In this document: positions 1 through 64,000 of the stretch, one piece after another | Layout: each line of letters opens with the position of its first letter | Position numbering within the stretch: position 1 is the first letter of the stretch | IMG/VR virus record: IMGVR_UViG_3300044568_003939 | DNA from: a virus | DNA: 64,000 bases | Strand: one strand, 5' to 3' | Notes under the pieces: model-generated | What the model saw: the letters and a program-made list of their open reading frames with translations, nothing else | Told to the model about the DNA's origin: nothing | The model's database searches: none | Translations under genes and position numbers: made by a program

Positions 1-1
1 A

Positions 2-187
2 GTATTTGTTGCTGCGCTGGCAAGTGGTATTGCATGGTTTTTATTGGAGCAAACAGATATAGGAAGTCTATATAAAGCAATTACTTATGGAGTCATAGGC
101 GTAATTAGTCCTGAAATTATAGCAGGTTTGGTAAGCATTGGAAAAAAATTTGCGGCCAAACCAGAATCATTCTTACCTCGCAAATGA
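2..187 (+). CDS. partial membrane protein (possibly holin-like), 5' truncated
   Basis: Manual translation of frame 2 (VFVAALASGIAWFLL...PESFLPRK*) shows two hydrophobic segments; the stop overlaps the next ATG. Confidence 0.5.
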   Translation, partial: VFVAALASGIAWFLLEQTDIGSLYKAITYGVIGVISPEIIAGLVSIGKKFAAKPESFLPRK

Positions 188-390
188 ATACTCATCGAGT
201 TGCCGTCGCATCATTAGTCTGTATAGTTTTAGCTTTCATCATTAAAGGCTATTACATATTGCAACAAGTTGCAGCTGCAAATCAAACAGCGTTTGATTGT
301 GAAGTGGAAACACTCAAACAGTTTTTATATTTGTTTAGTGTATTTGTAGCTGTAATAGTATGGCCGTTCGTTTTTAAAATTAAAGTATAA
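184..390 (+). CDS. small two-TM membrane protein
   Basis: Two hydrophobic stretches in 68 aa. Confidence 0.5.
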   Translation: MNTHRVAVASLVCIVLAFIIKGYYILQQVAAANQTAFDCEVETLKQFLYLFSVFVAVIVWPFVFKIKV

Positions 391-399
391 ATATAACAT

Positions 400-672
400 A
401 TGAGTATTCCAAGTGTAAGTAATGCAAGAGTTTTTGATAGTGCAATGACATATGAAGTTCCAGCTTATACCAGTGGCTATCATGTTAGTACAAGTCATGC
501 TAGTAAATTTTTCAAAGGGCTTTTAATTAGCACGGATGGCAACCTTAAGATTATGGGTTGTGATGGCGTTGAAGTTACCTTCGCTGTGACCGCTGGGTTG
601 TATCCATTTGCTGGCATGAAGCTGGGTACTGCTGCCACATCACCTGCTACGGTTGCTGTAATACTATACTAA
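400..672 (+). CDS. hypothetical late (probably virion) protein
   Basis: Late promoter TATAAATA at 386-393, 6 nt upstream of the ATG. Confidence 0.55.
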   Translation: MSIPSVSNARVFDSAMTYEVPAYTSGYHVSTSHASKFFKGLLISTDGNLKIMGCDGVEVTFAVTAGLYPFAGMKLGTAATSPATVAVILY

Positions 673-678
673 TTGCAT

Positions 679-1707
679 ATGTTAGGCATAGGAATCAACC
701 TTTGGGGTAATATAAAAGACCCATACGGTCTATCCCTAGACTTACAGTTCGCCACCGACAAAACGCTGACGGCTCGCAAGGGTCCGACTCCGGTGTTGAC
801 CCGCGCATCTACTGCTACCTTTATTGGGAGTGACGGCTTAATCCAATCTGCTGCTATTAACCAAGCCCGCTTCGACCACGATCCAGCAACCCCCAGCGTC
901 TGTCGTGGTCTGCTTCTTGAGGAACAACGCACCAACCTGCTGTATCCAAGCAGTATTGCCGTCCCCCAACTTGCCACGCAAACAAGATCACTCGTCTCAT
1001 CTACCGTCTACACGTTGAGTTTCTACGGGACTGGCACGGTGGTAGTGTCTGGGAAGGCTACTGGTGCGCCATATACCATAGTTGGAACAGGGGCTTATCC
1101 GTCCCGAAGAATATTTTCTTTTACTGCGATTGGAGGGAACGTCACTTTTACCGTTTCTGGAATCGTGCAATACGCACAGCTTGAACAGAGCTCAGGCGGG
1201 ACAGCATCTAGCTTTATCCAGACAACCAGCGGACCTCTCGCCCGTAGCGCGGATGTTTGCAGTATTATCGGAGCGGACTTCACGAGCTTTTGGAACAGGT
1301 TCGCTGGCACCTGCGTGGTCGGAGTCGGCTCATCTGGGGCGTCAGTGAACGGCTTCGCTAACACCTTTGTTTGCACGTCGCCTTCAGCCCGCACATTTGC
1401 CATATTCGGGTCAACGGCCATATATTTTGCGCCACCACCACCACCTGATTTCACCGGAACAATCGTTGCGTCGGGAGCCACTTACCCGATAAAACTTGGA
1501 TTGGCTTACGCAATCAATGACTATCAAAGTTCATACAGTGGGCTTCTTGGTGATTCCGGCACAAATACGAACGGGACTATTCCAGACTCTACCGACTTGC
1601 GTATAGGCTACGATAATAGCGGGGCCTTTGGCACAAAGCACATTCAATTTGTCCGCTACTACAAGAAACGCCTGCCCAACGCCAAACTCCAAGCCATCAC
1701 TGCATGA
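679..1707 (+). CDS. putative virion fibre/decoration protein, beta-rich
   Basis: LTRASTATF...ARFDHDP...GLLLEEQRTN motif typical of phage fibre/spike proteins; Gly/Thr/Ser-rich. ATG at 679 preferred. Confidence 0.55.
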   Translation: MLGIGINLWGNIKDPYGLSLDLQFATDKTLTARKGPTPVLTRASTATFIGSDGLIQSAAINQARFDHDPATPSVCRGLLLEEQRTNLLYPSSIAVPQLATQTRSLVSSTVYTLSFYGTGTVVVSGKATGAPYTIVGTGAYPSRRIFSFTAIGGNVTFTVSGIVQYAQLEQSSGGTASSFIQTTSGPLARSADVCSIIGADFTSFWNRFAGTCVVGVGSSGASVNGFANTFVCTSPSARTFAIFGSTAIYFAPPPPPDFTGTIVASGATYPIKLGLAYAINDYQSSYSGLLGDSGTNTNGTIPDSTDLRIGYDNSGAFGTKHIQFVRYYKKRLPNAKLQAITA

Positions 1708-1991
1708 CCGACTACATTCTAAAATTCGCATCAAAAGCAATAGCCGAGCAGTTCGGCATCGCCAATGGGTTTGCTGCGCCTGATGATAACGGCGAGGTGC
1801 AATCCAATCTTGCGTCACACGAACACGCGCTGTGCGTTGTGGGCGAGTTTGCCGGAGAGTGGTGGGTGCTATTCCGTGATCTTGTCGGAATCCCGATTCC
1901 GGTAGGCGGCGAGCAGTTCGTCCACTGGTCAAGCGCATCGGGCGATCCCCGCCCAGTTGACGAGTCCGTCCCGAATATCTGGTGGGCATAA
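1704..1991 (+). CDS. hypothetical protein coupled to the fibre gene
   Basis: ATGA overlap with the upstream gene. Confidence 0.5.
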   Translation: MTDYILKFASKAIAEQFGIANGFAAPDDNGEVQSNLASHEHALCVVGEFAGEWWVLFRDLVGIPIPVGGEQFVHWSSASGDPRPVDESVPNIWWA

Positions 1992-2007
1992 GTTATAAAT
2001 ACAGTAT

Positions 2008-2754
2008 ATGGCGCGCCCTACTACACGACAAGGATTGGTTGACTATTGCCTACGAGCATTGGGCGCTCCTGTGCTTGAAATAAACATTGATGACGATCAG
2101 ATTGAAGACCGACTTGATGAGGCTATTCAATTCTATCAAGAATACCATAATGATGGTGTGACAAGAGTATTCTATAAACATGTCATTACTCAGACCGACT
2201 TTGACAACAGCTATTTTACTCTCCCAGACAGTTTGATTTGCGTGCTACGCGTAATGAATATCAACCGCGGCGATGCAAGTGATATGTTTAGTGTCAAGTA
2301 TCAGATGTATCTTAATGACCTGTATGGTCTTCGTCGCCCTGAGAGTATTATTAGTTATCAGATGACTAAAGAATATATGGGTTTGCTTGAAATGATTCTT
2401 ACTGGTTCTAGTCAGCAAATTACTTTTGCACGCCACATGAATCGCTTAAGCATTGATGATGACTGGAAGACTACTCTAAAAGTTGGGCAATATATTGTGG
2501 TTGAAGCATATCAAACAATTGATCCCAATGCATTTGGCGATGTATACAATGACATGGTACTTAAGCGTTATGCTACTGCTCTGTTAAAAAAGCAATGGGC
2601 TTCGAATATGTTGAAATTCGAAGGTATGCAACTGCCAGGCGGAGTTACACTAAACGGCCGAGCATTATTTGATGATGCAACGGCTGAAATCCAAAAGATT
2701 GAAGAAGACTTTGAGTCTCGTTATCAATTCCCGCCTGACTTTTATTGCGGCTAG
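2008..2754 (+). CDS. 13: neck protein gp13
   Basis: YCLRALGAPVLEINIDDDQIEDR and KFEGMQLPGGVTLNG motifs; T4-like synteny; late promoter at 1994-2001. Confidence 0.92.
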   Translation: MARPTTRQGLVDYCLRALGAPVLEINIDDDQIEDRLDEAIQFYQEYHNDGVTRVFYKHVITQTDFDNSYFTLPDSLICVLRVMNINRGDASDMFSVKYQMYLNDLYGLRRPESIISYQMTKEYMGLLEMILTGSSQQITFARHMNRLSIDDDWKTTLKVGQYIVVEAYQTIDPNAFGDVYNDMVLKRYATALLKKQWASNMLKFEGMQLPGGVTLNGRALFDDATAEIQKIEEDFESRYQFPPDFYCG

Positions 2755-2791
2755 TAGAATTCTTTGTCGGTTAAGTTTATAAATAACTCCA

Positions 2792-3709
2792 ATGGCACGC
2801 AATGTATATTTTTCCCATGGTACTCGTAGCGAAAAAAGCCTTTATGAAGATTTAATAATTGAAGCAATGTCCATTTACGGACATGATGTCTACTATATAC
2901 CACGCAAGGTGGTGCAATTGGATACCATTTTAAATGAAGACATGCTTTCGCGTTTTGAGAGTGCATTTAAAATTGAAATGTATGTTGAAAGCGTAGATGG
3001 CTTTGAAGGTGATGGTAAGCTAATGAATAAGTTTGGTTTTGAATTCCGAGACCAAGTTACTTTTGTTGTTGCTAATCGCCGTTGGAATCAGTTGATTGGC
3101 CGCTATGGTGTTACTGAAGGTGGTGCGCGCCCACGTGAAGGTGATCTTATCTATGTGCCATTGACAAAAGGCTTATTTGAGATTCGTTACGTTGAAGATA
3201 AAAAACCATTCTATCAAGCTGGTCAAGTTCCCACATTCAAATTGACATGTGAGAATTTTGAATATAGCAATCAGGACATTGATACTGGAGTTGGTGAAGT
3301 TGATGCTATACAATACACTGCAGCCCAAGCGCAAAGCGTACGCACAACTAGTGTGGCTGGGCAAACATTTACAGCCGGAGAAACGCTAACTGTTAGTTTG
3401 TCTGGCACAAGCGTTACTGGAACGCTCGAATTTCTTGGTTATTATAAAGATAGCAACGGTGTAGTGCGCACCAAACTTGGGGTACCTTCTTGGAATGACG
3501 CCGACTATCATATTATAGATGCAGGTGATACACTGACTAGCATTGATAACGGTTATGTTGTTACAATTCAAGAAGTATATGCAATGAGCAGTACTGATGA
3601 AGATGCATTTGAAAACGACATCAATGCTCAAAACGATGTTTTTGAAACCAACGGTGCAGCGTACATCGACTTTAGCCAAATGAATCCATTTGGCGAACCA
3701 GATCAATAA
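2792..3709 (+). CDS. 14: neck protein gp14
   Basis: YGHDVYYIPR, RPREGDLIY and NPFGE motifs; synteny. Confidence 0.92.
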   Translation: MARNVYFSHGTRSEKSLYEDLIIEAMSIYGHDVYYIPRKVVQLDTILNEDMLSRFESAFKIEMYVESVDGFEGDGKLMNKFGFEFRDQVTFVVANRRWNQLIGRYGVTEGGARPREGDLIYVPLTKGLFEIRYVEDKKPFYQAGQVPTFKLTCENFEYSNQDIDTGVGEVDAIQYTAAQAQSVRTTSVAGQTFTAGETLTVSLSGTSVTGTLEFLGYYKDSNGVVRTKLGVPSWNDADYHIIDAGDTLTSIDNGYVVTIQEVYAMSSTDEDAFENDINAQNDVFETNGAAYIDFSQMNPFGEPDQ

Positions 3710-3714
3710 CACAT

Positions 3715-4482
3715 ATGTTGGACAATTCTTACTACTATCATGGAACCATAAAAAAGATTGTGTCAGTATTTGGCACTCTTTTTAACAACATTCATACTGG
3801 CAAGTTGATTGCTGGTAAGCTAACTGCAGTTACTCGAGTTCCTATTGCATATGGGCCTAAAGAACATTGGCTTGCGCGTATTCGTCAAAACACCGTTGAC
3901 CAAAAAGAAACTGAAATTGCTATAAAGGTTCCGCGCATGAGCTTTGAAATAACAAGTATAACATATGATAGCGCATCCAAATTGAATCGGCTTAATCAGG
4001 AAATTGTAAATACCAATACTGCAACAGGTAAAAAAAATTATTATTGGCAAACTGTACCATACATAATTGGTATGCAGCTTAGTATATATGCACGCAATCA
4101 GGATGATGCATTGCAAATATTTGAGCAAATCATTCCAACATTTCCACCTGAATATAGCATAACTGTTATTGACTTGGCTGTGCCAGGAACAAATACCGTT
4201 GTTCCTATTACTTTAGTTGGAACAACGTTTAGTGATGATTATGAAGGAGACTATCAGACTAGTCGACGTACTCTAGTCTATACACTTGACTTTAACCTTA
4301 AAGTTCAATTTGCTGGTCAAACCAACACATCGAGTATTATCAAAAACATTGATGTAAACTTTCTTGATACAACTGCAGTCTCGCGCGGATTCCCACTAGA
4401 CAAAGTTAATGTGAAGCTTGGCAATATGACAACCGACACACCTGACAATTATACTGTGGTTACTACATTTGGGTTTGAATAA
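3715..4482 (+). CDS. 15: tail sheath stabilizer gp15
   Basis: FGTLFNNI, VPIAYGPK, PRMSFEI and EQIIPTF motifs. Confidence 0.92.
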   Translation: MLDNSYYYHGTIKKIVSVFGTLFNNIHTGKLIAGKLTAVTRVPIAYGPKEHWLARIRQNTVDQKETEIAIKVPRMSFEITSITYDSASKLNRLNQEIVNTNTATGKKNYYWQTVPYIIGMQLSIYARNQDDALQIFEQIIPTFPPEYSITVIDLAVPGTNTVVPITLVGTTFSDDYEGDYQTSRRTLVYTLDFNLKVQFAGQTNTSSIIKNIDVNFLDTTAVSRGFPLDKVNVKLGNMTTDTPDNYTVVTTFGFE

Positions 4483-4490
4483 TTTATAGT

Positions 4491-4955
4491 ATGAGTCTCA
4501 AACAAACAAAAACACGACAAGACATACTTGATTCGCTACAAAACAATTTACCAGCGGTTGTTGCAGAGCCTGTGGTGCAAAGCATCAAAAGTATGTTGCC
4601 ATCAGCGGATGATATTAGTGTTGATGTAGAGGAAGACTACAACTTTGCACGCGATCATATTAAAAAGTTGATTGGAACAAGTGATGAAGCAATTGCAACA
4701 ATGCATGCACTTGCGGCCGACGCTGAACACCCACGCGCATTTGAAGTGCTAGCTGCAATGATTAAGAGTGCTGCGGATATGAATAGTCAATTGCTAACAT
4801 TGCAACGCGACCGTAAGAAACTTGTGATTGAACCTGCGACTCCAAAGAGTCTAACTGTTGGCTCCAATACCACAAACAACAGTATCTTTGTTGGAACAAC
4901 CACTGAATTGCAGAAGTTCCTTAAAAGTCAAAGTGAAACAACAGTTGATGTTTGA
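4491..4955 (+). CDS. 16: terminase small subunit gp16
   Basis: EDYNFAR, HPRAFEV and NNSIFVGTTTELQKFL motifs; lies upstream of terL. Confidence 0.88.
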   Translation: MSLKQTKTRQDILDSLQNNLPAVVAEPVVQSIKSMLPSADDISVDVEEDYNFARDHIKKLIGTSDEAIATMHALAADAEHPRAFEVLAAMIKSAADMNSQLLTLQRDRKKLVIEPATPKSLTVGSNTTNNSIFVGTTTELQKFLKSQSETTVDV

Positions 4956-5168
4956 CCATCCCTTCGGGAACCTTTGGTCGAATGGATATATAATTAGATT
5001 GCCATTAGCGGTTTGATCTAAATCAATTGTAACAGGGTTCTGCAAACTTGTAAAGGTAAAAATAAATAAATATGTCGAGTCATCCAAACGGCAATCCTTA
5101 TGTATAAATAGATGTAAGAGTCAAAAGTTTAAAGATTGGCAATCTCTTGGAAAAGTATTACAATAATT

Positions 5169-6722
5169 ATGAATTCTGGACTTAACTATAATGGCAACCC
5201 ACACGTGAAGGGCGATGGTGTGCAGCAAAACTTTACCGCTCATGAGATAGTTGAATATCAGCGCTGCATGGCAGATGTTGGTTATTTTTGTGAGCAGTAT
5301 GTAAAGGTTATTCACTTGGATCATGGGCTTGTTCCTTTTAAGCTGCGTGGTTATCAAGAAAATATGGTAAAACATTTTAGTGATAACCGTTTCAATATAG
5401 TATTAGCATGTCGTCAAAGTGGTAAAAGTATAACAAGTGTGGCATGGCTCCTTCACTATGTCATCTTTAATCCTGACAAGACTATTGGTATACTTGCCAA
5501 CAAAGGTGCAACTGCACGTGAGATGTTGAGCCGCCTTACACTAATGTTGGAGAACCTGCCATTCTTCCTGCAGCCTGGGTGTAAGGTATTGAACAAAGGT
5601 AGTATCAAGTTTAGCAACAACAGCCAAATTATTGCAGCGGCAACTAGCGGTAGTAGCATTCGAGGCTTGAGTATGAATTGTGTGACAGGTGATACCAAAA
5701 TTTGCATATATGAAAATGATGCAATTTACTATGTTAAAATAGATGATTATATAAATAAAAGTAAACTCATCGAGGAACATATGTATTATACGGTTTATAA
5801 AATCACTAATAAAATTAATGGCAAAATCTATGTAGGTTATCATTCTACGTGTAACATAGATGATGGATATATGGGATCGGGTAAACTGATAAGAAGAGCT
5901 GTTGAGAAGTATGGGGTTGACCAATTTAATAAAGAAATCTTAGCTGTATACAATACCAAAGAAGAAGCTGAGGCTGAAGAAAAAAGAATTGTTGATCGTG
6001 ACTTTACTTTAAGAGAAGACACTTATAATCTATCAGTTGGAGGTAACGTTTGTGTACTGCATGGTGAAAATAATGGATTTTACGGAAAGACGCATAGTAA
6101 AGAAACTCGTGAAAAATTAAGTAAACAAAAAACCGGACTGCCTACTGGAAATGGTTATAAAATAGCACACACTGATGGAAGAATATTCCATACCGTAGAG
6201 GATGCAATAAATGAATTGGGTTATCTTAAAGATTGCAATGCCCACGCTGCGCGAGTAAAAGTAATTTATGAATGCGGCAATCCTAATGGTAATATACAGT
6301 ATGAATTGCCTGGTATTCAATCCGCAGCCGAAGAATTTTATCATAAAAGAAACCAAATGATAGAAGCTTTACCTGAAACGAGAAAATCTAATGGCCGGAT
6401 TGTATCGCAAAAATTAAAAGGTATGCCAAAGCCAGATGGGTTTGGCGAAAAGATTAGCAAGGCATTGACTGGTATGAAAAAGAGCGCAGACCACGTTTCA
6501 AAAATAAATCATAATCCAGAAAAGATACGTAAGACTGCTGAAAAACACAGAGGTATGAAACGTAGCGCAGAATCTAAAGATAAAATGTCACTTGCTAAAA
6601 AGGGAATGATTGCTAAGAATAAAGGTAAGAAATACTTCACCGATCCATCAGATGCATCCAAAAGAGGATATTACTTTCCGCATGAAGCGCCAACTGGATG
6701 GGTTAACACAACTAAGAAATGA
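5169..6722 (+). CDS. 17: terminase large subunit N-extein + short N-intein + in-frame GIY-YIG endonuclease
   Basis: Walker A region CRQSGKS; the extein ends SSIRGLSMN; intein block A CVTGDTKI begins at 5679; the frame continues into YTVYKITNKINGKIYVG...YMGSG. Likely start is ATG 5169. Confidence 0.9.
   Translation: MNSGLNYNGNPHVKGDGVQQNFTAHEIVEYQRCMADVGYFCEQYVKVIHLDHGLVPFKLRGYQENMVKHFSDNRFNIVLACRQSGKSITSVAWLLHYVIFNPDKTIGILANKGATAREMLSRLTLMLENLPFFLQPGCKVLNKGSIKFSNNSQIIAAATSGSSIRGLSMNCVTGDTKICIYENDAIYYVKIDDYINKSKLIEEHMYYTVYKITNKINGKIYVGYHSTCNIDDGYMGSGKLIRRAVEKYGVDQFNKEILAVYNTKEEAEAEEKRIVDRDFTLREDTYNLSVGGNVCVLHGENNGFYGKTHSKETREKLSKQKTGLPTGNGYKIAHTDGRIFHTVEDAINELGYLKDCNAHAARVKVIYECGNPNGNIQYELPGIQSAAEEFYHKRNQMIEALPETRKSNGRIVSQKLKGMPKPDGFGEKISKALTGMKKSADHVSKINHNPEKIRKTAEKHRGMKRSAESKDKMSLAKKGMIAKNKGKKYFTDPSDASKRGYYFPHEAPTGWVNTTKK
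5781..6722 (+). mobile_element. Seg-like GIY-YIG homing endonuclease with NUMOD3-type repeats (internal start)
   Basis: VYKITN..NGKIYVG, GYMGSG, FYGKTHSKETREKLS and HRGMKRSAESKDKMS motifs; own late promoter TATAAATA 5750-5757 and GAGGA just before ATG 5781. Confidence 0.85.
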
Positions 6723-8107
6723 TTGAGGTATTAACGCATAAAGGGTTTAAGCAATTTGATGGAATACTAAATAAGGGTGTTTCAGATAGTCTTCTATATA
6801 TTACATGTACTGCTGATAAGAGTATCAAATGCACGCCTGATCATGAACTTTTAATGGATGATGGTGAAACATATATACCTGCAAGATTTTTACAAATTGG
6901 AGATGTACTTTACACAAATATCTGTATAGAAAGTATAAATGAAATTGCAAATGAATCGGTTTATGATTTGCTAAATGTTAAAGATACTCATGCATATTAT
7001 ACAAATGGATTAATTAGTCATAACTGTATTTTTCTTGACGAATTTGCGTTCGTGCAAAATGCAAATGAGTTTTATACAAGTACCTATCCTGTTATTTCAT
7101 CTGGTAAAGATACCAAGGTGATCATCACAAGTACACCTAATGGCGTAGGCAATATGTTTTATCGCTTGTGGGAAGGCGCGGTACAAAAGACAAGCGAATT
7201 TAAACCATTCACAATCAAATGGAGCGATGTTCCTGGGCGGGATGAAGCATGGAAACGTCAAACAATTGCTAACAGCAGCGAATTGCAGTTTGCCCAAGAA
7301 TTTGAAGTTAACTTTATTGGCAGCAGCGCTACTCTAATTAGCAGTGAAGCACTACTAGGTCTAAAAGGCGTTGAGCCAAGCAAGCGCCAATATGGCATAC
7401 GCTATTATGATGATCCGGTTGAAGGGCATGAGTATATCATGACGGTTGATGTTTGCAAAGGGAGAGGGCAGGACTATAGTACATTTACAGTTTTCGATGT
7501 TAGCACCATGCCATTCAAGACGGTGTGTACTTATCGTGATAATCTAATTAGTCCACTGATATATCCAGAATTGATAGTGCGTGCCGCCAAGCAATATAAC
7601 AATGCAATGGTGGTTATTGAAAATAATGATGCTGGACAAGTTGTTTGTAATGCTGTATACTATGAATATGAATATGATAATATGTTTGTATCAAGTGCGG
7701 TCAAAAGCAACGGCATTGGCGTGGTAATGACAAAAAGAGTTAAACGAATTGGCTGTAGTAATCTTAAAGACTTGATTGAAAGCGGTAAGCTGGAAGTATG
7801 TGATATAGACACCATTTCAGAACTTAGCAGCTTTGAGCCAAAGGGCGACAGCTATGCGGCGCGTGGAAGTACGCACGATGACTTGGTAATGAATCTTGTA
7901 ATGTTTTCATGGTTTGTTAGCACTGATGCATTTGGCGGTATAAGTAATGTTGATCTTAAGCAACTCTTGTATAGCGAAAAGATACGAGAGATGGACGAAG
8001 ACGTTCCACTGTTTGGAATCATAAACAACTATGTGTCAGATGCTCCAGAAAGCTCTCAATACTATGAAGAAGCCCTAGAGCAAAACCGAGAATGGAGCGG
8101 CTTATAA
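6719..8107 (+). CDS. 17: C-intein (102 aa) + terminase large subunit C-extein
   Basis: Block B CTPDHELL, block F VYDLL, block G ISHN, then the +1 Cys (7025) and Walker B IFLDEFAF; nuclease motif HDDLVM. Confidence 0.92.
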   Translation: MIEVLTHKGFKQFDGILNKGVSDSLLYITCTADKSIKCTPDHELLMDDGETYIPARFLQIGDVLYTNICIESINEIANESVYDLLNVKDTHAYYTNGLISHNCIFLDEFAFVQNANEFYTSTYPVISSGKDTKVIITSTPNGVGNMFYRLWEGAVQKTSEFKPFTIKWSDVPGRDEAWKRQTIANSSELQFAQEFEVNFIGSSATLISSEALLGLKGVEPSKRQYGIRYYDDPVEGHEYIMTVDVCKGRGQDYSTFTVFDVSTMPFKTVCTYRDNLISPLIYPELIVRAAKQYNNAMVVIENNDAGQVVCNAVYYEYEYDNMFVSSAVKSNGIGVVMTKRVKRIGCSNLKDLIESGKLEVCDIDTISELSSFEPKGDSYAARGSTHDDLVMNLVMFSWFVSTDAFGGISNVDLKQLLYSEKIREMDEDVPLFGIINNYVSDAPESSQYYEEALEQNREWSGL

Positions 8108-8191
8108 AACAGTGTATTTTATAAATAGGATTATTGAAAGTCTTCTTATTATGACAACTTATTATAACACAACAACTGAAAATAAAAAAAT

Positions 8192-10294
8192 ATGGCACTA
8201 ACATCAGCCGGCGTCGAAATTAAAGAAATCGACCTAACAAACATCGTACCTTCACTTGCTACCAGCTTAGGTGGTTATGCAGGATCATTCAACTGGGGCC
8301 CTGCGGGTCAACTGGTTAACGTAAGCTCTGAAAAAGATCTTATTACACTATTTGGTGCGCCAAATAATACAAACACATTGCAAACAGCAAGCTTTTTCAC
8401 AGCTGCCAGCTTTCTAAAATATGGCAACAGTCTTAAAGTTTCTCGTTCGGTTGAAACAACCGATGTTAATGCAGCTTCACCATTTTTAACCACAGCAACT
8501 GGAGTAATTACTGTATTAAATTCGGCGCCTACTGCTGGAGGTACTCTTTATACCGTAGGCGACATTCTTACCATCACAGGTGGAACTACAGGAAATCTTG
8601 CAACTGTAACAGTCACAACTATTGGCGCTGGCGGGGCAGTCACTGGAGTATCACTTATTTCAGGTGGTTCGGGTTATACCACTGGTGGTAGCAAACCTAC
8701 AACTGTTGCATCTGGAACTGGAAGTGGTTGTACATTAAATATAACAACCATTGATGCTGGTTTTACTTATAGTGCATATAGCCCAGTGCTTATTAAAAAC
8801 AAAGATGTGTTTGATGCTATTACAGGTACAAATACTCTTAAAAGTGCAATTGTTGCGCGCTATGCAGGATCATTGGGTAATACACTTAAAGTTGTGATTT
8901 GCCGCGCAAATGCATTGGCCGCGGGTGGAACTGGTATTACTGCACGTACTGATGCTAGCGTGTTTTCATATGTCCCAGGTACAAGTACATATGCTACAGC
9001 TGTTGCAACTGCAAATAGCACACCGAGCACATTAGCTACCAACTTGAGCAAAGTTGTTGATGAAATTCATGTTGCTGTTATTGATAGCGACGGTTCATTT
9101 ACTGGTACGGCCGGCACAGTCCTTGAAAAATATGAAGGCCTTTCACTGTTCACCGATGCAAAAACCGAAAACGGTGCAACCAATTATTATCGTGAGGTAA
9201 TTAACCGTGCTTCAAATTACATCTATATCAATAAATTAAAAGACTCCCGTATTACAAGTGGTACTGCTGGCGTTGTTGAAGGTGAATTTGCAGTTACTGA
9301 TGTTACAGCTTTAAGTGCAATTACAACTCCTCTTGGTGCTAAAGCAAGCACAGGTGGTGTAACCATTACATTAACTGGTGGTGCAAACGTTGCAATGACT
9401 CCTACTGGTATGTCTACTGCATACGACTTGTTTGCTGACTCACAAAGCGTTGACATTGGTTTGCTGTTTGGTGAAGTTCACCAAACAACAGCTACTGCAG
9501 TTACTAATGATGCTAAACTTTCGGCTATTGTGAATGCTCGAAAAGATTGCGTTGGTTTCATAAGTGCTCCAATGTCCATCACTGGTCAATCTACTGATAC
9601 TGGTCGCTTTGGCGAAATTACAACAAAGCTAGGTACAACTGGTTGCCCAGTTAGCAGTTACATAGTAATGGATTCTTCACCAGTTTACGTGTACAACAAG
9701 TATAATGACAATTATCTTTATATTCCTGCTTGCGGCCATGTTGCTGGCTTATGTGCAAATACTGACGCTGTTGCTGATGCATGGTTTAGCCCAGCTGGGT
9801 TTAACCGTGGTCAATTGCAAGATGTAGTTAAACTTGCATACAATCCAAATCAAGCTGACCGTGATGCTTTGTATACTCAAGGTGTTAATCCAATTAGCGC
9901 ATTCCCAGGTCAAGGAGTTGTATTGTATGGAGATAAAACACGTTTGGCAAAACCAAGTGCATTTGATCGCATCAATGTTCGCCGCTTGTTCATTACACTT
10001 GAAAAGGCAATTGCTAACGCATCTAAATTTCAATTGTTTGAACAAAACGATGAATTTACACGTGCAGCATTTAAGAATATTGTTGAGCCATATCTGCGTG
10101 ATGTTCAAGGTCGTCGTGGTATCACTGACTTCCGCGTTGTTTGTGATGCTACAAACAACACTGGGCAAGTAATTGATAGCAATAGTTTTGTTGCTGACAT
10201 TTATATCAAACCAACTCGTTCAATCAACTTCATTACTCTCAACTTTATTGCTACTCGCACAGGTGTTGAGTTTAAAACAATTGTTGGTGCCTAA
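8192..10294 (+). CDS. 18: tail sheath protein gp18
   Basis: GVEIKEID, FNWGP, WFSPAGFNRG and FDRINVRRLF motifs. Confidence 0.96.
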   Translation: MALTSAGVEIKEIDLTNIVPSLATSLGGYAGSFNWGPAGQLVNVSSEKDLITLFGAPNNTNTLQTASFFTAASFLKYGNSLKVSRSVETTDVNAASPFLTTATGVITVLNSAPTAGGTLYTVGDILTITGGTTGNLATVTVTTIGAGGAVTGVSLISGGSGYTTGGSKPTTVASGTGSGCTLNITTIDAGFTYSAYSPVLIKNKDVFDAITGTNTLKSAIVARYAGSLGNTLKVVICRANALAAGGTGITARTDASVFSYVPGTSTYATAVATANSTPSTLATNLSKVVDEIHVAVIDSDGSFTGTAGTVLEKYEGLSLFTDAKTENGATNYYREVINRASNYIYINKLKDSRITSGTAGVVEGEFAVTDVTALSAITTPLGAKASTGGVTITLTGGANVAMTPTGMSTAYDLFADSQSVDIGLLFGEVHQTTATAVTNDAKLSAIVNARKDCVGFISAPMSITGQSTDTGRFGEITTKLGTTGCPVSSYIVMDSSPVYVYNKYNDNYLYIPACGHVAGLCANTDAVADAWFSPAGFNRGQLQDVVKLAYNPNQADRDALYTQGVNPISAFPGQGVVLYGDKTRLAKPSAFDRINVRRLFITLEKAIANASKFQLFEQNDEFTRAAFKNIVEPYLRDVQGRRGITDFRVVCDATNNTGQVIDSNSFVADIYIKPTRSINFITLNFIATRTGVEFKTIVGA

Positions 10295-10333
10295 TATAAA
10301 TAAACTTATAACAATTTAACATAGAAAAATAAT

Positions 10334-10870
10334 ATGGCTGGAATCGAAGATTTTAAATCAAAACTAACAGGCGGTGGAGCTCGTCCAAACTTGTTTAGAG
10401 TAGTATTAGCATGGCCTGGTGCATCTAGTCTTGATCAAGAAAAAGCAAGCTTCTTGATTAAAGGTGCGGGATTGCCTGCAAGTACAATTGGTACTGTTGA
10501 AGTACCATTCCGCGGTCGCAAATTAAAAATTGCAGGTGACCGTACATTTGAAACATGGACCATTACTGTTATCAATGATAACAATATGACCATTCGTACT
10601 GCATTTGAAAATTGGATGAATCTCATCAATGCTCATAGCGAAAATGTATCGGCCTACAGCGGCGGAAATTCATTAGGCTACATGGCACAAATGCAAGTTC
10701 AACAACTCGACCGCAGTGAAAACGTATTGAAAGAATACACATTCATTGGCGCATATCCAATCAACATAAGTCAAATTGAGCTTAGTTATGATACAACGGA
10801 TGCCATTGAAGAGTTCACTGTCGAAATGAATTATCACTACTGGACTGATATTGTAAATAACATTATCTAA
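10334..10870 (+). CDS. 19: tail tube protein gp19
   Basis: GGGARPNLF and FRGRKLKIAGDRTFETW motifs. Confidence 0.96.
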   Translation: MAGIEDFKSKLTGGGARPNLFRVVLAWPGASSLDQEKASFLIKGAGLPASTIGTVEVPFRGRKLKIAGDRTFETWTITVINDNNMTIRTAFENWMNLINAHSENVSAYSGGNSLGYMAQMQVQQLDRSENVLKEYTFIGAYPINISQIELSYDTTDAIEEFTVEMNYHYWTDIVNNII

Positions 10871-10888
10871 ACCATAAAGTGTTTACCT

Positions 10889-10922
10889 GAGCAGGAGCAT
10901 GTATATATGTGCTCCTGCTCTT
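10889..10922 (+). terminator. hairpin / probable terminator after gene 19
   Basis: Inverted repeat GAGCAGGAGCA...TGCTCCTGCTC. Confidence 0.6.
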
Positions 10923-10938
10923 ATTATATATAAACTAT

Positions 10939-12486
10939 ATGAAAATATTTGGATTTGAAATAACCAAGCGCTTAAGTAAAGATGCACCAGAAGATAAAGA
11001 TTCTTTGCAAAGCTTTGCTTTACCGGTTGACAATGAAGGTGCAGCATATGTTAGTGCTGCAAACAGTGCTGCTGGTTATTACGGTCAGATTCTTGATATT
11101 GATGGTGGTAGTCTAAACAACGAAAAGGATCTTATCTTACGCTATCGTGCTAGTGCAGTTCAACCTGAATGCGATGCAGCCATCACGGAAATTGTAAATG
11201 GAGCAATTGTAAATGATAGTGACGGCGCACCGGTCAATTTGATTCTTGATAATGTTGAACTAGCTGATAATATTAAGAAAAAAATTCATGAAGAATTCTC
11301 TAATATTCTTCAACTATTAGATTTTACTTATACAGGCTTTGACCTGTTTCGCCGTTGGTATATTGATGGGCGTATATATTTTTACATGATTATGGATCCC
11401 AAAAAGCCTAAGGAAGGCATCAAAGAGATTCAACAAATTGATCCGCTAAAGATCAAAAAGATTAAAGAAGTTAGTACTCGTATTGATAAAGCTACCGGCA
11501 TCAAGACGAGCGAAATCACTGATGAATACTTTTTGTATACTGATGATTTTAATAACAATGCCGGCATGAACGGATTAAAGATTGATCCTAATGCTATTGT
11601 ATATGTACCAAGTGGAGTATTGGATGAAAACGGAAAAGTTAGTATCAGTCACCTGCACAAAGCCGTTAAACTAGTGAATCAACTGCGCATGATGGAAGAT
11701 GCATTGGTCATCTATCGTATTGCGCGCGCACCTGAGCGCCGTATTTTCTATATTGATATTGGTAACCTTCCAAAAGGTAAAGCCGAAGAATATGTACAAG
11801 GCATTATGGCCAAGTACCGCAACAAGCTGATGTATGACGCCAACACTGGTGAAATACGTGATGATCGCAAGACCATGAGTATGCTTGAAGACTTTTGGCT
11901 CCCGCGTCGTGAAGGTGGCCGAGGTACCGAAATTACAACACTACCAGGTGGTGAAAACCTTAGTCAAATTGAAGATGTTATCTACTTTAAGAAAAATCTT
12001 TACAAGTCACTAAATGTTCCATCAAGCCGTCTTGAGAGCGAAACCATGTTTAATGTTGGTCGCAGCACTGAGATTAACCGTGAAGAAGTTAAATTCCAAA
12101 AGTTTATCAACCGTCTTCGCCGCAAGTTTAGTACATTGTTTATTGACATGCTGCGCGTTCAATTGATTCTTAAAGGAATTATTACGCAGGATGATTGGAA
12201 TCATATACGTCAAAACAGTAGCATTGACTATATTGAAGACAACTTCTTTAGCGAACTCAAGGACTTTGAAATTATGAAAGAGCGCCTTGAAATGTTGGGA
12301 AGCATTGAAGGTCAGATTGGCAAATACTACAGTGAAAAGTGGGTACGCTCAAATATTCTAAATCAGAGTGAAGATGAGGTTGAAAAGATGAATGAGCAAA
12401 TTAAACTTGAAGCAGCTGAAGCAGAAGCTGGGGCTCCTGCAGATGGAGAAGGCGATGGCCCTGATACTGCAGATTTTGGCGCTTAA
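10939..12486 (+). CDS. 20: portal protein gp20
   Basis: RAPERRIFYIDIGNLPK and EDFWLPRREGGRGTEITTLPGG motifs; ATG at 10939. Confidence 0.97.
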   Translation: MKIFGFEITKRLSKDAPEDKDSLQSFALPVDNEGAAYVSAANSAAGYYGQILDIDGGSLNNEKDLILRYRASAVQPECDAAITEIVNGAIVNDSDGAPVNLILDNVELADNIKKKIHEEFSNILQLLDFTYTGFDLFRRWYIDGRIYFYMIMDPKKPKEGIKEIQQIDPLKIKKIKEVSTRIDKATGIKTSEITDEYFLYTDDFNNNAGMNGLKIDPNAIVYVPSGVLDENGKVSISHLHKAVKLVNQLRMMEDALVIYRIARAPERRIFYIDIGNLPKGKAEEYVQGIMAKYRNKLMYDANTGEIRDDRKTMSMLEDFWLPRREGGRGTEITTLPGGENLSQIEDVIYFKKNLYKSLNVPSSRLESETMFNVGRSTEINREEVKFQKFINRLRRKFSTLFIDMLRVQLILKGIITQDDWNHIRQNSSIDYIEDNFFSELKDFEIMKERLEMLGSIEGQIGKYYSEKWVRSNILNQSEDEVEKMNEQIKLEAAEAEAGAPADGEGDGPDTADFGA

Positions 12487-12517
12487 TTAAACAAAGAAAA
12501 ATATAAATAAATACCGT

Positions 12518-12991
12518 ATGAGTAACATTAAAAATTTTATAAAAAGCATTGCATCTGGTAATACAGCTGCAAGTGCATCGTCGTTGCAGTCACTAATCAT
12601 TGATAAAGTTAAGACTGTTCTTGACATCAAAAGAATTGAATTGAGTGCTAGCATTTACGATCAACCAAAAATTACCGAAAGCATTGTATCCGAGGCCATG
12701 GTGAAAAACACAAAAAAGTTTGACTATGCGCATGGTTTAGCAATTGAACGTAAAGACCCAAAATTCCGTGAAGCACAAGGCGAAATTTACCGCGCACTTG
12801 ATGATGAAGACAAACGTGCGCTTTCACGCATTATTCAAATTGATACACGTGATGACGACGGTAAGCAATTTGAAAAAGAAATTCGCATGCTATACACAAA
12901 GCTGATGAAAAAGTTTAAGAATGTTAGCGTATCTGATGGAGGTAATCCAAAGGTCTATGATGCACTAAACTATGTGCTTGATAAAATATAA
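12518..12991 (+). CDS. putative prohead core protein (gp67/gp68 position)
   Basis: Lies between portal and protease; late promoter at 12502-12509. Confidence 0.55.
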   Translation: MSNIKNFIKSIASGNTAASASSLQSLIIDKVKTVLDIKRIELSASIYDQPKITESIVSEAMVKNTKKFDYAHGLAIERKDPKFREAQGEIYRALDDEDKRALSRIIQIDTRDDDGKQFEKEIRMLYTKLMKKFKNVSVSDGGNPKVYDALNYVLDKI

Positions 12992-13017
12992 GTTTATATA
13001 AATAAACTATTATCAAT

Positions 13018-13662
13018 ATGAAGTTAATTACTGAACATTTAGAGGATTTAAATTATCTAGTTGAGTCCGCTGCAGATGGCAGTAAGAACTATGTTATTGA
13101 AGGGATATTCATGCAGGCTGAGCAGCTTAATCGCAATCGCCGTGTATATCCAAAAACAGTTTTAGAAGGAGCAGTTGCAAAGTATGTAACTGACTATGTT
13201 AATCGTGGACGAGCTGTTGGTGAATTGAATCACCCAGAAGGCCCTGCGATTAACCTCGATAAAGTTTCGCATCGCATTACCGCTCTCAAGTGGAATGGTA
13301 ATGATGTTGTTGGAAAAGCACTCATCCTGAATACGCCAATGGGTAAAATTGTGAAAGGACTATTGGAAGGCGGATGTCAGTTGGGTGTTTCAAGCCGTGG
13401 TATGGGAACCGTTGCAAGCAAGAATGGTCAAACAGTTGTCAATGAAGACTTCGTGTTGTCCACAGTTGATATTGTGCAAGATCCAAGTGCTCCGTCCGCT
13501 TTTGTGAACGGCATTATGGAAGGCGTAGAATGGATCTGGGATAACGGACTACTTAAGCCGCAACAAATTGAAATGTATGAGACAGAAATTAAGAAGACCT
13601 CTTCTGCCAAATTGGCTGAAGCTCAGGAACGTATCTTCAAAGATTTCCTCTCCAAACTCTAA
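13018..13662 (+). CDS. 21: prohead protease gp21
   Basis: GELNHP, GVSSRGMG and DIVQDPSAP motifs. Confidence 0.96.
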   Translation: MKLITEHLEDLNYLVESAADGSKNYVIEGIFMQAEQLNRNRRVYPKTVLEGAVAKYVTDYVNRGRAVGELNHPEGPAINLDKVSHRITALKWNGNDVVGKALILNTPMGKIVKGLLEGGCQLGVSSRGMGTVASKNGQTVVNEDFVLSTVDIVQDPSAPSAFVNGIMEGVEWIWDNGLLKPQQIEMYETEIKKTSSAKLAEAQERIFKDFLSKL

Positions 13663-13684
13663 ACAAAATAAAGTAATATAACTC

Positions 13685-14800
13685 ATGAAAACAAAACAAG
13701 AAACAATTGAAGATGATATCATTGAAGATATCAGCGAAGAAACATTACTTTCTCTTGACGAAACTTTAGAGGCGGACGCGGAATCAACTGAGATCGCTGA
13801 AGCTAAAGTTAAGGAAGAAGAAGAAGATGAAGATGATATGGAAGATGCTGATGAAATGGAAGAAGCAATGGATAAAGTTGGTAAAGAAGATGACGACGTT
13901 GATAACGACGGTGATTCCGATGAGACTGACGAATATCTAAAGAATCGCCGCAAGAAAATTTCAGCAGCTATTGAAAAGCAAAATGAAGAAGTTGAACTTG
14001 AAGAAACTCCTGTTGTTAAAGAACAACTTGCAGTTGACTCAAGCGACATTACGCAATTGGTTGAAAGCGAAGCTGGACTAACTGAAGAATTCAAAGAAAA
14101 AGCAACGCTTATTTTTGAAACTGCAGTTCGCTCTAAAGTTGCTGAAGCTGAAGCAACACTTAAGGAAGAATATGCAACACGTTTGACAGAAGAAGTTGAA
14201 AGCATTCATGAAGACTTGGTCGAAAAGATCGACGGTTATTTAACGTATGCAGTTGAAAGCTGGGTAGCTGACAATAAAGTTGCAGTTGAAAGTACATTGC
14301 GTACTGAGATTGCAGAAAACTTTATCACTTCTCTTAAGAGCGTATTTGTTGAAAACTATATTGACGTACCTGAAGGTAAGACAGATATGGTTGCTGAAAT
14401 GGAAACCAAGTTGAGCGAAACTCAAGAGCAAGCTGCAAAGCTTGAGCGTATTGCTGAGAGCCTTGCTGAGAAAGTTGAAACACTGTCTCGCGCAAATGTT
14501 CTTGCCGAAACTACTCGTGACCTTGCTGATACTCAAGTTGCCAAATTGCAAGCATTATCCGAAGATGTCGAATATGTTGATACAGATTCATTCCGTAAGA
14601 AAATTGAAACTCTCAAAGAGTTTTATATCAATAGCCGTCAAAACGTTGAAGAAGAAACCATTGAAGAATCTTCATACATCAGTACAGAAACTATCATCGA
14701 AAACGAAACCTTTGGTGAAGAAGTTTCACCAAGTATGCAACAATATTTAACCGCAATATCTCGCCTCAACAATGCGCAAACTGCAAACACTGTTAGCTGA
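13685..14800 (+). CDS. 22: prohead scaffold gp22
   Basis: Acidic coiled coil with FKEKATLIFETAV; directly upstream of the capsid gene. Confidence 0.9.
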   Translation: MKTKQETIEDDIIEDISEETLLSLDETLEADAESTEIAEAKVKEEEEDEDDMEDADEMEEAMDKVGKEDDDVDNDGDSDETDEYLKNRRKKISAAIEKQNEEVELEETPVVKEQLAVDSSDITQLVESEAGLTEEFKEKATLIFETAVRSKVAEAEATLKEEYATRLTEEVESIHEDLVEKIDGYLTYAVESWVADNKVAVESTLRTEIAENFITSLKSVFVENYIDVPEGKTDMVAEMETKLSETQEQAAKLERIAESLAEKVETLSRANVLAETTRDLADTQVAKLQALSEDVEYVDTDSFRKKIETLKEFYINSRQNVEEETIEESSYISTETIIENETFGEEVSPSMQQYLTAISRLNNAQTANTVS

Positions 14801-14845
14801 TACACGGTTCCCAAAAAACAAACAACAACCTAGAAAATAACTATT

Positions 14846-16231
14846 ATGTTTAATTCAGAACAACTACAAAAGAAATGGGCTCCAATCTTGGAAGCCAAAG
14901 ACGCTCCTTCATTCAAGGACAACTATCGTAAAGCAATCACTGCAGTTCTCCTTGAAAACCAAGAGAAAGCACTTCGCGAAGAAAATGCACAATCATCATT
15001 CCTCAACGAAGGAAACAGCATTGGAGCCGGAACTGGCGCAGTTAAGACCTGGGATCCAGTTCTTATCAGCCTTGTTCGTCGTTCAATGCCTAACATCGTT
15101 GCTTATGACATTGCTGGTGTTCAACCAATGACCATGCCTACTGGCTTGATCTTTGCAATGCGCTCGCAATATCAAAATGCTGCTGGCACAAACACTGCTG
15201 AAGCTCTTTTCAACAAGCCTGCAACTAACTTCTCTGGAAGTGTTACTACGGCTCAAGGAGAAGCACTTACTGGCAATGGTGTTGATGGTAACTACTCTGA
15301 CCCAGGTGGTTTTGGTATTGGTGCAACTGCAGCTGTTACTGTTAGCATTGGCCGCACAACCGGTTCTTCTGGTTTTGGTCAAATGGGCTTCACTGTTGAC
15401 AAGACCACTGTTACTGCTAAGACACGCGCTCTTAAAGCAGAATACACAATGGAACTTGCTCAAGACCTTAAGGCTGTTCACGGCCTTGATGCAGAAGCTG
15501 AACTTGCAAATATCCTCTCTGTTGAAATCCTTGCAGAAATCAACCGTGAAGTTATTGAAACTGTTAATCTTAAGGCACAAGTTGGTGGTATTCGCAACGT
15601 AATCCTTGCTGGTGCATCTGGTGGTGCTGGTACTGCAACTGTTTCGGCTACTGCAAGCGGTGCATTTGATATTAATGAAGATGCAGACGGCCGTTGGGCT
15701 GTTGAGAAGTTCAAATCACTTCTTTTCCAAATTGAAATTGAAGCCAACTACATTGCAAAAGCAACACGTCGTGGTAAAGGTAACATCGTTATTTGCTCAA
15801 GTAACATTGCATCTGCTCTTGCAGCTGCTGGTGTTCTTGACTATTCCCCAGCGCTTTCAACCAACCTGAATGTTGATGACACAGGTAACGTATTTGCTGG
15901 TGTTCTTAACGGACGCATGAAGGTGTTCATCGACCCATTCGCTGACACTGATTATGTGACTGTTGGTTATCGTGGAACCAATGCATATGATGCAGGTATC
16001 TTCTATTGCCCATATGTTCCATTGACAATGGTTCGTGCCGTTGATCCTAACACCTTCCAACCAAAGATTGGTTTCAAGACACGTTATGGTCTCGTTGCTA
16101 ACCCATTTGCATGTTTGCCAGGTGCAACTGACTCGCTTGGAGTTGATGGTCAAAACCCATACTTCCGTAAGTTCACAGTTACCGGTCTCGGCGGTGGATC
16201 TTATATCCCAACTGAACAATACGCTTCATAA
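14846..16231 (+). CDS. 23: major capsid protein gp23
   Basis: GVQPMTMPTGLIFAMR, RALKAEYTMELAQDLKAVHGLDAE and FQPKIGFKTRYG motifs. Confidence 0.98.
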   Translation: MFNSEQLQKKWAPILEAKDAPSFKDNYRKAITAVLLENQEKALREENAQSSFLNEGNSIGAGTGAVKTWDPVLISLVRRSMPNIVAYDIAGVQPMTMPTGLIFAMRSQYQNAAGTNTAEALFNKPATNFSGSVTTAQGEALTGNGVDGNYSDPGGFGIGATAAVTVSIGRTTGSSGFGQMGFTVDKTTVTAKTRALKAEYTMELAQDLKAVHGLDAEAELANILSVEILAEINREVIETVNLKAQVGGIRNVILAGASGGAGTATVSATASGAFDINEDADGRWAVEKFKSLLFQIEIEANYIAKATRRGKGNIVICSSNIASALAAAGVLDYSPALSTNLNVDDTGNVFAGVLNGRMKVFIDPFADTDYVTVGYRGTNAYDAGIFYCPYVPLTMVRAVDPNTFQPKIGFKTRYGLVANPFACLPGATDSLGVDGQNPYFRKFTVTGLGGGSYIPTEQYAS

Positions 16232-16258
16232 GTTGGAGTAATCCCTTTAGGGAATCGT

Positions 16259-16292
16259 AAGGTGGGCAATCGAAAGGTTGCCCACCTTTTTT
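16259..16292 (+). terminator. rho-independent terminator after gene 23
   Basis: AAGGTGGGCAATC-GAAA-GGTTGCCCACCTT followed by a T run. Confidence 0.9.
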
Positions 16293-16314
16293 ACTTTAAT
16301 AAATACCTTATAAT

Positions 16315-16767
16315 ATGGCTACCAATTTATTATCATTGACTGGGTTTAAGATGCAGTTTAATACTGACCAGTTTTCTATGTGTGAGCGTCTTGCAGTATC
16401 AGCTTCTTTTCCAAGCATAAGCGTTAGTGAAGTTGCTATCAACTTCTCCAACAAAGCAGGCTATGTTAGCAGCGGATTCCTTGAGTATGGAGAGTTGAGC
16501 GTACGCATTGCTGTTGATGAAGCGCTAGGTGTATATGAAGAATTATACAATTGGATAAAGCGCAACAGTGAAGGAGCAGCATTAGAAACATATGGTCTTG
16601 TATTAAACTTTGTCACAAGTCATTTTAATGTATCACGCAGTGTGAGTTTTAACAGTGTATTTGCTAGCAGCATCAGTGGTATAGAATTAAACGCTCAGGC
16701 TACAGATGTAGAGTATGCATATATTGATGTGACATTTAAATATGACAGCTTTGATTTCCTAGATTAA
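16315..16767 (+). CDS. tail completion protein gp3-like
   Basis: NLLSLTGFK...VTFKY pattern and synteny (23-3-uvsY-uvsW). Confidence 0.7.
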   Translation: MATNLLSLTGFKMQFNTDQFSMCERLAVSASFPSISVSEVAINFSNKAGYVSSGFLEYGELSVRIAVDEALGVYEELYNWIKRNSEGAALETYGLVLNFVTSHFNVSRSVSFNSVFASSISGIELNAQATDVEYAYIDVTFKYDSFDFLD

Positions 16768-16791
16768 AAACGTATAAATCAATCTAGAACA

Positions 16792-17238
16792 ATGACTCTA
16801 GATGATATATTAAAAATGTGGGCTGAGGACATCAAGATTGATGAAGTTAATCTTGATGTTACTAGTATGAAGAGTGCTCAGTTGCACTCAAAATATCTTG
16901 AGCTATACAGCTTAAGTAAATTGCAATTTAAAAAAGGTGAATTGGGTATGGCTGTTCTTAAAAAAGATAAATGGTTATACTATAACGGCAAGATGAGTAA
17001 AGAAGATATGGACAGCCGTGGATGGAATTACGATCCTTTTGCTGGAATGGCCAAACCGCTTAAAAGTGATATGGATCTTTTTTATGAAACTGATGCTGAC
17101 ATTAGCAAACTTCGCATGAAGTTGGACTATCAGCAGGTTATTGTTGATAGTCTTAAAGATATTCTTGACAACATCAAATGGCGTCACTCACATATTAAAA
17201 ATATTTTGGATTTTCGAAGATTCACTGCAGGAGTTTGA
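16792..17238 (+). CDS. uvsY: recombination mediator UvsY
   Basis: LHSKYLELY, KWLYYNGK and IKNILDFRRF motifs. Confidence 0.85.
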   Translation: MTLDDILKMWAEDIKIDEVNLDVTSMKSAQLHSKYLELYSLSKLQFKKGELGMAVLKKDKWLYYNGKMSKEDMDSRGWNYDPFAGMAKPLKSDMDLFYETDADISKLRMKLDYQQVIVDSLKDILDNIKWRHSHIKNILDFRRFTAGV

Positions 17239-17239
17239 T

Positions 17240-18739
17240 ATGGCTGACATTACCGTAAAGAAAGTAAATGAGTGCACTCTAAAAATTTGGAGTGATGACC
17301 ATGGTATACTCATGGAAGCGCAAGAATACTTTACTTTTTTTGCTGAAGGTTACAAATATATGGTGGCATTTAAAAATCGCATGTGGGATGGGCGGGTAAG
17401 ACTCTTGGATATGCGTAGCCACACATTACCGTATGGACTCCTGTTGGAATTGCTTAAGTTTGCAGATGCTCGCAAATATACCGTAGAACTTGATCGTGAT
17501 ATACGTGATCGCACTCCTCAAAATAAAACAGGATTGGTTGACTATGCAAAAAGTCTAACTCTAATGGGTGGAGCATCCCGCATTGAGGCCCGTGACTATC
17601 AATTGGCCGCCTACTCGCACGCATTATGCGAAGGGCGCAGTTTGGTTATCAGTCCAACTGGCAGCGGCAAGAGTTTAATTATCTACATGATGATACGTTG
17701 GTATCTTGATAATCATGATGATAGTATATTGATTGTGGTTCCCACAACAAGTTTGGTTGAGCAGCTGACAAAAGACTTTGCAGATTATAGCAGTGCAGAT
17801 GATGGCTTTGATGCTGACATTGATGTTCATAAAATTTACAGTGGCAAAGAAAAAAATAACTTTGAATCACGCGTAGTAGTTACCACATGGCAAAGCGCCA
17901 TCACATTGCCTAAGAGTTGGTTTGCAAAGTATGGCATGGTTGTAGGCGATGAAGCGCATCTATTTAAAGCAAAGAGTCTTAATGCTATTATGAGTGCGCT
18001 AGTGAATGCAAGCTACCGCATTGGTACAACTGGAACTATCGACAACAGTCAGTGTAATGAATTGGTGCTGGTTGGCAACTTTGGGCCTGTGCATCGTGTT
18101 ATTACAACAAAAGAATTGATTGACAGCAATACTCTTGCAGCTCTCAAAATCAAATGTATTGTATTGAATCACACTGAAGAGTTGAAAAAGATTGTCAGTA
18201 AGTTGGACTATCAGGCTGAAATCAATGCTATTGTAAGTCACGCTGGTCGCAATGCTTTTATTACTCGTCTTGCATTGGATCAAAAAGGTAATACGCTGGT
18301 GTTGTTTAACCTGGTTGCCAAACATGGCAAACCATTGTATGAGGCTATTCGCGCAGCTGCAGCGCCTGAGCGCAAAGTATTTTATGTAAGCGGAGAAGTT
18401 AATGCAACAGACCGTGAAACCATTCGAGAAATCACTGAACAGCAAACAGATGCAATTATTGTGGCCAGCATTGGGACCTTTAGTGTAGGGATAAATATTC
18501 GCAATCTCCACCAGATTGTTTTTGCTGCACCAACAAAGAGTCAGATACGTGTACTGCAAAGCATTGGCCGCGGACTACGAAAAAGTGATGATGGCCGAGG
18601 ATGCACAGTGTATGATATATCAGACAACTTTAGCTGGAAGAAGAAAAAGAACTACACCATGAATCATGCTATTGATCGTGTCAAGATATATAATAAAGAA
18701 GGTTTTGAATACAAGATTTATGAAATTGAACTGCCATGA
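17240..18739 (+). CDS. uvsW: SF2 helicase UvsW
   Basis: SPTGSGKS, GDEAH and QSIGRGLR motifs; ATG at 17240. Confidence 0.95.
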   Translation: MADITVKKVNECTLKIWSDDHGILMEAQEYFTFFAEGYKYMVAFKNRMWDGRVRLLDMRSHTLPYGLLLELLKFADARKYTVELDRDIRDRTPQNKTGLVDYAKSLTLMGGASRIEARDYQLAAYSHALCEGRSLVISPTGSGKSLIIYMMIRWYLDNHDDSILIVVPTTSLVEQLTKDFADYSSADDGFDADIDVHKIYSGKEKNNFESRVVVTTWQSAITLPKSWFAKYGMVVGDEAHLFKAKSLNAIMSALVNASYRIGTTGTIDNSQCNELVLVGNFGPVHRVITTKELIDSNTLAALKIKCIVLNHTEELKKIVSKLDYQAEINAIVSHAGRNAFITRLALDQKGNTLVLFNLVAKHGKPLYEAIRAAAAPERKVFYVSGEVNATDRETIREITEQQTDAIIVASIGTFSVGINIRNLHQIVFAAPTKSQIRVLQSIGRGLRKSDDGRGCTVYDISDNFSWKKKKNYTMNHAIDRVKIYNKEGFEYKIYEIELP

Positions 18740-19158
18740 ATAATACCATCGACACCCTCGAGCATCTAGACATTCGTGTATACAACACAGTTAGCGGTCG
18801 ACAACTGATTGGGGAATTTCAGGAGCTGTATGATGATACGATTCTACTTAATAGTCCACTTGAAATGGTACGAGTACAGGTGCAGCAAGGTATTGGCGTT
18901 CGTATGGTGAATGCAGTACCACAAAATGAAGGTGAGCCAATGAGCCTTTACTTGCATGCAGTAGAAAGCGAATCCTTCGCTTCTGACGTTCTTAAGGAAT
19001 CATATTATAAACAACTGGTGATTGATCGAATCTCGTCGTTATTTACAGAATCGTATGAGAATGGAATCAAAGGCGATGAGCAAACCTTAACTGACCTTGA
19101 TCCTCCAGATTCATTTAAGCATGATTGGAATGGATCAGCAGACCGATGGAAGAATTGA
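18736..19158 (+). CDS. hypothetical protein
   Basis: ORF coupled to uvsW. Confidence 0.6.
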   Translation: MNNTIDTLEHLDIRVYNTVSGRQLIGEFQELYDDTILLNSPLEMVRVQVQQGIGVRMVNAVPQNEGEPMSLYLHAVESESFASDVLKESYYKQLVIDRISSLFTESYENGIKGDEQTLTDLDPPDSFKHDWNGSADRWKN

Positions 19159-19276
19159 TTGTTTAGCGGTTGTTCTATTAGTATTATAACAAGAGTGAAT
19201 AGTCTTGTAAATAACAAAATGCATTTCCATAGAAAAAAGTTGTTTACATTACTTTAAATTTTGTTATAATATACTT

Positions 19277-19894
19277 ATGCAGATTGAAAAACCAAAAAGA
19301 AAAAGTCGTGGTACCGACTATGTTAATAACGCAATATTTAGTGAAGAGGTTATGACATATGTAAACAGCGTGACTACCGCTAAAGAAGCGGGAACCGAGC
19401 CACCCAACATTCCCAATGATATTGGTGAAGCATTCATGAAAATTTGTAATGGCCTAGCACGCAGCCCAAGTTTCATGAATTACAGTTACCGTGAAGATAT
19501 GGTTATGGATGCAGTAGAAAATTGCGTTAAAGCAATTATGAATTATGATGTTACTAAAACTACTCGCACAGGCGCACCCAATGCTTTTAGTTACTTTACA
19601 CAAATTGCATACTTTGCTTTCCTCCGACGTATTGCTAAGGAAAAAAAGCAAACCACAATCAAGCAACTTTTGATTGAAAAAGGTGGGATTGGTATGTTTG
19701 CACAATTTGATGATGATGCATTAAATGGCGGTGAAACCATGGTTGAAAAGATTCGACAAAAAAATGATGCTTTTTACAATGTTGAGCGCTGTACTTCAAA
19801 TGGCGAAGCATTGCCTCAAAAGAAAACTGCTCCCAAAAGAGTTGCAAGTGTTAAGAAGAGTGCAGGCCCTCTTACAGATTTTTTAAATGCCTAA
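19277..19894 (+). CDS. 55: late sigma factor gp55
   Basis: YVNN, FMNYSYREDMVMDAVENC and NAFSYFTQIAYFAFLRRIAKEK motifs. Confidence 0.95.
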   Translation: MQIEKPKRKSRGTDYVNNAIFSEEVMTYVNSVTTAKEAGTEPPNIPNDIGEAFMKICNGLARSPSFMNYSYREDMVMDAVENCVKAIMNYDVTKTTRTGAPNAFSYFTQIAYFAFLRRIAKEKKQTTIKQLLIEKGGIGMFAQFDDDALNGGETMVEKIRQKNDAFYNVERCTSNGEALPQKKTAPKRVASVKKSAGPLTDFLNA

Positions 19895-20975
19895 TATGAA
19901 AATTGCAGTTCTCACGGATACCCATGCTGGCATAAAAACCGGCAGTGATATATTTCTTGACTATGCTGAGCGATTCTATAGCGAAGTATTTTTCCCGTAT
20001 TGCCTAAGGCACAACATTAAAAAGATACTTCATCTTGGAGACTATTTTGATCATCGACGCTATATCAACTATAAAGTGTTGAATCGCAATCGTGCTATGT
20101 TTATTGATAAGCTGTATGAATATGATATGCATATGGATATTATCCCAGGCAATCATGATGTGTTTTTTAAAAATACCAACAATCTATGCAGCCTCAATGA
20201 AGTATTAGGCAAGTACTCTGAAGTGGTTACTGTTCATATGGAGCCTACGGTTGTTTCGTATGGCTCATTGGACATTGCGCTGTTGCCTTGGATCAATTCA
20301 GAAAATTATGCAGAGAGTATTCGCTTCATTGAGAGCGCACCGGCGGCATGGCTTGGTAGTCACCTTGAGTTGAGTGGATTTGAAATGATGAAAGGCGCAC
20401 CGGCTACCAGTCATGGTATGGATGCTTCATTGTTTGGGCGCTATGAAACAGTAATGAGTGGGCACTATCATACCAAGAGTCAACGCGATAATATTCATTA
20501 CTTAGGAGTTGCCTTTGAACACACCTGGGCAGATTGCAATGACCCCAAGTATTGGCATGTGATTGACACTGAAACACGCGAGCTGTTGCCAATCCGCAAT
20601 GCCCTGTGTATGTTTAAAAAACTGGTATATGATGATACACCATATGATGCACCGGTTGAGGCAATCAACAGAATGGATTTTAGCGCAGTAAATGGAACCT
20701 TTATTAAAGTAATTGTTGCTGCAAAGAAAGATCCATTTGCTTTTGACAAGTACATCGATCGTATCAGCGCTCAAGAACCATTTGACCTAAAGATTGTTGA
20801 AAATTTTGCAGAGTATAATAGCGAGAACGTTCTCGATGAAGAAGTAAATGTCAGCGATACTAGCACACTATTAAATACTTATGTCGATGCAGTTGAAACT
20901 GAATTGGATAAAGGCCGCATCAAAACCAAATTGCAAGAACTCTATATTGAAGCGCAAAACGCCGATGCATTATGA
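19887..20975 (+). CDS. 47: recombination nuclease gp47 (Mre11-like)
   Basis: DTHAG, HLGDYFD, GNHD and SGHYH motifs. Confidence 0.95.
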   Translation: MPNMKIAVLTDTHAGIKTGSDIFLDYAERFYSEVFFPYCLRHNIKKILHLGDYFDHRRYINYKVLNRNRAMFIDKLYEYDMHMDIIPGNHDVFFKNTNNLCSLNEVLGKYSEVVTVHMEPTVVSYGSLDIALLPWINSENYAESIRFIESAPAAWLGSHLELSGFEMMKGAPATSHGMDASLFGRYETVMSGHYHTKSQRDNIHYLGVAFEHTWADCNDPKYWHVIDTETRELLPIRNALCMFKKLVYDDTPYDAPVEAINRMDFSAVNGTFIKVIVAAKKDPFAFDKYIDRISAQEPFDLKIVENFAEYNSENVLDEEVNVSDTSTLLNTYVDAVETELDKGRIKTKLQELYIEAQNADAL

Positions 20976-22693
20976 TTATTTTCCGTAAACTAAAATATAA
21001 AAATTTCCTTAGCGTAGGAGACAATGAAATTGAAATTGACCTTGACAGCATTCGCTCTACACTTATTGTAGGCCACAATGGCAGCGGCAAGAGTCTAATG
21101 CTGGATGCACTAAGCTTTGTCTTGTTTGGCAAACCGCATCGTAGTATCAACAAACCTCAACTTGTCAACAGCATCAATGGCAAAGGCTGCAAGGTTGAAG
21201 TTGAATTCAATATTGGGCCAAGTGAATATAAGATTGTGCGTGGTCTCAAACCCAACATATTTGAAATTTGGTTGAATGGCAATCTAGTAAATCAGGAAAG
21301 CCACAGCCGTGATTATCAAAAGCTACTTGAGACAAACATTCTCAAATTGAATCACAAAAGCTTCCATCAAGTTGTGGTATTGGGCAGCAGTAACTTTACA
21401 CCATTCATGCAGCTTAGTACGTATGCTCGACGTGAGGTTATTGAAGACTTGCTAGATATTGGTATCTTTAGCAAAATGAATGTTGTGCTTAAAGAAAATC
21501 AAGCGAAGCTAAAGGATACAATTAAAGATACTGAATATCAATACAATTTGACCAAAGAAAAGATTGTGCTGCAAAGCAAACACATTAGCAATCTTAAAAA
21601 CATCAACGCTAGCAATGCCGCTAAGTATGATGAAGAAATCACCGAATTGAGCAATCACATTGCAACATTAGTTGAAGCCAATGCTGCGCTTGCTGAAGAG
21701 TATGGCACAGAGTTTGGCAAGGCCAAAACCAAAAGCGAACGCGACCAGAAAACAAAAGCAAGTCTATTGTCTTATGAAAGACAAATTAAAGACAACATCA
21801 AAAAGATTGTATCAGAATCAAAGTTCTATGAGACCAATGCTGATTGCCCAACATGCAGTCAAGCTATTGATGAAGGCATGCGAGACCATAAGATTGGGCA
21901 ATGTAAAAGTAAAGCACACAAATTGAACGAAGGCTATGAACGGCTGCAGATTAGCTTGGACGAAACTGTTGCAGCTCTTGCACAAACCGAAAAGACACTG
22001 CAACATCTTAATAGCCTTAACAGCACCATTCACAGCAACCTTAAACTAATCAGCAACTTTGAGCAGCGTATATCTTCATTGCTTGCTGTTAAAAACGAGC
22101 AGCACAGTGATATTGATATTGATGGTGCAACAGCTGAACTTGATACTCTTAAAGATAGCCGTGATATTCTAGGCGATCATAAAAGCACACAACTTGAAGA
22201 GCGCACCTACAATGAAGTAATTGGCGAACTTCTTAAGGATACAGGCATCAAGACAAAGGTTATACGGCAATACTTGCCAGTTATGAACAAGCTCATTAAC
22301 CAATACCTACAAGTACTTGACTTCTTTGTGAGTTTTAATCTTGACGAAAGCTTTAATGAAACCATCCGCAGTCGCCATCGCGATGACTTTAGTTATGCTA
22401 GCTTTAGTGAAGGCGAAAAGAGCCGCATAAATTTAGCTATCTTATTTACATGGCGACAAATTGCAAAGATGCAAAATAGTTGCAATACCAATCTTCTTAT
22501 TCTTGATGAGGTATTTGATAGCAGCTTGGATCCAGACGGTATTGACAATCTATTGAAGATTATGAATACTCTTGACTCTGATACAACCGTATTTGTCATT
22601 AGCCACAAACAAGATTTGCTGGAAGGAAAGTTCGAACAGAAGATTGAGTTTGAAAAGCATAAAAACTTTACTCGCATAAAAAGCATTTCGTAA
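20972..22693 (+). CDS. 46: recombination ATPase gp46 (Rad50-like)
   Basis: GHNGSGKS, zinc hook CPTC, FSEGEK and ILDEVFD motifs. Confidence 0.96.
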   Translation: MIIFRKLKYKNFLSVGDNEIEIDLDSIRSTLIVGHNGSGKSLMLDALSFVLFGKPHRSINKPQLVNSINGKGCKVEVEFNIGPSEYKIVRGLKPNIFEIWLNGNLVNQESHSRDYQKLLETNILKLNHKSFHQVVVLGSSNFTPFMQLSTYARREVIEDLLDIGIFSKMNVVLKENQAKLKDTIKDTEYQYNLTKEKIVLQSKHISNLKNINASNAAKYDEEITELSNHIATLVEANAALAEEYGTEFGKAKTKSERDQKTKASLLSYERQIKDNIKKIVSESKFYETNADCPTCSQAIDEGMRDHKIGQCKSKAHKLNEGYERLQISLDETVAALAQTEKTLQHLNSLNSTIHSNLKLISNFEQRISSLLAVKNEQHSDIDIDGATAELDTLKDSRDILGDHKSTQLEERTYNEVIGELLKDTGIKTKVIRQYLPVMNKLINQYLQVLDFFVSFNLDESFNETIRSRHRDDFSYASFSEGEKSRINLAILFTWRQIAKMQNSCNTNLLILDEVFDSSLDPDGIDNLLKIMNTLDSDTTVFVISHKQDLLEGKFEQKIEFEKHKNFTRIKSIS

Positions 22694-22718
22694 CCTATTA
22701 CAAATCAAAAGGTTACAG

Positions 22719-22756
22719 TGCCCATTTTGCCCGTTTTAGAGCAAAATGGGCATTTC
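22719..22756 (+). terminator. terminator hairpin after gene 46
   Basis: TGCCCATTTTGC...GCAAAATGGGCA followed by TTT. Confidence 0.7.
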
Positions 22757-22817
22757 TGCATTTTAACGGTAGAATACCCATCCAACATGGTTAAAATGCC
22801 CAAAAAGCATGGTTTGC

Positions 22818-22916
22818 CGTAAAGTGTTGAAAATCAATGGTTTTGCTGTCACTGTAAAACTTTTTTCACATAATCAGCATTTTTCTATTTACAGATCGGA
22901 AAAAACCTGTTAGAAT
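22818..22916 (+). promoter_or_regulatory. promoter cassette copy (upstream motif + TTTACA-N17-TAGAAT)
   Basis: CGTAAAGTGTTGAAAATCAA at 22818-22837; -35 at 22888; -10 at 22911. Confidence 0.75.
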
Positions 22917-22922
22917 AACTGT

Positions 22923-25286
22923 ATGCAAGCCGCCACTGTAAATCGCGAATCTCAGAAAATGCTAGCAAAGCTGCTAGCGAAAGAAAACATTAATGTTCGT
23001 GTTGGAAATTACAGCACTGCATTTTTTGATGTCGAACGACGTGTATTGGGATTGCCCATGTGGAATGCTGACAATAAGCAAGTAAGTGACCTGCTGGTCG
23101 GCCATGAAGTTGGCCATGCGCTATATACTCCAGCTGATGCAATCGCCCGCTTTCATGAAGCACTCCCAGGAGTTCCATTTGATATTGGCAACATTGTAGA
23201 AGATGTTCGCATTGAGCGGCTTATTCAGAACAATTACCCAGGCCTTGTGTATAGCTTCAAAGAAGGATACCGACACTTTATTGAGAAAGACTTTTTCAAA
23301 ATTAACGGTACTGACTTGAGCACACTGGGTTTTGCGGACCGCTTAAACATCCGCGCTAAAATTGGCACTCAACTGCAAGTGCCAATGAATGACCTTGAAG
23401 AAGCAGTATATGCACGATGCCGCGCAGCAGAAACTTATGATGAAGTACTTGATATTTGCAAGACCGTATATGAAATGGTCAGCATCGAAAAGCGTGAGGA
23501 GGAGGAGGAGGAGGAGGCGGAAACTAAAACTCCAGACACCCCCGATGAAAATTCTCCAACCACTCCTCGCGGCAAGGAAAGCAAACAAAAAAGCGATGAC
23601 GCTGGTAAAGGTGAGAATGGCACCGACGGAGACCAATCAGATTCCGACAATGAAAAAGACGGCGGAACAGAAACTTATCGTGACAGCAAAGATGATGGCG
23701 GCAAAACCTCTGACAAGGCCGATTCAACCTCAGACAAAAAAGGCAAAAGCGATGAGAGAAAAGCAAACTCTAAAAAGAAAGACCGCAATGCCGAGGCTGA
23801 TAAAGATGGCGAAGGAGAAAGTGTGCCTGACAACATGCCGGGCTATGGCAATGCTCAAGATGAATTGACCAGCAAGACCATGCAATCATTTGGTGAGCAA
23901 CTGCATGACATGCAAGAGACTGTTACAGATTATCTTGTTGGCAATGCTCCTAATGCCGCGGAAATGATGAAGTGTGTAATTCCCGTTGAGGAAATTATGG
24001 CTGAACGCCATCGCTGCACCAGCTATGTGGCGCTTATGTCAGCCGCGGGTGTTCAAGAAGATTGGAAAGACTTTAAGTCTGCAACTAAAAAGCACATCAG
24101 CGTGTTGGTCAAAGAATTTGAACGTCGTAAAGCTGCATTCCAATATAGCCGAGCACAGCAAAGTACTACAGGTACAATTGACGTGAACCGCCTGCATGCC
24201 TATAAGTTTGAAGATCAAATCTTCTGTAGCATTACCAAACTGGCCGATGCTAAAAACCATGGCATGGTGTTTTTCATCGACTATTCTGGAAGCATGTCCA
24301 ATACTATTGGACGCGTGATTGTTCAGACTCTGCAACTGGTGTACTTCTGCAAAGCAGTAGGTATTCCGTTTGAAGTTTACGGCTTCACCAGCCCAGTCAA
24401 TTATAAGCATGAGACAGATCCTAATCTTAAGTTTGGCAGCAATATTGCATTTCGCTATACTCACATTTTTGAATTGGTCAACAGCACCATGAAGCGTGAC
24501 AAGTTTGAATTGGCATGCAAAGAACTTAAAGCTCAGGCTTATTTGCATGCCGACAGCCATGGTGGAAACGGCAGTATGCCTTTCAGCAATAACAAGTATG
24601 AGGTAATGAATGGCACTCCCCTAAACGAGACAATTGTTGTTGCACATGAAATTGTGAAACGCTTTAAGGCACGCCATCATGTACAAAAGATGAATACCAT
24701 TTTCCTTACTGATGGCGATGCATGCCAAGCTCACTTTGACTACAACAATGCCGATGAGACATACCGTAAAGCTTCTACCGTTCCGGAATGGAAATGCGGT
24801 AACATGATTCCAGTAAACGGCCGCAACATTATGTTCCGCAGCTATGATAAAGGATTGTATGCCGCTCTGATTGAAAATCTCAGAATAACCTGTGGAACCA
24901 CCGTGATTGGATTTTTTGTTGCCAATTACCGCAGCGACTACAAAAGCACTGCAATCACTGCATTGCGCTATACCGCAAAGAAAGATGGCGAGATCTTGCC
25001 ATGGCGCAGCGCCAATGAATTGTTCCAAAAGAAAAGTCGTGAAGCACGCAAAGAAAAGTGCATGATGATTTTAGGCGGATATAACTATGATGCATATTTT
25101 GTTTTTGATAGTAAAAACGGATTGGACATTAACGATGATGACGAGGAATTTGTCAGCAGTGTTGTTAGTGAAAGCTTCTCTGATGCATCTTCTCAGAACC
25201 GCCTTGCTAAGCAATTCACCAAATTCACCAGCGAGAAGAAGCTGTCCCGCGTATTCCTCAACAAGTTTGCAGAGATTATTGCCTAA
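22923..25286 (+). CDS. metallopeptidase-like / vWA (CobT-like) protein
   Basis: N-terminal HEVGH, acidic linker, MIDAS DYSGSM, GTPLNE and FLTDG; neighbours a CobS-like ATPase. Confidence 0.8.
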   Translation: MQAATVNRESQKMLAKLLAKENINVRVGNYSTAFFDVERRVLGLPMWNADNKQVSDLLVGHEVGHALYTPADAIARFHEALPGVPFDIGNIVEDVRIERLIQNNYPGLVYSFKEGYRHFIEKDFFKINGTDLSTLGFADRLNIRAKIGTQLQVPMNDLEEAVYARCRAAETYDEVLDICKTVYEMVSIEKREEEEEEEAETKTPDTPDENSPTTPRGKESKQKSDDAGKGENGTDGDQSDSDNEKDGGTETYRDSKDDGGKTSDKADSTSDKKGKSDERKANSKKKDRNAEADKDGEGESVPDNMPGYGNAQDELTSKTMQSFGEQLHDMQETVTDYLVGNAPNAAEMMKCVIPVEEIMAERHRCTSYVALMSAAGVQEDWKDFKSATKKHISVLVKEFERRKAAFQYSRAQQSTTGTIDVNRLHAYKFEDQIFCSITKLADAKNHGMVFFIDYSGSMSNTIGRVIVQTLQLVYFCKAVGIPFEVYGFTSPVNYKHETDPNLKFGSNIAFRYTHIFELVNSTMKRDKFELACKELKAQAYLHADSHGGNGSMPFSNNKYEVMNGTPLNETIVVAHEIVKRFKARHHVQKMNTIFLTDGDACQAHFDYNNADETYRKASTVPEWKCGNMIPVNGRNIMFRSYDKGLYAALIENLRITCGTTVIGFFVANYRSDYKSTAITALRYTAKKDGEILPWRSANELFQKKSREARKEKCMMILGGYNYDAYFVFDSKNGLDINDDDEEFVSSVVSESFSDASSQNRLAKQFTKFTSEKKLSRVFLNKFAEIIA

Positions 25287-25290
25287 TTCA

Positions 25291-25402
25291 CGTAACTGGT
25301 TGACTGTCAATGGTAAGAAAAAACTGAAAAAATTCTTCATTTTGTCCTTTACAAGTCACAAAATCTAGTGTATAATAATTCTGTAAGGCAAACCACTACA
25401 TT
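25291..25402 (+). promoter_or_regulatory. promoter cassette copy
   Basis: CGTAACTGGTTGACTGTCAA; TTTACA 25348; TATAAT 25371; leader GTAAGGCAAACCACTACATT. Confidence 0.85.
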
Positions 25403-25594
25403 ATGATTACTCTCACTCCAAAATACACCAAGCATTCTAGCTACCTCGGCGTCCAAATCTACAAACGCAATGCCAACACCGGCACAAGCGGTGGGGCTTG
25501 GTTGGCCGTCTCTACTACATTTAAATCTCTTTCACAGGTTAAAGCTTATTTGGAATATCTTCAGAACAGTGGAAATCTTATTAACCGCATTTAG
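25403..25594 (+). CDS. small early hypothetical protein
   Basis: First ORF behind a cassette promoter. Confidence 0.65.
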   Translation: MITLTPKYTKHSSYLGVQIYKRNANTGTSGGAWLAVSTTFKSLSQVKAYLEYLQNSGNLINRI

Positions 25595-25597
25595 TCC

Positions 25598-25626
25598 TTT
25601 ACAAGTCTAAGAATTTAGTTTATAAT
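25598..25626 (+). promoter_or_regulatory. sigma70-type promoter
   Basis: TTTACA-N17-TATAAT. Confidence 0.8.
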
Positions 25627-25656
25627 AATCTCGTACCAATTGACAACCACTACATT

Positions 25657-26865
25657 ATGAATACACAAACCAAGATCCAAAACACTCTCAACGCGCTGTT
25701 CGGCGCAGGCCCGATCACGGAAGTAAGCAGCGCTCAGCTGTATAAAGTCGGCCGTGAGCAGGGGCTGACTTACAAGCAAGTCAAAGACAATATGATGTGC
25801 GATAAGTACAAGAGTACCGTCAAGCGCGGCTTGTATAACCTTACTGTGTTGGCCTCCAAACCAACCGATGCCATGTGTGAGCCTGCTACGCCAGCCGCTC
25901 CAGCAGCAGCTGCTCCAGTGTTCAATCTGACTACTCCTAAGCCTCAGCCTCAGCCAAAGCTGACCAGCATCAGCAATGACGACATTTACATTCCTTCTGT
26001 CGACCATACCTTTGTGCAATGGGGTGAATATAAGACTGTCAAGAAGGTGATTGAGAGCGGCATGTTTTTCCCACTATACATCAGTGGCATGAGCGGCAAC
26101 GGCAAAACCATGATGGTCGAACAAGCCTGCGCCAAGCTTAAGAAGGAATACATCCGCGTGCAAATCAGCCCAGAGACTGACGAAGACGATCTTATTGGCG
26201 GCTTCCGCTTGATCAACGGCGAAACGGTTTTCCATAAAGGACCAGTTATCAAGGCAATGGAACGAGGCTGCATTTTGATGATTGACGAACTCGACCGTGG
26301 CAGCAACAAGATTATGTGCCTGCAAGGCGTTCTTGAAGGCAAGCCTGTTCTTGTTAAAAAGATTGGCCAAATCATTCATCCAGCCGCAGGTTTCAACGTG
26401 ATTGCAACTGCCAATACCAAAGGCCGCGGCAGTGAAGACGGCCGCTATAGCGCTGCCAATGTGATTGATGAAGCGTTCATTGAACGCTTCGTGGCAACCA
26501 TTGATCAGCCTTATCCTGCATTCAAGATTGAGCGCAACATTGTTGCCAAACACATGGAAGCGCTTGACGTTGCAGACGAAGAATTTGTTGACAAGCTTGT
26601 AAGCTGGAGTGCGGTTATCCGCAAAACCTACGCTGACGAAGGCGTTGACGAACTTATCAGTACTCGCCGTCTGTGCCACATTGTCAAGGCATACAGCATC
26701 TTCCGCAACCGCCTTGAGGCCATCAGTCTTTGCATTGCTCGCTTTGAAAACGAAACGCGTGAAGCATTCCTCGATCTTTACACTAAGATTGACAGCAATC
26801 AAATCACTGCTCCAGCTGAGCCGCTTACTGCATCCGCTGTCGCTGCAGAAAAAGTTCCTTTCTAA
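25657..26865 (+). CDS. CobS/MoxR-like AAA+ ATPase with an extra N-terminal domain
   Basis: GMSGNGKT, LMIDELD, ATANTKGRG and ISTRRL motifs. Confidence 0.88.
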   Translation: MNTQTKIQNTLNALFGAGPITEVSSAQLYKVGREQGLTYKQVKDNMMCDKYKSTVKRGLYNLTVLASKPTDAMCEPATPAAPAAAAPVFNLTTPKPQPQPKLTSISNDDIYIPSVDHTFVQWGEYKTVKKVIESGMFFPLYISGMSGNGKTMMVEQACAKLKKEYIRVQISPETDEDDLIGGFRLINGETVFHKGPVIKAMERGCILMIDELDRGSNKIMCLQGVLEGKPVLVKKIGQIIHPAAGFNVIATANTKGRGSEDGRYSAANVIDEAFIERFVATIDQPYPAFKIERNIVAKHMEALDVADEEFVDKLVSWSAVIRKTYADEGVDELISTRRLCHIVKAYSIFRNRLEAISLCIARFENETREAFLDLYTKIDSNQITAPAEPLTASAVAAEKVPF

Positions 26866-26935
26866 ATTTTAGCAATGGTCTTACGCTAAACCAAGTAAAC
26901 ATTAGACCAAACCAAAACACAAACACAAACAAAAT

Positions 26936-27190
26936 ATGACTAAGAAAGAGATCCAACAATTCGCCCGCATTGCAACCCGCATGACTCAAAAGGAGGCTAT
27001 CTATGCGGTCCTTGAAGCAGGTCATGAGTTTACCGTTGCAGACGCACGTGCTGCCGGTATTGCTGACCCTGCTCGCGTTGTCAATCAATTGCGCGAATTG
27101 GGTTATCCAGTTTACCTCAACCCACGTAAGACTCGCACTGGCGAACTCGTTAAGCGCTATCGCTTGGGTACCGCACGTAAGAACGGCTAA
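26936..27190 (+). CDS. small winged-HTH-like DNA-binding protein
   Basis: FTVADARAAGIADPARVVNQLRELGY...YRLG; basic. Confidence 0.6.
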   Translation: MTKKEIQQFARIATRMTQKEAIYAVLEAGHEFTVADARAAGIADPARVVNQLRELGYPVYLNPRKTRTGELVKRYRLGTARKNG

Positions 27191-27198
27191 TTGCTAAT

Positions 27199-27235
27199 AT
27201 GCAGGGGTATGGTGTTTCGCTATACCCCTGCATTT
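27199..27235 (+). terminator. terminator hairpin
   Basis: ATGCAGGGGTAT...ATACCCCTGCAT followed by TT. Confidence 0.7.
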
Positions 27236-27244
27236 ACTTCTTTT

Positions 27245-27568
27245 ATGATATCACACTCTTTCTCAAATCCCGTCCCAGTTGGTGTCAAATATGATGGCGA
27301 TAAGCCTGATTATGGTTTGATTCCACCGCATGCATTGGAAGAAGCTGTCATGGTTCTTACCTTTGGTGCAGCCAAGTATTCGGTAGACAACTGGAAGCTT
27401 CTGCATGATGCAAAGAATCGTTACTTTGCAGCTGCACAGCGACACATGTGGGCACTAAAGAAAGATGAAACATATGATCGTGAAAGCGGATTGCATCACG
27501 CCGCACATGCGGTTTGCTGCATGCTATTCTACTATGAATTGGACTTCATCTCTAAAGAAAAACAATAA
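27245..27568 (+). CDS. dATP/dGTP diphosphohydrolase-family protein (DUF5664-like)
   Basis: GVKYDGDKP..LIP, FGAAKY..DNW, AAQRH and DRESGLHHAAHAVC motifs. Confidence 0.8.
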   Translation: MISHSFSNPVPVGVKYDGDKPDYGLIPPHALEEAVMVLTFGAAKYSVDNWKLLHDAKNRYFAAAQRHMWALKKDETYDRESGLHHAAHAVCCMLFYYELDFISKEKQ

Positions 27569-27609
27569 AAAGATTTGCATTTTAAACATAACCGTATATA
27601 ATTAACTAT

Positions 27610-28284
27610 ATGACAAAACTATCTACACAAACCCTCGAGATTCTAAAAAACTTCGCATCAATCAACAGTAACCTGATTGTCAAAAGCGGAGAAGCACTCT
27701 CAACCATTTCAGAAGCTAAAAACATTATGGCTAGCGCTGAAATTACTGAACTGTTTGAAACCACATTTGGTATCTATGATCTTAATGAATTCATTAGTAT
27801 GTTTTCATTGATGAGTGATCCTGACCTTGATTTCACAGCAGACAGTGTTGTGTTCAAGAGTGGCCGCACCAAAGCAAGTTATCGCTTTGCGGATCAAAGC
27901 ATTCTGACCACTCCCAAAAGTAAAATCACTATGCCTTCAGCAGATGTGATTGTAAATATTGATAGCGACCTGCTTGGACAGATTCGTAAAGCTGCAGGCG
28001 TCCTTGGTCATACCATCGTAAGCATTGGCGGAGAAGCTGGAGTTATTACACTTAGCGTAATTGATCCAAAGAACAGTACGGCCAACAGCTTTACGGTTGT
28101 TCTTGATGACGCTAACGACAATAAAAATAACTTTGATCTTCAATTCCTTATTGCCAATCTTAAAGTAATCCCAGGCGATTATGAAGTTAAGATTAGCAGC
28201 AAGCTGATCAGTCATTGGATCAACAACGCTGCGCCAATCAATTACTACATTGCTCTTGAAAAGACAAGCAGCTATAACGCATAA
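27610..28284 (+). CDS. 45: sliding clamp gp45
   Basis: LKNFASIN, FGIYDLNEF and YYIALE motifs. Confidence 0.95.
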   Translation: MTKLSTQTLEILKNFASINSNLIVKSGEALSTISEAKNIMASAEITELFETTFGIYDLNEFISMFSLMSDPDLDFTADSVVFKSGRTKASYRFADQSILTTPKSKITMPSADVIVNIDSDLLGQIRKAAGVLGHTIVSIGGEAGVITLSVIDPKNSTANSFTVVLDDANDNKNNFDLQFLIANLKVIPGDYEVKISSKLISHWINNAAPINYYIALEKTSSYNA

Positions 28285-28292
28285 ACAATCCT

Positions 28293-28583
28293 ATGAGTAA
28301 CGAAAACGAACAAACACAAACTGAAGCCGCACCGCAACAAATTACTATTGATGACATTGCACTTATTGTCAATATCATTGCTACCGTATCACGCCGTGGT
28401 GCATTTGAAGCCGCTGAATTTACCGTCGTTGGCGGTTTATTTGAAAAGCTTAAGGGATTCCTTCCTGAGGCCGCTCCCGAAGAAACCAATGCTGCAGAGA
28501 CTACCAATACTAGTGCTGTCGCAGAGATTCCAGAAAATCAATTGAACTTTGATTTTGCTGGTGCAGCCGCTAACAAAGACTAA
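28293..28583 (+). CDS. hypothetical protein
   Basis: ORF containing SRRGAFEAAE; coding-like composition. Confidence 0.65.
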   Translation: MSNENEQTQTEAAPQQITIDDIALIVNIIATVSRRGAFEAAEFTVVGGLFEKLKGFLPEAAPEETNAAETTNTSAVAEIPENQLNFDFAGAAANKD

Positions 28584-28584
28584 T

Positions 28585-28914
28585 ATGAATAAAGACAGAC
28601 TTGACGGGACTGCAAAGGGTGGATGCCTTTTTGAGTTGTTCACGCTTCCTGGCAGAATTATTCTTTGGATTCAATATATGAATCCATCGTCTAAGGGAGG
28701 CCAATGGACAATGGTTGCACAAACCAAACGTCGCGCTAGCAGTCCCGTCATGACTGTTCTATATTCACTTGCTTTTTGGGCAGTGGTTAGCTTTTGTGTG
28801 TATGGATATTTTACCGATACTCCACAAACGATAACTCCTGCCGCACCAGTCATCGAAAGCATACAAGACCATGTACGGTCAAACCCCAACACCGACACAC
28901 CAGAATATGATTGA
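28585..28914 (+). CDS. hypothetical membrane protein
   Basis: Hydrophobic segment VLYSLAFWAVVSFCVYGYF. Confidence 0.55.
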   Translation: MNKDRLDGTAKGGCLFELFTLPGRIILWIQYMNPSSKGGQWTMVAQTKRRASSPVMTVLYSLAFWAVVSFCVYGYFTDTPQTITPAAPVIESIQDHVRSNPNTDTPEYD

Positions 28915-29161
28915 TATTGAAGACGAACAACAAAAGCTTGACATGCTTAATGTCATTAAAGAGATTGGTATCGAATTGTCCAAGATGGACGACAGCCGTG
29001 ATCAGATTAAAGAAATCATCGGTGCAGCCGCCGAAGCATTTGATATTGGTAAACCGCTAATTCGTAAAGTTGCGCGACTATACCATAAGAAGAATGTTGC
29101 TGATTTTGAAAATGAGACTAGCGATATTAAAAACCTTTACAAAGCAATCACAGTAGTATAA
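28907..29161 (+). CDS. T4 DsbA-like dsDNA-binding protein
   Basis: IKEI...IRKVARLYHK...LY pattern. Confidence 0.65.
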   Translation: MIDIEDEQQKLDMLNVIKEIGIELSKMDDSRDQIKEIIGAAAEAFDIGKPLIRKVARLYHKKNVADFENETSDIKNLYKAITVV

Positions 29162-29204
29162 AATACTGTTGCAACTAAAATACACACCAGAACTAAACTA
29201 TATT

Positions 29205-30149
29205 ATGAACAACTCTGAATTCTTATGGGTAGAGCGCTATCGCCCACAAACCATTGACGAATGTATCCTTCCACCCGAATTAAAGAAAACCTTTAATGAT
29301 ATTGTGAAGGGTGGACAGTTGCCCAACCTACTCCTCGCTGGCACGGCTGGCTTGGGTAAAACTACAGTCGCCAAAGCATTGTGTAACCAGCTTGATCTTG
29401 ATTACATCATGATCAACGGCAGTGAGGAAAGCGGCATTGATGTGCTGCGCAATAAGATCAAACAATTTGCAAGTACTGTATCATTGACTGGTGGATATAA
29501 AGTAGTTATTCTCGATGAGGCTGACTATCTTAATCCAACAAGTACAATGCCAGCACTTCGCGGATTCATCGAGGAGTTTAGTAATAATTGCCGATTTATT
29601 CTTACGTGTAATTTCAAGAATCGAATCATTGAGCCGCTTCATAGTCGATGCAGTGTGGTTGAATTTAATACCACAAAGAAGCAACTAGCTGGTCTGGCTG
29701 GTGACTTCATGAAGCGGCTTAGTGCTATTCTCAAAGCCGAAGGCGTTGCCTTTCAAGACAAAACCATCGCCGAACTGATTATTCGTTATGCTCCAGATTG
29801 GCGTCGAGTGCTAAATGAGTGTCAGCGATATAGCACAGGCGGCGAGATTCCCACGGCTATCCTTGTAGGAATGAGCGATCAAAACATCGCTGAACTTACA
29901 ACACACCTGCGCACTAAGGATTTTAAAAGCATGCGCAGCTGGGTTGTGAACAACAGTAGCCTTGATAGCAGCGTTGTGTTTCGCAAGATTTATGACAGCT
30001 TGTATGATACTGCATCACCCAACAGCATTCCAAGTGCTGTACTTATTCTTGCAGACTATAGTTATAAGGCATGTTTTGTAAGTGACAGAGAACTTAACAT
30101 GGTAGCATGTATGACCGAACTGATGAGTAACGTTGAATGGACAAAGTAA
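29205..30149 (+). CDS. 44: clamp loader large subunit gp44
   Basis: LWVERYRP, GTAGLGKT, ILDEAD and PLHSRC motifs. Confidence 0.96.
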   Translation: MNNSEFLWVERYRPQTIDECILPPELKKTFNDIVKGGQLPNLLLAGTAGLGKTTVAKALCNQLDLDYIMINGSEESGIDVLRNKIKQFASTVSLTGGYKVVILDEADYLNPTSTMPALRGFIEEFSNNCRFILTCNFKNRIIEPLHSRCSVVEFNTTKKQLAGLAGDFMKRLSAILKAEGVAFQDKTIAELIIRYAPDWRRVLNECQRYSTGGEIPTAILVGMSDQNIAELTTHLRTKDFKSMRSWVVNNSSLDSSVVFRKIYDSLYDTASPNSIPSAVLILADYSYKACFVSDRELNMVACMTELMSNVEWTK

Positions 30150-30150
30150 T

Positions 30151-30621
30151 ATGGCAGCCAAGAAAAAAGAAACAGCTGAGGCCGCAGCTCCTAAGAAATT
30201 GTCATTTTTTGATTTTCTCAATAGTATCAACGAAGGCACAAATGGTAAAAGTTTATTGACCGAATGTAAAGCTGATAATAGCGAAGGCGCGGCCGATCCA
30301 TCTAGTGCGGATCGTGCATACCTACCTTTCATGGTAAATCGTGGGCTCTCATATTTTAATGATACTGTGCTGCTCGCCAATGAAATGAATCGTTATGCTG
30401 CTTTGCCAGTCAAAATGCAATATGACTTTCTCAAGAATACTGTTCGCGCAAAGAAACGCTTTAGCAAATGGAGCAAAAAGATGGATGATGGCGCAGATGT
30501 GCAAATGCTGATGGATCATTATTGTTATAGTGCAGAAAAAGCGCGTGAGGCTTTACCTTTGCTAAGTGAGTCTGCATTATCAGCTATTCGCGCTAGCCGA
30601 GATCGTGGCGGTCGTAAGTAA
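30151..30621 (+). CDS. 62: clamp loader small subunit gp62
   Basis: FDFLNSIN, YLPFMVNRGLSY and KRFSKW motifs. Confidence 0.92.
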   Translation: MAAKKKETAEAAAPKKLSFFDFLNSINEGTNGKSLLTECKADNSEGAADPSSADRAYLPFMVNRGLSYFNDTVLLANEMNRYAALPVKMQYDFLKNTVRAKKRFSKWSKKMDDGADVQMLMDHYCYSAEKAREALPLLSESALSAIRASRDRGGRK

Positions 30622-30639
30622 TATAAATAAACTATTGCT

Positions 30640-31068
30640 ATGTATGACAATTCACAAAATGTTATTGAGTGGGCTCCAACCGATATGGTTGAAGTGTATT
30701 TGAATGAGCCTGATGATTTCTTAAAAGTAAAGGAAACGCTAAGTCGTATTGGCGTAAGTTCCAAAAGAGATTTAAATGTGCTATACCAAAGCTGTCATAT
30801 CCTACACAAGCAAGGCCGTTACTTTATTGTTCACTTTAAAGAACTCTTTATGCTTGATGGTAAACCGTCAAACTTTACACATGATGACTATTGCCGTCGC
30901 AATACTATCATTACGCTATTGAGTGATTGGGGACTGGTGCGAGTAGCTAATGCTGAAAGTATCAAAGAAATTACTTCGCTTAAACAAATTAAAATTATAT
31001 CTCACTCTGTTAAGAGTCAATGGGATCTTCGCTCAAAATATAGCATTGGTAATATCAAAAAGAAATGA
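30640..31068 (+). CDS. regA: translational repressor RegA
   Basis: DDFLKVKETLSRIGV and LYQSCHILHKQGRYFIVHFKELF motifs. Confidence 0.97.
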   Translation: MYDNSQNVIEWAPTDMVEVYLNEPDDFLKVKETLSRIGVSSKRDLNVLYQSCHILHKQGRYFIVHFKELFMLDGKPSNFTHDDYCRRNTIITLLSDWGLVRVANAESIKEITSLKQIKIISHSVKSQWDLRSKYSIGNIKKK

Positions 31069-31265
31069 TTAAATTATTTTTTTTACTAGTATGCATCGGT
31101 ATGCTAAGCAGCTGTTATGTTTCTCCACCAGTTGGAATATGTGTTCAGCCAGTGCTATACATTCCAACATATAACTATAGGTGTATACCATCATATCGCT
31201 ATCGCTATGACCGACCATTTTATGATTACCATTGTAACCCTTATTGCTATAGAAATTGGCCTTAA
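31065..31265 (+). CDS. small putative lipoprotein
   Basis: Signal peptide ending in LSSC. Confidence 0.4.
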   Translation: MIKLFFLLVCIGMLSSCYVSPPVGICVQPVLYIPTYNYRCIPSYRYRYDRPFYDYHCNPYCYRNWP

Positions 31266-31290
31266 TATAAATATAGTATAACATAAAAAT

Positions 31291-32214
31291 ATGTGCTGCA
31301 TTGCTGTTAAATACATCAAGAACTATGGTTGGGTTGGCGCTAAGAATCGTGACCGCAATTATAAAACCGAAATAGAAATTGTTAACTCCAACAGAGAAAA
31401 CATTCAACGGCTATACATTGATGATCAGACTACACGATGGACTGAAGGTATCAATGAATATGGTGTAGCAATTATTAGTGCTTCTTTTAGTGTCAAGAGT
31501 GACGAAAAAGAAGGTGGCAAGGTATTAGCTAAGAAAGGTAAAAACAGTAAAAAGAAAGCAATGGTATCGCCAGACGGCCTTGCTATTCGCAATTCTTTAC
31601 TATGTAAGGATCCTAAGAGCGCAGCAAAGATGCTGATTGAAAAGGAACTTGCTGGTGCAACCTTTATTTTTAATAGCGACAAATGCTATCTTCTTGAAGG
31701 TGGTTTTACTGTTAAAAAAGCAGACAGCACCGACAAGAAGCCACGTAAATATATTTACAACCTAAAGGAAATTACCAAAGATGATAATCATTGTGTGCGT
31801 ACTAACCACGGCATTGATCTTACACAGCTGGGATATAGTGCAAATGCGACGGACCCAAAAATCATCCAATCGAGACAAAGCAGTGAAGAGAGATGGAAAA
31901 TAATCAACAACTACCTGCGTGATGTTGAGATTAACAATCCCGTTGACTTTCTTGAGGCAATGAGTCAAAAGCCTAATGATGATCCATTCATGAACCCAGT
32001 GCGTATGGGCGACCCAGGTAAAGGTGATATGGTTACAACTGGTCAGTTGCTTATTACTTGTAAAGAGCGCACACTACACTATCGCCCAATTTATAGCAGC
32101 GTACATTTTAGTTATGACAAACTAAATGGTCAAACTGCAAAGACTTTCTTTGAGATTATTAGTTCAAGAAAATTGCTTTCTTTTAAAGAATTTTCCTCTA
32201 ATAAGAATAAATAG
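31291..32214 (+). CDS. Ntn-hydrolase-like protein (N-terminal Cys), late
   Basis: MCCIA...AKNRDR, EGINEYG and RTNHG motifs; late promoter at 31266. Confidence 0.65.
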   Translation: MCCIAVKYIKNYGWVGAKNRDRNYKTEIEIVNSNRENIQRLYIDDQTTRWTEGINEYGVAIISASFSVKSDEKEGGKVLAKKGKNSKKKAMVSPDGLAIRNSLLCKDPKSAAKMLIEKELAGATFIFNSDKCYLLEGGFTVKKADSTDKKPRKYIYNLKEITKDDNHCVRTNHGIDLTQLGYSANATDPKIIQSRQSSEERWKIINNYLRDVEINNPVDFLEAMSQKPNDDPFMNPVRMGDPGKGDMVTTGQLLITCKERTLHYRPIYSSVHFSYDKLNGQTAKTFFEIISSRKLLSFKEFSSNKNK

Positions 32215-32215
32215 A

Positions 32216-32307
32216 TTTGTGGCGAGGTTGGCCACAAAGGTGAATGCCGTTTCGGGTTCATCTACAACATAAACCAAAAACTTGCTTAATAAGGAGTTAA
32301 AAAACAT
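32216..32307 (+). promoter_or_regulatory. structured 5' UTR with ROSE-like RNA thermometer
   Basis: Two upstream hairpins, then CTTGCTT-AAT-AAGGAG (32281-32296), which pairs UUGCU with the SD leaving a bulged G. Confidence 0.6.
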
Positions 32308-32709
32308 ATGAAAATAAATACATTGTCCCCTTGGGGAATTGGGTTTGATCGAGTCTTTGCTGACTTCGATGTCGCGTTTAAGGAAAATACAAATGTATAC
32401 CCACCGCATAATGTGGTCAAGCTTGACGATGATTCGTTCTTGGTCGAACTTGCGGTTGCTGGATTCTCTGCTGAGGATCTTACCATTGAGACTGCTGAAA
32501 ATTCGCTAGTGATTACCGGTGAACATGCAGTTGAAGATGAGCGGGAATACGCACACAAAGGTATCAGCGCACGCAAGTTTACGCGCCGCTTTACTTTAGC
32601 AGAACATGTTAAAGTCGGTGAAGCATCACTTGTGAATGGTATCTTAATCATCGCTCTTGAGCGAGTCATTCCTGACGAGAAAAAGCCACGCATCATTGCT
32701 ATCAAGTAA
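32308..32709 (+). CDS. small heat-shock protein Hsp20 (IbpA-like)
   Basis: YPPHNV, ELAVAGF, HKGISARKFTRRFTL and NGILII motifs. Confidence 0.95.
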   Translation: MKINTLSPWGIGFDRVFADFDVAFKENTNVYPPHNVVKLDDDSFLVELAVAGFSAEDLTIETAENSLVITGEHAVEDEREYAHKGISARKFTRRFTLAEHVKVGEASLVNGILIIALERVIPDEKKPRIIAIK

Positions 32710-32726
32710 AGCAATAAAATAAATCC

Positions 32727-32774
32727 AAATCGGCCCAGTTTGTAGTTTACATCTGGGCCGATTTAGTTTATAAT
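32727..32774 (+). promoter_or_regulatory. terminator-like inverted repeat overlapping the gene 43 promoter
   Basis: AAATCGGCCCAG...CTGGGCCGATTT encloses TTTACA (32746); TATAAT at 32769. Confidence 0.7.
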
Positions 32775-32782
32775 AACATATA

Positions 32783-35344
32783 ATGATTAATGGATTCTAT
32801 ACTTGCATTGACCGCCATATGAACAGCCTGCGCTATCGCGGCTATGATGACGAAGGTAAAAAGGTTTACAATAGTTACAAATTCCGTCCAGTAATGTATC
32901 TGGAAAGTAAGGATAAAGCTGCAAAGTGGCGCAGCCTTGAAGGTCTCCCACTTGAGCCGATGAGATTTGATAGTATGAGTGAGTGCCGCGAGTTTGCAAA
33001 AAGCTATGAAGGCGTTCCCAACTTTAAGATCTATGGAAATGATCGGCATATTCCTGCATTTATTCAAGCAGAGTTTCCCAATGAAATTGTGTATGATCGC
33101 CGCCTTATTGACATTGCATACATTGATATTGAGACTGCCTACGGTGTAATCCCAGGCGTAACAACCACAAGTTTCCCTGAGCCTAGTGAGGCACGTCATA
33201 GTGTATTGACCATTGCACTAAAAAGCAGCAGAGCTGAGCAATACATTGTGTGGGGACTAAAGGATTATGACGTCAGCGCTAGCAGCAGCCCACATCTTAA
33301 AAAGGAGTATCGTCAATTTGAAACTGAATCCGAAATGCTGCTAGACTTTATCGGCTGGTGGAGCGATACTCTTAATACCCCTGATGTAATTACTGGTTGG
33401 AATACCACACTCTTTGATGTTCCTTATCTTGTGAATCGTATCAGTAGAGTATTGGGTAGTGATGAAGCTAGCAAGCTGAGCCCATGGCGCAAGATTGAGC
33501 AAAAGACGGTTACCGTAAAAGGCCGTGAGAATACTCTTTATAACATCGCCGGCATTCAGCAACTTGACTATATGGACTTGTTCCAAAAGTTTACGCTCAA
33601 CACCTATGGCAAGCAGGAAAGCTACAAGTTGGACAACATTGCTGAAGTAGTGCTGGGTCAAAACAAGTTGGACTATGGCGAAGAAGGCACGCTAGCCAAA
33701 CTGTATGAGCGGGACTTCCAAAAGTTTGTTGACTATAACATTGTTGACGTTGAACTTATTGAGCGCTTTGAAGCTAAGCTGGGATTGATTAACCTTGTGT
33801 TTACCCTTGCATATTTTGGCGGTGTCAACTATAGTGATACATTGGGTACGGTTGCTATCTGGGATAGCATCATCTTCCGTCGCCTTGCATTAAAAAAGAT
33901 TGCGGTACCGCCAAGTCGCCCAAGTCAAAAGGTTAGCTACCCAGGCGGCTTTGTTAAGGAAGTGGTGCCGGGCATGTATGATTGGGTTATGAGTTTTGAC
34001 CTTAACAGTCTTTATCCCAACATCATTATTCAATACAACATGAGCCCTGAAACACTTGTGCGGCACATGCATCTGCCAAGTATGAATCCTGACGTTGTAT
34101 TGGCCAACAAGCAACATATCAGTCCTGAGGAGAATCTTGCGGTTGCTGCAAACGGCGCATGCTTTCGTCGTGATAAGCAAGGGTTTCTGCCTGAGATTAT
34201 TGAGGAGCTATACAATCGTCGTGTTGGCATCAAAGCTGAAATGATTCGCAAGAAGAAGGAAAAGGAAACCATCAACTCTAAGACTGACGCCCGAAAGTAT
34301 AAGAGTATTGATATTGAAGTTGAGCGTCTTGAGACCGAACAAATGTGTATAAAAATCCTTATGAACTCACTTTATGGGGCTTTGGGAAATTCTTACTTTA
34401 GATATTTTGATATTGCAGTTGCTGAAGGTATTACTCTTACTGGTCAGTTGGTTATTCGTTGGGCTGAAGAGCATGCTAATGTTTGGCTTAGCAAATTCCT
34501 TAAGGATGACGGTGTTGTGGATCGAGTTATTGCAGCTGACACAGACAGTTTGTATATTCACGTAAAAGATGTGATTGAAAAGTTTAAGCCCAACAATCCA
34601 GTTGCATTCCTTGATGAATTTGGAAGCAAGGCCGTTGAGCCGATGCTTAAGAAAGCGTTTGATAGCCTTGCCGATCTTACTAATGTTTATAAACCTGCAA
34701 TGGTTATGAAGCGGGAGGCTATTGCTGACCGTGGAATCTGGACTGCTAAGAAGCGATACATTCTTAATATTCACAACAATGAAGGAGTGCAGTATACCGA
34801 ACCAAAAATCAAAATGATGGGTATCGAAGCAATCAAAAGCAGTACTCCTAAAGTATGCCGCGGCGCATTCAAGGAAATCTTTAAGATTATTATCAATGAG
34901 GATGAAGCTAAGACCCAAGCTGCAATCGCAATGTTTCGTGCGCATTTTGCAACCATTCCAATCGAACAGGTTGCCTTCCCTCGAGGTATTACCGATATTG
35001 TAAAGTGGCGCGATAAACAAACCATCTATAAGAAAGGTACGCCGATGCATGTGCGTGCTGCTCTAATGTATAATCATATGCTTAAGCAGAAAGGATTGAC
35101 TGATACATATCAACCAATTCAAAGCGGTGACCGTATCAAATACATTCCACTCAAGTTGCCTAACCCAACAGCTGAAAATGTTATTGGATTTGTGGATAAG
35201 CTCCCAGCTGAATTTGATATGAACAGATATGTCAATTATGATCATCAGTTCAACAAGACTTTCATTGAACCACTTGAACTTATTCTTGATGCAATTGGCT
35301 GGAGCGCAGAACCGCGTGCAAGTCTAGAAGATTTCTTTAACTGA
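32783..35344 (+). CDS. 43: family B DNA polymerase gp43
   Basis: DIET, SFDLNSLYP, KILMNSLYGALGN and DTDS motifs; C-terminal clamp-binding SLEDFF. Confidence 0.98.
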   Translation: MINGFYTCIDRHMNSLRYRGYDDEGKKVYNSYKFRPVMYLESKDKAAKWRSLEGLPLEPMRFDSMSECREFAKSYEGVPNFKIYGNDRHIPAFIQAEFPNEIVYDRRLIDIAYIDIETAYGVIPGVTTTSFPEPSEARHSVLTIALKSSRAEQYIVWGLKDYDVSASSSPHLKKEYRQFETESEMLLDFIGWWSDTLNTPDVITGWNTTLFDVPYLVNRISRVLGSDEASKLSPWRKIEQKTVTVKGRENTLYNIAGIQQLDYMDLFQKFTLNTYGKQESYKLDNIAEVVLGQNKLDYGEEGTLAKLYERDFQKFVDYNIVDVELIERFEAKLGLINLVFTLAYFGGVNYSDTLGTVAIWDSIIFRRLALKKIAVPPSRPSQKVSYPGGFVKEVVPGMYDWVMSFDLNSLYPNIIIQYNMSPETLVRHMHLPSMNPDVVLANKQHISPEENLAVAANGACFRRDKQGFLPEIIEELYNRRVGIKAEMIRKKKEKETINSKTDARKYKSIDIEVERLETEQMCIKILMNSLYGALGNSYFRYFDIAVAEGITLTGQLVIRWAEEHANVWLSKFLKDDGVVDRVIAADTDSLYIHVKDVIEKFKPNNPVAFLDEFGSKAVEPMLKKAFDSLADLTNVYKPAMVMKREAIADRGIWTAKKRYILNIHNNEGVQYTEPKIKMMGIEAIKSSTPKVCRGAFKEIFKIIINEDEAKTQAAIAMFRAHFATIPIEQVAFPRGITDIVKWRDKQTIYKKGTPMHVRAALMYNHMLKQKGLTDTYQPIQSGDRIKYIPLKLPNPTAENVIGFVDKLPAEFDMNRYVNYDHQFNKTFIEPLELILDAIGWSAEPRASLEDFFN

Positions 35345-35355
35345 TAAATTACTAT

Positions 35356-35871
35356 ATGAATACAGCAACAAACAGACAAGATGGACATATGAAAAAACAA
35401 GCCGCGCACCGTTGGCAACAAATAAAAGAATTGTGGGACTGTGGTAAAAATGTTGAAGAAGATGTTAGCACCGATATGCATATGATGCATCAGTATTATG
35501 GAGTCAACGATGCAGTTGAAAACTTATCAGCTGATAATCTAACCAGCTTTATCAAATTCCGTTATGACTTTTTGCAAGAAGAAGTAAATGAAGGCAAGGC
35601 TGCAATCATTGAGCGCAACAGCGAAGAAATTGTTGACAGCCTGATAGATATTATTGTTGTAGCGGCTGGTACACTAGACTTGCTTCAAGTTGATTTTCAA
35701 AAAGCCTGGTTTGAAGTGCTGCAAGCAAACATGGCTAAGCGCGTTGGAATTAAAGAGAGCAGACCAAACCCACTTTCATTACCAGATTTAGTCAAACCCG
35801 AAAATTGGACCGCTCCAGATCATACAGGCAATCATGGACTTATCCAAAAAGCATTTGCTGATCACGCATGA
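35356..35871 (+). CDS. MazG-like (all-alpha) NTP pyrophosphohydrolase
   Basis: FLQEEVNE...EEIVDSLIDII, ANMAK and LPDLVKPENW motifs. Confidence 0.75.
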   Translation: MNTATNRQDGHMKKQAAHRWQQIKELWDCGKNVEEDVSTDMHMMHQYYGVNDAVENLSADNLTSFIKFRYDFLQEEVNEGKAAIIERNSEEIVDSLIDIIVVAAGTLDLLQVDFQKAWFEVLQANMAKRVGIKESRPNPLSLPDLVKPENWTAPDHTGNHGLIQKAFADHA

Positions 35872-36809
35872 AGTATAGTCTGACCATCTTTAAAAGTATC
35901 TATGACAACAAGACACACCGTCAATTGTCATTTAATACATGGGACGCATTTGAAAGATTGCTATACAAGTTGAGCGATCAACCTGGATACAAGCCGAAGA
36001 AGGATGAGCGTAAAGATGGCAGTGCACTTATTAGTCCAGCGATATTTACGGCTGGCACTACTCGAGCAAATGCTAATGTAACAGCGTGGGCTGGTTGGGC
36101 GGCACTTGATGTTGACACATATGAAGGCCATTGGATGGATGCAATAAGTGTATTTAGAGATGTGCGATATGTATGTTACAGCTCTGCCAGCTCAACAGAC
36201 GAGCATCCAAAGTTTAGAGTGGTATTGCCTCTTACATGTGAAGTGCCGGCGGATCGCATACGTCACCTTTGGTATGCTTTAAATAAAGAGTATAATGGAT
36301 TGGGTGATCCTCAAACCAAAGACTTAAGCCGAATGTATTATGTGCCAGCGCTTTATCCAAACTCTAAAAAGTTTATCTTTAGTAATCGTGAAGCACCAAT
36401 GATTGATCCTTATGAGATTATGGCAAAGCATCCATGGACTGGTAACCTTCAGCGCCTATCATTGTCTGATAAACTACCTGAAGAAATGCGTCGTAAGATT
36501 GAGCAATACCGCAAAGAAAAGTTAATCAACACATCATACAAGTGGACTTCATATGCCGATTGCCCATTTGTCAACAAGCGAATGGTTGCAGAGTATCGTA
36601 CCATCCAAGCTGGCGGCTGGTATCATATGATGTATAAGATTATGATGAGTATTGCCGCAAATGCAATGAAGCGAGGTTATCCTATTACATCAGCTGAAGT
36701 TGCACGCCTGTGTAAAGATATAGACAATGATACTGGCGGCTGGTATAAGAACCGACCAATGGAAAATGAAAGTGCGAGAGCAATTGATTTTGCTGTAAGA
36801 AGCTTATAA
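35868..36809 (+). CDS. archaeo-eukaryotic primase (AEP)-like protein
   Basis: ALDVD, YSSASS, KFRVVLPL and DPQTKDLSRMYYVP motifs, plus a helical C-terminal domain. Confidence 0.65.
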   Translation: MKYSLTIFKSIYDNKTHRQLSFNTWDAFERLLYKLSDQPGYKPKKDERKDGSALISPAIFTAGTTRANANVTAWAGWAALDVDTYEGHWMDAISVFRDVRYVCYSSASSTDEHPKFRVVLPLTCEVPADRIRHLWYALNKEYNGLGDPQTKDLSRMYYVPALYPNSKKFIFSNREAPMIDPYEIMAKHPWTGNLQRLSLSDKLPEEMRRKIEQYRKEKLINTSYKWTSYADCPFVNKRMVAEYRTIQAGGWYHMMYKIMMSIAANAMKRGYPITSAEVARLCKDIDNDTGGWYKNRPMENESARAIDFAVRSL

Positions 36810-36817
36810 ATAAATGT

Positions 36818-37054
36818 ATGGCTAAAAAAAATATTATTACCGATCCTGATGTTGCAGAAGAAACTGTAGAAGTTGCAACTGACAAACCAACCGCTGTCAA
36901 GGCTGCTAAAACTCCTGCTGTCAAAACTGCTAAAACCGCAGCTCCTTCTCCTTCTCCTGAAGTTCCAGTAAAGCCTAAACTTTCAGCTGCTCAAATCAAG
37001 GCTTTACTGAAGGACTATAGTAAAGTTACGCTCAAGGCCCGTGGAATCATCTGA
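36818..37054 (+). CDS. small Lys/Ala/Pro-rich late protein
   Basis: Late promoter at 36805-36812; low-complexity sequence. Confidence 0.6.
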   Translation: MAKKNIITDPDVAEETVEVATDKPTAVKAAKTPAVKTAKTAAPSPSPEVPVKPKLSAAQIKALLKDYSKVTLKARGII

Positions 37055-37070
37055 TTCTCCTAAAACTGCC

Positions 37071-37115
37071 AAAAATCCTCGGAATCTGCAAAATCTTGTA
37101 GACCGAGGATTTTTT
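37071..37115 (+). terminator. terminator hairpin
   Basis: AAAAATCCTCGG...CCGAGGATTTTT. Confidence 0.8.
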
Positions 37116-37122
37116 ATGCCTC

Positions 37123-37236
37123 CGTAACTGGTTGAAAATCAACAAAAATGCAAAAATATGCATTTTTACTGAAAAAAGTCCTTTACAAGTGGGATTTTTT
37201 AGTGTATAATAATCTTGTAAGGCAAACCACCACATT
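37123..37236 (+). promoter_or_regulatory. promoter cassette copy
   Basis: CGTAACTGGTTGAAAATCAA; TTTACA 37182; TATAAT 37205; GTAAGGCAAACCACCACATT. Confidence 0.85.
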
Positions 37237-37437
37237 ATGAAAAATACTTCCACTCCTGCTCTCGCCGCCCGTAAGAATCTGATCGCCCAAATCGCTAAGC
37301 GCCACGCGGCTGAAGCCGAATTTGTCAAAAGCGTTGCAGTCAAGGAAAGCACCGATACTGAAAGCGAATATCAAAGCGTCATTACCGAAGAATTTGACCG
37401 CCTTCAAAAAGCAAGCATCAACACCGCTGGTTTTTAA
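37237..37437 (+). CDS. small early hypothetical protein
   Basis: First ORF behind a cassette promoter. Confidence 0.65.
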   Translation: MKNTSTPALAARKNLIAQIAKRHAAEAEFVKSVAVKESTDTESEYQSVITEEFDRLQKASINTAGF

Positions 37438-37438
37438 T

Positions 37439-37573
37439 ATGAAAAAGAACAAAAGCCTCACCTTTGACTATAGCCCAATTGCACTGCGTTCGTTAGTTCG
37501 CCACAAAATTGCTCCAGCCACCGTTTACTTTAAAGACAGAAAAAAAGAAGGCTCAAAGAAAGCCTGCCGATAA
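37439..37573 (+). CDS. small basic protein
   Basis: ATG at 37439; MKKNKSL...FKDRKKEGSKKACR. Confidence 0.5.
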   Translation: MKKNKSLTFDYSPIALRSLVRHKIAPATVYFKDRKKEGSKKACR

Positions 37574-37583
37574 AAAATACATT

Positions 37584-37769
37584 ATGAAAATTGCACTACT
37601 TACAGCCATTGCTTCACTCTCGCACATTGGCGTTTATCTTCTCGTTCGTCAAGCTGACATTATTCCTCAAGAGTTGAATGTGTATGCATTGTGGGGCGCT
37701 CTTGCTCTCACCTTTGCTTTCAGTTTTACTGCCACTCTAAATCAAGCCGTGGTTAACGGCAACCGCTAA
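37584..37769 (+). CDS. small membrane protein
   Basis: CATT-ATG start context; two hydrophobic segments. Confidence 0.55.
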   Translation: MKIALLTAIASLSHIGVYLLVRQADIIPQELNVYALWGALALTFAFSFTATLNQAVVNGNR

Positions 37770-37786
37770 TCTCAACACACTATATT

Positions 37787-38119
37787 ATGACCGAAGATAC
37801 CAACCAATTGTTTGATGCCTATATTGACCAAAAATTTGGAGGACGCTTTCGCACCGAAGGATGCACTGGTGTTCGCAACCTTGAGCAGCTATGTGAAGGC
37901 CTAGGCTATCGCCATGGACAGTTTATTGGCCAACATTATATTGCCAACTTCCTTGCAGACAACCCAGGTGCAGTTGAGCTTCTTTTTGAGTTTATCCAAA
38001 ATGGAGTTGAACAAAGTGAGGAATGGCGAGAGAACCTTGACCTTGAGAGTTACTCAGAAGATGCCGTGCCGAGGATCGAATTTTCCGTAGATGATGATTG
38101 CATGAGCGCCGCTCAATAA
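37787..38119 (+). CDS. hypothetical protein
   Basis: ORF in the operon. Confidence 0.65.
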   Translation: MTEDTNQLFDAYIDQKFGGRFRTEGCTGVRNLEQLCEGLGYRHGQFIGQHYIANFLADNPGAVELLFEFIQNGVEQSEEWRENLDLESYSEDAVPRIEFSVDDDCMSAAQ

Positions 38120-38123
38120 CATT

Positions 38124-39308
38124 ATGAAAATTTTAAACAACATTTCAGTATTTGGAGACCCATTGCAAAATGCAGTGGATCAAATGGACAACTGCTTGTG
38201 CAAAGGTGCACATGCTGCTGCGCTGATGGCTGACCATCACTTAGGCTATGCTGTTCCTGTGGGCGGTGTGATTGCTTATCGTGACCACATCTCGCCAAGC
38301 GGCGTAGGTTTTGACATTGGCTGCGGCAACAAAGCAGTGCTAACCAACGCTACTCTTTCTGATGTGAAGGGTGATATTTCACGCATCATGGATGAAGTGG
38401 TGTCAAAAGTCTCGTTTGGTATTGGTCGTGTAAACAAAACCAAAGTTGACCATGCACTGTTTGATGCTGATCAGTGGGATGACATTGAAATGCTGCGTCC
38501 TCTTAAAGATATGGCTCGCGGTCAATTAGGCACCGTAGGCAGTGGCAACCATTATGTTGACATCTTTGCAGACGAAGCAGAGCGTATCTGGATTGGCGTT
38601 CACTTTGGCAGCCGCGGTCTTGGTCACAAAATTGCTTCGCACTACATCAAAGCTGGTGGTGGGACTGACGGAATCCTTGTGGATCCAGTGTTGCTTGATG
38701 TGCATACCGATCTTGGTCGTGAGTATATCGCTGCAATGCAACTTGCTGGCGATTATGCATATGCTGGTCGTGATTGGGTGTGTGCCGAAGTTGCACGTAT
38801 CCTGTGGGCTGACATCATTGATGAAGTTCACAATCACCACAATTATGCTTGGCGTGAACAGCACGCTGGTGTTGACTTATGGGTTGTTCGCAAAGGTGCA
38901 ACGCCAGCTTGGCCAGGGCAACGAGGATTTGTTGGCGGTACCATGGGAGAAAACAGTGTTATCTTGCAAGGAGCGCAAAGCGACTTGTCGGCGGCCGCAC
39001 TCTATTCAACCGTTCATGGTGCTGGTCGTGTTATGAGCCGCACTGAAGCCGCCGGCAAATGCAAATGGAAAGGTGGGCAAAAAGTTCGTGTCAGTGAAGG
39101 TAAAGTTTCACAGCACATGATGGACACTTGGCTAGCCGATGCAAATGTTGAGCTGCGTGGTGGAGGCTGTGATGAAAGTCCTCATGCTTACAAACGATTG
39201 ACCGATGTGTTGGCTGCTCAAGGAGATACTGTGCAAATCATACATCAGCTTAAGCCGTTAGGCGTTGCTATGGCAGGTGCCGATGTGTATGATCCTTACA
39301 AGGACTAA
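38124..39308 (+). CDS. rtcB: RtcB RNA ligase
   Basis: MADHHLGY, VGFDIGCG, LGTVGSGNHY, NHHNY, VRKGAT, HGAGRVMSR and DESPHAYK motifs. Confidence 0.96.
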   Translation: MKILNNISVFGDPLQNAVDQMDNCLCKGAHAAALMADHHLGYAVPVGGVIAYRDHISPSGVGFDIGCGNKAVLTNATLSDVKGDISRIMDEVVSKVSFGIGRVNKTKVDHALFDADQWDDIEMLRPLKDMARGQLGTVGSGNHYVDIFADEAERIWIGVHFGSRGLGHKIASHYIKAGGGTDGILVDPVLLDVHTDLGREYIAAMQLAGDYAYAGRDWVCAEVARILWADIIDEVHNHHNYAWREQHAGVDLWVVRKGATPAWPGQRGFVGGTMGENSVILQGAQSDLSAAALYSTVHGAGRVMSRTEAAGKCKWKGGQKVRVSEGKVSQHMMDTWLADANVELRGGGCDESPHAYKRLTDVLAAQGDTVQIIHQLKPLGVAMAGADVYDPYKD

Positions 39309-39344
39309 ACTGTTTGAAAAATAAACCGCTTAATATATAATACT

Positions 39345-40049
39345 ATGGGACTGTTCGACTATATACATTGTGAATATCCGCTGCCATCATGCCCACAGGC
39401 ATTGATTGATCGCTGGGGCAAAACTGTTGGAGACATTGCGTTTCAAACTAAAGATACACCAAATCAAGGGATGGCTTCATACACCATTACTGCAGATGGG
39501 TGCTTATTGGTTAACTGTAAGGAATATGAATGGGTAGACACTCCTGAAAATAAAGAAGATGATGCAACACCATTGCAGGCATTTTGGAATCTCGGCTACA
39601 ATAAAGTTGTTCGCGAATGGACAGAACAGTGTCTTCACTTTAACGGAGTGGTTCATTTTTATGACAGTTATCCTCATGCTGATAAAAAAACTGGTGATGA
39701 CTATCAACAAGATATGTTTGCGGATGGTTGGGTTGAATATAAATCATTGTTTCAAAATGGGCAACTGATTCAAATTTCGCAGAGCGAACATACACTACCA
39801 GTCAAATATACACAACAGGAAATTGAGGATCGCCGTACCGCGAGAGAAGCGGCCATGGCTGAAAATCGCGCGCGATGTCATGAAATGCGTCATAAAAATC
39901 CAAATGCTGAGCAGCGTCTTATTGACAACATCGAAGCAGTACTGATTGAAGATCAACCCGTTTTTGGCATTGAAGATCTTGCAATCAAACTATCTAAAAC
40001 TCAAACTCTCATAAATGAATATAGAAAAAAATATGACCACTGGTACTGA
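39345..40049 (+). CDS. hypothetical protein
   Basis: MGLFDYI..EYPLP...FQTKD pattern of the kind seen in phage hypothetical proteins. Confidence 0.65.
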   Translation: MGLFDYIHCEYPLPSCPQALIDRWGKTVGDIAFQTKDTPNQGMASYTITADGCLLVNCKEYEWVDTPENKEDDATPLQAFWNLGYNKVVREWTEQCLHFNGVVHFYDSYPHADKKTGDDYQQDMFADGWVEYKSLFQNGQLIQISQSEHTLPVKYTQQEIEDRRTAREAAMAENRARCHEMRHKNPNAEQRLIDNIEAVLIEDQPVFGIEDLAIKLSKTQTLINEYRKKYDHWY

Positions 40050-40162
40050 AGAAACAACTAAACAAGAATTGTATACTTTCCGAGGCAAAACTTTTTATAG
40101 TGATGCTCGGACTATTAAACAATTAAATTATGCACTTGCATTGAACAGATTAACTGAAAGAT

Positions 40163-40378
40163 ATGAAAAAGTTAACACAAGAACAGATAGCGAAGATTGA
40201 AACTGCGCGCAGCGCAATAAGCGATTTAAACAAACTTCAAGAAACCGTATACTCTACTCTATGTGAAGAGTGTGATCTTGATGAAGACAACTCATGGCTT
40301 TTTGATTACATTTTTAATAGCTATGAACACGAAGATTCTTATTCTCAAATGGTAAAGGAAAACCTTTATGGCAAGTAA
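40163..40378 (+). CDS. hypothetical protein
   Basis: Overlap-coupled small ORF. Confidence 0.55.
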   Translation: MKKLTQEQIAKIETARSAISDLNKLQETVYSTLCEECDLDEDNSWLFDYIFNSYEHEDSYSQMVKENLYGK

Positions 40379-40574
40379 GAATGATATAACAGGTGCTGAA
40401 ATTAAGAGCGGCATTCTCAGTAGTGAAGGGCGTTCCAATTGGGATAAAGCTTTCAGTAAGAAAAGCGTAGCCGACTGGTTACACTATGAGGAAAATGTGA
40501 CAGTGATTGTTGCAAGCGATATTCCAATATCATATAAGGAATTTTGTGAGCTATTAAATAAAAACACAATATGA
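40368..40574 (+). CDS. hypothetical protein
   Basis: MASKNDITG.EIKS start; overlap-coupled. Confidence 0.6.
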   Translation: MASKNDITGAEIKSGILSSEGRSNWDKAFSKKSVADWLHYEENVTVIVASDIPISYKEFCELLNKNTI

Positions 40575-40762
40575 ATTTAGAAAACGAAAAAAAGACACTT
40601 AAAGAATGGAAACGTGAATATGGTTTGGCCGATCAAGATGTATTGACCAATCCATTGCTTGAGGAAATTGAATCGCCAACCAGTGAAAAAATGACGCGTG
40701 AATTCTTTGAGCAGGTATACAATATATTTGGTACACAAGCAAATGGCTCTTACCTCATATAA
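40571..40762 (+). CDS. hypothetical protein
   Basis: Overlap-coupled small ORF. Confidence 0.5.
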   Translation: MNLENEKKTLKEWKREYGLADQDVLTNPLLEEIESPTSEKMTREFFEQVYNIFGTQANGSYLI

Positions 40763-41147
40763 CCTTTTTCTTGACGACTTGCGCAATCCTGAGGCCGCAT
40801 ATCTTTATGATGACAAATGCAAGCTGACGGACAAGAGTGGCATAGCAGCTGACAATTGGGTAGTTGTTCGCGACTATTCAGAATTTTGTTTGATGGTCAA
40901 ACATATGATTCCGAAGACAGTGTCATTTGACCATGACCTGCATGAAGAACACATCATTCATTACTTTAGCGTCACACAGCAAACTGGAGTTATTGAATAT
41001 GGCAATCTTAAGAACCTGACTGGTCGCGCATGTGCTCAATACTTAGTGCAACAATGTGAAGCTGCTGGTGTGCAGTTACCAAAGTGTTATATTCACAGTG
41101 CTAACGAATGGGGTCGTAAAGAAATTGCAAAAGCATTAACAGAATGA
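40743..41147 (+). CDS. cyclic-phosphate-processing receiver-like domain protein
   Basis: LFLDDLR.P, WVVVRDY.EF, SFDHDL, TG..CA and HSAN..GR motifs. Confidence 0.7.
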   Translation: MALTSYNLFLDDLRNPEAAYLYDDKCKLTDKSGIAADNWVVVRDYSEFCLMVKHMIPKTVSFDHDLHEEHIIHYFSVTQQTGVIEYGNLKNLTGRACAQYLVQQCEAAGVQLPKCYIHSANEWGRKEIAKALTE

Positions 41148-41413
41148 AAGAGGAAACGGTATATCTATACAAACATAAACCATCAGGCCGCTATGCGTGC
41201 ACGCATGTCGATGCTTTAGGAGGAGTACATTTTGTTTATTCGAGTGTTCTTCCACACACCTCTTATTTTTATACTAATGATAGAATGTGTAAAGCTGATC
41301 TGCTTGATAGCGTTGACAGTAATGGAGACCGCTATGCACTAGAGAATTTTCTTGAATTCACATTGTGTAAGTATCGTTTAGAATATCAGCTTATATCTGA
41401 AGATGGGAATTGA
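41144..41413 (+). CDS. hypothetical protein
   Basis: ATGA-coupled ORF. Confidence 0.55.
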   Translation: MKEETVYLYKHKPSGRYACTHVDALGGVHFVYSSVLPHTSYFYTNDRMCKADLLDSVDSNGDRYALENFLEFTLCKYRLEYQLISEDGN

Positions 41414-41675
41414 AACATATACATTAAAATTGACAGCTGAACAATGCAAGAGCATGATTCCCGAAGGATCATATTGCTATACGCGTGATGCTGCTGGCAA
41501 GATGCAACTGTGTCCTTTTTGGGATCGTGACCCTACCAAGCCAACCCAAGAAAATGGCTATTGTGCCTATTTAAAATGCGGAGATTGGGAAGGACCGGGT
41601 CTTGGACTACTGTGGGATCAATGCAAAGAATGCGGCGTCAACGAATACCAACAAGATTACCTAGACGAATTTTAA
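41403..41675 (+). CDS. Cys-rich putative metal-binding protein
   Basis: YCY, CPFW, GYCAYL and DQCKECG motifs. Confidence 0.6.
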   Translation: MGIETYTLKLTAEQCKSMIPEGSYCYTRDAAGKMQLCPFWDRDPTKPTQENGYCAYLKCGDWEGPGLGLLWDQCKECGVNEYQQDYLDEF

Positions 41676-42050
41676 TGAAGAGAGCATGGCGTGTATGGTG
41701 TAAAACCATGGGCAATAAGATTAGTAATGACAGCGGTGAAGCAGATGCTGCAGCAGCTATCAGATCATTCTTTTGGATTATAAATCTAATCACCTGCGGT
41801 TTTATTATAGCAAACGCAATACATCATTGGTAAAAATGGACAACATTATACAAAAAACACTATTAGAGAAATACCCAATCATTATGGGTCGCAAGTATAC
41901 AAGTTGGGGATTAACTGATCGCCATTGTGAAGCTCAACTTGTGTCTGCTGATATTGAAGGCGCTGGTGATTTCATATTAAGAGATGGATCGTGGGAATGG
42001 CGCGGTGGATTTAAAGAGTTTATACATCATTGGGATATTACAACAACATT

Positions 42051-42584
42051 ATGATTAAGAATATATTTTGGGACATTGATGAATGCTTAATGCATACATC
42101 GTTTAATGCAGATTTTGAGGGCCATCACTTTATGTTTACACTTGATGGCGACCGTCACAAGTACCACACAAAGGTGCGCCCAGCTGCTGCATCTCTTATT
42201 GAGTATAGTCGAGAGTTATTAGGGCATGAGAATGTTTATATTCTTACAGCTAGTACTCGAGATTATGCTAGTAAAATATCAGAGCTAGCTGGATGGAACT
42301 TTGATGATAGTCATATTCTTACGCGTGAAACGTTGCAACAACATGAGTATCCGTTAGCATACGGCTCAAGAACAACGCTTCCACATGCGACGCTATCACA
42401 CGCCCACAATGTACTTATTGACAATCTGCATCCCAGACATAACATCGAAAAGATGAGACTGATTGGTATTGATAGCAGCCGCTATCATCATGTGCAAGCA
42501 TACTATGGTATAACCTATCCTGACTGTACATTTGAAAAGGACGTAAAACATTTTCTAAATACACTACACAATGAAGAATACTAA
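42051..42584 (+). CDS. HAD-superfamily (NIF/FCP1-like) phosphatase
   Basis: FWDIDECL, VRP, ILTASTRDYA and LIDN motifs. Confidence 0.75.
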   Translation: MIKNIFWDIDECLMHTSFNADFEGHHFMFTLDGDRHKYHTKVRPAAASLIEYSRELLGHENVYILTASTRDYASKISELAGWNFDDSHILTRETLQQHEYPLAYGSRTTLPHATLSHAHNVLIDNLHPRHNIEKMRLIGIDSSRYHHVQAYYGITYPDCTFEKDVKHFLNTLHNEEY

Positions 42585-42990
42585 ACAGGTAATTGTAATG
42601 CGCAATGATCTAAATATGCGCAAAGGAAAAATGGTTGCACAAGGAGGTCATGCCAGCATGGCATTTCTAACTGAGCGTATGCGCAAAGAGCGCTTAGCAG
42701 TTACACAAGAATATTGGTTTTGTACCGATACCATTTGGAGTGAAACACATGCCGATGAAATTGATCATTGGTTGAAGAATTCTTTCCGAAAGATTGTATG
42801 TTATGTTGACAGCGAAGCCGCTCTTGAAGCTGTTCATGCAGCCGCAAAGGCCGCAGGATTAACCTCACATCTGATAACCGACAACGGTACAACCGAGTTT
42901 GGCGGTGTGCCAACAAAAACCTGCATTGCAATTGGTCCTCATTATGATGATCGCTTCCACGGCGTAACTTCACTACTACCACTCCTATGA
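42571..42990 (+). CDS. pth2: peptidyl-tRNA hydrolase Pth2
   Basis: KQVIVMRNDL.M.KGKMVAQGGHAS, KIV, ITDNGTTEF and TCIAIGP motifs. Confidence 0.93.
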   Translation: MKNTKQVIVMRNDLNMRKGKMVAQGGHASMAFLTERMRKERLAVTQEYWFCTDTIWSETHADEIDHWLKNSFRKIVCYVDSEAALEAVHAAAKAAGLTSHLITDNGTTEFGGVPTKTCIAIGPHYDDRFHGVTSLLPLL

Positions 42991-43445
42991 GCATATTCAA
43001 CAAATACAGCAAACTGCACGGACTCCCTCTGCCTGGGCAAAAGATTACTTTTAAAGCTCCAGCGGAATGGGGATATTTTACCAATGTGATTGAAGATGAA
43101 AAGACTCTTCTTGTGCCAGGGCAAGAATATACTGTAAGAAAAACCAGCCTCAACAGCAGCAGCACTTATGTATATCTGGAAGAATTCTGGGTTGAAGGAT
43201 TGGACGAATATCGCAACAATCAAAAGATGTTTACTATGCAAAGTTTCAGCTGGGAAAAACCACCAATCAACATGGATGATCTTGTAGGCTTTGATGTGCG
43301 TGACTTGACCACTCTGAATCGGGTATACGGTTATGGATTATACATCGATGATGCTGTCTGGTATGATGGAAGCCCAATGCTTCATATCTCCCATAAAGTA
43401 TGCGAACTCGCTGATACAGTGACGGCTGTAAAGATAATGCCGTAA
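42987..43445 (+). CDS. hypothetical protein
   Basis: ATGA-coupled ORF. Confidence 0.6.
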   Translation: MSIFNKYSKLHGLPLPGQKITFKAPAEWGYFTNVIEDEKTLLVPGQEYTVRKTSLNSSSTYVYLEEFWVEGLDEYRNNQKMFTMQSFSWEKPPINMDDLVGFDVRDLTTLNRVYGYGLYIDDAVWYDGSPMLHISHKVCELADTVTAVKIMP

Positions 43446-43549
43446 CTCATTGAAAATCAACAAAAACACAAAAAAATGCATGCATTTTTTCCTTTACAAG
43501 ACGCTTTTTTTAGTGTATAATAATCTCGTAAGGCAAACCACTACTGATT
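43441..43549 (+). promoter_or_regulatory. promoter cassette copy
   Basis: CGTAACTCATTGAAAATCAA; TTTACA 43493; TATAAT 43516; GTAAGGCAAACCACTAC. Confidence 0.85.
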
Positions 43550-43633
43550 ATGACCAATATGAAATACGACATTGAAGATTCTCCAAATGACTCACCGTGC
43601 GGCTGCGAAGATGCACCATGCTGCGGTTGTTAA
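43550..43633 (+). CDS. 27-aa Cys-rich micropeptide (not in ORF track)
   Basis: MTNMKYDIEDSPNDSPCGCEDAPCCGC*; first ATG behind the cassette leader. Confidence 0.6.
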   Translation: MTNMKYDIEDSPNDSPCGCEDAPCCGC

Positions 43634-43652
43634 TCACTAATATAATAAGAGT

Positions 43653-43841
43653 ATGAAAGAAATCATTTATAACACCCGCGAAGAAGCAGCAGGAGCCTGC
43701 AAAGCTTATGTTGAAGCTATGTATGATCTTCGTGAACGCTTAGGCATTTTTGAGACATGTGATGATAGCTGCGTTGAAAGTTACGTTCATGCTAAATGGC
43801 GTTGCGAGGATGGAGCAATTGTTGAATATACTCATTGGTAA
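43653..43841 (+). CDS. hypothetical protein
   Basis: ORF in the operon. Confidence 0.55.
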   Translation: MKEIIYNTREEAAGACKAYVEAMYDLRERLGIFETCDDSCVESYVHAKWRCEDGAIVEYTHW

Positions 43842-43863
43842 GAAACTCTAATACAATAAAATT

Positions 43864-44250
43864 ATGACATGGATTGAAATTACATTTTTTATACTACTCC
43901 CGTTGACCTTTTCCCTTGGATTCGCCATGGATATGAGTGGTGATTCAACCTCTCCAGCATGTATTCTTTTACCATTAATGTTTTCAGCGATGTTTGGGTT
44001 GATGCCAGCTACGATTGTAGATGCTAATACAGAGACAACCTTTATTAAAGAAGTACCTGTAAAAATCCTATCAAATGTTATGATTAATAATAAAATGGTC
44101 ATCATCACAGATAGTGTTGACGAAATAGTGTTCAGCGAGTATAAAGATATCGTCAATATGAATGCTGGTAAAGGTCTAGTCAAAAGATACTATGAGAAAA
44201 ATGTATACTATGGTTTTAACAGTAAATGGAACGCAATTGAAATAAAATAA
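43864..44250 (+). CDS. hypothetical membrane protein
   Basis: Two N-terminal hydrophobic segments. Confidence 0.55.
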   Translation: MTWIEITFFILLPLTFSLGFAMDMSGDSTSPACILLPLMFSAMFGLMPATIVDANTETTFIKEVPVKILSNVMINNKMVIITDSVDEIVFSEYKDIVNMNAGKGLVKRYYEKNVYYGFNSKWNAIEIK

Positions 44251-44251
44251 T

Positions 44252-44452
44252 ATGACTGAAACACTACATTGTGAAGCAATTAAACTAAAACTTGTTGGCC
44301 TTGACGGTAATGCATTCTCACTCATGGGAGCATTTCAAAAAGCAGCTCGGCAGCAAGGGCGCACAGCTGCTGAAATTAAAGCTGTGTTGGATGATTGCAT
44401 GAGTGGTGACTATGATCACCTGCTGCAGACTCTAGTAAAGCATACCATTTGA
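44252..44452 (+). CDS. phage hypothetical protein
   Basis: LVGLDGNAFSLMG...SGDYDHLL motif. Confidence 0.7.
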   Translation: MTETLHCEAIKLKLVGLDGNAFSLMGAFQKAARQQGRTAAEIKAVLDDCMSGDYDHLLQTLVKHTI

Positions 44453-44456
44453 TAAT

Positions 44457-44702
44457 ATGACCAACAGTGACACAATATTATTACTACACCGAGCCGAAGC
44501 GGCAGAACTAAAAGCAGCTGCAGCAGAGGATGCATTGCGCGACATTGCGCTTTTCCTCAGCTGTGGTGGATATAACGATGTGGGACTTGTAGAATTTGAC
44601 CCAGTACACTATGCTAAGAAGATCATGGAAACCATCACGCACGATCAAAAGGTTCTTCTAGAAAAAAGCCACTTCCCAAAAACCGATAGGATTCTCTGCT
44701 AA
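44457..44702 (+). CDS. hypothetical protein
   Basis: ORF in the operon. Confidence 0.55.
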   Translation: MTNSDTILLLHRAEAAELKAAAAEDALRDIALFLSCGGYNDVGLVEFDPVHYAKKIMETITHDQKVLLEKSHFPKTDRILC

Positions 44703-44717
44703 CACAACAATACGATT

Positions 44718-44852
44718 ATGCTTGAAATACTTAAATTCGTCTTCTCTTCATTTTGGATCTGGCTAGGCACCATGTTTCTTATTTGTGCAATTGGCACGGC
44801 ACTTAATGCTGTAATTGTAGCCTTTCGCGGTAAAGCTGTTAGCCTTCTCTAA
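44718..44852 (+). CDS. 44-aa membrane peptide (not in ORF track)
   Basis: MLEILKFVFSSFWIWLGTMFLICAIG...; fills the gap in the operon. Confidence 0.45.
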   Translation: MLEILKFVFSSFWIWLGTMFLICAIGTALNAVIVAFRGKAVSLL

Positions 44853-44905
44853 AAGAAAAATACATCCTCGCCAAATACATTTTAGAAAACCAATAAATTA
44901 TCAAT

Positions 44906-45181
44906 ATGAAACTACTGCCACTAATCCTTGCATCAGCATTACTATTATCATGCACAGAAAACCAACGAGCTAAGGCCTTTGGCGGAAACATGAATGTAGA
45001 CGTTCCACTTGGAAACAAATTTGTTATTGCAACTTGGAAGACGTCTAAAGAAGGCAATTCTTCATTATGGTATACTACGCGACCTATGCGTGAAGGAGAA
45101 GTGCCTGAGACATGGACAATGCGCGAGCAAAGCGACTTTGGTGTATGGGAAGGCACTGTAACATTTAAAGAAAGCAAATAA
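44906..45181 (+). CDS. putative lipoprotein
   Basis: Signal peptide with lipobox LLSC. Confidence 0.65.
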   Translation: MKLLPLILASALLLSCTENQRAKAFGGNMNVDVPLGNKFVIATWKTSKEGNSSLWYTTRPMREGEVPETWTMREQSDFGVWEGTVTFKESK

Positions 45182-45186
45182 CACTT

Positions 45187-45483
45187 ATGATTCCACTTAT
45201 CTCAGTCGCTATCACACATCACTTTAAAGAAACATCTGACGTTGAATTGCGCTTCAACCATCGGTCTAGCAATGCATACCGCACACAAGTATATGACGTA
45301 TTTGCTGATGGCGCTCTATTGATGGAGTCATTGCGCATAGCAGAAATGATTCTCGACTTTCGTAAAGAATCAGGCTGGAGCGATGATCGCATTCAAGCAG
45401 AAATGACAACCATTCTAATAGGCTATATTACAGCTGCAATGAATCGTGACGAACTATCTGATGAAACAGTAACCAATGATTAA
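45187..45483 (+). CDS. hypothetical protein
   Basis: ORF in the operon. Confidence 0.55.
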   Translation: MIPLISVAITHHFKETSDVELRFNHRSSNAYRTQVYDVFADGALLMESLRIAEMILDFRKESGWSDDRIQAEMTTILIGYITAAMNRDELSDETVTND

Positions 45484-46135
45484 TACGCTAGTCATTAGCG
45501 ATGTTCACTTGGGCACCAGTGTAAGTCAAAAAGAAAAGGTGCTGCAGGTACTGAACTTTAAATTTAACACACTCGTCATCAATGGAGACTTGTTTGACAA
45601 CTATTCATTTCATCGCTATGATAAAAAGGATTGGAAGATTCTTAGCAAAATTCGCAAGCTATCAAAAAGTCATCATGTGGTATTGGTATACGGCAATCAT
45701 GATGAAGACGCAGAATTCTTGAGCGCAATAGCTGGCATGGATTTGGTTGATCATTATGCTATAGAGATAAACGGCGTAAAGTTTCGCATAGAGCACGGCC
45801 ATAACTATGATGAGTGGATCAGCGAACGCCCATTCATTACATGGTTCTTTACTGGAGCATACTACTGGATTCAAAAGTTTGATCGTCGCCATCGCTTTAC
45901 ACGCAAGATCAAACAGCTTAGCAAATCATGGATTAGAGCTAAGGATACTATTCGTGAAAGGTTTGTTCAAAAGCATGGCCGTGCGCACGATGTATTGTTA
46001 GCTGGTCATACACACTATCCTGAAGTACGCGTTTATGCCAATTGCACCTATGCCAACAGCGGAAGCTTTTGCGATGAAACATGTTCATACATTGAGATAT
46101 ATGATGACGGAAATTTTAAATTAAAATACATATGA
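45476..46135 (+). CDS. calcineurin-like metallophosphoesterase (LpxH-like)
   Basis: SDVHLG, NGDLFD, GNHD, HG and GHTH motifs. Confidence 0.88.
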   Translation: MINTLVISDVHLGTSVSQKEKVLQVLNFKFNTLVINGDLFDNYSFHRYDKKDWKILSKIRKLSKSHHVVLVYGNHDEDAEFLSAIAGMDLVDHYAIEINGVKFRIEHGHNYDEWISERPFITWFFTGAYYWIQKFDRRHRFTRKIKQLSKSWIRAKDTIRERFVQKHGRAHDVLLAGHTHYPEVRVYANCTYANSGSFCDETCSYIEIYDDGNFKLKYI

Positions 46136-46701
46136 AAAGACTGATACTATTATTTACCAACAGCTATGCACGTTCCTGTCTTTACTGGAGCATTCGTGGT
46201 TTCTTTATTCCACAGCAGCGTTGGCTTACACGAGTCATCCCGCGCACATACTGTGATAAAGTCGAATTGGTACCGCGTGTATTGTTTGCAATCCTAATTG
46301 ACTTTGTAGAGAAAGAAAAAGGATTGAGTCAACTTGACACCGATTGGAGTAAAGAACTTGCGGCTGGTCACATTACACAAGAATATATTGATGATATCCA
46401 GAAAACATATGGCGAATTGCGTGATGCCTATAATTATGTTAAACATGAACGTGATGCAATGCAAGCTGCGCATGATGACAGCTACCCAAAGATGCTTCCT
46501 GGTGTTCATGGCGTATTTGAAGAGCCAACGTTTGATGCCGCAGGAAACAAATCAAGATGTATGCGTTCATGCGAAACGCTGTATGGTATGAGTTTTGCTG
46601 AAGCATACGCTGAAACAAATCGTCTAGAATCTTTGATTGAACAGCGTGATCAAGATGCAATGACGACCATTGTGCGACATGTAAAAGTCCTTTGGACATA
46701 A
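46132..46701 (+). CDS. hypothetical protein (paralog of 50019-50357)
   Basis: ATGA-coupled; shares motifs with the 50019 ORF. Confidence 0.6.
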   Translation: MKRLILLFTNSYARSCLYWSIRGFFIPQQRWLTRVIPRTYCDKVELVPRVLFAILIDFVEKEKGLSQLDTDWSKELAAGHITQEYIDDIQKTYGELRDAYNYVKHERDAMQAAHDDSYPKMLPGVHGVFEEPTFDAAGNKSRCMRSCETLYGMSFAEAYAETNRLESLIEQRDQDAMTTIVRHVKVLWT

Positions 46702-46889
46702 ATGCTTTGATAAATAATTTTGTAGGAAATCTACAAAACAAATGGAGACTGCTATGTTAGCTGACTCTACACTCGTGTGAGACTATAGCGAAAGTTGAGT
46801 CTATACACAAAGCGGAGAAGAGTATGAAATGTGGTATGATACTCTCTCTGAAACCAAAACAAAATAAAATACCACAACCCAACAACACA

Positions 46890-47324
46890 ATGAAAAGAAT
46901 AGCAATATCCCTAGCATTGGTGCTGTCTCTGTTCAGTTGCTCGCCTGTCTCTATTGCCGAAACGGCACGTTTAGATACAATAACAGTTGTACACATAGTA
47001 AGAGCCCGCATTACATATTACTGCCCTGGACAAGATCGTTGGGGCAGCCGCGTAGCATCGCCAGCCGTTAAGGCAGCACGTCAAGGAATAACTGTAGCTG
47101 CGCATCCAGACTTTAAGTTTGGAACGCGCGTGTATATTCCTGCACTGAAGAACAAGATTGATGACGGGAAATTTACCGTTCAAGATCGTGGATCTGCTGT
47201 AACAAGCAAAAAGGCAGCGCGCGGAAAAGCATATGTGTTTGATGTATTTGTTGCATCAAACCGAGCCATAAGTCATATGTCAAAAACCACACCGGCGTGG
47301 ACTGACGTTTACATCTTAAACTGA
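46890..47324 (+). CDS. exported 3D-domain (MltA-like) peptidoglycan-active protein
   Basis: Signal peptide with LFSC; ITYY, TVAAHP..FGTRVYI, VQDRGSA and FDVFV motifs. Confidence 0.75.
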   Translation: MKRIAISLALVLSLFSCSPVSIAETARLDTITVVHIVRARITYYCPGQDRWGSRVASPAVKAARQGITVAAHPDFKFGTRVYIPALKNKIDDGKFTVQDRGSAVTSKKAARGKAYVFDVFVASNRAISHMSKTTPAWTDVYILN

Positions 47325-47355
47325 AAAATGTCTGTGGCTTAAACCACAGTCCGAA

Positions 47356-47394
47356 AAAGGCATGAAATCTCTGAAAATGGGATTTCATGCCTTT
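47356..47394 (+). terminator. terminator hairpin
   Basis: AAAGGCATGAAATC...GATTTCATGCCTTT. Confidence 0.75.
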
Positions 47395-47469
47395 ATGCTT
47401 AATCTGCTGGGCAATCCGCTGTAAAGAAGCTGCAAATCCTCTGAATTTCCGCTCAAAAATGGTCATTTG

Positions 47470-47581
47470 CGTAACTCGTTGATTTTCAATGGCCAAAAAA
47501 ATATGCATTTTTCTTCATTTTTTCCTTTACAAGTCCTGAAAAATATGGTATAATAATTCTGTAAGGAAACCATAAAATATT
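47470..47581 (+). promoter_or_regulatory. promoter cassette copy
   Basis: CGTAACTCGTTGATTTTCAA; TTTACA 47526; TATAAT 47549; GTAAGGAAACCA. Confidence 0.85.
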
Positions 47582-47674
47582 ATGCAAAACGCCGCTTTAG
47601 AACTTGCCGCAATCGCGCTCATTCTTGCAACGTTTTTTGTCTCAACGTTTTTTGCTTCTGAAACAAAACAATGA
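47582..47674 (+). CDS. 30-aa single-TM peptide (not in ORF track)
   Basis: MQNAALELAAIALILATFFVSTFFASETKQ* directly behind the cassette leader. Confidence 0.55.
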   Translation: MQNAALELAAIALILATFFVSTFFASETKQ

Positions 47675-47683
47675 ATTTTGTCC

Positions 47684-47744
47684 TTTACAAGAGCGACAAA
47701 AGTTGATACAATAACACCGTAAGGAAACCAAATAAACACACATT
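47684..47744 (+). promoter_or_regulatory. promoter cassette copy (core + leader)
   Basis: TTTACA-N17-TACAAT; GTAAGGAAACCA. Confidence 0.8.
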
Positions 47745-48134
47745 ATGATGACAAAAGTAAATGAAATGATTGACGCCCTCAATGCACAACCCAACGCCTC
47801 CGCTGGTTTTTCAGCAAAGACACTTTACCAGACCGGCCAACAATACGGCCTTACTTGTAAGGAAGTTCTGGAAACATTCCTAGGCAAAGAAAAAGCAATC
47901 TCTCGTGGCCTTTATGCCGCGACACTTGATGCTGACGTGAAGATTGTCAAGGCTGCTGCAAAGAAAGCAACAAAACCTGCTGCAAAGAAAGCAACAAAAC
48001 CTGCTGCAAAGAAAGCAGCGAAACTTGTTAAGGCTGCAAAAACTGAAGCGATCGCCAATGATTATGCTGACACTGATTTTGACGGTGTTTGCTATATTGC
48101 AACTCCTGAGGAAATCGCCGAGAGCGAACGTTGA
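47745..48134 (+). CDS. histone H1-like (PAAKK repeat) protein
   Basis: KAAAKKATKPAAKKATKPAAKKAAK; N-terminus resembles the CobS N-domain. Confidence 0.7.
   Translation: MMTKVNEMIDALNAQPNASAGFSAKTLYQTGQQYGLTCKEVLETFLGKEKAISRGLYAATLDADVKIVKAAAKKATKPAAKKATKPAAKKAAKLVKAAKTEAIANDYADTDFDGVCYIATPEEIAESER
47953..48017 (+). repeat. 24-bp tandem repeat, about 2.7 copies
   Basis: CTGCTGCAAAGAAAGCAACAAAAC repeated. Confidence 0.9.
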
Positions 48135-48285
48135 AAACACACAAATCAACAACACCAACCAACGAAAATGAGTGGAGGACACTTCCAATATCAGCACCGG
48201 CTGATGGTGATAGGGACATCCGTGATCGATGCAACCAGTTATCCAGAGAACGTCGATCGGGAGGCTCGCAGTGAAAGCTGAACCT

Positions 48286-48630
48286 ATGGAAACCACTACC
48301 ACCGGGAAACCAACGCCAGAGACCGACCAAGCCGTGCGCGAGGCATTGCCTCTCACGATTTGTTCGGCTCTTGTTGTCCACTGCAAGAAGTCTAAGCACG
48401 ACATATACATCGGAAGACCGTCCAAATGGGGAAACCCGTTCGAGATTGGGAAAGATGGCGACCGAGAAGAGGTAATTCAAAAATACTGCGAATGGGTAAT
48501 GGCTCAGCCTGATCTCATGGCCGCACTGCCTGAGTTGTGCGGGAAAGTGTTGGGATGTTGGTGCGCTCCTAAAGCGTGTCACGGCGATGTGCTTGTCTCT
48601 CTTGCAAACCCCCCGACACAAAGACAATGA
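48286..48630 (+). CDS. DUF4326-like protein
   Basis: IYIGRPSKWGNPF and GKVLGCWCAPKACHGDVL motifs. Confidence 0.85.
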   Translation: METTTTGKPTPETDQAVREALPLTICSALVVHCKKSKHDIYIGRPSKWGNPFEIGKDGDREEVIQKYCEWVMAQPDLMAALPELCGKVLGCWCAPKACHGDVLVSLANPPTQRQ

Positions 48631-48842
48631 AACTGAATCAGACTGAACTATACGCCGCACTTGACAAACTCATCGACCGCATCGAGGGATGCGGCACGTC
48701 AACCGAACTCACGAACGCCGTCGTCCTCGCCTCTGATATACGGCAGGCCGTTGGGAACGAATGGAACGTCCCGAACGAATTTGCCGCAACGCGGGTGCGA
48801 CGGATTCTTCCTGAGAACGTCGAGGTGACTCGCGACAAATGA
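48627..48842 (+). CDS. hypothetical protein
   Basis: ATGA-coupled to the DUF4326 gene. Confidence 0.55.
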   Translation: MKLNQTELYAALDKLIDRIEGCGTSTELTNAVVLASDIRQAVGNEWNVPNEFAATRVRRILPENVEVTRDK

Positions 48843-48879
48843 GCCACGAATCAACAACAGACGTTACGCATTTTTTTCC

Positions 48880-48934
48880 TTTACAAGCTTGCATAAATGG
48901 TGTATAATAATCATGTAAGGAAATAAATTACATT
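48880..48934 (+). promoter_or_regulatory. promoter cassette copy (core + leader)
   Basis: TTTACA-N17-TATAAT; GTAAGGAAA...CATT-ATG. Confidence 0.8.
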
Positions 48935-49159
48935 ATGAAAACTATTTGGAAACTATATTACCGCTTGACTCTAGGGCAATCATACGAGAAGGCCTTCAGC
49001 ACATCAAAAAATTACAACAAAATGATTCATCAGTCAACACACGCAAAACTCAATCATTTTTACAATGCCCAAGGTGAAACAATTCGTGGATGGGCCAAGC
49101 CGCAAATCAGATCTAATGATAGCCGTAATATGCATCCACTAGAAATTAAATACCGCTAA
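48935..49159 (+). CDS. small early hypothetical protein
   Basis: First ORF behind a cassette promoter. Confidence 0.6.
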   Translation: MKTIWKLYYRLTLGQSYEKAFSTSKNYNKMIHQSTHAKLNHFYNAQGETIRGWAKPQIRSNDSRNMHPLEIKYR

Positions 49160-49160
49160 A

Positions 49161-49424
49161 TTGTTAGAACCAATAATTATGAAAGGTAAATTTTTTAGAT
49201 GTGACTGCGGAAGTGAAGGTCTATGGGTGGAGTATGACGGTTATGGCAGCACTGAGTTTGCGCTGTTCCATTATAATCCACAAGAACGTTCATGGTGCAA
49301 TCGTATTAGATTAGCGTGGCAATGTCTTAAGGGCAAACCGTATACTGATATGGTATTACTCAATGATCAAAGCATTGCAGATCTCGTAGATCAATTAATC
49401 AATATTCAAAACCGTGAAGTTTGA
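49161..49424 (+). CDS. hypothetical protein
   Basis: FRCDCGSE motif. Confidence 0.55.
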   Translation: MLEPIIMKGKFFRCDCGSEGLWVEYDGYGSTEFALFHYNPQERSWCNRIRLAWQCLKGKPYTDMVLLNDQSIADLVDQLINIQNREV

Positions 49425-49584
49425 AGACATCATGGTTACAATAGTATTCTTTCTGTATGCGGCAGTGGGAATTAGTTATGTAGCACAAAAGAATTACCCA
49501 TGGGCACTCATTTGGTTTAGTTATGCAGCTGCAAACCTGGGACTCATCTGGGCGGCCAACACTAAACTTTGATATAATAAAATT

Positions 49585-49980
49585 ATGAACGCAGAAACAA
49601 GAGTATACGAAAACATGAATCAAATTCGCTACAAAAAGATTGGCAACAAATATGTGCAGGATAATGATCCTTGGGCATATGAAGGATTGCGAGAAGGTTG
49701 GTGGCTTATAAAAGTAAAACCAGGAAGTACTTCAATTCGTCAAGCAGTCTATCCTGCAAAGGCAGAGATTATGGCTGCTGTGCGTGATAAAGAAGACGCG
49801 CTTGTCGACATTATTCGTAAAGCAAGTGAAGCAAGACCTCAATCCATTCCGCTATCAGAACAGGCAAAAGCTGATTGGGATTGGTTCATGTCTCGCAATG
49901 GAAAAGAATTTAGCACCCTTGAATATCCATCTCTACAAGAAAATGCTGAGCTTATCATTGCAGCACTATTGCAAAAATAA
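49585..49980 (+). CDS. hypothetical protein
   Basis: ORF in the operon. Confidence 0.6.
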   Translation: MNAETRVYENMNQIRYKKIGNKYVQDNDPWAYEGLREGWWLIKVKPGSTSIRQAVYPAKAEIMAAVRDKEDALVDIIRKASEARPQSIPLSEQAKADWDWFMSRNGKEFSTLEYPSLQENAELIIAALLQK

Positions 49981-50018
49981 TCCTTTACAAATCACATCTA
50001 ACTTGTTATAATAACACT

Positions 50019-50357
50019 ATGAAAAACCAAACTGTCTGGAGCCGCCTCGGCCAAATGTTTAGCGCGCGTCAAACCGAAACCGATGATACGCTGCGAGAAT
50101 TGCTATTCCTCTATACTACCAGCTTTGTTGAAAGCAATGAATATTGTGATACCAACTGGCAGGCCGTTGAGAATGGCATTGCTATTAAAGACTTCTTTAG
50201 TGAAGCGTATACATATATCACACGCGACCGTCCGCTTAATGTTGATCGTTGCATTGTTGAAGAGCTGGCCGGTAACAATGTGTGGTTAAACATTCTTGAA
50301 AGCGATGACTTGCGATTTATGCAAGACATCATCCGCTTCCGCAAATTCCTATTCTAA
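50019..50357 (+). CDS. hypothetical protein
   Basis: Promoter TTTACA 49984 / TATAAT 50007, 6 nt before the ATG. Confidence 0.65.
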   Translation: MKNQTVWSRLGQMFSARQTETDDTLRELLFLYTTSFVESNEYCDTNWQAVENGIAIKDFFSEAYTYITRDRPLNVDRCIVEELAGNNVWLNILESDDLRFMQDIIRFRKFLF

Positions 50358-50363
50358 ACACAT

Positions 50364-51098
50364 ATGCAAATTAAAGTAAATGACATTCGTAAATTGCTCG
50401 CCGAACAATACCTAACTGGAAAATTCACAACCGATAAGAGCGGTGTAAAAACCGTAGAGCTCGTGGGTGCAAGTTTCATTGCTGATGAAGCACTAATCTT
50501 TGGATCTGAAAATGCTGAATATATTCAAAACGAATTGGATTGGTATCTTTCACAAAGTCTCAATGTAAATGATATCCCTGGAAAGACACCTGCCATCTGG
50601 AATGCTGTAGCTACTCCTGAAGGCTTCATCAACAGCAATTATGGTTACCTCGTGCTAAGCAAAGAGAATGGTGCACAGTATGAAAATGTACGCAATGAAT
50701 TGACCGTTAACCCTGAAAGCCGCAGAGCCGTAATGATTTACACTCGACCAACCATGCATACTGACTGGTATGCTGGTGGAATGAGCGACTTCATTTGTAC
50801 CAATGCTGTTCAGTTTCTACTTCGAGATTCGCAGCTGCATATGATTGTTCAGATGCGCAGCAATGATGTTTGGGCCGGATATAGAAATGACTATGCATGG
50901 CAAAAGTATATTCAAGGCTGCTTGGTTGAAGATCTTGTGTGCCGCACTGGCAATGCAATCAGTGCTGGCAGTATCACATGGCAAGTAGGATCACTTCATG
51001 TGTATAGCCGACAATTTTACTTACTAGATCATTATATCAAAACTGAGGGAAAAGAATTTGTTATATCTAAAGAAGATTATAACAAATTGTATGAATAA
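50364..51098 (+). CDS. 42: dCMP hydroxymethylase gp42
   Basis: Resembles T4 gp42 along its length: DKSGVKT, GASFIADE, INSNYG, SRRAVMIYTRP, GMSDFICTN, MRSND, YRNDYAWQ (cytosine-specifying Asp) and GSLHVYSR. Confidence 0.92.
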   Translation: MQIKVNDIRKLLAEQYLTGKFTTDKSGVKTVELVGASFIADEALIFGSENAEYIQNELDWYLSQSLNVNDIPGKTPAIWNAVATPEGFINSNYGYLVLSKENGAQYENVRNELTVNPESRRAVMIYTRPTMHTDWYAGGMSDFICTNAVQFLLRDSQLHMIVQMRSNDVWAGYRNDYAWQKYIQGCLVEDLVCRTGNAISAGSITWQVGSLHVYSRQFYLLDHYIKTEGKEFVISKEDYNKLYE

Positions 51099-51261
51099 AG
51101 CTGCAAATAAATTGCGAAAAAAATTATCAGATATTCATTTAGGCAAAAAGAAAACTTGGAATATTGTTCATTGTCCCTATTGTGCTAAAATCGGGCGGCG
51201 TCCAAACATGACAAGATATCATTTTAATAAATGCAAAAAAGTCCTTTACAAATCCATATAA
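51091..51261 (+). pseudogene. homing endonuclease C-terminal remnant
   Basis: RKKLSDIHLGK + CPYCAKIG..PNMTRYHFNKCK, with no nuclease domain. Confidence 0.55.
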
Positions 51262-51279
51262 ACAGTATATAATAAATTT

Positions 51280-51405
51280 ATGAAAAACAGCAACCCCAAG
51301 GTAAAGCCAAAGAAAATTCGTCGCAAGGGAATCCATGCCAAAAGCAAAACTTCTCATCTTAAGCAAAGTAAAAACTACAAGAAACTGTCACGTGGCCAAG
51401 GTTAA
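51280..51405 (+). CDS. 41-aa highly basic peptide (not in ORF track)
   Basis: MKNSNPKVKPKKIRRKGIHAKSKTSHLKQSKNYKKLSRGQG*; promoter 51245-51273 lies 6 nt upstream. Confidence 0.65.
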   Translation: MKNSNPKVKPKKIRRKGIHAKSKTSHLKQSKNYKKLSRGQG

Positions 51406-51421
51406 TCCAAACACAACTGCT

Positions 51422-51763
51422 GTGACTCCACCAGTTAAAGAAAGTATTCTGGTATTGAAAGAATGCGCCGAATTGCAAGAACGCAAGAGTCGTGACTATC
51501 AAAACCCAAACAGTCGCATTCGTCAAGCAAACTATTACCCACGCGGTGTAGCTAGCATTCTTGATATTATTCAAGCTAAGGTATTGCGAATGTATAGTGT
51601 GATTGAAGCTATGGAAAATGATCCTGAGTATCAACCCAACTTTGAGAGTATTGAAGATAGTGGTAAGGATCTAATCAACTACAGTTCATTCCTTGTAGCA
51701 TATATGCGCGGCAAAGTTGATGGTCAAGAAGCTGATCGCGATTTTCTTAACCGCCGCATCTAA
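51422..51763 (+). CDS. nucleotide-modification-associated all-alpha protein (DUF1599/Nmad-like)
   Basis: ERKSRDY...ESIEDSGKDLINYS; start uncertain (GTG 51422 or ATG 51335). Confidence 0.65.
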   Translation: MTPPVKESILVLKECAELQERKSRDYQNPNSRIRQANYYPRGVASILDIIQAKVLRMYSVIEAMENDPEYQPNFESIEDSGKDLINYSSFLVAYMRGKVDGQEADRDFLNRRI

Positions 51764-51778
51764 GCATATATACATCAT

Positions 51779-52843
51779 ATGATTTCAGACTATACAACCA
51801 CTCTTGTTGTTGACTTTGATGATACCATTGCTATTACTCACAATCGTGATTGGGTAAATGCAATGCCAAATGTTGCGCTTGTCAACAAACTCAATGCTTT
51901 ATGTGATGATGGCTGGAGCATTCATATTGTTACCGCACGAGGTCAACTCTCATGTAATGGTGATTGTGAAGCGGCCGATCTCAAGTACAGAGCACAAATT
52001 GAGAGCTGGCTAACTCAGCATGACGTAAAGTATAGCTCGCTTAGCTTCCAAAAGAAGCTTGCAGCATACTACATTGATGACAAAGGTATTACACCAGAAC
52101 AATTTGTTAAAAGCTTTGAGCGCACAAGATTGGTTGGCGGTTGGAGTGGTGACTCTGTGTATTATGATAAAGTGACAGACAGCGTCTACAAGACATCAAA
52201 AAATACACAGAGTGTTGTGCGATGGTTTGAGGCCGCGCGATGGTATGGTTATAATGTCCCAGGAGTGCATAGTGTTATTGGTGATACTATTCGTATGCAA
52301 TATTTGCATACATACAGTGGTGACATAACCGACGTGCTGGAAACCGTTCATACCTTCGCTTCTCATCCGCCTCTGCAATCTGAACCTGTTAGCGCCGATT
52401 CATATATTTCACGCTGTCGTGAACGCGTTAAGGACCTGCTGTATATTGGCGACTATAGTTTCATCTATATTCTGCTTAATGGCGCGATGTGGTATACACC
52501 AACATCCTTTAGTCATGGAGATTGCAGCATCAGTAACATTATGAGTAATGATAGTACTGGTCAAAGCATTTGTTTTATTGATCCAATCAATGACATCACA
52601 CTATATAGTTCATGGGTCATTGACATTGCCAAACTATATACTACAATTGCTTTGAACGACTCGTCTGATTCTTCACTTCAACTTATTGAAAATAGTGGAT
52701 TGGTGCCGGTCGAAGTTCTTAAGGCTCATGAGATTGGTCATCTTTGTAGAATGTATCCATATGCGAATGACAAAGAATATCTATTACAATACTTAAAAAA
52801 TAAAATCAATGCTGCCAGACAAACAATATACACAACTAGATAA
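51779..52843 (+). CDS. HAD phosphatase + APH/choline-kinase-like fusion
   Basis: N-terminal VVDFDDTI, VTARG and YYIDDK; C-terminal SHGDCSISNI, FIDP and DIAKL. Confidence 0.78.
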   Translation: MISDYTTTLVVDFDDTIAITHNRDWVNAMPNVALVNKLNALCDDGWSIHIVTARGQLSCNGDCEAADLKYRAQIESWLTQHDVKYSSLSFQKKLAAYYIDDKGITPEQFVKSFERTRLVGGWSGDSVYYDKVTDSVYKTSKNTQSVVRWFEAARWYGYNVPGVHSVIGDTIRMQYLHTYSGDITDVLETVHTFASHPPLQSEPVSADSYISRCRERVKDLLYIGDYSFIYILLNGAMWYTPTSFSHGDCSISNIMSNDSTGQSICFIDPINDITLYSSWVIDIAKLYTTIALNDSSDSSLQLIENSGLVPVEVLKAHEIGHLCRMYPYANDKEYLLQYLKNKINAARQTIYTTR

Positions 52844-52854
52844 AAACCAGAAAT

Positions 52855-53310
52855 ATGTACATTAATAAAAAAGAAATAGCAAAAAAACTAAATAAAGATG
52901 TAACCGAGGTTATAATTGGTTTCAGCTGTTCCACCTTCGATCTCTTTCATGCTGGCCACACAGTAATGCTTATGGAAGCAAAACAATTGTGTGACTATCT
53001 AATTGTAGGATTATTGGTTGATCCCACAAAGGATCGTGCTGATACAAAGAACGCACCAGTTCAAAGTGTATTTGAGCGATACCTACAAGTATCAGCATGC
53101 AAATATGTGGACGAAATTATTCCCTTTGAAACCGAAAAGGATCTGGAAGATATGATTCTTACAATCAATCCTGATGTGCGCATTGTTGGCGAGGAATACC
53201 AAGGTACCAATCACACCGGAAAAGACCTTTGCCCAATCCATTACAACAAAAGAAGACACAGTTTCTCTACAAGTGAATTGAGATCGCGCGTCATTGCAAA
53301 GAAAAATTAA
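52855..53310 (+). CDS. HIGH-motif nucleotidyltransferase (TagD/RfaE-like cytidylyltransferase)
   Basis: STFDLFHAGH, CDYLIVGL, KYVDEII and FSTSELR motifs. Confidence 0.88.
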   Translation: MYINKKEIAKKLNKDVTEVIIGFSCSTFDLFHAGHTVMLMEAKQLCDYLIVGLLVDPTKDRADTKNAPVQSVFERYLQVSACKYVDEIIPFETEKDLEDMILTINPDVRIVGEEYQGTNHTGKDLCPIHYNKRRHSFSTSELRSRVIAKKN

Positions 53311-53326
53311 CCACATATATAACTCT

Positions 53327-54346
53327 ATGAAGATACTTATTACTGGAGGCTGCGGCTTCGTCGGAACAAATCTTATTCCTAATTTGTTAGAACTAGGGCA
53401 TGATGTGATTGTAATTGACAATCTTGCGCACGGCTCATATATCCCTGAAGTGCATGATCGTGTCCGTTTTTTCAAATGCGATATTCGTGACCGTGAAGCA
53501 ATGCATTTACACATTGGCAATATCAAACCTGACATTACTTTTCACTTTGCAGGCTTGGTTAGCATTTATGATTGCCATCGTGACCCATCAAGTGCGGTTG
53601 ACAACAACATTGTTGGTAGTGTAAATGTATTTGATGCACTGCTTGCAGCCGGTTGCCCACGCGTTGTTTTCTCTGAGACGAGTGCAGTATATGAAAATTG
53701 TGAGCTGCTACAAGATGGTTATTTTGAAGGCCAAAGCGATCCTACTACAGTGTATGCAAGCACTAAAGCAGCTGTTGCATTGCTTGCTGAAAGTTATGCA
53801 CGCACCAAAGGATTGCGCTATACTGCATTGCGTTACTTTAATATTGCAGGGCCTATTCAAGACTACAAGCGCACTGTGCCTCCACTGTTTGCCGGCTTTG
53901 CTATTCGCATGATGGGAGGTAACAACCCAATCATCTTCGGCGATGGCCAACGTCGTAGGGACTTTATTCATGTTGATGACGTGAATGCTTTTCACGTTCA
54001 ATGCTTAACCGATGATCGCACTATTGGCCAAACATACAATCTTGGGCGTGGACAAAGTTGTAGCCTATTTGAAATTGGTGATGCTGTTGCAGGTGTACTT
54101 AAAGCGCGTGGATATGAAGTGCCAGATGCAGTAGAATATACCTTTATGCCGGAAATCAACGGTGAAGCATTTGAAATATTTGCGGATATTCGCAAGGCGC
54201 TCTCGCTTGGCTGGTGCCCAAAGAAAAGTATCTCAACTGCACTTGATGATACAATTGCCTATCTTGAAAAAGAAATTGAGCGAGGCGCCATTGATCCTCT
54301 AACCTACATGGTTGACTTGAATACCGACAGCGTTAAGATTGGATAA
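53327..54346 (+). CDS. NAD-dependent nucleotide-sugar epimerase/dehydratase
   Basis: ITGGCGFVG, YASTK, LRYFNI and GDGQRRRDFIHVDD motifs. Confidence 0.92.
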   Translation: MKILITGGCGFVGTNLIPNLLELGHDVIVIDNLAHGSYIPEVHDRVRFFKCDIRDREAMHLHIGNIKPDITFHFAGLVSIYDCHRDPSSAVDNNIVGSVNVFDALLAAGCPRVVFSETSAVYENCELLQDGYFEGQSDPTTVYASTKAAVALLAESYARTKGLRYTALRYFNIAGPIQDYKRTVPPLFAGFAIRMMGGNNPIIFGDGQRRRDFIHVDDVNAFHVQCLTDDRTIGQTYNLGRGQSCSLFEIGDAVAGVLKARGYEVPDAVEYTFMPEINGEAFEIFADIRKALSLGWCPKKSISTALDDTIAYLEKEIERGAIDPLTYMVDLNTDSVKIG

Positions 54347-54347
54347 T

Positions 54348-55622
54348 ATGAATGTATATGTAGGAAAGATTGGCAAGAGCATATTGTTTAATCGCAATTC
54401 ATGGGGGAATATTGGCGGTGACTGCGAAGCGCCCAAGTATTATGAAAACCTATTTGCGCGTAATCCTAGCATTACATTTTACCTGTTGGGTTGCAATGAC
54501 TTTTCACGTCTAAGCAGCAGCGAAAAGCAACGCATCAATGCGAATGGTAATGTGGTTGACATTTGGGGTAAGCAGTTTGTGGATTGGAAAAAGAACAATC
54601 CAATGGACAGTAAATTACACAATATAGAATACCTTAAAGAATATGTTGCACTCAATCATGTAAAGTTTGATGCTGGTGTTGTATTTACTGGTCCAACCGG
54701 TACTACCAACATTCCATTTAAGGTTACCAAAATGCGTAACCCTAGTGAGGTTGCAAGTCCTCTTGAAATGTTATGCAAATATGTTGCACCCATGACGGAT
54801 TGGATGAATGATAATCGCCACATCCCATACATTCTCATTGTAAATGATCCACGCTTCTGGCCTCCTAATGCACGCGATTGGATTCATATGCCAACCATTG
54901 TCTTGTCACAATATGATGAAGATACGCGTGTAACAGTTCGTAAAAACTATACAGACAATGAAACGGTAGTGCACACCATTCCCAGTACCTATAGTGCAAT
55001 GGAAACCATCTTTCTTATTGGACAAGATAAAGAAAAGCAAAGCGCCGAAACGGAAACTTCGTCGTTGGATACATTCTTTGGTGAAGACATACCAGAGCCG
55101 GCTGGTATAAAAGACATCAACTTTATGATTGTTCTCAATGAGGGGCGACCATCACGATACAACCTGTTGAAAGAAACCATTCTTAACCATGTACAAGATG
55201 TAGCAATCTATGGCAAATGGGATGAGCGTACTATTGGAACAGACTCTCGTTTTAAAGGCAGCTTACCGTTCCATGAATTGCAAAGCATGCTGCCGCGCGT
55301 AAAATATACTTATTGCATTCCTATCAAAAAAGGATGGGTCACCATGAAGTTCTGGGAGATGGCTCATTATGGAATCATACCATTCCTGCATCCAACTTAT
55401 GATGAACAAAACCATTTAAATGCTCCACAGTTCTTGCGTGTAAAGGACAGTAAAGACCTATTTGATAAGATTGCATATCTTGAAAGTAATCCAGACGCAT
55501 ATACTAAGTTGCGCGATACTCTTGATACTATGTTAAAGCCATCATACTATTCTGGTGAGCATTTGAATGATGTTACGCTAGCTGCATTGAATAAGATTAC
55601 GGGTCCCGGCAAAGTCCTATAA
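54348..55622 (+). CDS. T4 beta-glucosyltransferase-like GT-B DNA glycosyltransferase
   Basis: NDPRFWP (cf. BGT TDPRLP), FKGSLP, VTMKFWE (cf. ITLRVWE) and HPTYD; modification-cluster context. Confidence 0.7.
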   Translation: MNVYVGKIGKSILFNRNSWGNIGGDCEAPKYYENLFARNPSITFYLLGCNDFSRLSSSEKQRINANGNVVDIWGKQFVDWKKNNPMDSKLHNIEYLKEYVALNHVKFDAGVVFTGPTGTTNIPFKVTKMRNPSEVASPLEMLCKYVAPMTDWMNDNRHIPYILIVNDPRFWPPNARDWIHMPTIVLSQYDEDTRVTVRKNYTDNETVVHTIPSTYSAMETIFLIGQDKEKQSAETETSSLDTFFGEDIPEPAGIKDINFMIVLNEGRPSRYNLLKETILNHVQDVAIYGKWDERTIGTDSRFKGSLPFHELQSMLPRVKYTYCIPIKKGWVTMKFWEMAHYGIIPFLHPTYDEQNHLNAPQFLRVKDSKDLFDKIAYLESNPDAYTKLRDTLDTMLKPSYYSGEHLNDVTLAALNKITGPGKVL

Positions 55623-55630
55623 ATCAATTT

Positions 55631-56902
55631 ATGGAGAACGCACAAAAGAAATACACATACGCATCAATCGTACCGCTTATTGGCGGTGAATCACTTGGAG
55701 TCATGGAAGCACTAGATGGACAACTTCCAGAATACGTATTATCATATAGTCCCTTTGCAAGCAATGACGATCACTACATTCAATACATCCGCAACACAAA
55801 AGGATGGACTGGTGACTATATTCACCTTGACAAACAGCCTGATTATGTACCAGAATCGGTTGATGTTGTAAATTCCACCTGCCCTTGTGCTGGTTTGAGC
55901 AGCCTTAGCACTGCAAGCAGTGCAGATAGTGCAGTTAATGAATGGTTGTATACCACCGCTGAATATGTACTTGATAAAGTAGGTCCTAAAGTATTTTGGG
56001 GCGAGAATGCTCCACGTTTATACAGCAACATGGGTAAAAAAGTCGCAGACCGTTTGTTTGCTATCGGCGAAAAGTATGGGTATAGCTTAAACTTGTATTA
56101 TACTGAAAGCCGCCTTCACGGCCTGTCTCAAAAGCGCGGCCGCACATTCTACTTCTTTACTAAGAGTACATCTGCTCCGCTATTTAGTTGGTTTAATGTT
56201 CCTGGAGAACCCATTGAAAACATCTTTAATATGGCATATGCTGATGGTGATCCAATGAATATCTCTTGCAATGAAGATGATCCCAATACCAATGGTTGGG
56301 CTGCATACGCCATGCACAAGACTGGTACTAAAGATATTAAAGAACTATATGACACCCTGGATGATACACAGAATCTTATTGTCTGGGCCGACGGCGGCTT
56401 AGGTGATAATCTTACAGTTGTATCGGAATGGATGGATGCGAATGGTTATACTAAAACTGCAGGACGTGCTCGGGATATGGCCGCTAAACGTGCAAAAGGT
56501 ATGGGTTACTGGGCGCATGGCATTACTATGGTCAAAGGTATTATTCCTAGTCTGATTGGAGCATTGCCATTCTGGATGATTAATCCATTTACTCAAAGCT
56601 TTCCAACTGTACGTGACTGTCTCCGTGTTATGAAGATGCCTGAAGACTTTAATCTTGCATCATTGCACCCGCTTAAAACCAAGATTAATCACATCTGCCA
56701 AAATGTACCTGTAAGTACAGCTCGTGATATGATGCTTAATGTAGTAAAGTATCTTGATGGCGATGTTACTTGGAGTGAAAGTAACTATACCAAACAAAGC
56801 AATAAGAATAAGACGGTTGAATATCCTACACGTGTGCTGCTAAATAATTCTCATGAACTTGATGAATTTTTTAGTTTACAGAAGAAGAAAAACCTGTTAT
56901 AA
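55631..56902 (+). CDS. C5-cytosine methyltransferase-fold protein with atypical SAM motifs
   Basis: Motif IV TCPCAGLS, VI GENAP, VIII QKRGR and IX VRDCLRVMKMPEDF; motif I reads VPLIGG and motif X reads CQNVPV. Confidence 0.75.
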   Translation: MENAQKKYTYASIVPLIGGESLGVMEALDGQLPEYVLSYSPFASNDDHYIQYIRNTKGWTGDYIHLDKQPDYVPESVDVVNSTCPCAGLSSLSTASSADSAVNEWLYTTAEYVLDKVGPKVFWGENAPRLYSNMGKKVADRLFAIGEKYGYSLNLYYTESRLHGLSQKRGRTFYFFTKSTSAPLFSWFNVPGEPIENIFNMAYADGDPMNISCNEDDPNTNGWAAYAMHKTGTKDIKELYDTLDDTQNLIVWADGGLGDNLTVVSEWMDANGYTKTAGRARDMAAKRAKGMGYWAHGITMVKGIIPSLIGALPFWMINPFTQSFPTVRDCLRVMKMPEDFNLASLHPLKTKINHICQNVPVSTARDMMLNVVKYLDGDVTWSESNYTKQSNKNKTVEYPTRVLLNNSHELDEFFSLQKKKNLL

Positions 56903-56924
56903 TAATATCTCAACGAAATAATAT

Positions 56925-57839
56925 ATGTCATCTGTACTAGAAAAACTAAAAAAGAATTGCCGAATTAAAGAAGCCGACGTCTTGGCTGACAGCGATTTTT
57001 ATGCTGAAAAAGACATCACCTCCACAAGTGTACCAATGGTCAATGTCGCATTAAGCGGCAGTATTGACGGTGGATTGACCAGCGGCCTTACCGTTCTTGC
57101 TGGTCCGTCAAAGCACTTTAAGACCAGCTTTGCATTGCTTATGGCAGGTGCATATCTTAAGAAACATAAAGATGCTTGCCTTATGTTTTATGATAGCGAA
57201 TTTGGTAGTCCTCAGCAATACTTCGAAAGCTTTGGTATTGACACCAACCGAGTATTGCATATTCCTATCAAGAATATTGAAGAGCTCAAGTTTGATATTG
57301 TAAATCAACTTGAGCAAATGGAGCGCAAGGACAAGGTAATTATTGTTATTGATAGTGTTGGTAACCTTGCATCCAAAAAAGAATTGGAAGATGCAATGAA
57401 TGAAAAGAGCGTTGCCGACATGACTCGTGCTAAAGCGCTTAAAGGATTGTTCCGTATGGTTACGCCATACCTTACAATGAAAAACATTTGCTTGCTTGCA
57501 ATCAACCATACCTACCTCGAGATCGGACTTTTCCCTAAGTCAATTGTTAGCGGAGGATGTGTTGCTGCTGGAACTCTTATTACTCTGCCTGATGGAACAA
57601 CCAAAGCCGTTGAAGACTTTATTGAAGGTGATACTGTTCAAACATTGGATGGGCCTAAGGAAGTTACTGCTGTCTGGAATCCTGATACTCTTGAAGACGG
57701 TGAGCCCGAATGCTATGAAGTTACCTTTGAAGACGGTCATACTGTCATTTGTAGTGATACCCATAAGTTCATGATTGGCGACCAATGGGTTGAAGCTAAA
57801 GATTTGGTGGTTGCTCAAGACTGTAAAGTATTGGTTTAA
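56925..57839 (+). CDS. uvsX: UvsX N-extein + 93-aa N-intein
   Basis: LAGPSKHFKT, YDSEFG and DSVGNLAS motifs; the extein ends IVSGG; intein CVAAGT starts at 57558; block B CSDTHKF; promoter at 56875-56903. Confidence 0.93.
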   Translation: MSSVLEKLKKNCRIKEADVLADSDFYAEKDITSTSVPMVNVALSGSIDGGLTSGLTVLAGPSKHFKTSFALLMAGAYLKKHKDACLMFYDSEFGSPQQYFESFGIDTNRVLHIPIKNIEELKFDIVNQLEQMERKDKVIIVIDSVGNLASKKELEDAMNEKSVADMTRAKALKGLFRMVTPYLTMKNICLLAINHTYLEIGLFPKSIVSGGCVAAGTLITLPDGTTKAVEDFIEGDTVQTLDGPKEVTAVWNPDTLEDGEPECYEVTFEDGHTVICSDTHKFMIGDQWVEAKDLVVAQDCKVLV

Positions 57840-57886
57840 GTTAAAATCGTCAATTGTATAAATAAGTATGTTAACCACACATACCT

Positions 57887-58576
57887 ATGACATTTAAATT
57901 GATGATAAAAACGCATAACATAACAGGTCTTAAATATCTGTGCGTCACTTCCAAAGATGACTATGAATCGTATAGCGGTTCTGGGCATTACTGGAAGTCA
58001 CACATAAAGACGCATGGCAAAGATATTTTTACTGAGTTATTAGGAACATACCAAACAAAAGAAGAATTGCGAAATGCCGCTGTTTTAGCCTCAGCTAAAT
58101 ATGATGTTGTTGAAAGTAGCGAATGGGCAAATTTAATTCCTGAAACTGGTTATGATTATGACGGCATTACCAGGAAAGGTTGGTTTGGGTGGTATGAATC
58201 TTTATCTGATGAAGAAATAGTGAATAGAAATGAAAACATTAGTTTAAAGGTAAAAGAAAGAATATCTAATACAGATCCGTCTATAATATCAGAAATGAAT
58301 AAAAAGCAACGATTAAACATGTCTGAAGAAGCTGCAAAAATTAGAAAAACAAAAATTCAAGATGTATATAATACAGGAAAGCACGATGCATTATTTAAGA
58401 GATATTCAGAAGAAAGAACTGGTGGAAATAATCCTTGTGCAAAATCAATTATGATTAACGAAATACAGTATGACTGTATTAAAGATGCCGTAAATGCTTT
58501 AAATTTAACTAGAGCCGTTATATCACGCCGAATTAAGTCCGATCATACACAATGGAGTAAATGGAATTACGTTTAA
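57887..58576 (+). mobile_element. free-standing GIY-YIG-like homing endonuclease
   Basis: IKTHNITGLKY..., YSGSGHYWKSHIKTHG and WANLIPE; C-terminal HTH-like DNA-binding module; late promoter at 57857-57864. Confidence 0.75.
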
Positions 58577-58621
58577 AAAAGACCTTTACAAACAGAAGAA
58601 AATATATTATAATATAACATA

Positions 58622-59200
58622 ATGAAAATTAAAGAAATTAAATCAATAGGGCGGCAAAAAGTATATGACCTTAGCGTTAAAGATGCTGAACACTATATTC
58701 TTAAGAATGGTGTTGTGACGCATAACACCGGCATCATGTATAGTGCGGACAATGTTTGGATTATTGGTCGCCAACAAGATAAAGATGGTACTGAAATTCA
58801 AGGCTATCACTTTGTAATCAATGTAGAAAAGAGTCGCTTTGTTAAAGAAAAAAGTAAAATTCCAATCAGTGTAAGCTGGGAAGGTGGCGTTCAAAAATGG
58901 AGCGGCCTATTGGATATTGCTATTCTTGGTGGCTATGTTCGCAAGCCAAAGAATGGTTGGTACCAAGCATGGGACATTGCAAAGGATGTTGAGTTGACTG
59001 GTAACCTGCGTGCTGCTCAAACCATGACTAAAGAATTCTGGGAGACTGTATTTAAGAATACTGACTTTGCGGAATATCTCAAAAACAAGTATACCATCGG
59101 CCTGCGCGACATGATGAATGACGTTGAAGTTGATCTTGATCGCGTTCCTGAGAGTGCAATCACCTTTGAAGAATCGCCTGATACACAAACAGATGACTGA
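58622..59200 (+). CDS. uvsX: 35-aa C-intein + UvsX C-extein
   Basis: MKIKEIKSIGRQKVYDLSV...VVTHN, then +1 Thr (58727) TGIMYSADN and EKSRFVKEK; own promoter at 58585-58613. Confidence 0.93.
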   Translation: MKIKEIKSIGRQKVYDLSVKDAEHYILKNGVVTHNTGIMYSADNVWIIGRQQDKDGTEIQGYHFVINVEKSRFVKEKSKIPISVSWEGGVQKWSGLLDIAILGGYVRKPKNGWYQAWDIAKDVELTGNLRAAQTMTKEFWETVFKNTDFAEYLKNKYTIGLRDMMNDVEVDLDRVPESAITFEESPDTQTDD

Positions 59201-59501
59201 GAAAAAAGACTATATTTTTGTCGAAAATGATTTACATAGTGATCAATACTCGATAAAATTATTGTCTGGACGTTGGGCGGGTGTGATCTATACATATGGA
59301 CGCACCCGCCTCACTGAGGACAAAGAAAATGATGTCTTGAAGGTTTCATTTGTCTATAAGATTGAAAGCACTCCAGAAGGGCTGCTTAAGGAATCGCTAG
59401 ACGAAGACTCTGAATTTAAGAATCATATCGGAGACGTATTAAATCATCTATTATCACAAAGCGAATTTAAAATTGGAAACAACGATGCAAAAGAATCTTG
59501 A
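59193..59501 (+). CDS. hypothetical protein at the gp40 position
   Basis: Lies between uvsX and gene 41; GVIYTYG...HIGDVL. Confidence 0.6.
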   Translation: MTEKKDYIFVENDLHSDQYSIKLLSGRWAGVIYTYGRTRLTEDKENDVLKVSFVYKIESTPEGLLKESLDEDSEFKNHIGDVLNHLLSQSEFKIGNNDAKES

Positions 59502-60126
59502 GGAAATAATCATTAAGAACCTGATACAAAATGAAATGTTTACGCGCAAAGCGCTTCCTCATTTAAAACCCGAATACTTTGAAGGACAGCATAAAGTATT
59601 GTATGAATTGATCTTGTCATTTATCAGCAAGTACAACAAGCTGCCAACTAGCAGTGTCCTAGACATTGAATTTCAAAATAGCGACTATGTTAATCGCAAT
59701 GACCATCACGAAGTGCTAAGCAGCATTCGTGATATTGATAGTCCTGCCAGTGTTGACTATGATTGGCTAGTGGACAACACTGAAAAGTGGTGTAAGGATC
59801 GCGCAGTACATCTTGCAATTATGGAAGCCGTTAGTATTATTGACGGCAAAAGCAAAGATCAGACCGAAGGCGCCATTCCAACCATTCTTAGCAATGCATT
59901 GAGCGTTACCTTTGATACAAATGTTGGACATGACTATCTTGAGAATGCTGAAAGCCGCTATGACTTTTATCACAAGACCGAAGATAAGATTGCCTTTGAC
60001 CTTGAAATGCTTAATACCATTACAGGCGGAGGTATTCCTCGCAAGACGCTCAACATTATTTTGGCAGGCTGTGTTCACCCTGAGACTCCAATTCGAGTAA
60101 GGATTCATAAGAAAATTCTTTCTTAG
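59485..60126 (+). CDS. 41: gp41 helicase N-extein + 18-aa N-intein
   Basis: TEKWCKDRA, VGHDYLE and GGIPRKTLNIILAG, then CVHPETPIRVRIHKKILS* from 60070. Confidence 0.92.
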   Translation: MQKNLEEIIIKNLIQNEMFTRKALPHLKPEYFEGQHKVLYELILSFISKYNKLPTSSVLDIEFQNSDYVNRNDHHEVLSSIRDIDSPASVDYDWLVDNTEKWCKDRAVHLAIMEAVSIIDGKSKDQTEGAIPTILSNALSVTFDTNVGHDYLENAESRYDFYHKTEDKIAFDLEMLNTITGGGIPRKTLNIILAGCVHPETPIRVRIHKKILS

Positions 60127-60871
60127 ACCGTCTGCGATCAGGTTGGTAATTGGGTGCTTTTCCTAATTGCCAACCGCGTAAAAGCAATCCGAATATCCTA
60201 TTGGTTTCAATTCTAAATGTTTTCTCTCCGTTATTCACATATTCTTTTCCACCATCTTTCATACCATATTGCCATCCTTCATCAATTTTTTGTTGAATTT
60301 CGGTATTAAGACACCGTGTTATAACATCATTTTTATGAATCCATAATTTACCAATGTGTGATTTTCCACCCAAATGTGCTCTAGCAGATTGCCCTTCCTT
60401 TGAGGCCCAATATGCCCATGGGTTATTAGGTGAAATTATTGAAGCTTTTCCACCAAGTGATGCAAATTTTGAAAAGTTTTCTGGATTATGAATACCTAGT
60501 TTATTTTTGATTTGTGTCTCAATTCCTCTGCGTGATATCTCAGCTCGCTCTTCCTTACCGATTAAAAACATTCCGATCTTATTCTCATAACACCATTTGC
60601 CAACAATACGTCTTTGTTCATATGTTAATTTTGCTCCTAGCATATGCATTGATCGCAAATCATTAACCATACCATGTATTTTCCACAATAAGAAATGTGC
60701 TGCTATATGCTGTCTAATACTAAGGTAAGTAAAATTACTTTCATCTTCTCCACCACCCGCATGACGGGGAATGATATGATGCTTATGTATGTTTGATCCT
60801 TTACAATAATGAATTTTGTTATTTACATTTTCATTACAGATGTTATAATAGATTTGAGCGTAAAATTTCAT
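60056..60871 (-). mobile_element. HNH homing endonuclease (antisense)
   Basis: HKHHIIPRHAGG...N...L..RQHIAAHFLLWKIH; minus-strand late promoter TATAAATA at 60908-60901; probable ATG at 60871. Confidence 0.85.
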
Positions 60872-60924
60872 AAGATTGATTCTTGTTCCAGCTAACATTA
60901 TATTTATACAAATCACACCTTTAT

Positions 60925-62106
60925 ATGACCGAAAAAATTATTAAAATTAAAGAAATTGAAGAGCTCCTGAATGCAGGATACACAATAGAAGTAGATTCAC
61001 CCGATGGGTTTGTTCCGGTATCAGCATTTGTTGACAAAGGAATCTGGGATGAATATGTTTTACTACTTGATAGTGGAAAAGTTATTCGAGTTAATGAAAA
61101 TCACTTGTTTGAAACCATTGACGGATGGCAATACGCAAAAGATTTAGTTCTTAAAAAACAACAGTATCTAACTGAAAATGGATACCAAATTGGTATTGTT
61201 ACAAAAACAGGAAAGCGAATTCCAATCGTTGATATTCAGGTTGAGCATGATAATCATCGGTATTACACTGATGGTGTTTCTTCACATAATACTGGTTGCG
61301 GAAAAAGTTTGGGTATGTGTCATATGGCTAGTGCTGCACTATCAGAAGGTCGCAATGTATTGTATATCACAATGGAAATGGCCGAAGAAAAGATTGCTGA
61401 GCGTATTGATGCCAATCTTTTTGATGTACGTATTGATCAGTTGAAGGACTTGACTAAAGCATCATTCAATACAAAGGTCAAAGGTATCAGCGATAAAACC
61501 AAAGGTAAACTTGTTGTCAAAGAATATCCAACCGCAAGTGCACATGTCGGTCACTTCCGCGCATTGCTACTTGAACTCAAATTGAAAAAGAAGTTTGTTC
61601 CTGACATCATTTATATTGATTATCTAAACATTTGCGCAAGTAGCCGCATGAAAGGATTGAGCGGAAGCGTCAATACATACAGTCTTATCAAAAGTATTGC
61701 TGAAGAGATTCGTGGATTGGCTGTTGAATTTAATGTACCCATCTGGAGTGCAACTCAAGTTACGCGGTCGGGTTTTCAATCGTCAGATATTGAAATTACG
61801 GATACCAGCGAAAGTTTTGGACTACCTGCAACGGCTGACTTGATGATTGCATTTATTCGTACTGAACAACTTGACAAGATGAATCAAATAATGGTAAAGC
61901 AACTCAAGAATCGTTACAATGATCCAACAACCAATAAACGATTTACAATTGGTGTTGATCTAGCAAAGATGAGACTGTATGATGTGAGCGATCCTACCGC
62001 AAATATTATGGCTGATGACTCTTCACACTCTGCTCCGCAAACTCCTTTTGCTGCAGGGCGAACTAATGCTGGTCGTGCTAATAAGTTTGATGATTTTAAA
62101 ATTTAA
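60925..62106 (+). CDS. 41: 122-aa C-intein + gp41 helicase C-extein
   Basis: Block B VNENHLF, IVDIQV and VSSHN, then +1 Thr (61291) TGCGKS, ITMEMAE, IDYL, SATQ and SESFGLPATAD. Confidence 0.93.
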   Translation: MTEKIIKIKEIEELLNAGYTIEVDSPDGFVPVSAFVDKGIWDEYVLLLDSGKVIRVNENHLFETIDGWQYAKDLVLKKQQYLTENGYQIGIVTKTGKRIPIVDIQVEHDNHRYYTDGVSSHNTGCGKSLGMCHMASAALSEGRNVLYITMEMAEEKIAERIDANLFDVRIDQLKDLTKASFNTKVKGISDKTKGKLVVKEYPTASAHVGHFRALLLELKLKKKFVPDIIYIDYLNICASSRMKGLSGSVNTYSLIKSIAEEIRGLAVEFNVPIWSATQVTRSGFQSSDIEITDTSESFGLPATADLMIAFIRTEQLDKMNQIMVKQLKNRYNDPTTNKRFTIGVDLAKMRLYDVSDPTANIMADDSSHSAPQTPFAAGRTNAGRANKFDDFKI

Positions 62107-62126
62107 CTTTATTATAAATAAAGTAT

Positions 62127-63659
62127 ATGTCAAACGTAATAAGTTTTAAAAGTTATTTGGCTGAGGCCTTTTCAAACGCGTCTACAGATAAAGTAGCATT
62201 TCTAATTGCTAAATATCTAAAGAAGAAAACCGGTGTTGTATTGTTTAGATATCCTGGTATTGAAGCATTCAAGAACGGTGATGGAGCAGGTTTTGGTTTG
62301 CGTTTCTATTCTAGCAAAAAGAATGTTTCATTGCGTTTCAACTGGAAGAGTGCTAGTCAAGCCGGCTATTCAAATCTTGCAAGCATTGATTTTTGGAATG
62401 GTAAAACTCCAGCTCCGTTCCACATTGAATTTGATCAGACCGTAAGTATTGTTAAGGTATTGCCACTCGTTGCAGATGCACTTAAAAATAACAGCATTGA
62501 GCTGGGTAAGATTCGTACCATGCCTGATGATGTGCCACTCAACGAAGATTTCAATTATGATTTTTTAGCTGAAGCTGCTAGCCCAGTAGATATTCTTAAT
62601 GATATCTTAGATATGGTTACTGAGCCTTCCTTTGCAAAGGGTAAGGTATATACTAAACACAAGAGTGCTGGTCAGAAGATTTTTGATCAGCTTGAAACCT
62701 CATACCCTGCACTGTTTGTCAAGACTGGCACAAAGTTCACATGGGCTGGTAAGGCAAAGGACATTGAAAAGATTCGTAAAGAACAAGGTGCACTCCTTGA
62801 TGCAACTGGCAGTGTTGAAGCAAAAGTAACGCGTGGCTCTGCTAAAGAAAAGTATGTTATATCTCAAGAGATCAACGCTCTTGAAAGCGATCAAGAGCGC
62901 CTCACCTTTGAAGCTCAATTGTTTGACCTAGAAAATCTAGTTAAAATGACTGTTAGTGGTTCTGCCAATGCATTGTTTGTCAGTGGTAAAGGCGGTGTTG
63001 GTAAAACACATACAACCGAACAAATCCTTAGCAACCTTGGATTGCGTGATGGCGCTGGTTACTTTAAGAATACTGGTAGTGCTAGTGCTGCAGGTTTATA
63101 CTCATTGCTGTTCCGCTATAAGGATAAGATCATCTTCTTTGATGATTCCGACGATGCATTGGGTGATCAAGAAGCACGCAACTTGTTGAAAGCCGCTACC
63201 GATACCAAGAAGATTCGTAAGTTGGTGTGGAACAAAATGGGTAAAAATGTTGTTGATCCTGATGACATGACCGATGAAGAAATTCTTGATGCAGGCTTGA
63301 TTCCGCGTTATTTTGAATTTACAGGTAAAGTTATTTTTATTAGTAACCTTCCATTAAACAAACTTGATCCTGATGGTGCGCTGCGTACTCGTGCGTTCAT
63401 TATCAATATTGATCCAACTGAAGCCGAAATTTATGATTTCATGGATAAAATTGTTGGTAAGATTACTCTTGAGGATGGTCTTGAGCTGGATGATAAAGCA
63501 CGTAAGCACGTTGTTGACCTGTTGCGCAAAGGCAAGAGTCAACAAAGTGCTAACCTTCGCAAACTATCCCGCGGCTTAAACATGAGCGCTGGCGCTATTG
63601 CCAGCGGCGTTGAGATTAGCGATGCTGACCTGTCACGAATGATTGAAACATATGCTTGA
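62127..63659 (+). CDS. late-expressed P-loop (AAA-like) ATPase
   Basis: GKGGVGKT, FFDDSD, IFISN and ALRTR motifs; late promoter at 62113-62120. Confidence 0.75.
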   Translation: MSNVISFKSYLAEAFSNASTDKVAFLIAKYLKKKTGVVLFRYPGIEAFKNGDGAGFGLRFYSSKKNVSLRFNWKSASQAGYSNLASIDFWNGKTPAPFHIEFDQTVSIVKVLPLVADALKNNSIELGKIRTMPDDVPLNEDFNYDFLAEAASPVDILNDILDMVTEPSFAKGKVYTKHKSAGQKIFDQLETSYPALFVKTGTKFTWAGKAKDIEKIRKEQGALLDATGSVEAKVTRGSAKEKYVISQEINALESDQERLTFEAQLFDLENLVKMTVSGSANALFVSGKGGVGKTHTTEQILSNLGLRDGAGYFKNTGSASAAGLYSLLFRYKDKIIFFDDSDDALGDQEARNLLKAATDTKKIRKLVWNKMGKNVVDPDDMTDEEILDAGLIPRYFEFTGKVIFISNLPLNKLDPDGALRTRAFIINIDPTEAEIYDFMDKIVGKITLEDGLELDDKARKHVVDLLRKGKSQQSANLRKLSRGLNMSAGAIASGVEISDADLSRMIETYA

Positions 63660-63665
63660 CCCTCA

Positions 63666-64000
63666 GTGATTAAATTTAGTATATACGGCTGCAGCGCAGA
63701 TAAGCGATTAAAACGTCGCATTGGCGCTGCAGCCGTTTTATTTTTGAAGGCATTGATGCCGCGTAAGCGTAACATAGAAATACGCATCAAGCTGGTCAAG
63801 GATATGTTGACCAATGAAAATACATATGGTGAATGTTATGATTTGGACGCCTCACAACATAATGATTATTATACTATTCGTCTAGACTATAATGATACAG
63901 ATACGCTAATACGTACGCTTGCACATGAGATGATTCATATCAAACAGTTTTCTCGAGGAGAATTGCGAATGTTATATTCAGGATATTGCGCGCGATGGAA
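63666..64000 (+). CDS. HExxH zinc metallopeptidase-like protein, 3' truncated
   Basis: Manual translation from GTG 63666: ...TLIRTLAHEMIHIKQF... Confidence 0.7.
   Translation, partial: MIKFSIYGCSADKRLKRRIGAAAVLFLKALMPRKRNIEIRIKLVKDMLTNENTYGECYDLDASQHNDYYTIRLDYNDTDTLIRTLAHEMIHIKQFSRGELRMLYSGYCARW

Follow-up and report, generated by a model that had tools for sequence, protein, structure and literature searches.

Fractured genes were described from ocean metagenomes by Dassa, London, Stoddard, Schueler-Furman and Pietrokovski (2009, PMC2677866): a split intein interrupts a conserved gene of DNA metabolism or packaging, and a homing-endonuclease gene lies between the intein halves. In these phage-borne systems the nuclease is free-standing and accompanied by control elements, and all three coding regions lie on one strand. 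Natural split inteins are known with three split positions. The canonical type (S0), represented by gp41-1 and other phage split inteins, comprises an IntN of ~88–130 aa with blocks A and B and an IntC of ~33–54 aa with blocks F and G. In the S1 type (VidaL, PolB16), which is recognized by homology to VidaL, the IntN of ~15–16 aa ends after strand beta-2; it has 16 aa in VidaL itself (6VGV/6VGW). The S2 type (AceL-TerL, GOS-TerL and the consensus intein Cat, 6DSL) has an IntN of 25–37 aa ending after helix alpha-1, an IntC of ~100 aa with blocks B, F and G, and homology to Cat. Inteins of the S1 and S2 types count as atypically split.

All of these geometries are encountered in the window, by which we mean the whole analysed stretch of 64,000 nt from an uncultured T4-like phage. 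Three of its genes are present as two half-genes each (Table 1): terL (DNA-packaging motor), uvsX (recombinase) and gene 41 (replicative helicase, gp41). A homing-endonuclease gene sits between the intein halves at every locus, IntN follows the N-part in frame and IntC precedes the C-part in frame. The mechanism class is already well known, and the loci are fresh members of it. IntN and IntC comprise 34 and 102 aa in terL (+1 Cys), 93 and 35 aa in uvsX (+1 Thr) and 18 and 122 aa in gp41 (+1 Thr).

Table 1. Coordinates of the split-gene features in the window (nt)
Feature	Position	Strand	Support or remark
TATAAATA T4 late-promoter-like motif, upstream of terL	5103–5110	+	motif scan
terL N-extein, 181 aa from TTG 5136 (alternative ATG 5169), ends GLSMN	5136–5678	+	Terminase_6N
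terL IntN, 34 aa, CVTGDTK...	5679–5780	+	
terL GIY-YIG/NUMOD3 homing endonuclease, 313 aa	5781–6722	+	phrog_314, E 2e-41
terL IntC, 102 aa, block B TPDH, ends SHN	6719–7024	+	CatC, E 2.5e-11
terL C-extein, begins CIFLDE (Walker B)	7025–8107	+	
Sigma-70-like TTTACA-17-TATAAT, upstream of uvsX-N	56875–56903	+	11/12 positions match
uvsX N-extein, 211 aa, ends VSGG	56925–57557	+	RecA
uvsX IntN and stop codon, 93 aa, Cys1, block B SDTH	57558–57839	+	profile vs gp41-1, E 2e-8
TATAAATA late-promoter-like motif, upstream of uvsX nuclease gene	57857–57864	+	
uvsX free-standing GIY-YIG-family homing endonuclease, I-TevI-type DNA-binding domain	57887–58576	+	phrog_314, E 2e-10
Sigma-70-like TTTACA-17-TATAAT, directly upstream of IntC-uvsX-C	58585–58613	+	conserved in L165, L167, L172, L174
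uvsX IntC, 35 aa, ends THN	58622–58726	+	Intein_splicing, E 2e-5
uvsX C-extein, begins TGIMYS	58727–59200	+	T4_UVSX_C
gp41 N-extein, 199 aa from TTG 59473 (public gene call: ATG 59485), ends ILAG inside Walker A	59473–60069	+	
gp41 IntN and stop codon, 18 aa, CVHPETPIRVRIHKKILS	60070–60126	+	conserved 17–18-aa tail in 10 related loci
gp41 HNH homing endonuclease, antisense	60056–60871	-	phrog_655, E 1.7e-13
Sigma-70-like TTTACA-16-TATAAT, upstream of IntC-gp41-C, inside antisense HNH gene	60822–60849	+	10–11/12 positions in 8 loci
TATAAATA late-promoter-like motif, upstream of HNH gene	60901–60908	-	present in 7/8 loci
gp41 IntC, 122 aa, block B NENH, ends SHN	60925–61290	+	VidaL, E 1.7e-12
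gp41 C-extein, begins TGCGKS (rest of Walker A)	61291–62106	+	DnaB_C

The exteins were rejoined and compared with TerL, UvsX and gp41 of phage C48C1, in which these genes are uninterrupted. The rejoined proteins are 62%, 71% and 57% identical to them, respectively, with no alignment gap at any junction. A sequence-only reading of this DNA had placed the junctions at GLSMN/CIFLDE, VSGG/TGIMYS and LAG/TGCGKS; the open reading frames and the C48C1 alignment put them at the same residues, and the intein sizes that it gave are right to the residue. A HINT splicing domain is recognized by Cys/Ser1 in block A, (T/S/N)xxH in block B, Asp in block F, (H)N in block G and Cys/Ser/Thr at +1. Direct reading and alignment revealed the full set (Cys1, block-B His, block-F Asp, terminal HN, Cys or Thr +1) in all three inteins, which also give HMM matches to solved inteins. 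Homology is far above chance: the terL IntC matches CatC (6DSL, E 2.5e-11), the gp41 IntC matches VidaL (6VGV, E 1.7e-12) and the uvsX IntN profile matches gp41-1 (6QAZ, E 2e-8), the same three types that had been named in that reading. Judged from sequence, the splits in terL, uvsX and gp41 thus match S2 (AceL/GOS-TerL), canonical S0 (gp41-1) and S1 (VidaL), respectively.

The uvsX locus fits the arrangement of Dassa et al. (PMC2677866) exactly. Its free-standing nuclease gene lies on the same strand between two open reading frames, 56925–57839 (N-extein and IntN) and 58622–59200 (IntC and C-extein), with spacers of 47 and 45 nt. The 93/35-aa intein is split at the usual nuclease-insertion site, as in gp41-1 and other S0 inteins, but differs from gp41-1 in host gene and insertion site, and its +1 residue is Thr; uvsX is absent from the host genes listed in 2009 (PMC2677866). 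The HINT assignment comes from sequence evidence here, versus structural models for the gp41 family and terL.

At gp41, open reading frame 59473–60126 encodes the N-extein with IntN and 60925–62106 encodes IntC with the C-extein. Unlike the nucleases of Dassa et al. (PMC2677866), the HNH gene is antisense, and its 3' end shares 71 nt with the end of gp41-N; this orientation is repeated in L005–L014. The sequence-only reading was silent on the opposite-strand position of this nuclease. The site is that of Walker A, whereas the gp41-1 site of 2009 (PMC2677866) is position 356. The 18-aa IntN and the homology to VidaL assign the intein to S1, as a distant VidaL member (~28% identity) with one-piece alleles and an antisense HNH gene that are documented for its own family. 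One-piece mini-inteins of 136–140 aa occupy the same gp41 site in L168/L192 and L010/L015, and that of L168/L192 is 86% identical to the IntC of the window. The AlphaFold2 model of the L168 allele (pLDDT 89.7) has VidaL as its best match (TM 0.85, 28% identity), and the split point of the window falls in the loop that follows this model's second strand.

In terL, the host gene, short IntN, IntC length (~104 aa in the known systems), Cys1 and Cys+1 are shared with AceL-TerL, GOS-TerL and Cat, and the 34/102-aa division, block B TPDH within IntC and Cat homology correspond to S2. The nuclease, free-standing in Dassa et al. (PMC2677866), is here a C-terminal extension of IntN, which also distinguishes the locus from AceL-TerL, GOS-TerL and Cat: open reading frame 5136–6722 runs through N-extein, IntN and nuclease without a stop between the last two. 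The nuclease's own TATAAATA motif (5750–5757) and GAGGA ribosome-binding site (5772–5776) lie inside the last IntN codons and would be translated as the IntN tail. Open reading frame 6719–8107 (IntC and C-extein) begins in an ATGA overlap with the nuclease stop codon. The same fusion occurs in L085 and L143, and the exact 517-aa open reading frame is present on at least 13 contigs. The fusion had been implied, not spelled out, by the sequence-only reading.

In a complex model that pairs the nuclease-bearing terL N-half with the IntC half, IntN docks into IntC with a score of 0.87, compared with 0.42 for the best control; among the complexes used as a yardstick, 51 of the 78 solved ones pass this mark, as do 2 of the 108 mismatched pairs. 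Contacts agree between runs to at least 34%, and partner pLDDT is at least 70. The docking may reflect memory of 6DSL, and since this like complex (Cat) is already solved, the model is taken as likeness rather than binding. The modelled contacts stop near IntN residue 25, and docking could be hindered by the attached 313-aa nuclease.

Related cassettes were found, unannotated, in fractured uvsX or terL genes of cultured Straboviridae: Salmonella phage pSe_SNUABM_01, which carries both, Escherichia phages HY03 and PD112, Yersinia phages TG1 and phiR1-RT, and Proteus phage Pm5461. The uvsX site is the same, with a similar 35-aa IntC. In terL they too have an S2-type intein whose halves flank a nuclease gene, but the site is 6 residues downstream of that in the window (IYIDE/C...HN/CAFIPNF) and the nuclease is in another frame. 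Viable T4-like phages in culture contain this uvsX cassette and a terL cassette related to the window's. No split gp41 of the window's type was found in the cultured Straboviridae records examined.

Intein halves and nucleases alike evolve under purifying selection (dN/dS 0.05–0.24 overall; gp41 IntC 0.075, uvsX IntN 0.07–0.14, nucleases 0.05–0.15), and the terL IntC (0.14–0.24) evolves faster than its extein (0.03). Among relatives whose host proteins are 90–99% identical, these genes variously have an empty site, a one-piece mini-intein, a split intein with another nuclease, or additional split inteins; the three cassettes are present or absent independently in relatives with 93–99% identical exteins, and at least six split-intein sites in the three genes are polymorphic in this lineage.

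It is highly probable that these are three independent fractured-gene loci, each with an intein cut by a homing-endonuclease gene and with halves that splice in trans. Inteins would first have been inserted at catalytic motifs, before Walker B in TerL, at SGG/TG in UvsX and inside Walker A in gp41. A homing-endonuclease gene would then have cut each at a different point: after helix alpha-1 (terL, S2), at the canonical nuclease-insertion site (uvsX, S0) and after strand beta-2 (gp41, S1). The two polypeptides of each split gene would associate through intein halves docking into the normal HINT fold, and attack by Cys1, transfer to Cys/Thr +1 and Asn cyclisation would yield the intact enzyme. 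The sequences argue strongly for trans-splicing of TerL, UvsX and gp41. The active proteins most likely need it: no catalytic residue is lost, selection is purifying, independent assemblies share the same stops, and T4-like phages that carry this uvsX cassette and a related terL one are viable in culture. The nucleases, with late-type promoters of their own, most likely carry the cassettes into empty alleles when relatives co-infect a cell; such homing would explain the independent presence and absence among close relatives.

Instead of splicing, the halves could function as non-covalent two-subunit enzymes, with the intein halves as dimerisation tags or dispensable, as for the intein-less split NrdA of phage Aeh1, and genes split by a nuclease but free of inteins are functional (cited in PMC2677866). 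However, gp41 is broken inside Walker A and TerL just before Walker B, and every residue required for splicing only (Cys1, HN, +1 nucleophile) is kept, at dN/dS ~0.07–0.2, in relatives with gp41 N-exteins only 42–48% identical to that of the window, so this is very unlikely. A group I or group II intron, or translational bypass, could also take the inserts out at the RNA level, and phage terL genes can contain introns (PMC10448857). Such removal is nevertheless scarcely credible for inserts that begin with an in-frame Cys1, end with HN and a nucleophile and are homologous to solved inteins; Rfam revealed no RNA family, and hence no group I intron, in the window. For terL only, a -1 ribosome shift at the AAG AAA TGA/ATG overlap could produce one precursor with a GIY-YIG-containing intein spliced in cis, so that terL would not be truly split. 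IntN and nuclease do share a frame from which IntC is offset by one base only, and the overlap is identical in three assemblies. But a slippery heptamer was not found at the overlap, a TAA in the IntC frame two codons before the ATG narrows the shift window to two codons, ATGA overlaps are ordinary translational coupling, and in coliphage relatives the nuclease is in a different frame with overlaps of 13–14 nt, all of which make a shift very improbable.

The loci might also be pseudogenes in decay or products of misassembly (wrong stops, or several strains stitched into one contig), so that no single viable phage has all three splits. This would be conceivable in a metagenome-derived sequence: for each cassette, relatives that have it and relatives that do not are found together in one sample series, and strain mixtures occur in the same samples. 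Yet every part is under purifying selection, and copies 99.9–100% identical occur in several independent metagenome assemblies, with stops and layouts identical across at least 6 independent datasets in the case of terL and 2 in that of uvsX and gp41. The stops are therefore not the assembly errors that the sequence-only reading had named as a possible refutation. The uvsX and gp41 splits occur together in L174, and independent contigs of 119.6 and 91.4 kb confirm this pair only; linkage of terL, ~50 kb away, comes from the present contig, for which a chimeric assembly is still conceivable. Taken as a whole, the artefact explanation is very unlikely.

Under the trans-splicing reading, the terL N-half would be made with the GIY-YIG nuclease still joined to IntN, and the C-half would be translationally coupled to it through the ATGA overlap. 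To our knowledge, nucleases of the GIY-YIG type are not known inside inteins. It is a tentative proposal, with a chance somewhat below even, that terL is an intermediate of nuclease capture, with GIY-YIG as a C-terminal IntN domain and an N-fragment that still trans-splices, so that a nuclease-bearing split intein would be excised from TerL. According to the same proposal, together with the one-piece and split gp41 alleles, this lake phage lineage would show several of the gene-breaking steps of Dassa et al., and would hold three naturally compatible inteins, one per known split position.

The TATAAATA motif has 15 matches in the window versus 4.6 expected, mostly just upstream of structural genes. 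Because the IntC-gp41-C start lacks a clear ribosome-binding site and only 8 nt separate the ATG of IntC-uvsX-C from the end of its sigma-70-like box, the signals for expression are treated as consensus matches only. From these we infer promoter use at the three loci: terL lies behind a late-type TATAAATA, and the uvsX and gp41 halves behind sigma-70-like motifs. The description of all three pairs as co-expressed is thus right only in part.

Mutual orthogonality of the three inteins is plausible. They are only ~24–27% identical where alignable, which sufficiently explains specificity. The idea that different split points enforce orthogonality is not supported: in a 24 x 24 matrix cross-talk occurred mostly among atypically split inteins (PMC7090010), and canonically split phage inteins that share one split position are already mutually orthogonal (PMC11766414). 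Nor is a co-adapted natural set supported, given cassettes that come and go independently in relatives. Since this happens among exteins 93–99% identical, the split points record separate nuclease invasions and not a selected design. Exchange of halves between co-infecting relatives is plausible too.

Should splicing be confirmed, this phage would rely on joining three proteins at once in order to replicate, recombine and package its DNA. With one intein of each natural split geometry (S0, S1, S2), it would provide protein chemists with short-tag split inteins that are ready to use. Its greater value lies in the study of evolution: relatives differ in empty, one-piece, split and extra-intein alleles of the same genes, the terL allele may represent a nuclease half-way to becoming an intein domain, and the natural population permits direct comparison of the steps by which genes are proposed to be fractured and nucleases to be captured and to home.

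In the window, terL, uvsX and gene 41 are each divided into two half-genes by a split intein, with nuclease-coding sequence between the halves. The three layouts proposed in the sequence-only reading proved exact, both by ORF reading and by alignment of the exteins to the uninterrupted proteins of phage C48C1; identity of the rejoined exteins is 62% for TerL, 71% for UvsX and 57% for gp41, and the alignment is gap-free at every junction. The spliced junctions would read GLSMN-CIFLDEF (TerL), IVSGG-TGIMYSADNVWIIGR (UvsX) and NIILAG-TGCGK (gp41). In the T4 gp41 structure the gp41 site lies between P-loop residues 199 and 200. That all three genes would need protein trans-splicing is well supported by this reasoning from the sequence.

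Fractured loci of the window and the late-promoter motif of each nuclease gene
Feature	Coordinates	Strand	Content
terL ORF1	5136-6722	+	181-aa TerL N-part ending GLSMN, 34-aa IntN (CVTGDTK...), 313-aa GIY-YIG/NUMOD3 nuclease
terL nuclease late motif	5750-5757	+	within IntN codons D-Y-I-N-K; GAGGA follows, four bases before nuclease ATG
terL ORF2	6719-8107	+	ATGA overlap start; 102-aa IntC (block B TPDH, end SHN), then Walker B segment CIFLDE
uvsX-N gene	56925-57839	+	VSGG, then 93-aa IntN at end
uvsX nuclease late motif	57857-57864	+	
uvsX nuclease gene	57887-58576	+	GIY-YIG-family, I-TevI-type DNA-binding domain
uvsX-C gene	58622-59200	+	35-aa IntC ending THN, then TGIMYS
gp41-N gene	59473-60126	+	ILAG inside Walker A, then 18-aa IntN at end
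gp41 HNH nuclease gene	60056-60871	-	3' end overlaps gp41-N end by 71 nt
gp41 HNH late motif	60901-60908	-	
gp41-C gene	60925-62106	+	122-aa IntC ending SHN, then TGCGKS

Three natural split positions are recognised (PMC13014065; PMC11766414): the canonical position (S0), a position after strand beta-2 (S1; VidaL, PolB16; IntN of 15-16 aa) and a position after helix alpha-1 (S2; AceL/GOS-TerL; IntN of 25-37 aa). The window carries one intein at each of them. Matches are CatC, the consensus atypical intein, for the terL IntC (6DSL, E 2.5e-11), VidaL for the gp41 IntC (6VGV, E 1.7e-12) and gp41-1 for an IntN profile of uvsX from six loci (6QAZ, E 2e-8), which bears out the three differently split types. 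Mutual identity of the three inteins is about 24-27% where they can be aligned. The idea that orthogonality is enforced by the split points fared less well, since gp41-1, gp41-8, NrdJ-1 and IMPDH-1 share a single split position, yet are mutually orthogonal (PMC11766414), and most of the cross-talk in a 24 x 24 matrix was between atypically split inteins (PMC7090010). Specificity would more likely stem from how far the sequences have diverged than from where they are split.

Two other explanations of the broken genes, assembly errors and removal of the inserts at the RNA level, were considered. The DNA of contigs with the exact terL or gp41 proteins of the window is 99.9-100% identical to it, and therefore the stop codons are not errors of one assembly. 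At least 10 contigs encode the exact terL ORF2 protein and at least 13 the exact 517-aa ORF1 fusion, the six places listed for the latter being six different samples (Logan, ENA, JGI). JGI contigs of 119.6 and 91.4 kb contain an identical gp41 C-half, with uvsX and gp41 laid out as in the window; the evidence for physical linkage of terL to these two loci is the window contig itself. The intron reading was dropped because Rfam at gathering thresholds matched zero families in the window. The fractured loci are real, and selection acts on them. dN/dS is 0.075 for the gp41 IntC (0.10 for the gp41 extein), 0.07-0.14 for the uvsX IntN, 0.14-0.24 for the terL IntC and 0.05-0.15 for the three nucleases. 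The gp41 IntN tail of 17-18 aa (CVHPxTxhxh+...) is conserved in ten related loci, in some of which the gp41 N-part is only 42-48% identical to that of the window.

In terL, no stop codon separates IntN from the GIY-YIG/NUMOD3 nuclease, so TerL-N, IntN and the nuclease are expected as a single-chain N-precursor; a free nuclease could also be initiated at its own ATG. Across the IntN-nuclease boundary the chain would read ...LIEEH-MYYTVYK. The complex of the N-fragment (residues 150-528, with nuclease) and IntC with 33 extein residues was modelled, and scored 0.87 versus 0.42 for the best control (runs sharing at least 34% of contacts, partner pLDDT at least 70). Of 78 solved complexes, 51 reach that mark, as do 2 of 108 mismatched pairs. 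Because a like complex (Cat, 6DSL) has already been solved, this pass signifies likeness rather than binding. Confident contacts in the model involve extein residue -3 to IntN residue 12 and IntN residues 21 and 24-25 on one side, and IntC residues 2-5, 36-43, 79-84 and 93-103 on the other. The model suggests that the functional IntN may end near residue 25, the remainder being a linker encoded by the former 5' control region of the nuclease. The fusion matches step IIIa of the gene-breaking scheme of Dassa et al., in which the nuclease loses its flanks and turns into an intein domain; GIY-YIG nucleases inside inteins are not known according to that work (PMC2677866).

The expression signals are predictions from consensus matches. 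The T4 late-promoter motif TATAAATA occurs 15 times (4.6 expected), mostly just upstream of structural genes, with one copy for each of the three nuclease genes. The best three sigma-70-like matches in 56.5-62.3 kb (TTTACA-16/17-TATAAT) lie upstream of uvsX-N, IntC-uvsX-C and IntC-gp41-C and recur in most relatives. This layout fits a scheme in which the nucleases would be expressed late from their own promoters and each downstream half-gene would be re-equipped with a promoter, as proposed by Dassa et al. (PMC2677866). Since terL itself has a late motif upstream, at 5103, and the uvsX and gp41 halves have predicted sigma-70-like ones, the N/C pairs, earlier described as co-expressed, are not strictly so. 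The HNH gene on the opposite strand has its final 23 codons (60056-60126) facing the end of gp41-N, including all of the 18-aa IntN, so that transcribing it late would yield RNA antisense to the gp41-N message.

Related loci on IMG/VR contigs (L-numbers) show that the cassettes are mobile, independently of each other. TerL of L086 and L087 is 93-97% identical to that of the window and has no intein; L085 and L143 have exactly the window's terL layout, including the in-frame fusion and ATGA overlap. Both uvsX and gp41 are uninterrupted in L177 and L179 (98% identical), both are split in L174, and gp41 alone is split in L008 (a 174-kb contig, estimated 97% complete). L165 and L166 have an intact gp41 and a split uvsX with another insert between the halves. 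Such independent presence and absence argues against a natural orthogonal set in the sense of co-adapted inteins. As suggested, co-infecting strains might plausibly exchange halves; for example, in L165 the uvsX IntC is identical to that of the window and the IntN 86% identical. Counting inteins in related records by Pfam PF14890 was discarded as too insensitive, known gp41 and terL inteins being missed.

At the gp41 Walker A site of the window, L168 (7224-8909), L192, L010 (310-2127) and L015 carry a one-piece mini-intein of 136-140 aa without a nuclease, up to 86% identical to the window's gp41 IntC. A single intein thus has one-piece and split alleles in related phages. By alignment, the split of the window's gene falls within the loop that separates ...RVR from ...KIKE, and an AlphaFold2 model of the one-piece form (pLDDT 89.7, pTM 0.82) places it after the second strand; the best structural match is VidaL (TM 0.85).

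Further cassettes were observed among the relatives. In uvsX of L168 (4634-4909, compared with window 57558-57836) the N-extein is 95% identical and the IntN only 51%, the IntC ends in SN, not HN, and an HNH-like nuclease lies between the halves; a close relative therefore has a different intein-nuclease cassette at the same site. L143 (3669-6074, TerL 96-98% identical) carries a second split intein of S2 type at a later site in terL (...QEFE|CLDGDSE...; IntN about 33 aa, GIY-YIG-like ORF 4297-4965, IntC start near 4950), so that three pieces encode its terminase; the window's terL is uninterrupted at this site. In L172 (2089-4723) and L173 (UvsX N-part 95-100% identical) an extra split intein occupies the uvsX Walker A, GPSKHFK|CLSGDTPISVYY followed by a stop, with a 438-aa nuclease-like ORF and then an IntC that is about 127 aa long and ends IIHHN|TSFALL. 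Its IntN of only 12 aa is shorter than the 15-aa record (PMC13014065). L009 (5917-8765), with the window's S1 split of gp41, carries a second split intein, of canonical type, within its gp41 C-part (...TDTSE|CIAITES...; IntN about 96 aa, Vsr-like nuclease ORF 7154-8230, IntC end ILTKN|SFGLPA without the penultimate His).

The window comes from a T4-like myophage, and its genes stand in the usual order (gp13-15, terS, terL, sheath, tube, portal, protease, scaffold, capsid, UvsW, gp46/47, clamp, clamp loader, gp43, uvsX, gp41). Identity of the capsid protein to its counterparts in Melnitz, HTVC008M and C48C1 reaches 56.5% at most, and a megablast search of GenBank phages with the terL region yielded zero matches; the phage therefore has no close cultured relative. 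Within the window no tRNAs were found, a six-frame search with all intein and nuclease parts gave no fourth intein, and Pfam scans of 20 further ORFs returned ordinary T4-like core genes and no extra nuclease. At 38124-41147, an RtcB RNA ligase (Pfam E 1.6e-66) is encoded close to a protein with a cyclic-phosphate-processing receiver domain (cREC_REC), and the two possibly form an RNA-repair module. The cluster directly upstream of uvsX (50364-56902) comprises thymidylate-synthase-family (dCMP hydroxymethylase-like), nucleotidyltransferase, epimerase and C5-methyltransferase-fold genes and a large unassigned ORF.

Cultured phages carry similar arrangements. Salmonella phage pSe_SNUABM_01, Escherichia phage HY03, Proteus phage Pm5461 and others share the window's uvsX site and have a similar 35-aa IntC. 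In Yersinia phages TG1 and phiR1-RT, Escherichia phage PD112 and others terL has an S2-type split, six residues downstream of the window's site (IYIDE|C...HN|CAFIPNF). That these phages can be grown in the laboratory means that arrangements of this kind are compatible with function, and gives the window's loci indirect functional support. The split inteins of the cultured T4-like phages L001 (KP202158.1), L002 (MH837626.1) and L245 (MN580668.1) are without annotation in GenBank: fractured terL appears as a pair of 'terminase large subunit' CDS flanking a 'hypothetical protein', and fractured uvsX as 'RecA-like protein', 'endonuclease' and 'hypothetical protein'. A literature search of incomplete coverage, hence a weak sign of novelty, found no report of several fractured genes in one phage; pSe_SNUABM_01 has both uvsX and terL split, and public data therefore already hold, unannotated, two fractured genes in one genome. 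Fractured genes are a known kind; those of the window have some details of architecture that are unusual, and are surrounded by a rich population of polymorphic relatives.

What the first reader, a model, noticed from the sequence alone, without database searches (positions are those of the whole stretch)
50364..56902. Candidate new DNA hypermodification pathway: hmC synthesis, its own nucleotide-sugar pathway and a BGT-like transferase
Seen: a contiguous cluster of gp42-type dCMP hydroxymethylase (RND Asp retained), a DUF1599-like all-alpha protein, a HAD phosphatase/kinase fusion, a HIGH-motif nucleotidyltransferase, an SDR epimerase, a beta-glucosyltransferase-like GT-B enzyme and a C5-MTase-fold protein. 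Known: T4 glucosylates hmC using host UDP-glucose and needs no sugar genes; kinase + phosphatase + nucleotidyltransferase + epimerase is the same enzyme logic as ADP-heptose synthesis (HldE/GmhB/HldD). Inference: the phage makes a non-glucose activated donor (an NDP-pentose/heptose or a CDP-alditol) and attaches it to hmC, giving a possibly undescribed base for restriction/CRISPR evasion.
Basis: partly seen in the sequence, partly recalled or inferred. Interest (0 to 1): 0.88.

Follow-up and report, generated by a model that had tools for sequence, protein, structure and literature searches.

The report
Phage hydroxymethylcytosine sugar-tagging gene cluster
An uncultured T4-like phage carries a tight operon that should replace cytosine with hydroxymethylcytosine, make its own activated sugar (most likely a heptose or an epimer of one) and attach it to its DNA; the core three-enzyme sugar module was already shown in a 2023 preprint to heptosylate hydroxymethylcytosine, so this is a new variant, not a new kind.

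Summary
Seven co-oriented, nearly abutting genes lie at 50364-56902, in the slot where T4 has gene 42, beta-gt and uvsX.

- **Genes:** a true gp42-type dCMP hydroxymethylase, a DUF1599 protein, a HAD-phosphatase/APH-like-kinase fusion, a cytidylyltransferase-fold nucleotidyltransferase, a GalE-like SDR, a GT-B transferase whose nearest solved structure is T4 beta-glucosyltransferase, and a C5-methyltransferase-like protein.
- **Prior art:** the claim of a new pathway is only partly right. Pyle et al. (bioRxiv 10.1101/2023.12.21.572611) showed that a phage [quoted passage not shown] trio makes mono- and di-heptosyl-5hmC in E. coli. I found a TET-linked contig of that architecture whose three proteins are clear homologues of the window's (63%, 37% and 29% identity).
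- **Distribution:** the fusion-plus-nucleotidyltransferase pair occurs in at least 80 IMG/VR loci, usually with this GT, the MTase-like gene and a gp42-type enzyme.
- **What is particular here:** pre-replicative hmC supply, an SDR inserted between nucleotidyltransferase and GT (9 of 80 loci), and the unexplained, catalytically intact MTase-like partner.
- **Still open:** the sugar's identity is inferred, not shown.

Earlier notes of this scan reported related clusters on other DNA. Verdict: new variant of a known kind, interest about 0.5.

The parts
35356..35871 (+). PRA-PH/MazG-like NTP pyrophosphohydrolase directly after the DNA polymerase gene. It is a candidate dCTPase, the functional analogue of T4 gp56. 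It lies outside the cluster and its role is inferred.
   Evidence: Pfam PF01503 E 7.3e-7, 30 bits against a cut-off of 21.3. The same position after DNA polymerase is seen in related contigs L017 and L103. The DNA polymerase at 32783-35344 was identified.
50364..51098 (+). gp42-type dCMP hydroxymethylase, which makes 5-hydroxymethyl-dCMP before replication.
   Evidence: PDB 1B49/1B5E E 1.8e-82 over the full length. Catalytic Cys is kept in FICTN. The E. coli ThyA D169 equivalent is kept as Asp, unlike the D169N 5-hydroxy-dCMP synthase of a Mosigvirus, and the N177 equivalent is Asp (criterion from PMC13326640).
51335..51763 (+). DUF1599 ('nucleotide modification associated domain 1') protein of unknown function. 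The conserved core starts near residue 30-35, with a possible GTG start at 51422.
   Evidence: 7 of 8 family members match PF07659, best E 2.4e-7. It sits next to the TS gene in relatives. No link to MazG-type enzymes was detectable.
51779..52843 (+). Bifunctional sugar-phosphate enzyme: an N-terminal HAD phosphatase (AfhF/1XPJ type) fused to a C-terminal choline-kinase/APH-fold kinase.
   Evidence: TIGR01689 E 3.4e-16. PDB 1XPJ E 1e-17 and 9IQW E 1.7e-16. AF2 model pLDDT 92.6, with Foldseek hits to ethanolamine/choline kinases, APH and fructosamine kinases. Invariant in 56 homologues: D12, D14, D15, T52, D100/D101 in the HAD part, and K138, H246-G-D248, N253, I267-D-P269 in the kinase part. 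37% identity (E 5e-64) to the fusion in TET-linked contig L080.
52855..53310 (+). Cytidylyltransferase-fold (HIGH-motif) nucleotidyltransferase, expected to make the NDP-sugar from sugar-1-phosphate.
   Evidence: PF01467 E 5.6e-15. Best NCBIfam match is TIGR02199, HldE domain II heptose-1-P adenylyltransferase, E 8.3e-18. phrog_7878 E 7.5e-30. PDB ECT 3ELB E 6.7e-21 and TagD 1COZ E 6.7e-16. 63% identity to the L080 enzyme. It follows the fusion gene in 80 of 80 loci.
53327..54346 (+). Extended SDR, GalE-like NDP-sugar epimerase (the ORF is open from a TTG at 53294), expected to tailor the NDP-sugar.
   Evidence: PF01370 E 5.7e-50. GGCGFVG and YASTK motifs are present. Nearest PDB is GalE 4ZRM, E 1.5e-41. 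Scores are below the ortholog cut-offs for GalE (141 against 262 bits) and for HldD (97 against 275 bits). It lies inside the cluster in only 9 of 80 loci. A 64% identical copy lies elsewhere in a 156-kb related contig.
54348..55622 (+). GT-B glycosyltransferase, the predicted DNA hmC glycosyltransferase, in the positional slot of T4 beta-gt.
   Evidence: AF2 model pLDDT 92.5. The top solved matches are four T4 BGT entries, Z 21.3-21.8, against 19.1 for the next. Foldseek top hit is 1QKJ, E 1.6e-8. 29% identity (E 8e-49) to the 429-aa GT of L080. More than 400 metagenomic homologues.
55631..56902 (+). C5-cytosine-methyltransferase-like protein of unknown role, a conserved right-hand neighbour of the GT.
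   Evidence: PF00145 E 4.7e-11. Invariant in 28 homologues: PLIGG (motif I), PC (IV), ENAP (VI), QxRxR (VIII) and QN (X). Present in 57 of 80 loci.

Best explanation
The cluster is a two-stage cytosine hypermodification system of a T4-like phage.

**Stage 1, before replication**
- The gp42-type enzyme converts dCMP to 5-hydroxymethyl-dCMP.
- A MazG-like pyrophosphatase next to the polymerase gene probably depletes dCTP.
- hmC is therefore incorporated in place of C.

**Stage 2, sugar supply and transfer**
- The APH-fold kinase domain phosphorylates C1 of a host sugar phosphate. The most likely substrate is D-glycero-D-manno-heptose 7-phosphate.
- The fused HAD domain removes the distal phosphate.
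- The cytidylyltransferase-fold enzyme makes the NDP-sugar.
- The SDR epimerises it.
- The BGT-like GT-B enzyme transfers the sugar to the hydroxymethyl group of hmC in DNA.
- The result is heptosyl-hmC, or an epimer or oligomer of it, which blocks restriction and CRISPR nucleases.

**Shown here:** gene identities, folds, catalytic residues, conserved linkage, and homology to a TET-linked module of the published architecture.

**Inferred:** the substrate, the nucleotide, the epimerised position, the acceptor, full replacement of C, and any role of the DUF1599 and MTase-like proteins.
For: - **hmC synthesis:** gp42 identity and the diagnostic residues, judged by the criterion in PMC13326640.
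- **Genomic slot:** the same as T4 42/beta-gt/uvsX and the RB69-type arabinosylation cluster.
- **Kinase-phosphatase fusion:** both active sites are invariant.
- **Nucleotidyltransferase:** best matches are HldE domain II and phrog_7878 'heptose'.
- **Transferase:** nearest solved structure is T4 BGT.
- **Experimental precedent:** the contig 53 HAD/APH fusion, CTP-transferase and GT-B were all required for 5-HepmC and di-HepmC in E. coli.
- **Homology to that type of cluster:** L080 has Tet_JBP, fusion, CTP-transferase and a 429-aa GT, with 37%, 63% and 29% identity to the window's proteins.
- **Conserved linkage:** fusion plus nucleotidyltransferase in 80 of 80 loci, GT in 54, MTase-like in 57, TS in 42.
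- **Conserved order:** the full seven-gene order recurs at about 55% identity.
Against: - No chemistry exists for this phage. The sugar is inferred from a homologous module expressed in E. coli, and I could not prove that L080 is the published contig 53.
- The window's GT is closer (50% identity) to GTs that sit beside an AfhE-like NTP_transferase-kinase than to the L080 GT (29%). The donor may therefore differ.
- No phage GmhA or SIS isomerase was found in related contigs, so heptose 7-phosphate must come from the host. The host is unknown.
- A cultured Clostridia phage carries a similar module, and LPS heptose is not expected in such a host.
- The SDR is not an HldD ortholog.
- No dNMP kinase was sought, and a catalytically intact C5-MTase-like gene is odd if C is fully replaced.
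Confidence: 0.5

Rival explanations
1. Same architecture, but the sugar is a pentose. By the Afh logic (sugar 5-phosphate to 1,5-bisphosphate to 1-phosphate to NDP-pentose) the donor would be, for example, arabinofuranose or ribofuranose. The SDR would interconvert pentose epimers, giving pentosyl-hmC.
For: - The HAD domain is homologous to RB69 gp51 and to 9IQW, deposited as a capsule biosynthesis protein; that 9IQW is the phage HY126 AfhF phosphatase is my guess from its accession number next to the HY126 entries.
- Its kinase fold class is that reported for the AfhE C-terminal domain.
- GTs 50% identical to the window's sit beside HAD plus AfhE-like NTP_transferase-kinase genes in L007-L011 and in Pseudoalteromonas phage XG4.
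- 5-methylthioribose kinase, which acts on C1 of a furanose, is among the structural matches.
Against: - The window's kinase gives no BLAST match to the AfhE-like proteins, but 37% identity to the TET-linked fusion.
- Its nucleotidyltransferase has a different fold from AfhE's and best matches heptose-1-P adenylyltransferase.
- The published product of this exact trio type is heptose.
- All known arabinosyl systems use D169N 5-hydroxy-dCMP synthases, and this enzyme keeps Asp.
Confidence: 0.22
2. Kennedy-type pathway. The choline-kinase-like domain and the cytidylyltransferase make a CDP-activated alcohol (CDP-glycerol, CDP-ribitol, CDP-ethanolamine or CDP-choline), and a phospho-alcohol is attached to hmC.
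For: The nearest solved relatives of the nucleotidyltransferase are ethanolamine-phosphate and glycerol-3-phosphate cytidylyltransferases. Those of the kinase are ethanolamine and choline kinases.
Against: - The transferase is a GT-B glycosyltransferase closest to T4 BGT, not a LicD- or TagF-type phosphotransferase.
- A fused, catalytically intact phosphatase has no place in a Kennedy pathway.
- An NDP-sugar epimerase is present.
- The homologous trio gave heptose adducts.
Confidence: 0.05
3. The sugar genes are an auxiliary metabolic or surface-glycan module acting on host LPS, capsule or a phage protein. The DNA carries only hmC, or hmC with host-derived glucose.
For: - A 64% identical SDR stands alone, far from the cluster, in a related 156-kb contig.
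- The HAD domain matches a 'capsule biosynthesis phosphatase' model.
- Generic GT4 enzymes score only about 2.7 Z units below T4 BGT.
Against: - The genes are wedged between the hydroxymethylase and uvsX, in the slot used for DNA glycosylation in T4 and RB69.
- The GT co-occurs with a gp42-type TS or with Tet_JBP.
- The homologous GT type acts on DNA.
Confidence: 0.06

Closest known systems
'Contig 53' subclass III biosynthetic gene cluster of Pyle, Lund, O'Toole and Saleh (bioRxiv 10.1101/2023.12.21.572611), which gives 5-heptosyl- and di-heptosyl-hydroxymethylcytosine
   Same: The same three-enzyme module: HAD-like/APH-like bifunctional enzyme, cytidylyltransferase, and a GT-B DNA glycosyltransferase resembling T4 bGT. 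A TET-linked contig of that architecture, with a 429-aa GT as for GT53, is homologous to the window's three proteins.
   Different: - There, hmC is made after replication by C5-MT plus TET at MT-defined sites. Here a gp42-type enzyme makes hm-dCMP before replication.
- The window adds an SDR epimerase between nucleotidyltransferase and GT, and a DUF1599 gene.
- It keeps an MTase-like gene, but I found no Tet_JBP gene in the cluster by Pfam; the rest of the window was not searched for that family.
- The GT is only 29% identical.
- The stereochemistry and nucleotide of the published heptose donor are not defined.
Afh / RB69-DLP3 arabinosyl-5-hydroxycytosine pathway (PMC13326640; He et al. and Mahler et al. 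as cited there)
   Same: The same genomic slot next to uvsX, a homologous HAD phosphatase, the same kinase fold class, and the same logic (sugar phosphate to bisphosphate to 1-phosphate to NDP-sugar to GT-B acting on DNA).
   Different: - That base is 5-hydroxycytosine, made by a flavin-dependent D169N TS homologue. Here Asp is kept and the enzyme is 56% identical to T4 gp42.
- In Afh the kinase is fused to an NTP_transferase-fold enzyme. Here it is fused to the phosphatase, and the nucleotidyltransferase has the cytidylyltransferase fold.
- No arabinose-5-phosphate isomerase was found.
- The SDR is an extra step.
T4 glucosyl-hmC system (gp56, gp42, gp1, alpha-gt, beta-gt)
   Same: gp42 ortholog. 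The GT's best structural match is T4 BGT, and it occupies the beta-gt position between gene 42 and uvsX. A MazG-type pyrophosphatase candidate is present.
   Different: - T4 uses host UDP-glucose and has no sugar-activation genes.
- The GT shows no significant sequence similarity to BGT (hhalign probability 1.6%).
- T4 has no MTase-like or DUF1599 partner.
Bacterial ADP-L-glycero-beta-D-manno-heptose pathway (GmhA, HldE, GmhB, HldD)
   Same: The step order kinase, phosphatase, cytidylyltransferase-fold nucleotidyltransferase, SDR epimerase. The nucleotidyltransferase best matches HldE domain II.
   Different: - The kinase has the APH/choline-kinase fold, not the PfkB fold, and is fused to the phosphatase rather than to the nucleotidyltransferase.
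- The SDR is GalE-like, not an HldD ortholog.
- No GmhA was found.

Membership tests
T4 gp42-type dCMP hydroxymethylase (TS superfamily) | Full-length similarity to T4 gp42, with the catalytic Cys and Asp at the ThyA N177 position (cytosine specificity) | tested here: met
   PDB 1B49/1B5E E 1.8e-82, residues 5-241 against 8-243. FICTN and RNDYAW are conserved.
5-hydroxy-dCMP synthase (RB69 gp48 / DLP3 gp80 type) | Asn at the position of E. coli ThyA Asp169 (D169N), given as diagnostic in PMC13326640 | tested here: not met
   The window has MRSND (Asp). The Mosigvirus enzyme aligned alongside has MRSQN. Identity to it is only 21%. Criterion.
Contig-53-type heptosyl-5hmC module (Pyle et al. 2023) | HAD-like/APH-like bifunctional enzyme, followed by a cytidylyltransferase and a GT-B DNA glycosyltransferase with T4-bGT-like architecture | tested here: met
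   Domain content. Homology to a Tet_JBP-linked trio, L080, with E 5e-64, 3e-62 and 8e-49.
Contig-53-type heptosyl-5hmC module (Pyle et al. 2023) | The product is heptosyl-5hmC in DNA | not testable with these tools
   This needs LC-MS of nucleosides.
Contig-53-type heptosyl-5hmC module (Pyle et al. 2023) | hmC supplied after replication by C5-MT plus 5mYOX/TET | tested here: not met
   No Tet_JBP match among the cluster's proteins. hmC supply is by a gp42-type enzyme. An MT-like gene is present.
Afh arabinosylation pathway (AfhE/AfhF) | AfhF-type HAD phosphatase | tested here: met
   PDB 9IQW E 1.7e-16 and 1XPJ E 1e-17. 38% identity to the Mosigvirus gp51 homologue.
Afh arabinosylation pathway (AfhE/AfhF) | AfhE-type bifunctional NTP_transferase-fold pyrophosphorylase plus kinase | tested here: not met
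   The window has no NTP_transferase (PF00483) protein in the cluster and no BLAST match to AfhE-like proteins. Relatives L007-L011 and L001 do have one.
CAZy GT63 (T4 beta-glucosyltransferase family) | Sequence similarity to T4 BGT | tested here: not met
   hhalign of the 60-sequence profile against T4 BGT: probability 1.6%, E 0.031. No BLAST hit. Only the fold is closest to BGT.
HldD (ADP-L-glycero-D-manno-heptose 6-epimerase) | Score above the equivalog cut-off of TIGR02197 | tested here: not met
   96.7 bits against a cut-off of 274.6. GalE TIGR01179 scores higher (141.3 bits) but is also below its cut-off of 262.3.
DNA C5-cytosine methyltransferase | Conserved motifs I, IV (PC), VI (ENV), VIII (QxRxR) and X (GN) | tested here: inconclusive
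   PC, ENAP and QxRxR are invariant. Motif I is PLIGG instead of FxGxGG, and motif X is QN instead of GN, both invariant in 28 sequences. SAM binding and the substrate were not tested. No solved relative was found by sequence.

The most novel reading that the evidence does not exclude
In this clade the SDR turns the phage-made NDP-heptose (or other NDP-sugar) into an epimer that has not been described on DNA. In addition, the always-adjacent C5-MTase-like enzyme, with its catalytic Cys, ENV Glu and QxRxR invariant but motifs I and X altered, performs a further, undescribed reaction on cytosine-derived bases, rather than being a plain methylase or a relic of MT/TET-type clusters.
Probability: 0.2. 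Interest if true: 0.75.

Novelty: new variant of a known kind. Interest (0 to 1): 0.5.

Why it matters
- **Defence evasion:** sugar-coated cytosines decide which restriction, type IV and CRISPR defences a phage escapes or triggers.
- **Abundance:** the heptosyl-hmC-type module, known so far from a reconstituted metagenomic fragment with TET-made hmC, is the standard partner of gp42-type pre-replicative hmC synthesis in a large group of uncultured T4-like phages. Whole-genome heptosylation, or a related glycosylation, may therefore be common in nature.
- **Two concrete open questions:** what the in-cluster SDR does to the donor sugar, and why a catalytically intact C5-methyltransferase look-alike is kept next to the glycosyltransferase in genomes expected to lack unmodified cytosine.
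- **A testable system:** a cultured Agathobaculum phage with a similar module offers a direct test.

Tried and rejected
- **Near-identical DNA in cultured phages:** none.
- **T4 BGT by sequence:** no BLAST hit and hhalign probability 1.6%. Only the fold is closest to BGT.
- **DUF1599 protein as a MazG/gp56-like dCTPase:** no support. hhalign against a MazZ-like neighbour gave probability 0.2%, and a PDB profile search gave nothing below E 0.1. I therefore do not assign it that role. The PRA-PH protein at 35356-35871 is the better dCTPase candidate.
- **Phage-encoded sugar-phosphate isomerase:** SIS (PF01380) and SIS_2/GmhA (PF13580) gave no match in ten related records, including the complete genome of Pseudoalteromonas phage XG4. 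No BLAST hit to an RB69-type arabinose-5-phosphate isomerase in the window. These contigs are fragments, so absence is not proven.
- **GT with MTase-like protein (complex prediction):** no answer, score 0.00 in both runs. This is not evidence either way.
- **Upstream ORFs 45476-50357:** nothing pathway-related (Metallophos, DUF4326, otherwise no hits).
- **Cyanophage S-TIM5 context of its MTase-like homologue:** not informative.
- **Matching L080 to the published contig 53 by sequence or identifier:** not possible. The supplement holds no sequences.
only partly borne out. The variant motifs are invariant across the family, and an acidic residue aligned with the Glu of E. coli Dcm after the second strand is kept in the 9-sequence alignment.

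Full report
**1. What is there**

The window is part of an uncultured T4-like phage.
- Its DNA polymerase is at most 47% identical to that of any deposited phage. The nearest are 'Phage C48C1' and marine cyanomyoviruses.
- No whole genome is held for the window.
- Between 50364 and 56902 there are seven + strand ORFs. They are separated by 8-22 bases or overlap, apart from a 237-base gap after the first gene. That gap holds a 56-codon Cys-rich ORF.
- Directly downstream lies uvsX, here split by an intein and a homing endonuclease.
- In T4 this slot holds gene 42, beta-gt, segA and uvsX. In RB69-like Mosigvirus it holds the arabinosylation genes. The cluster therefore sits in the known DNA-modification slot of T4-like genomes.

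**2. The base**

- The first protein aligns over its whole length with the solved T4 dCMP hydroxymethylase (E 1.8e-82, about 56% identity).
- A 2026 paper shows that RB69-type homologues make 5-hydroxy-dCMP rather than 5-hydroxymethyl-dCMP. It gives Asn at the E. coli ThyA Asp169 position as their signature (PMC13326640).
- In my alignment the Mosigvirus enzyme reads MRSQN. The window's enzyme and all its metagenomic relatives read MRSND, and all keep Asp at the N177 position.
- The enzyme is therefore of the gp42 type.
- A PRA-PH/MazG-like pyrophosphatase directly after the polymerase gene (35356-35871) is a candidate dCTPase. It sits in the same place in relatives.
- The DUF1599 protein next to the hydroxymethylase is a real family member. 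I could not connect it to any enzyme class.

**3. The sugar module**

| Gene | Finding |
|---|---|
| 51779 | Fusion of a HAD phosphatase and a kinase. AF2 model pLDDT 92.6. All catalytic residues of both halves are invariant in 56 homologues. |
| 51779, HAD half | Matches PDB 1XPJ and 9IQW at E about 1e-17. 38% identical to the Mosigvirus gp51 homologue. |
| 51779, kinase half | Matches ethanolamine and choline kinases, aminoglycoside phosphotransferases and fructosamine kinases. |
| 52855 | Cytidylyltransferase fold. Best family matches are HldE domain II (heptose-1-phosphate adenylyltransferase) and a PHROG annotated likewise. Nearest solved relatives are ethanolamine-phosphate and glycerol-3-phosphate cytidylyltransferases. 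|
| 53327 | Extended SDR with intact GxxGxxG and YxxxK. GalE-like, but below the ortholog thresholds of both GalE and HldD. |
| 54348 | GT-B fold, AF2 model pLDDT 92.5. The four best solved matches are all T4 beta-glucosyltransferase (Z 21.3-21.8, rmsd 3.4-3.8 A over about 315 residues). Generic GT4 enzymes follow at 19.1, T4 alpha-glucosyltransferase at 17.7 and the phage HY126 glycosyltransferase at 16.6. At sequence level there is no significant similarity to BGT. |

**4. Prior art**

I read that preprint.
- All three were needed in E. coli to turn 5hmC into mono-heptosyl (449 u) and di-heptosyl (641 u) products.
- That is the window's 51779, 52855 and 54348 trio.

To test homology rather than resemblance, I searched IMG/VR with a profile of the fusion protein.
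- Contig L080 carries Tet_JBP, a 335-aa fusion, a 150-aa cytidylyltransferase and a 429-aa GT. The supplement lists 429 aa as the length of GT53.
- These proteins are 37% (E 5e-64), 63% (E 3e-62) and 29% (E 8e-49) identical to the window's.
- I cannot prove that L080 is contig 53, but the window's module belongs to that family.
- The second body of prior art is the Afh pathway for UDP-arabinofuranose in RB69, DLP3 and HY126. It uses the same phosphatase family and kinase fold in a different fusion arrangement.

**5. Distribution**

| Feature in the 80 best IMG/VR loci carrying the fusion | Loci |
|---|---|
| Cytidylyltransferase gene follows the fusion | 80 |
| This GT family | 54 |
| MTase-like gene | 57 |
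| gp42-type TS | 42 |
| DUF1599 | 33 |
| SDR inside the cluster | 9 |

- Many of these loci are cut by contig ends, so the counts are lower bounds.
- The 9 loci with an in-cluster SDR are the window's own clade. Contigs whose fusion protein is about 55% identical keep the same seven-gene order, and L103 keeps it with one extra 470-aa gene.
- In a 156-kb marine contig with the SDR-less cluster, a 64% identical SDR lies about 110 kb away. The SDR may therefore belong to the system more widely.
- A second set of relatives (L007-L011, and the cultured Pseudoalteromonas phage XG4) has a 36-50% identical GT, the same MTase-like gene and a gp42-type TS. Its donor pathway differs: a free-standing HAD plus an NTP_transferase-kinase fusion of AfhE type. 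The sugar-activation genes are thus swappable around a constant TS/GT/MTase-like frame.
- No SIS or GmhA isomerase was found in the related records. The first sugar phosphate must come from the host.

**6. The MTase-like protein**

- In 28 homologues down to 33% identity, PLIGG (motif I), PC (IV), ENAP (VI), QxRxR (VIII) and QN (X) are invariant. This is a selected, probably active enzyme of the C5-methyltransferase mechanism, not a decaying gene.
- In MT/TET-type clusters a C5-MT supplies the 5mC that TET oxidises. Here I found no TET gene in the cluster, and C5 should already be substituted. Its role is therefore unexplained.
- A structure-prediction test for binding to the GT gave no answer.

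**7. Reading**

- **Most likely (about 0.5 for heptose specifically; I put the generic statement of a phage-activated sugar on hmC at about 0.85):** host heptose 7-phosphate is converted to the 1,7-bisphosphate by the kinase domain and to the 1-phosphate by the HAD domain. The nucleotidyltransferase then makes NDP-heptose, the SDR makes an epimer, and the GT transfers it to hmC-DNA.
- **Main rival:** a pentose, by Afh logic.
- **Unlikely:** a CDP-alcohol pathway, or a non-DNA target. The reasons are given under the rival explanations.

**8. Verdict**

This is a new variant of a known kind: pre-replicative hmC, a contig-53-type module, an in-cluster SDR and an MTase-like partner.
- Other notes of this scan have reported related clusters on other DNA.

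Noticed in passing
window 56925-59200: uvsX is split. The N-terminal part (56925-57839) ends in a Hint/intein N segment. A homing-endonuclease-like ORF follows (57887-58576, with an I-TevI-type DNA-binding domain). Then comes a C-terminal part that starts with an intein C segment plus the T4_UVSX_C domain (58622-59200).
   Followed up: partly
window 38124-43445: A possible RNA-repair group: RtcB ligase (38124-39308), a cyclic-phosphate-processing receiver domain protein (40698-41147), an NIF-like phosphatase (42030-42584) and peptidyl-tRNA hydrolase PTH2 (42571-42990).
   Followed up: no
window 51091-51261: A 56-codon Cys-rich ORF (HCPYC...C) fills the only sizeable gap of the cluster, between the hydroxymethylase and the DUF1599 gene. 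It has no family match.
   Followed up: partly
L104 (Agathobaculum phage AB434P2, OP172633.1) 1314-4500: A cultured siphophage of a Clostridia host has the HAD-kinase fusion, a 151-aa ORF, a 328-aa GT and a TS homologue annotated as deoxyuridylate hydroxymethyltransferase in one row. It is a culturable system for testing this module, possibly on hmU rather than hmC.
   Followed up: partly
L016 2678-9800 and L018 8001-16848: The fusion-plus-cytidylyltransferase pair also occurs in other contexts. In L016 it lies with a UDP-galactopyranose-mutase-like gene and a 292-aa TS. In L018 it lies with an Acb3-like protein, an AGT-like protein and GT25/GT10 glycosyltransferases.
   Followed up: no
L001 (Pseudoalteromonas phage vB_Psh_XG4, PP712099.1) 100-6580: This unannotated cultured phage carries a gp42-type TS, a HAD, an AfhE-like NTP_transferase-kinase, two GT-like genes and the MTase-like gene in a row. 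That is hmC combined with an Afh-type donor pathway, a combination I did not find described.
   Followed up: partly
window 48229-48630: A DUF4326 protein (E 1.4e-28) lies upstream of the cluster. Its function is unknown.
   Followed up: no
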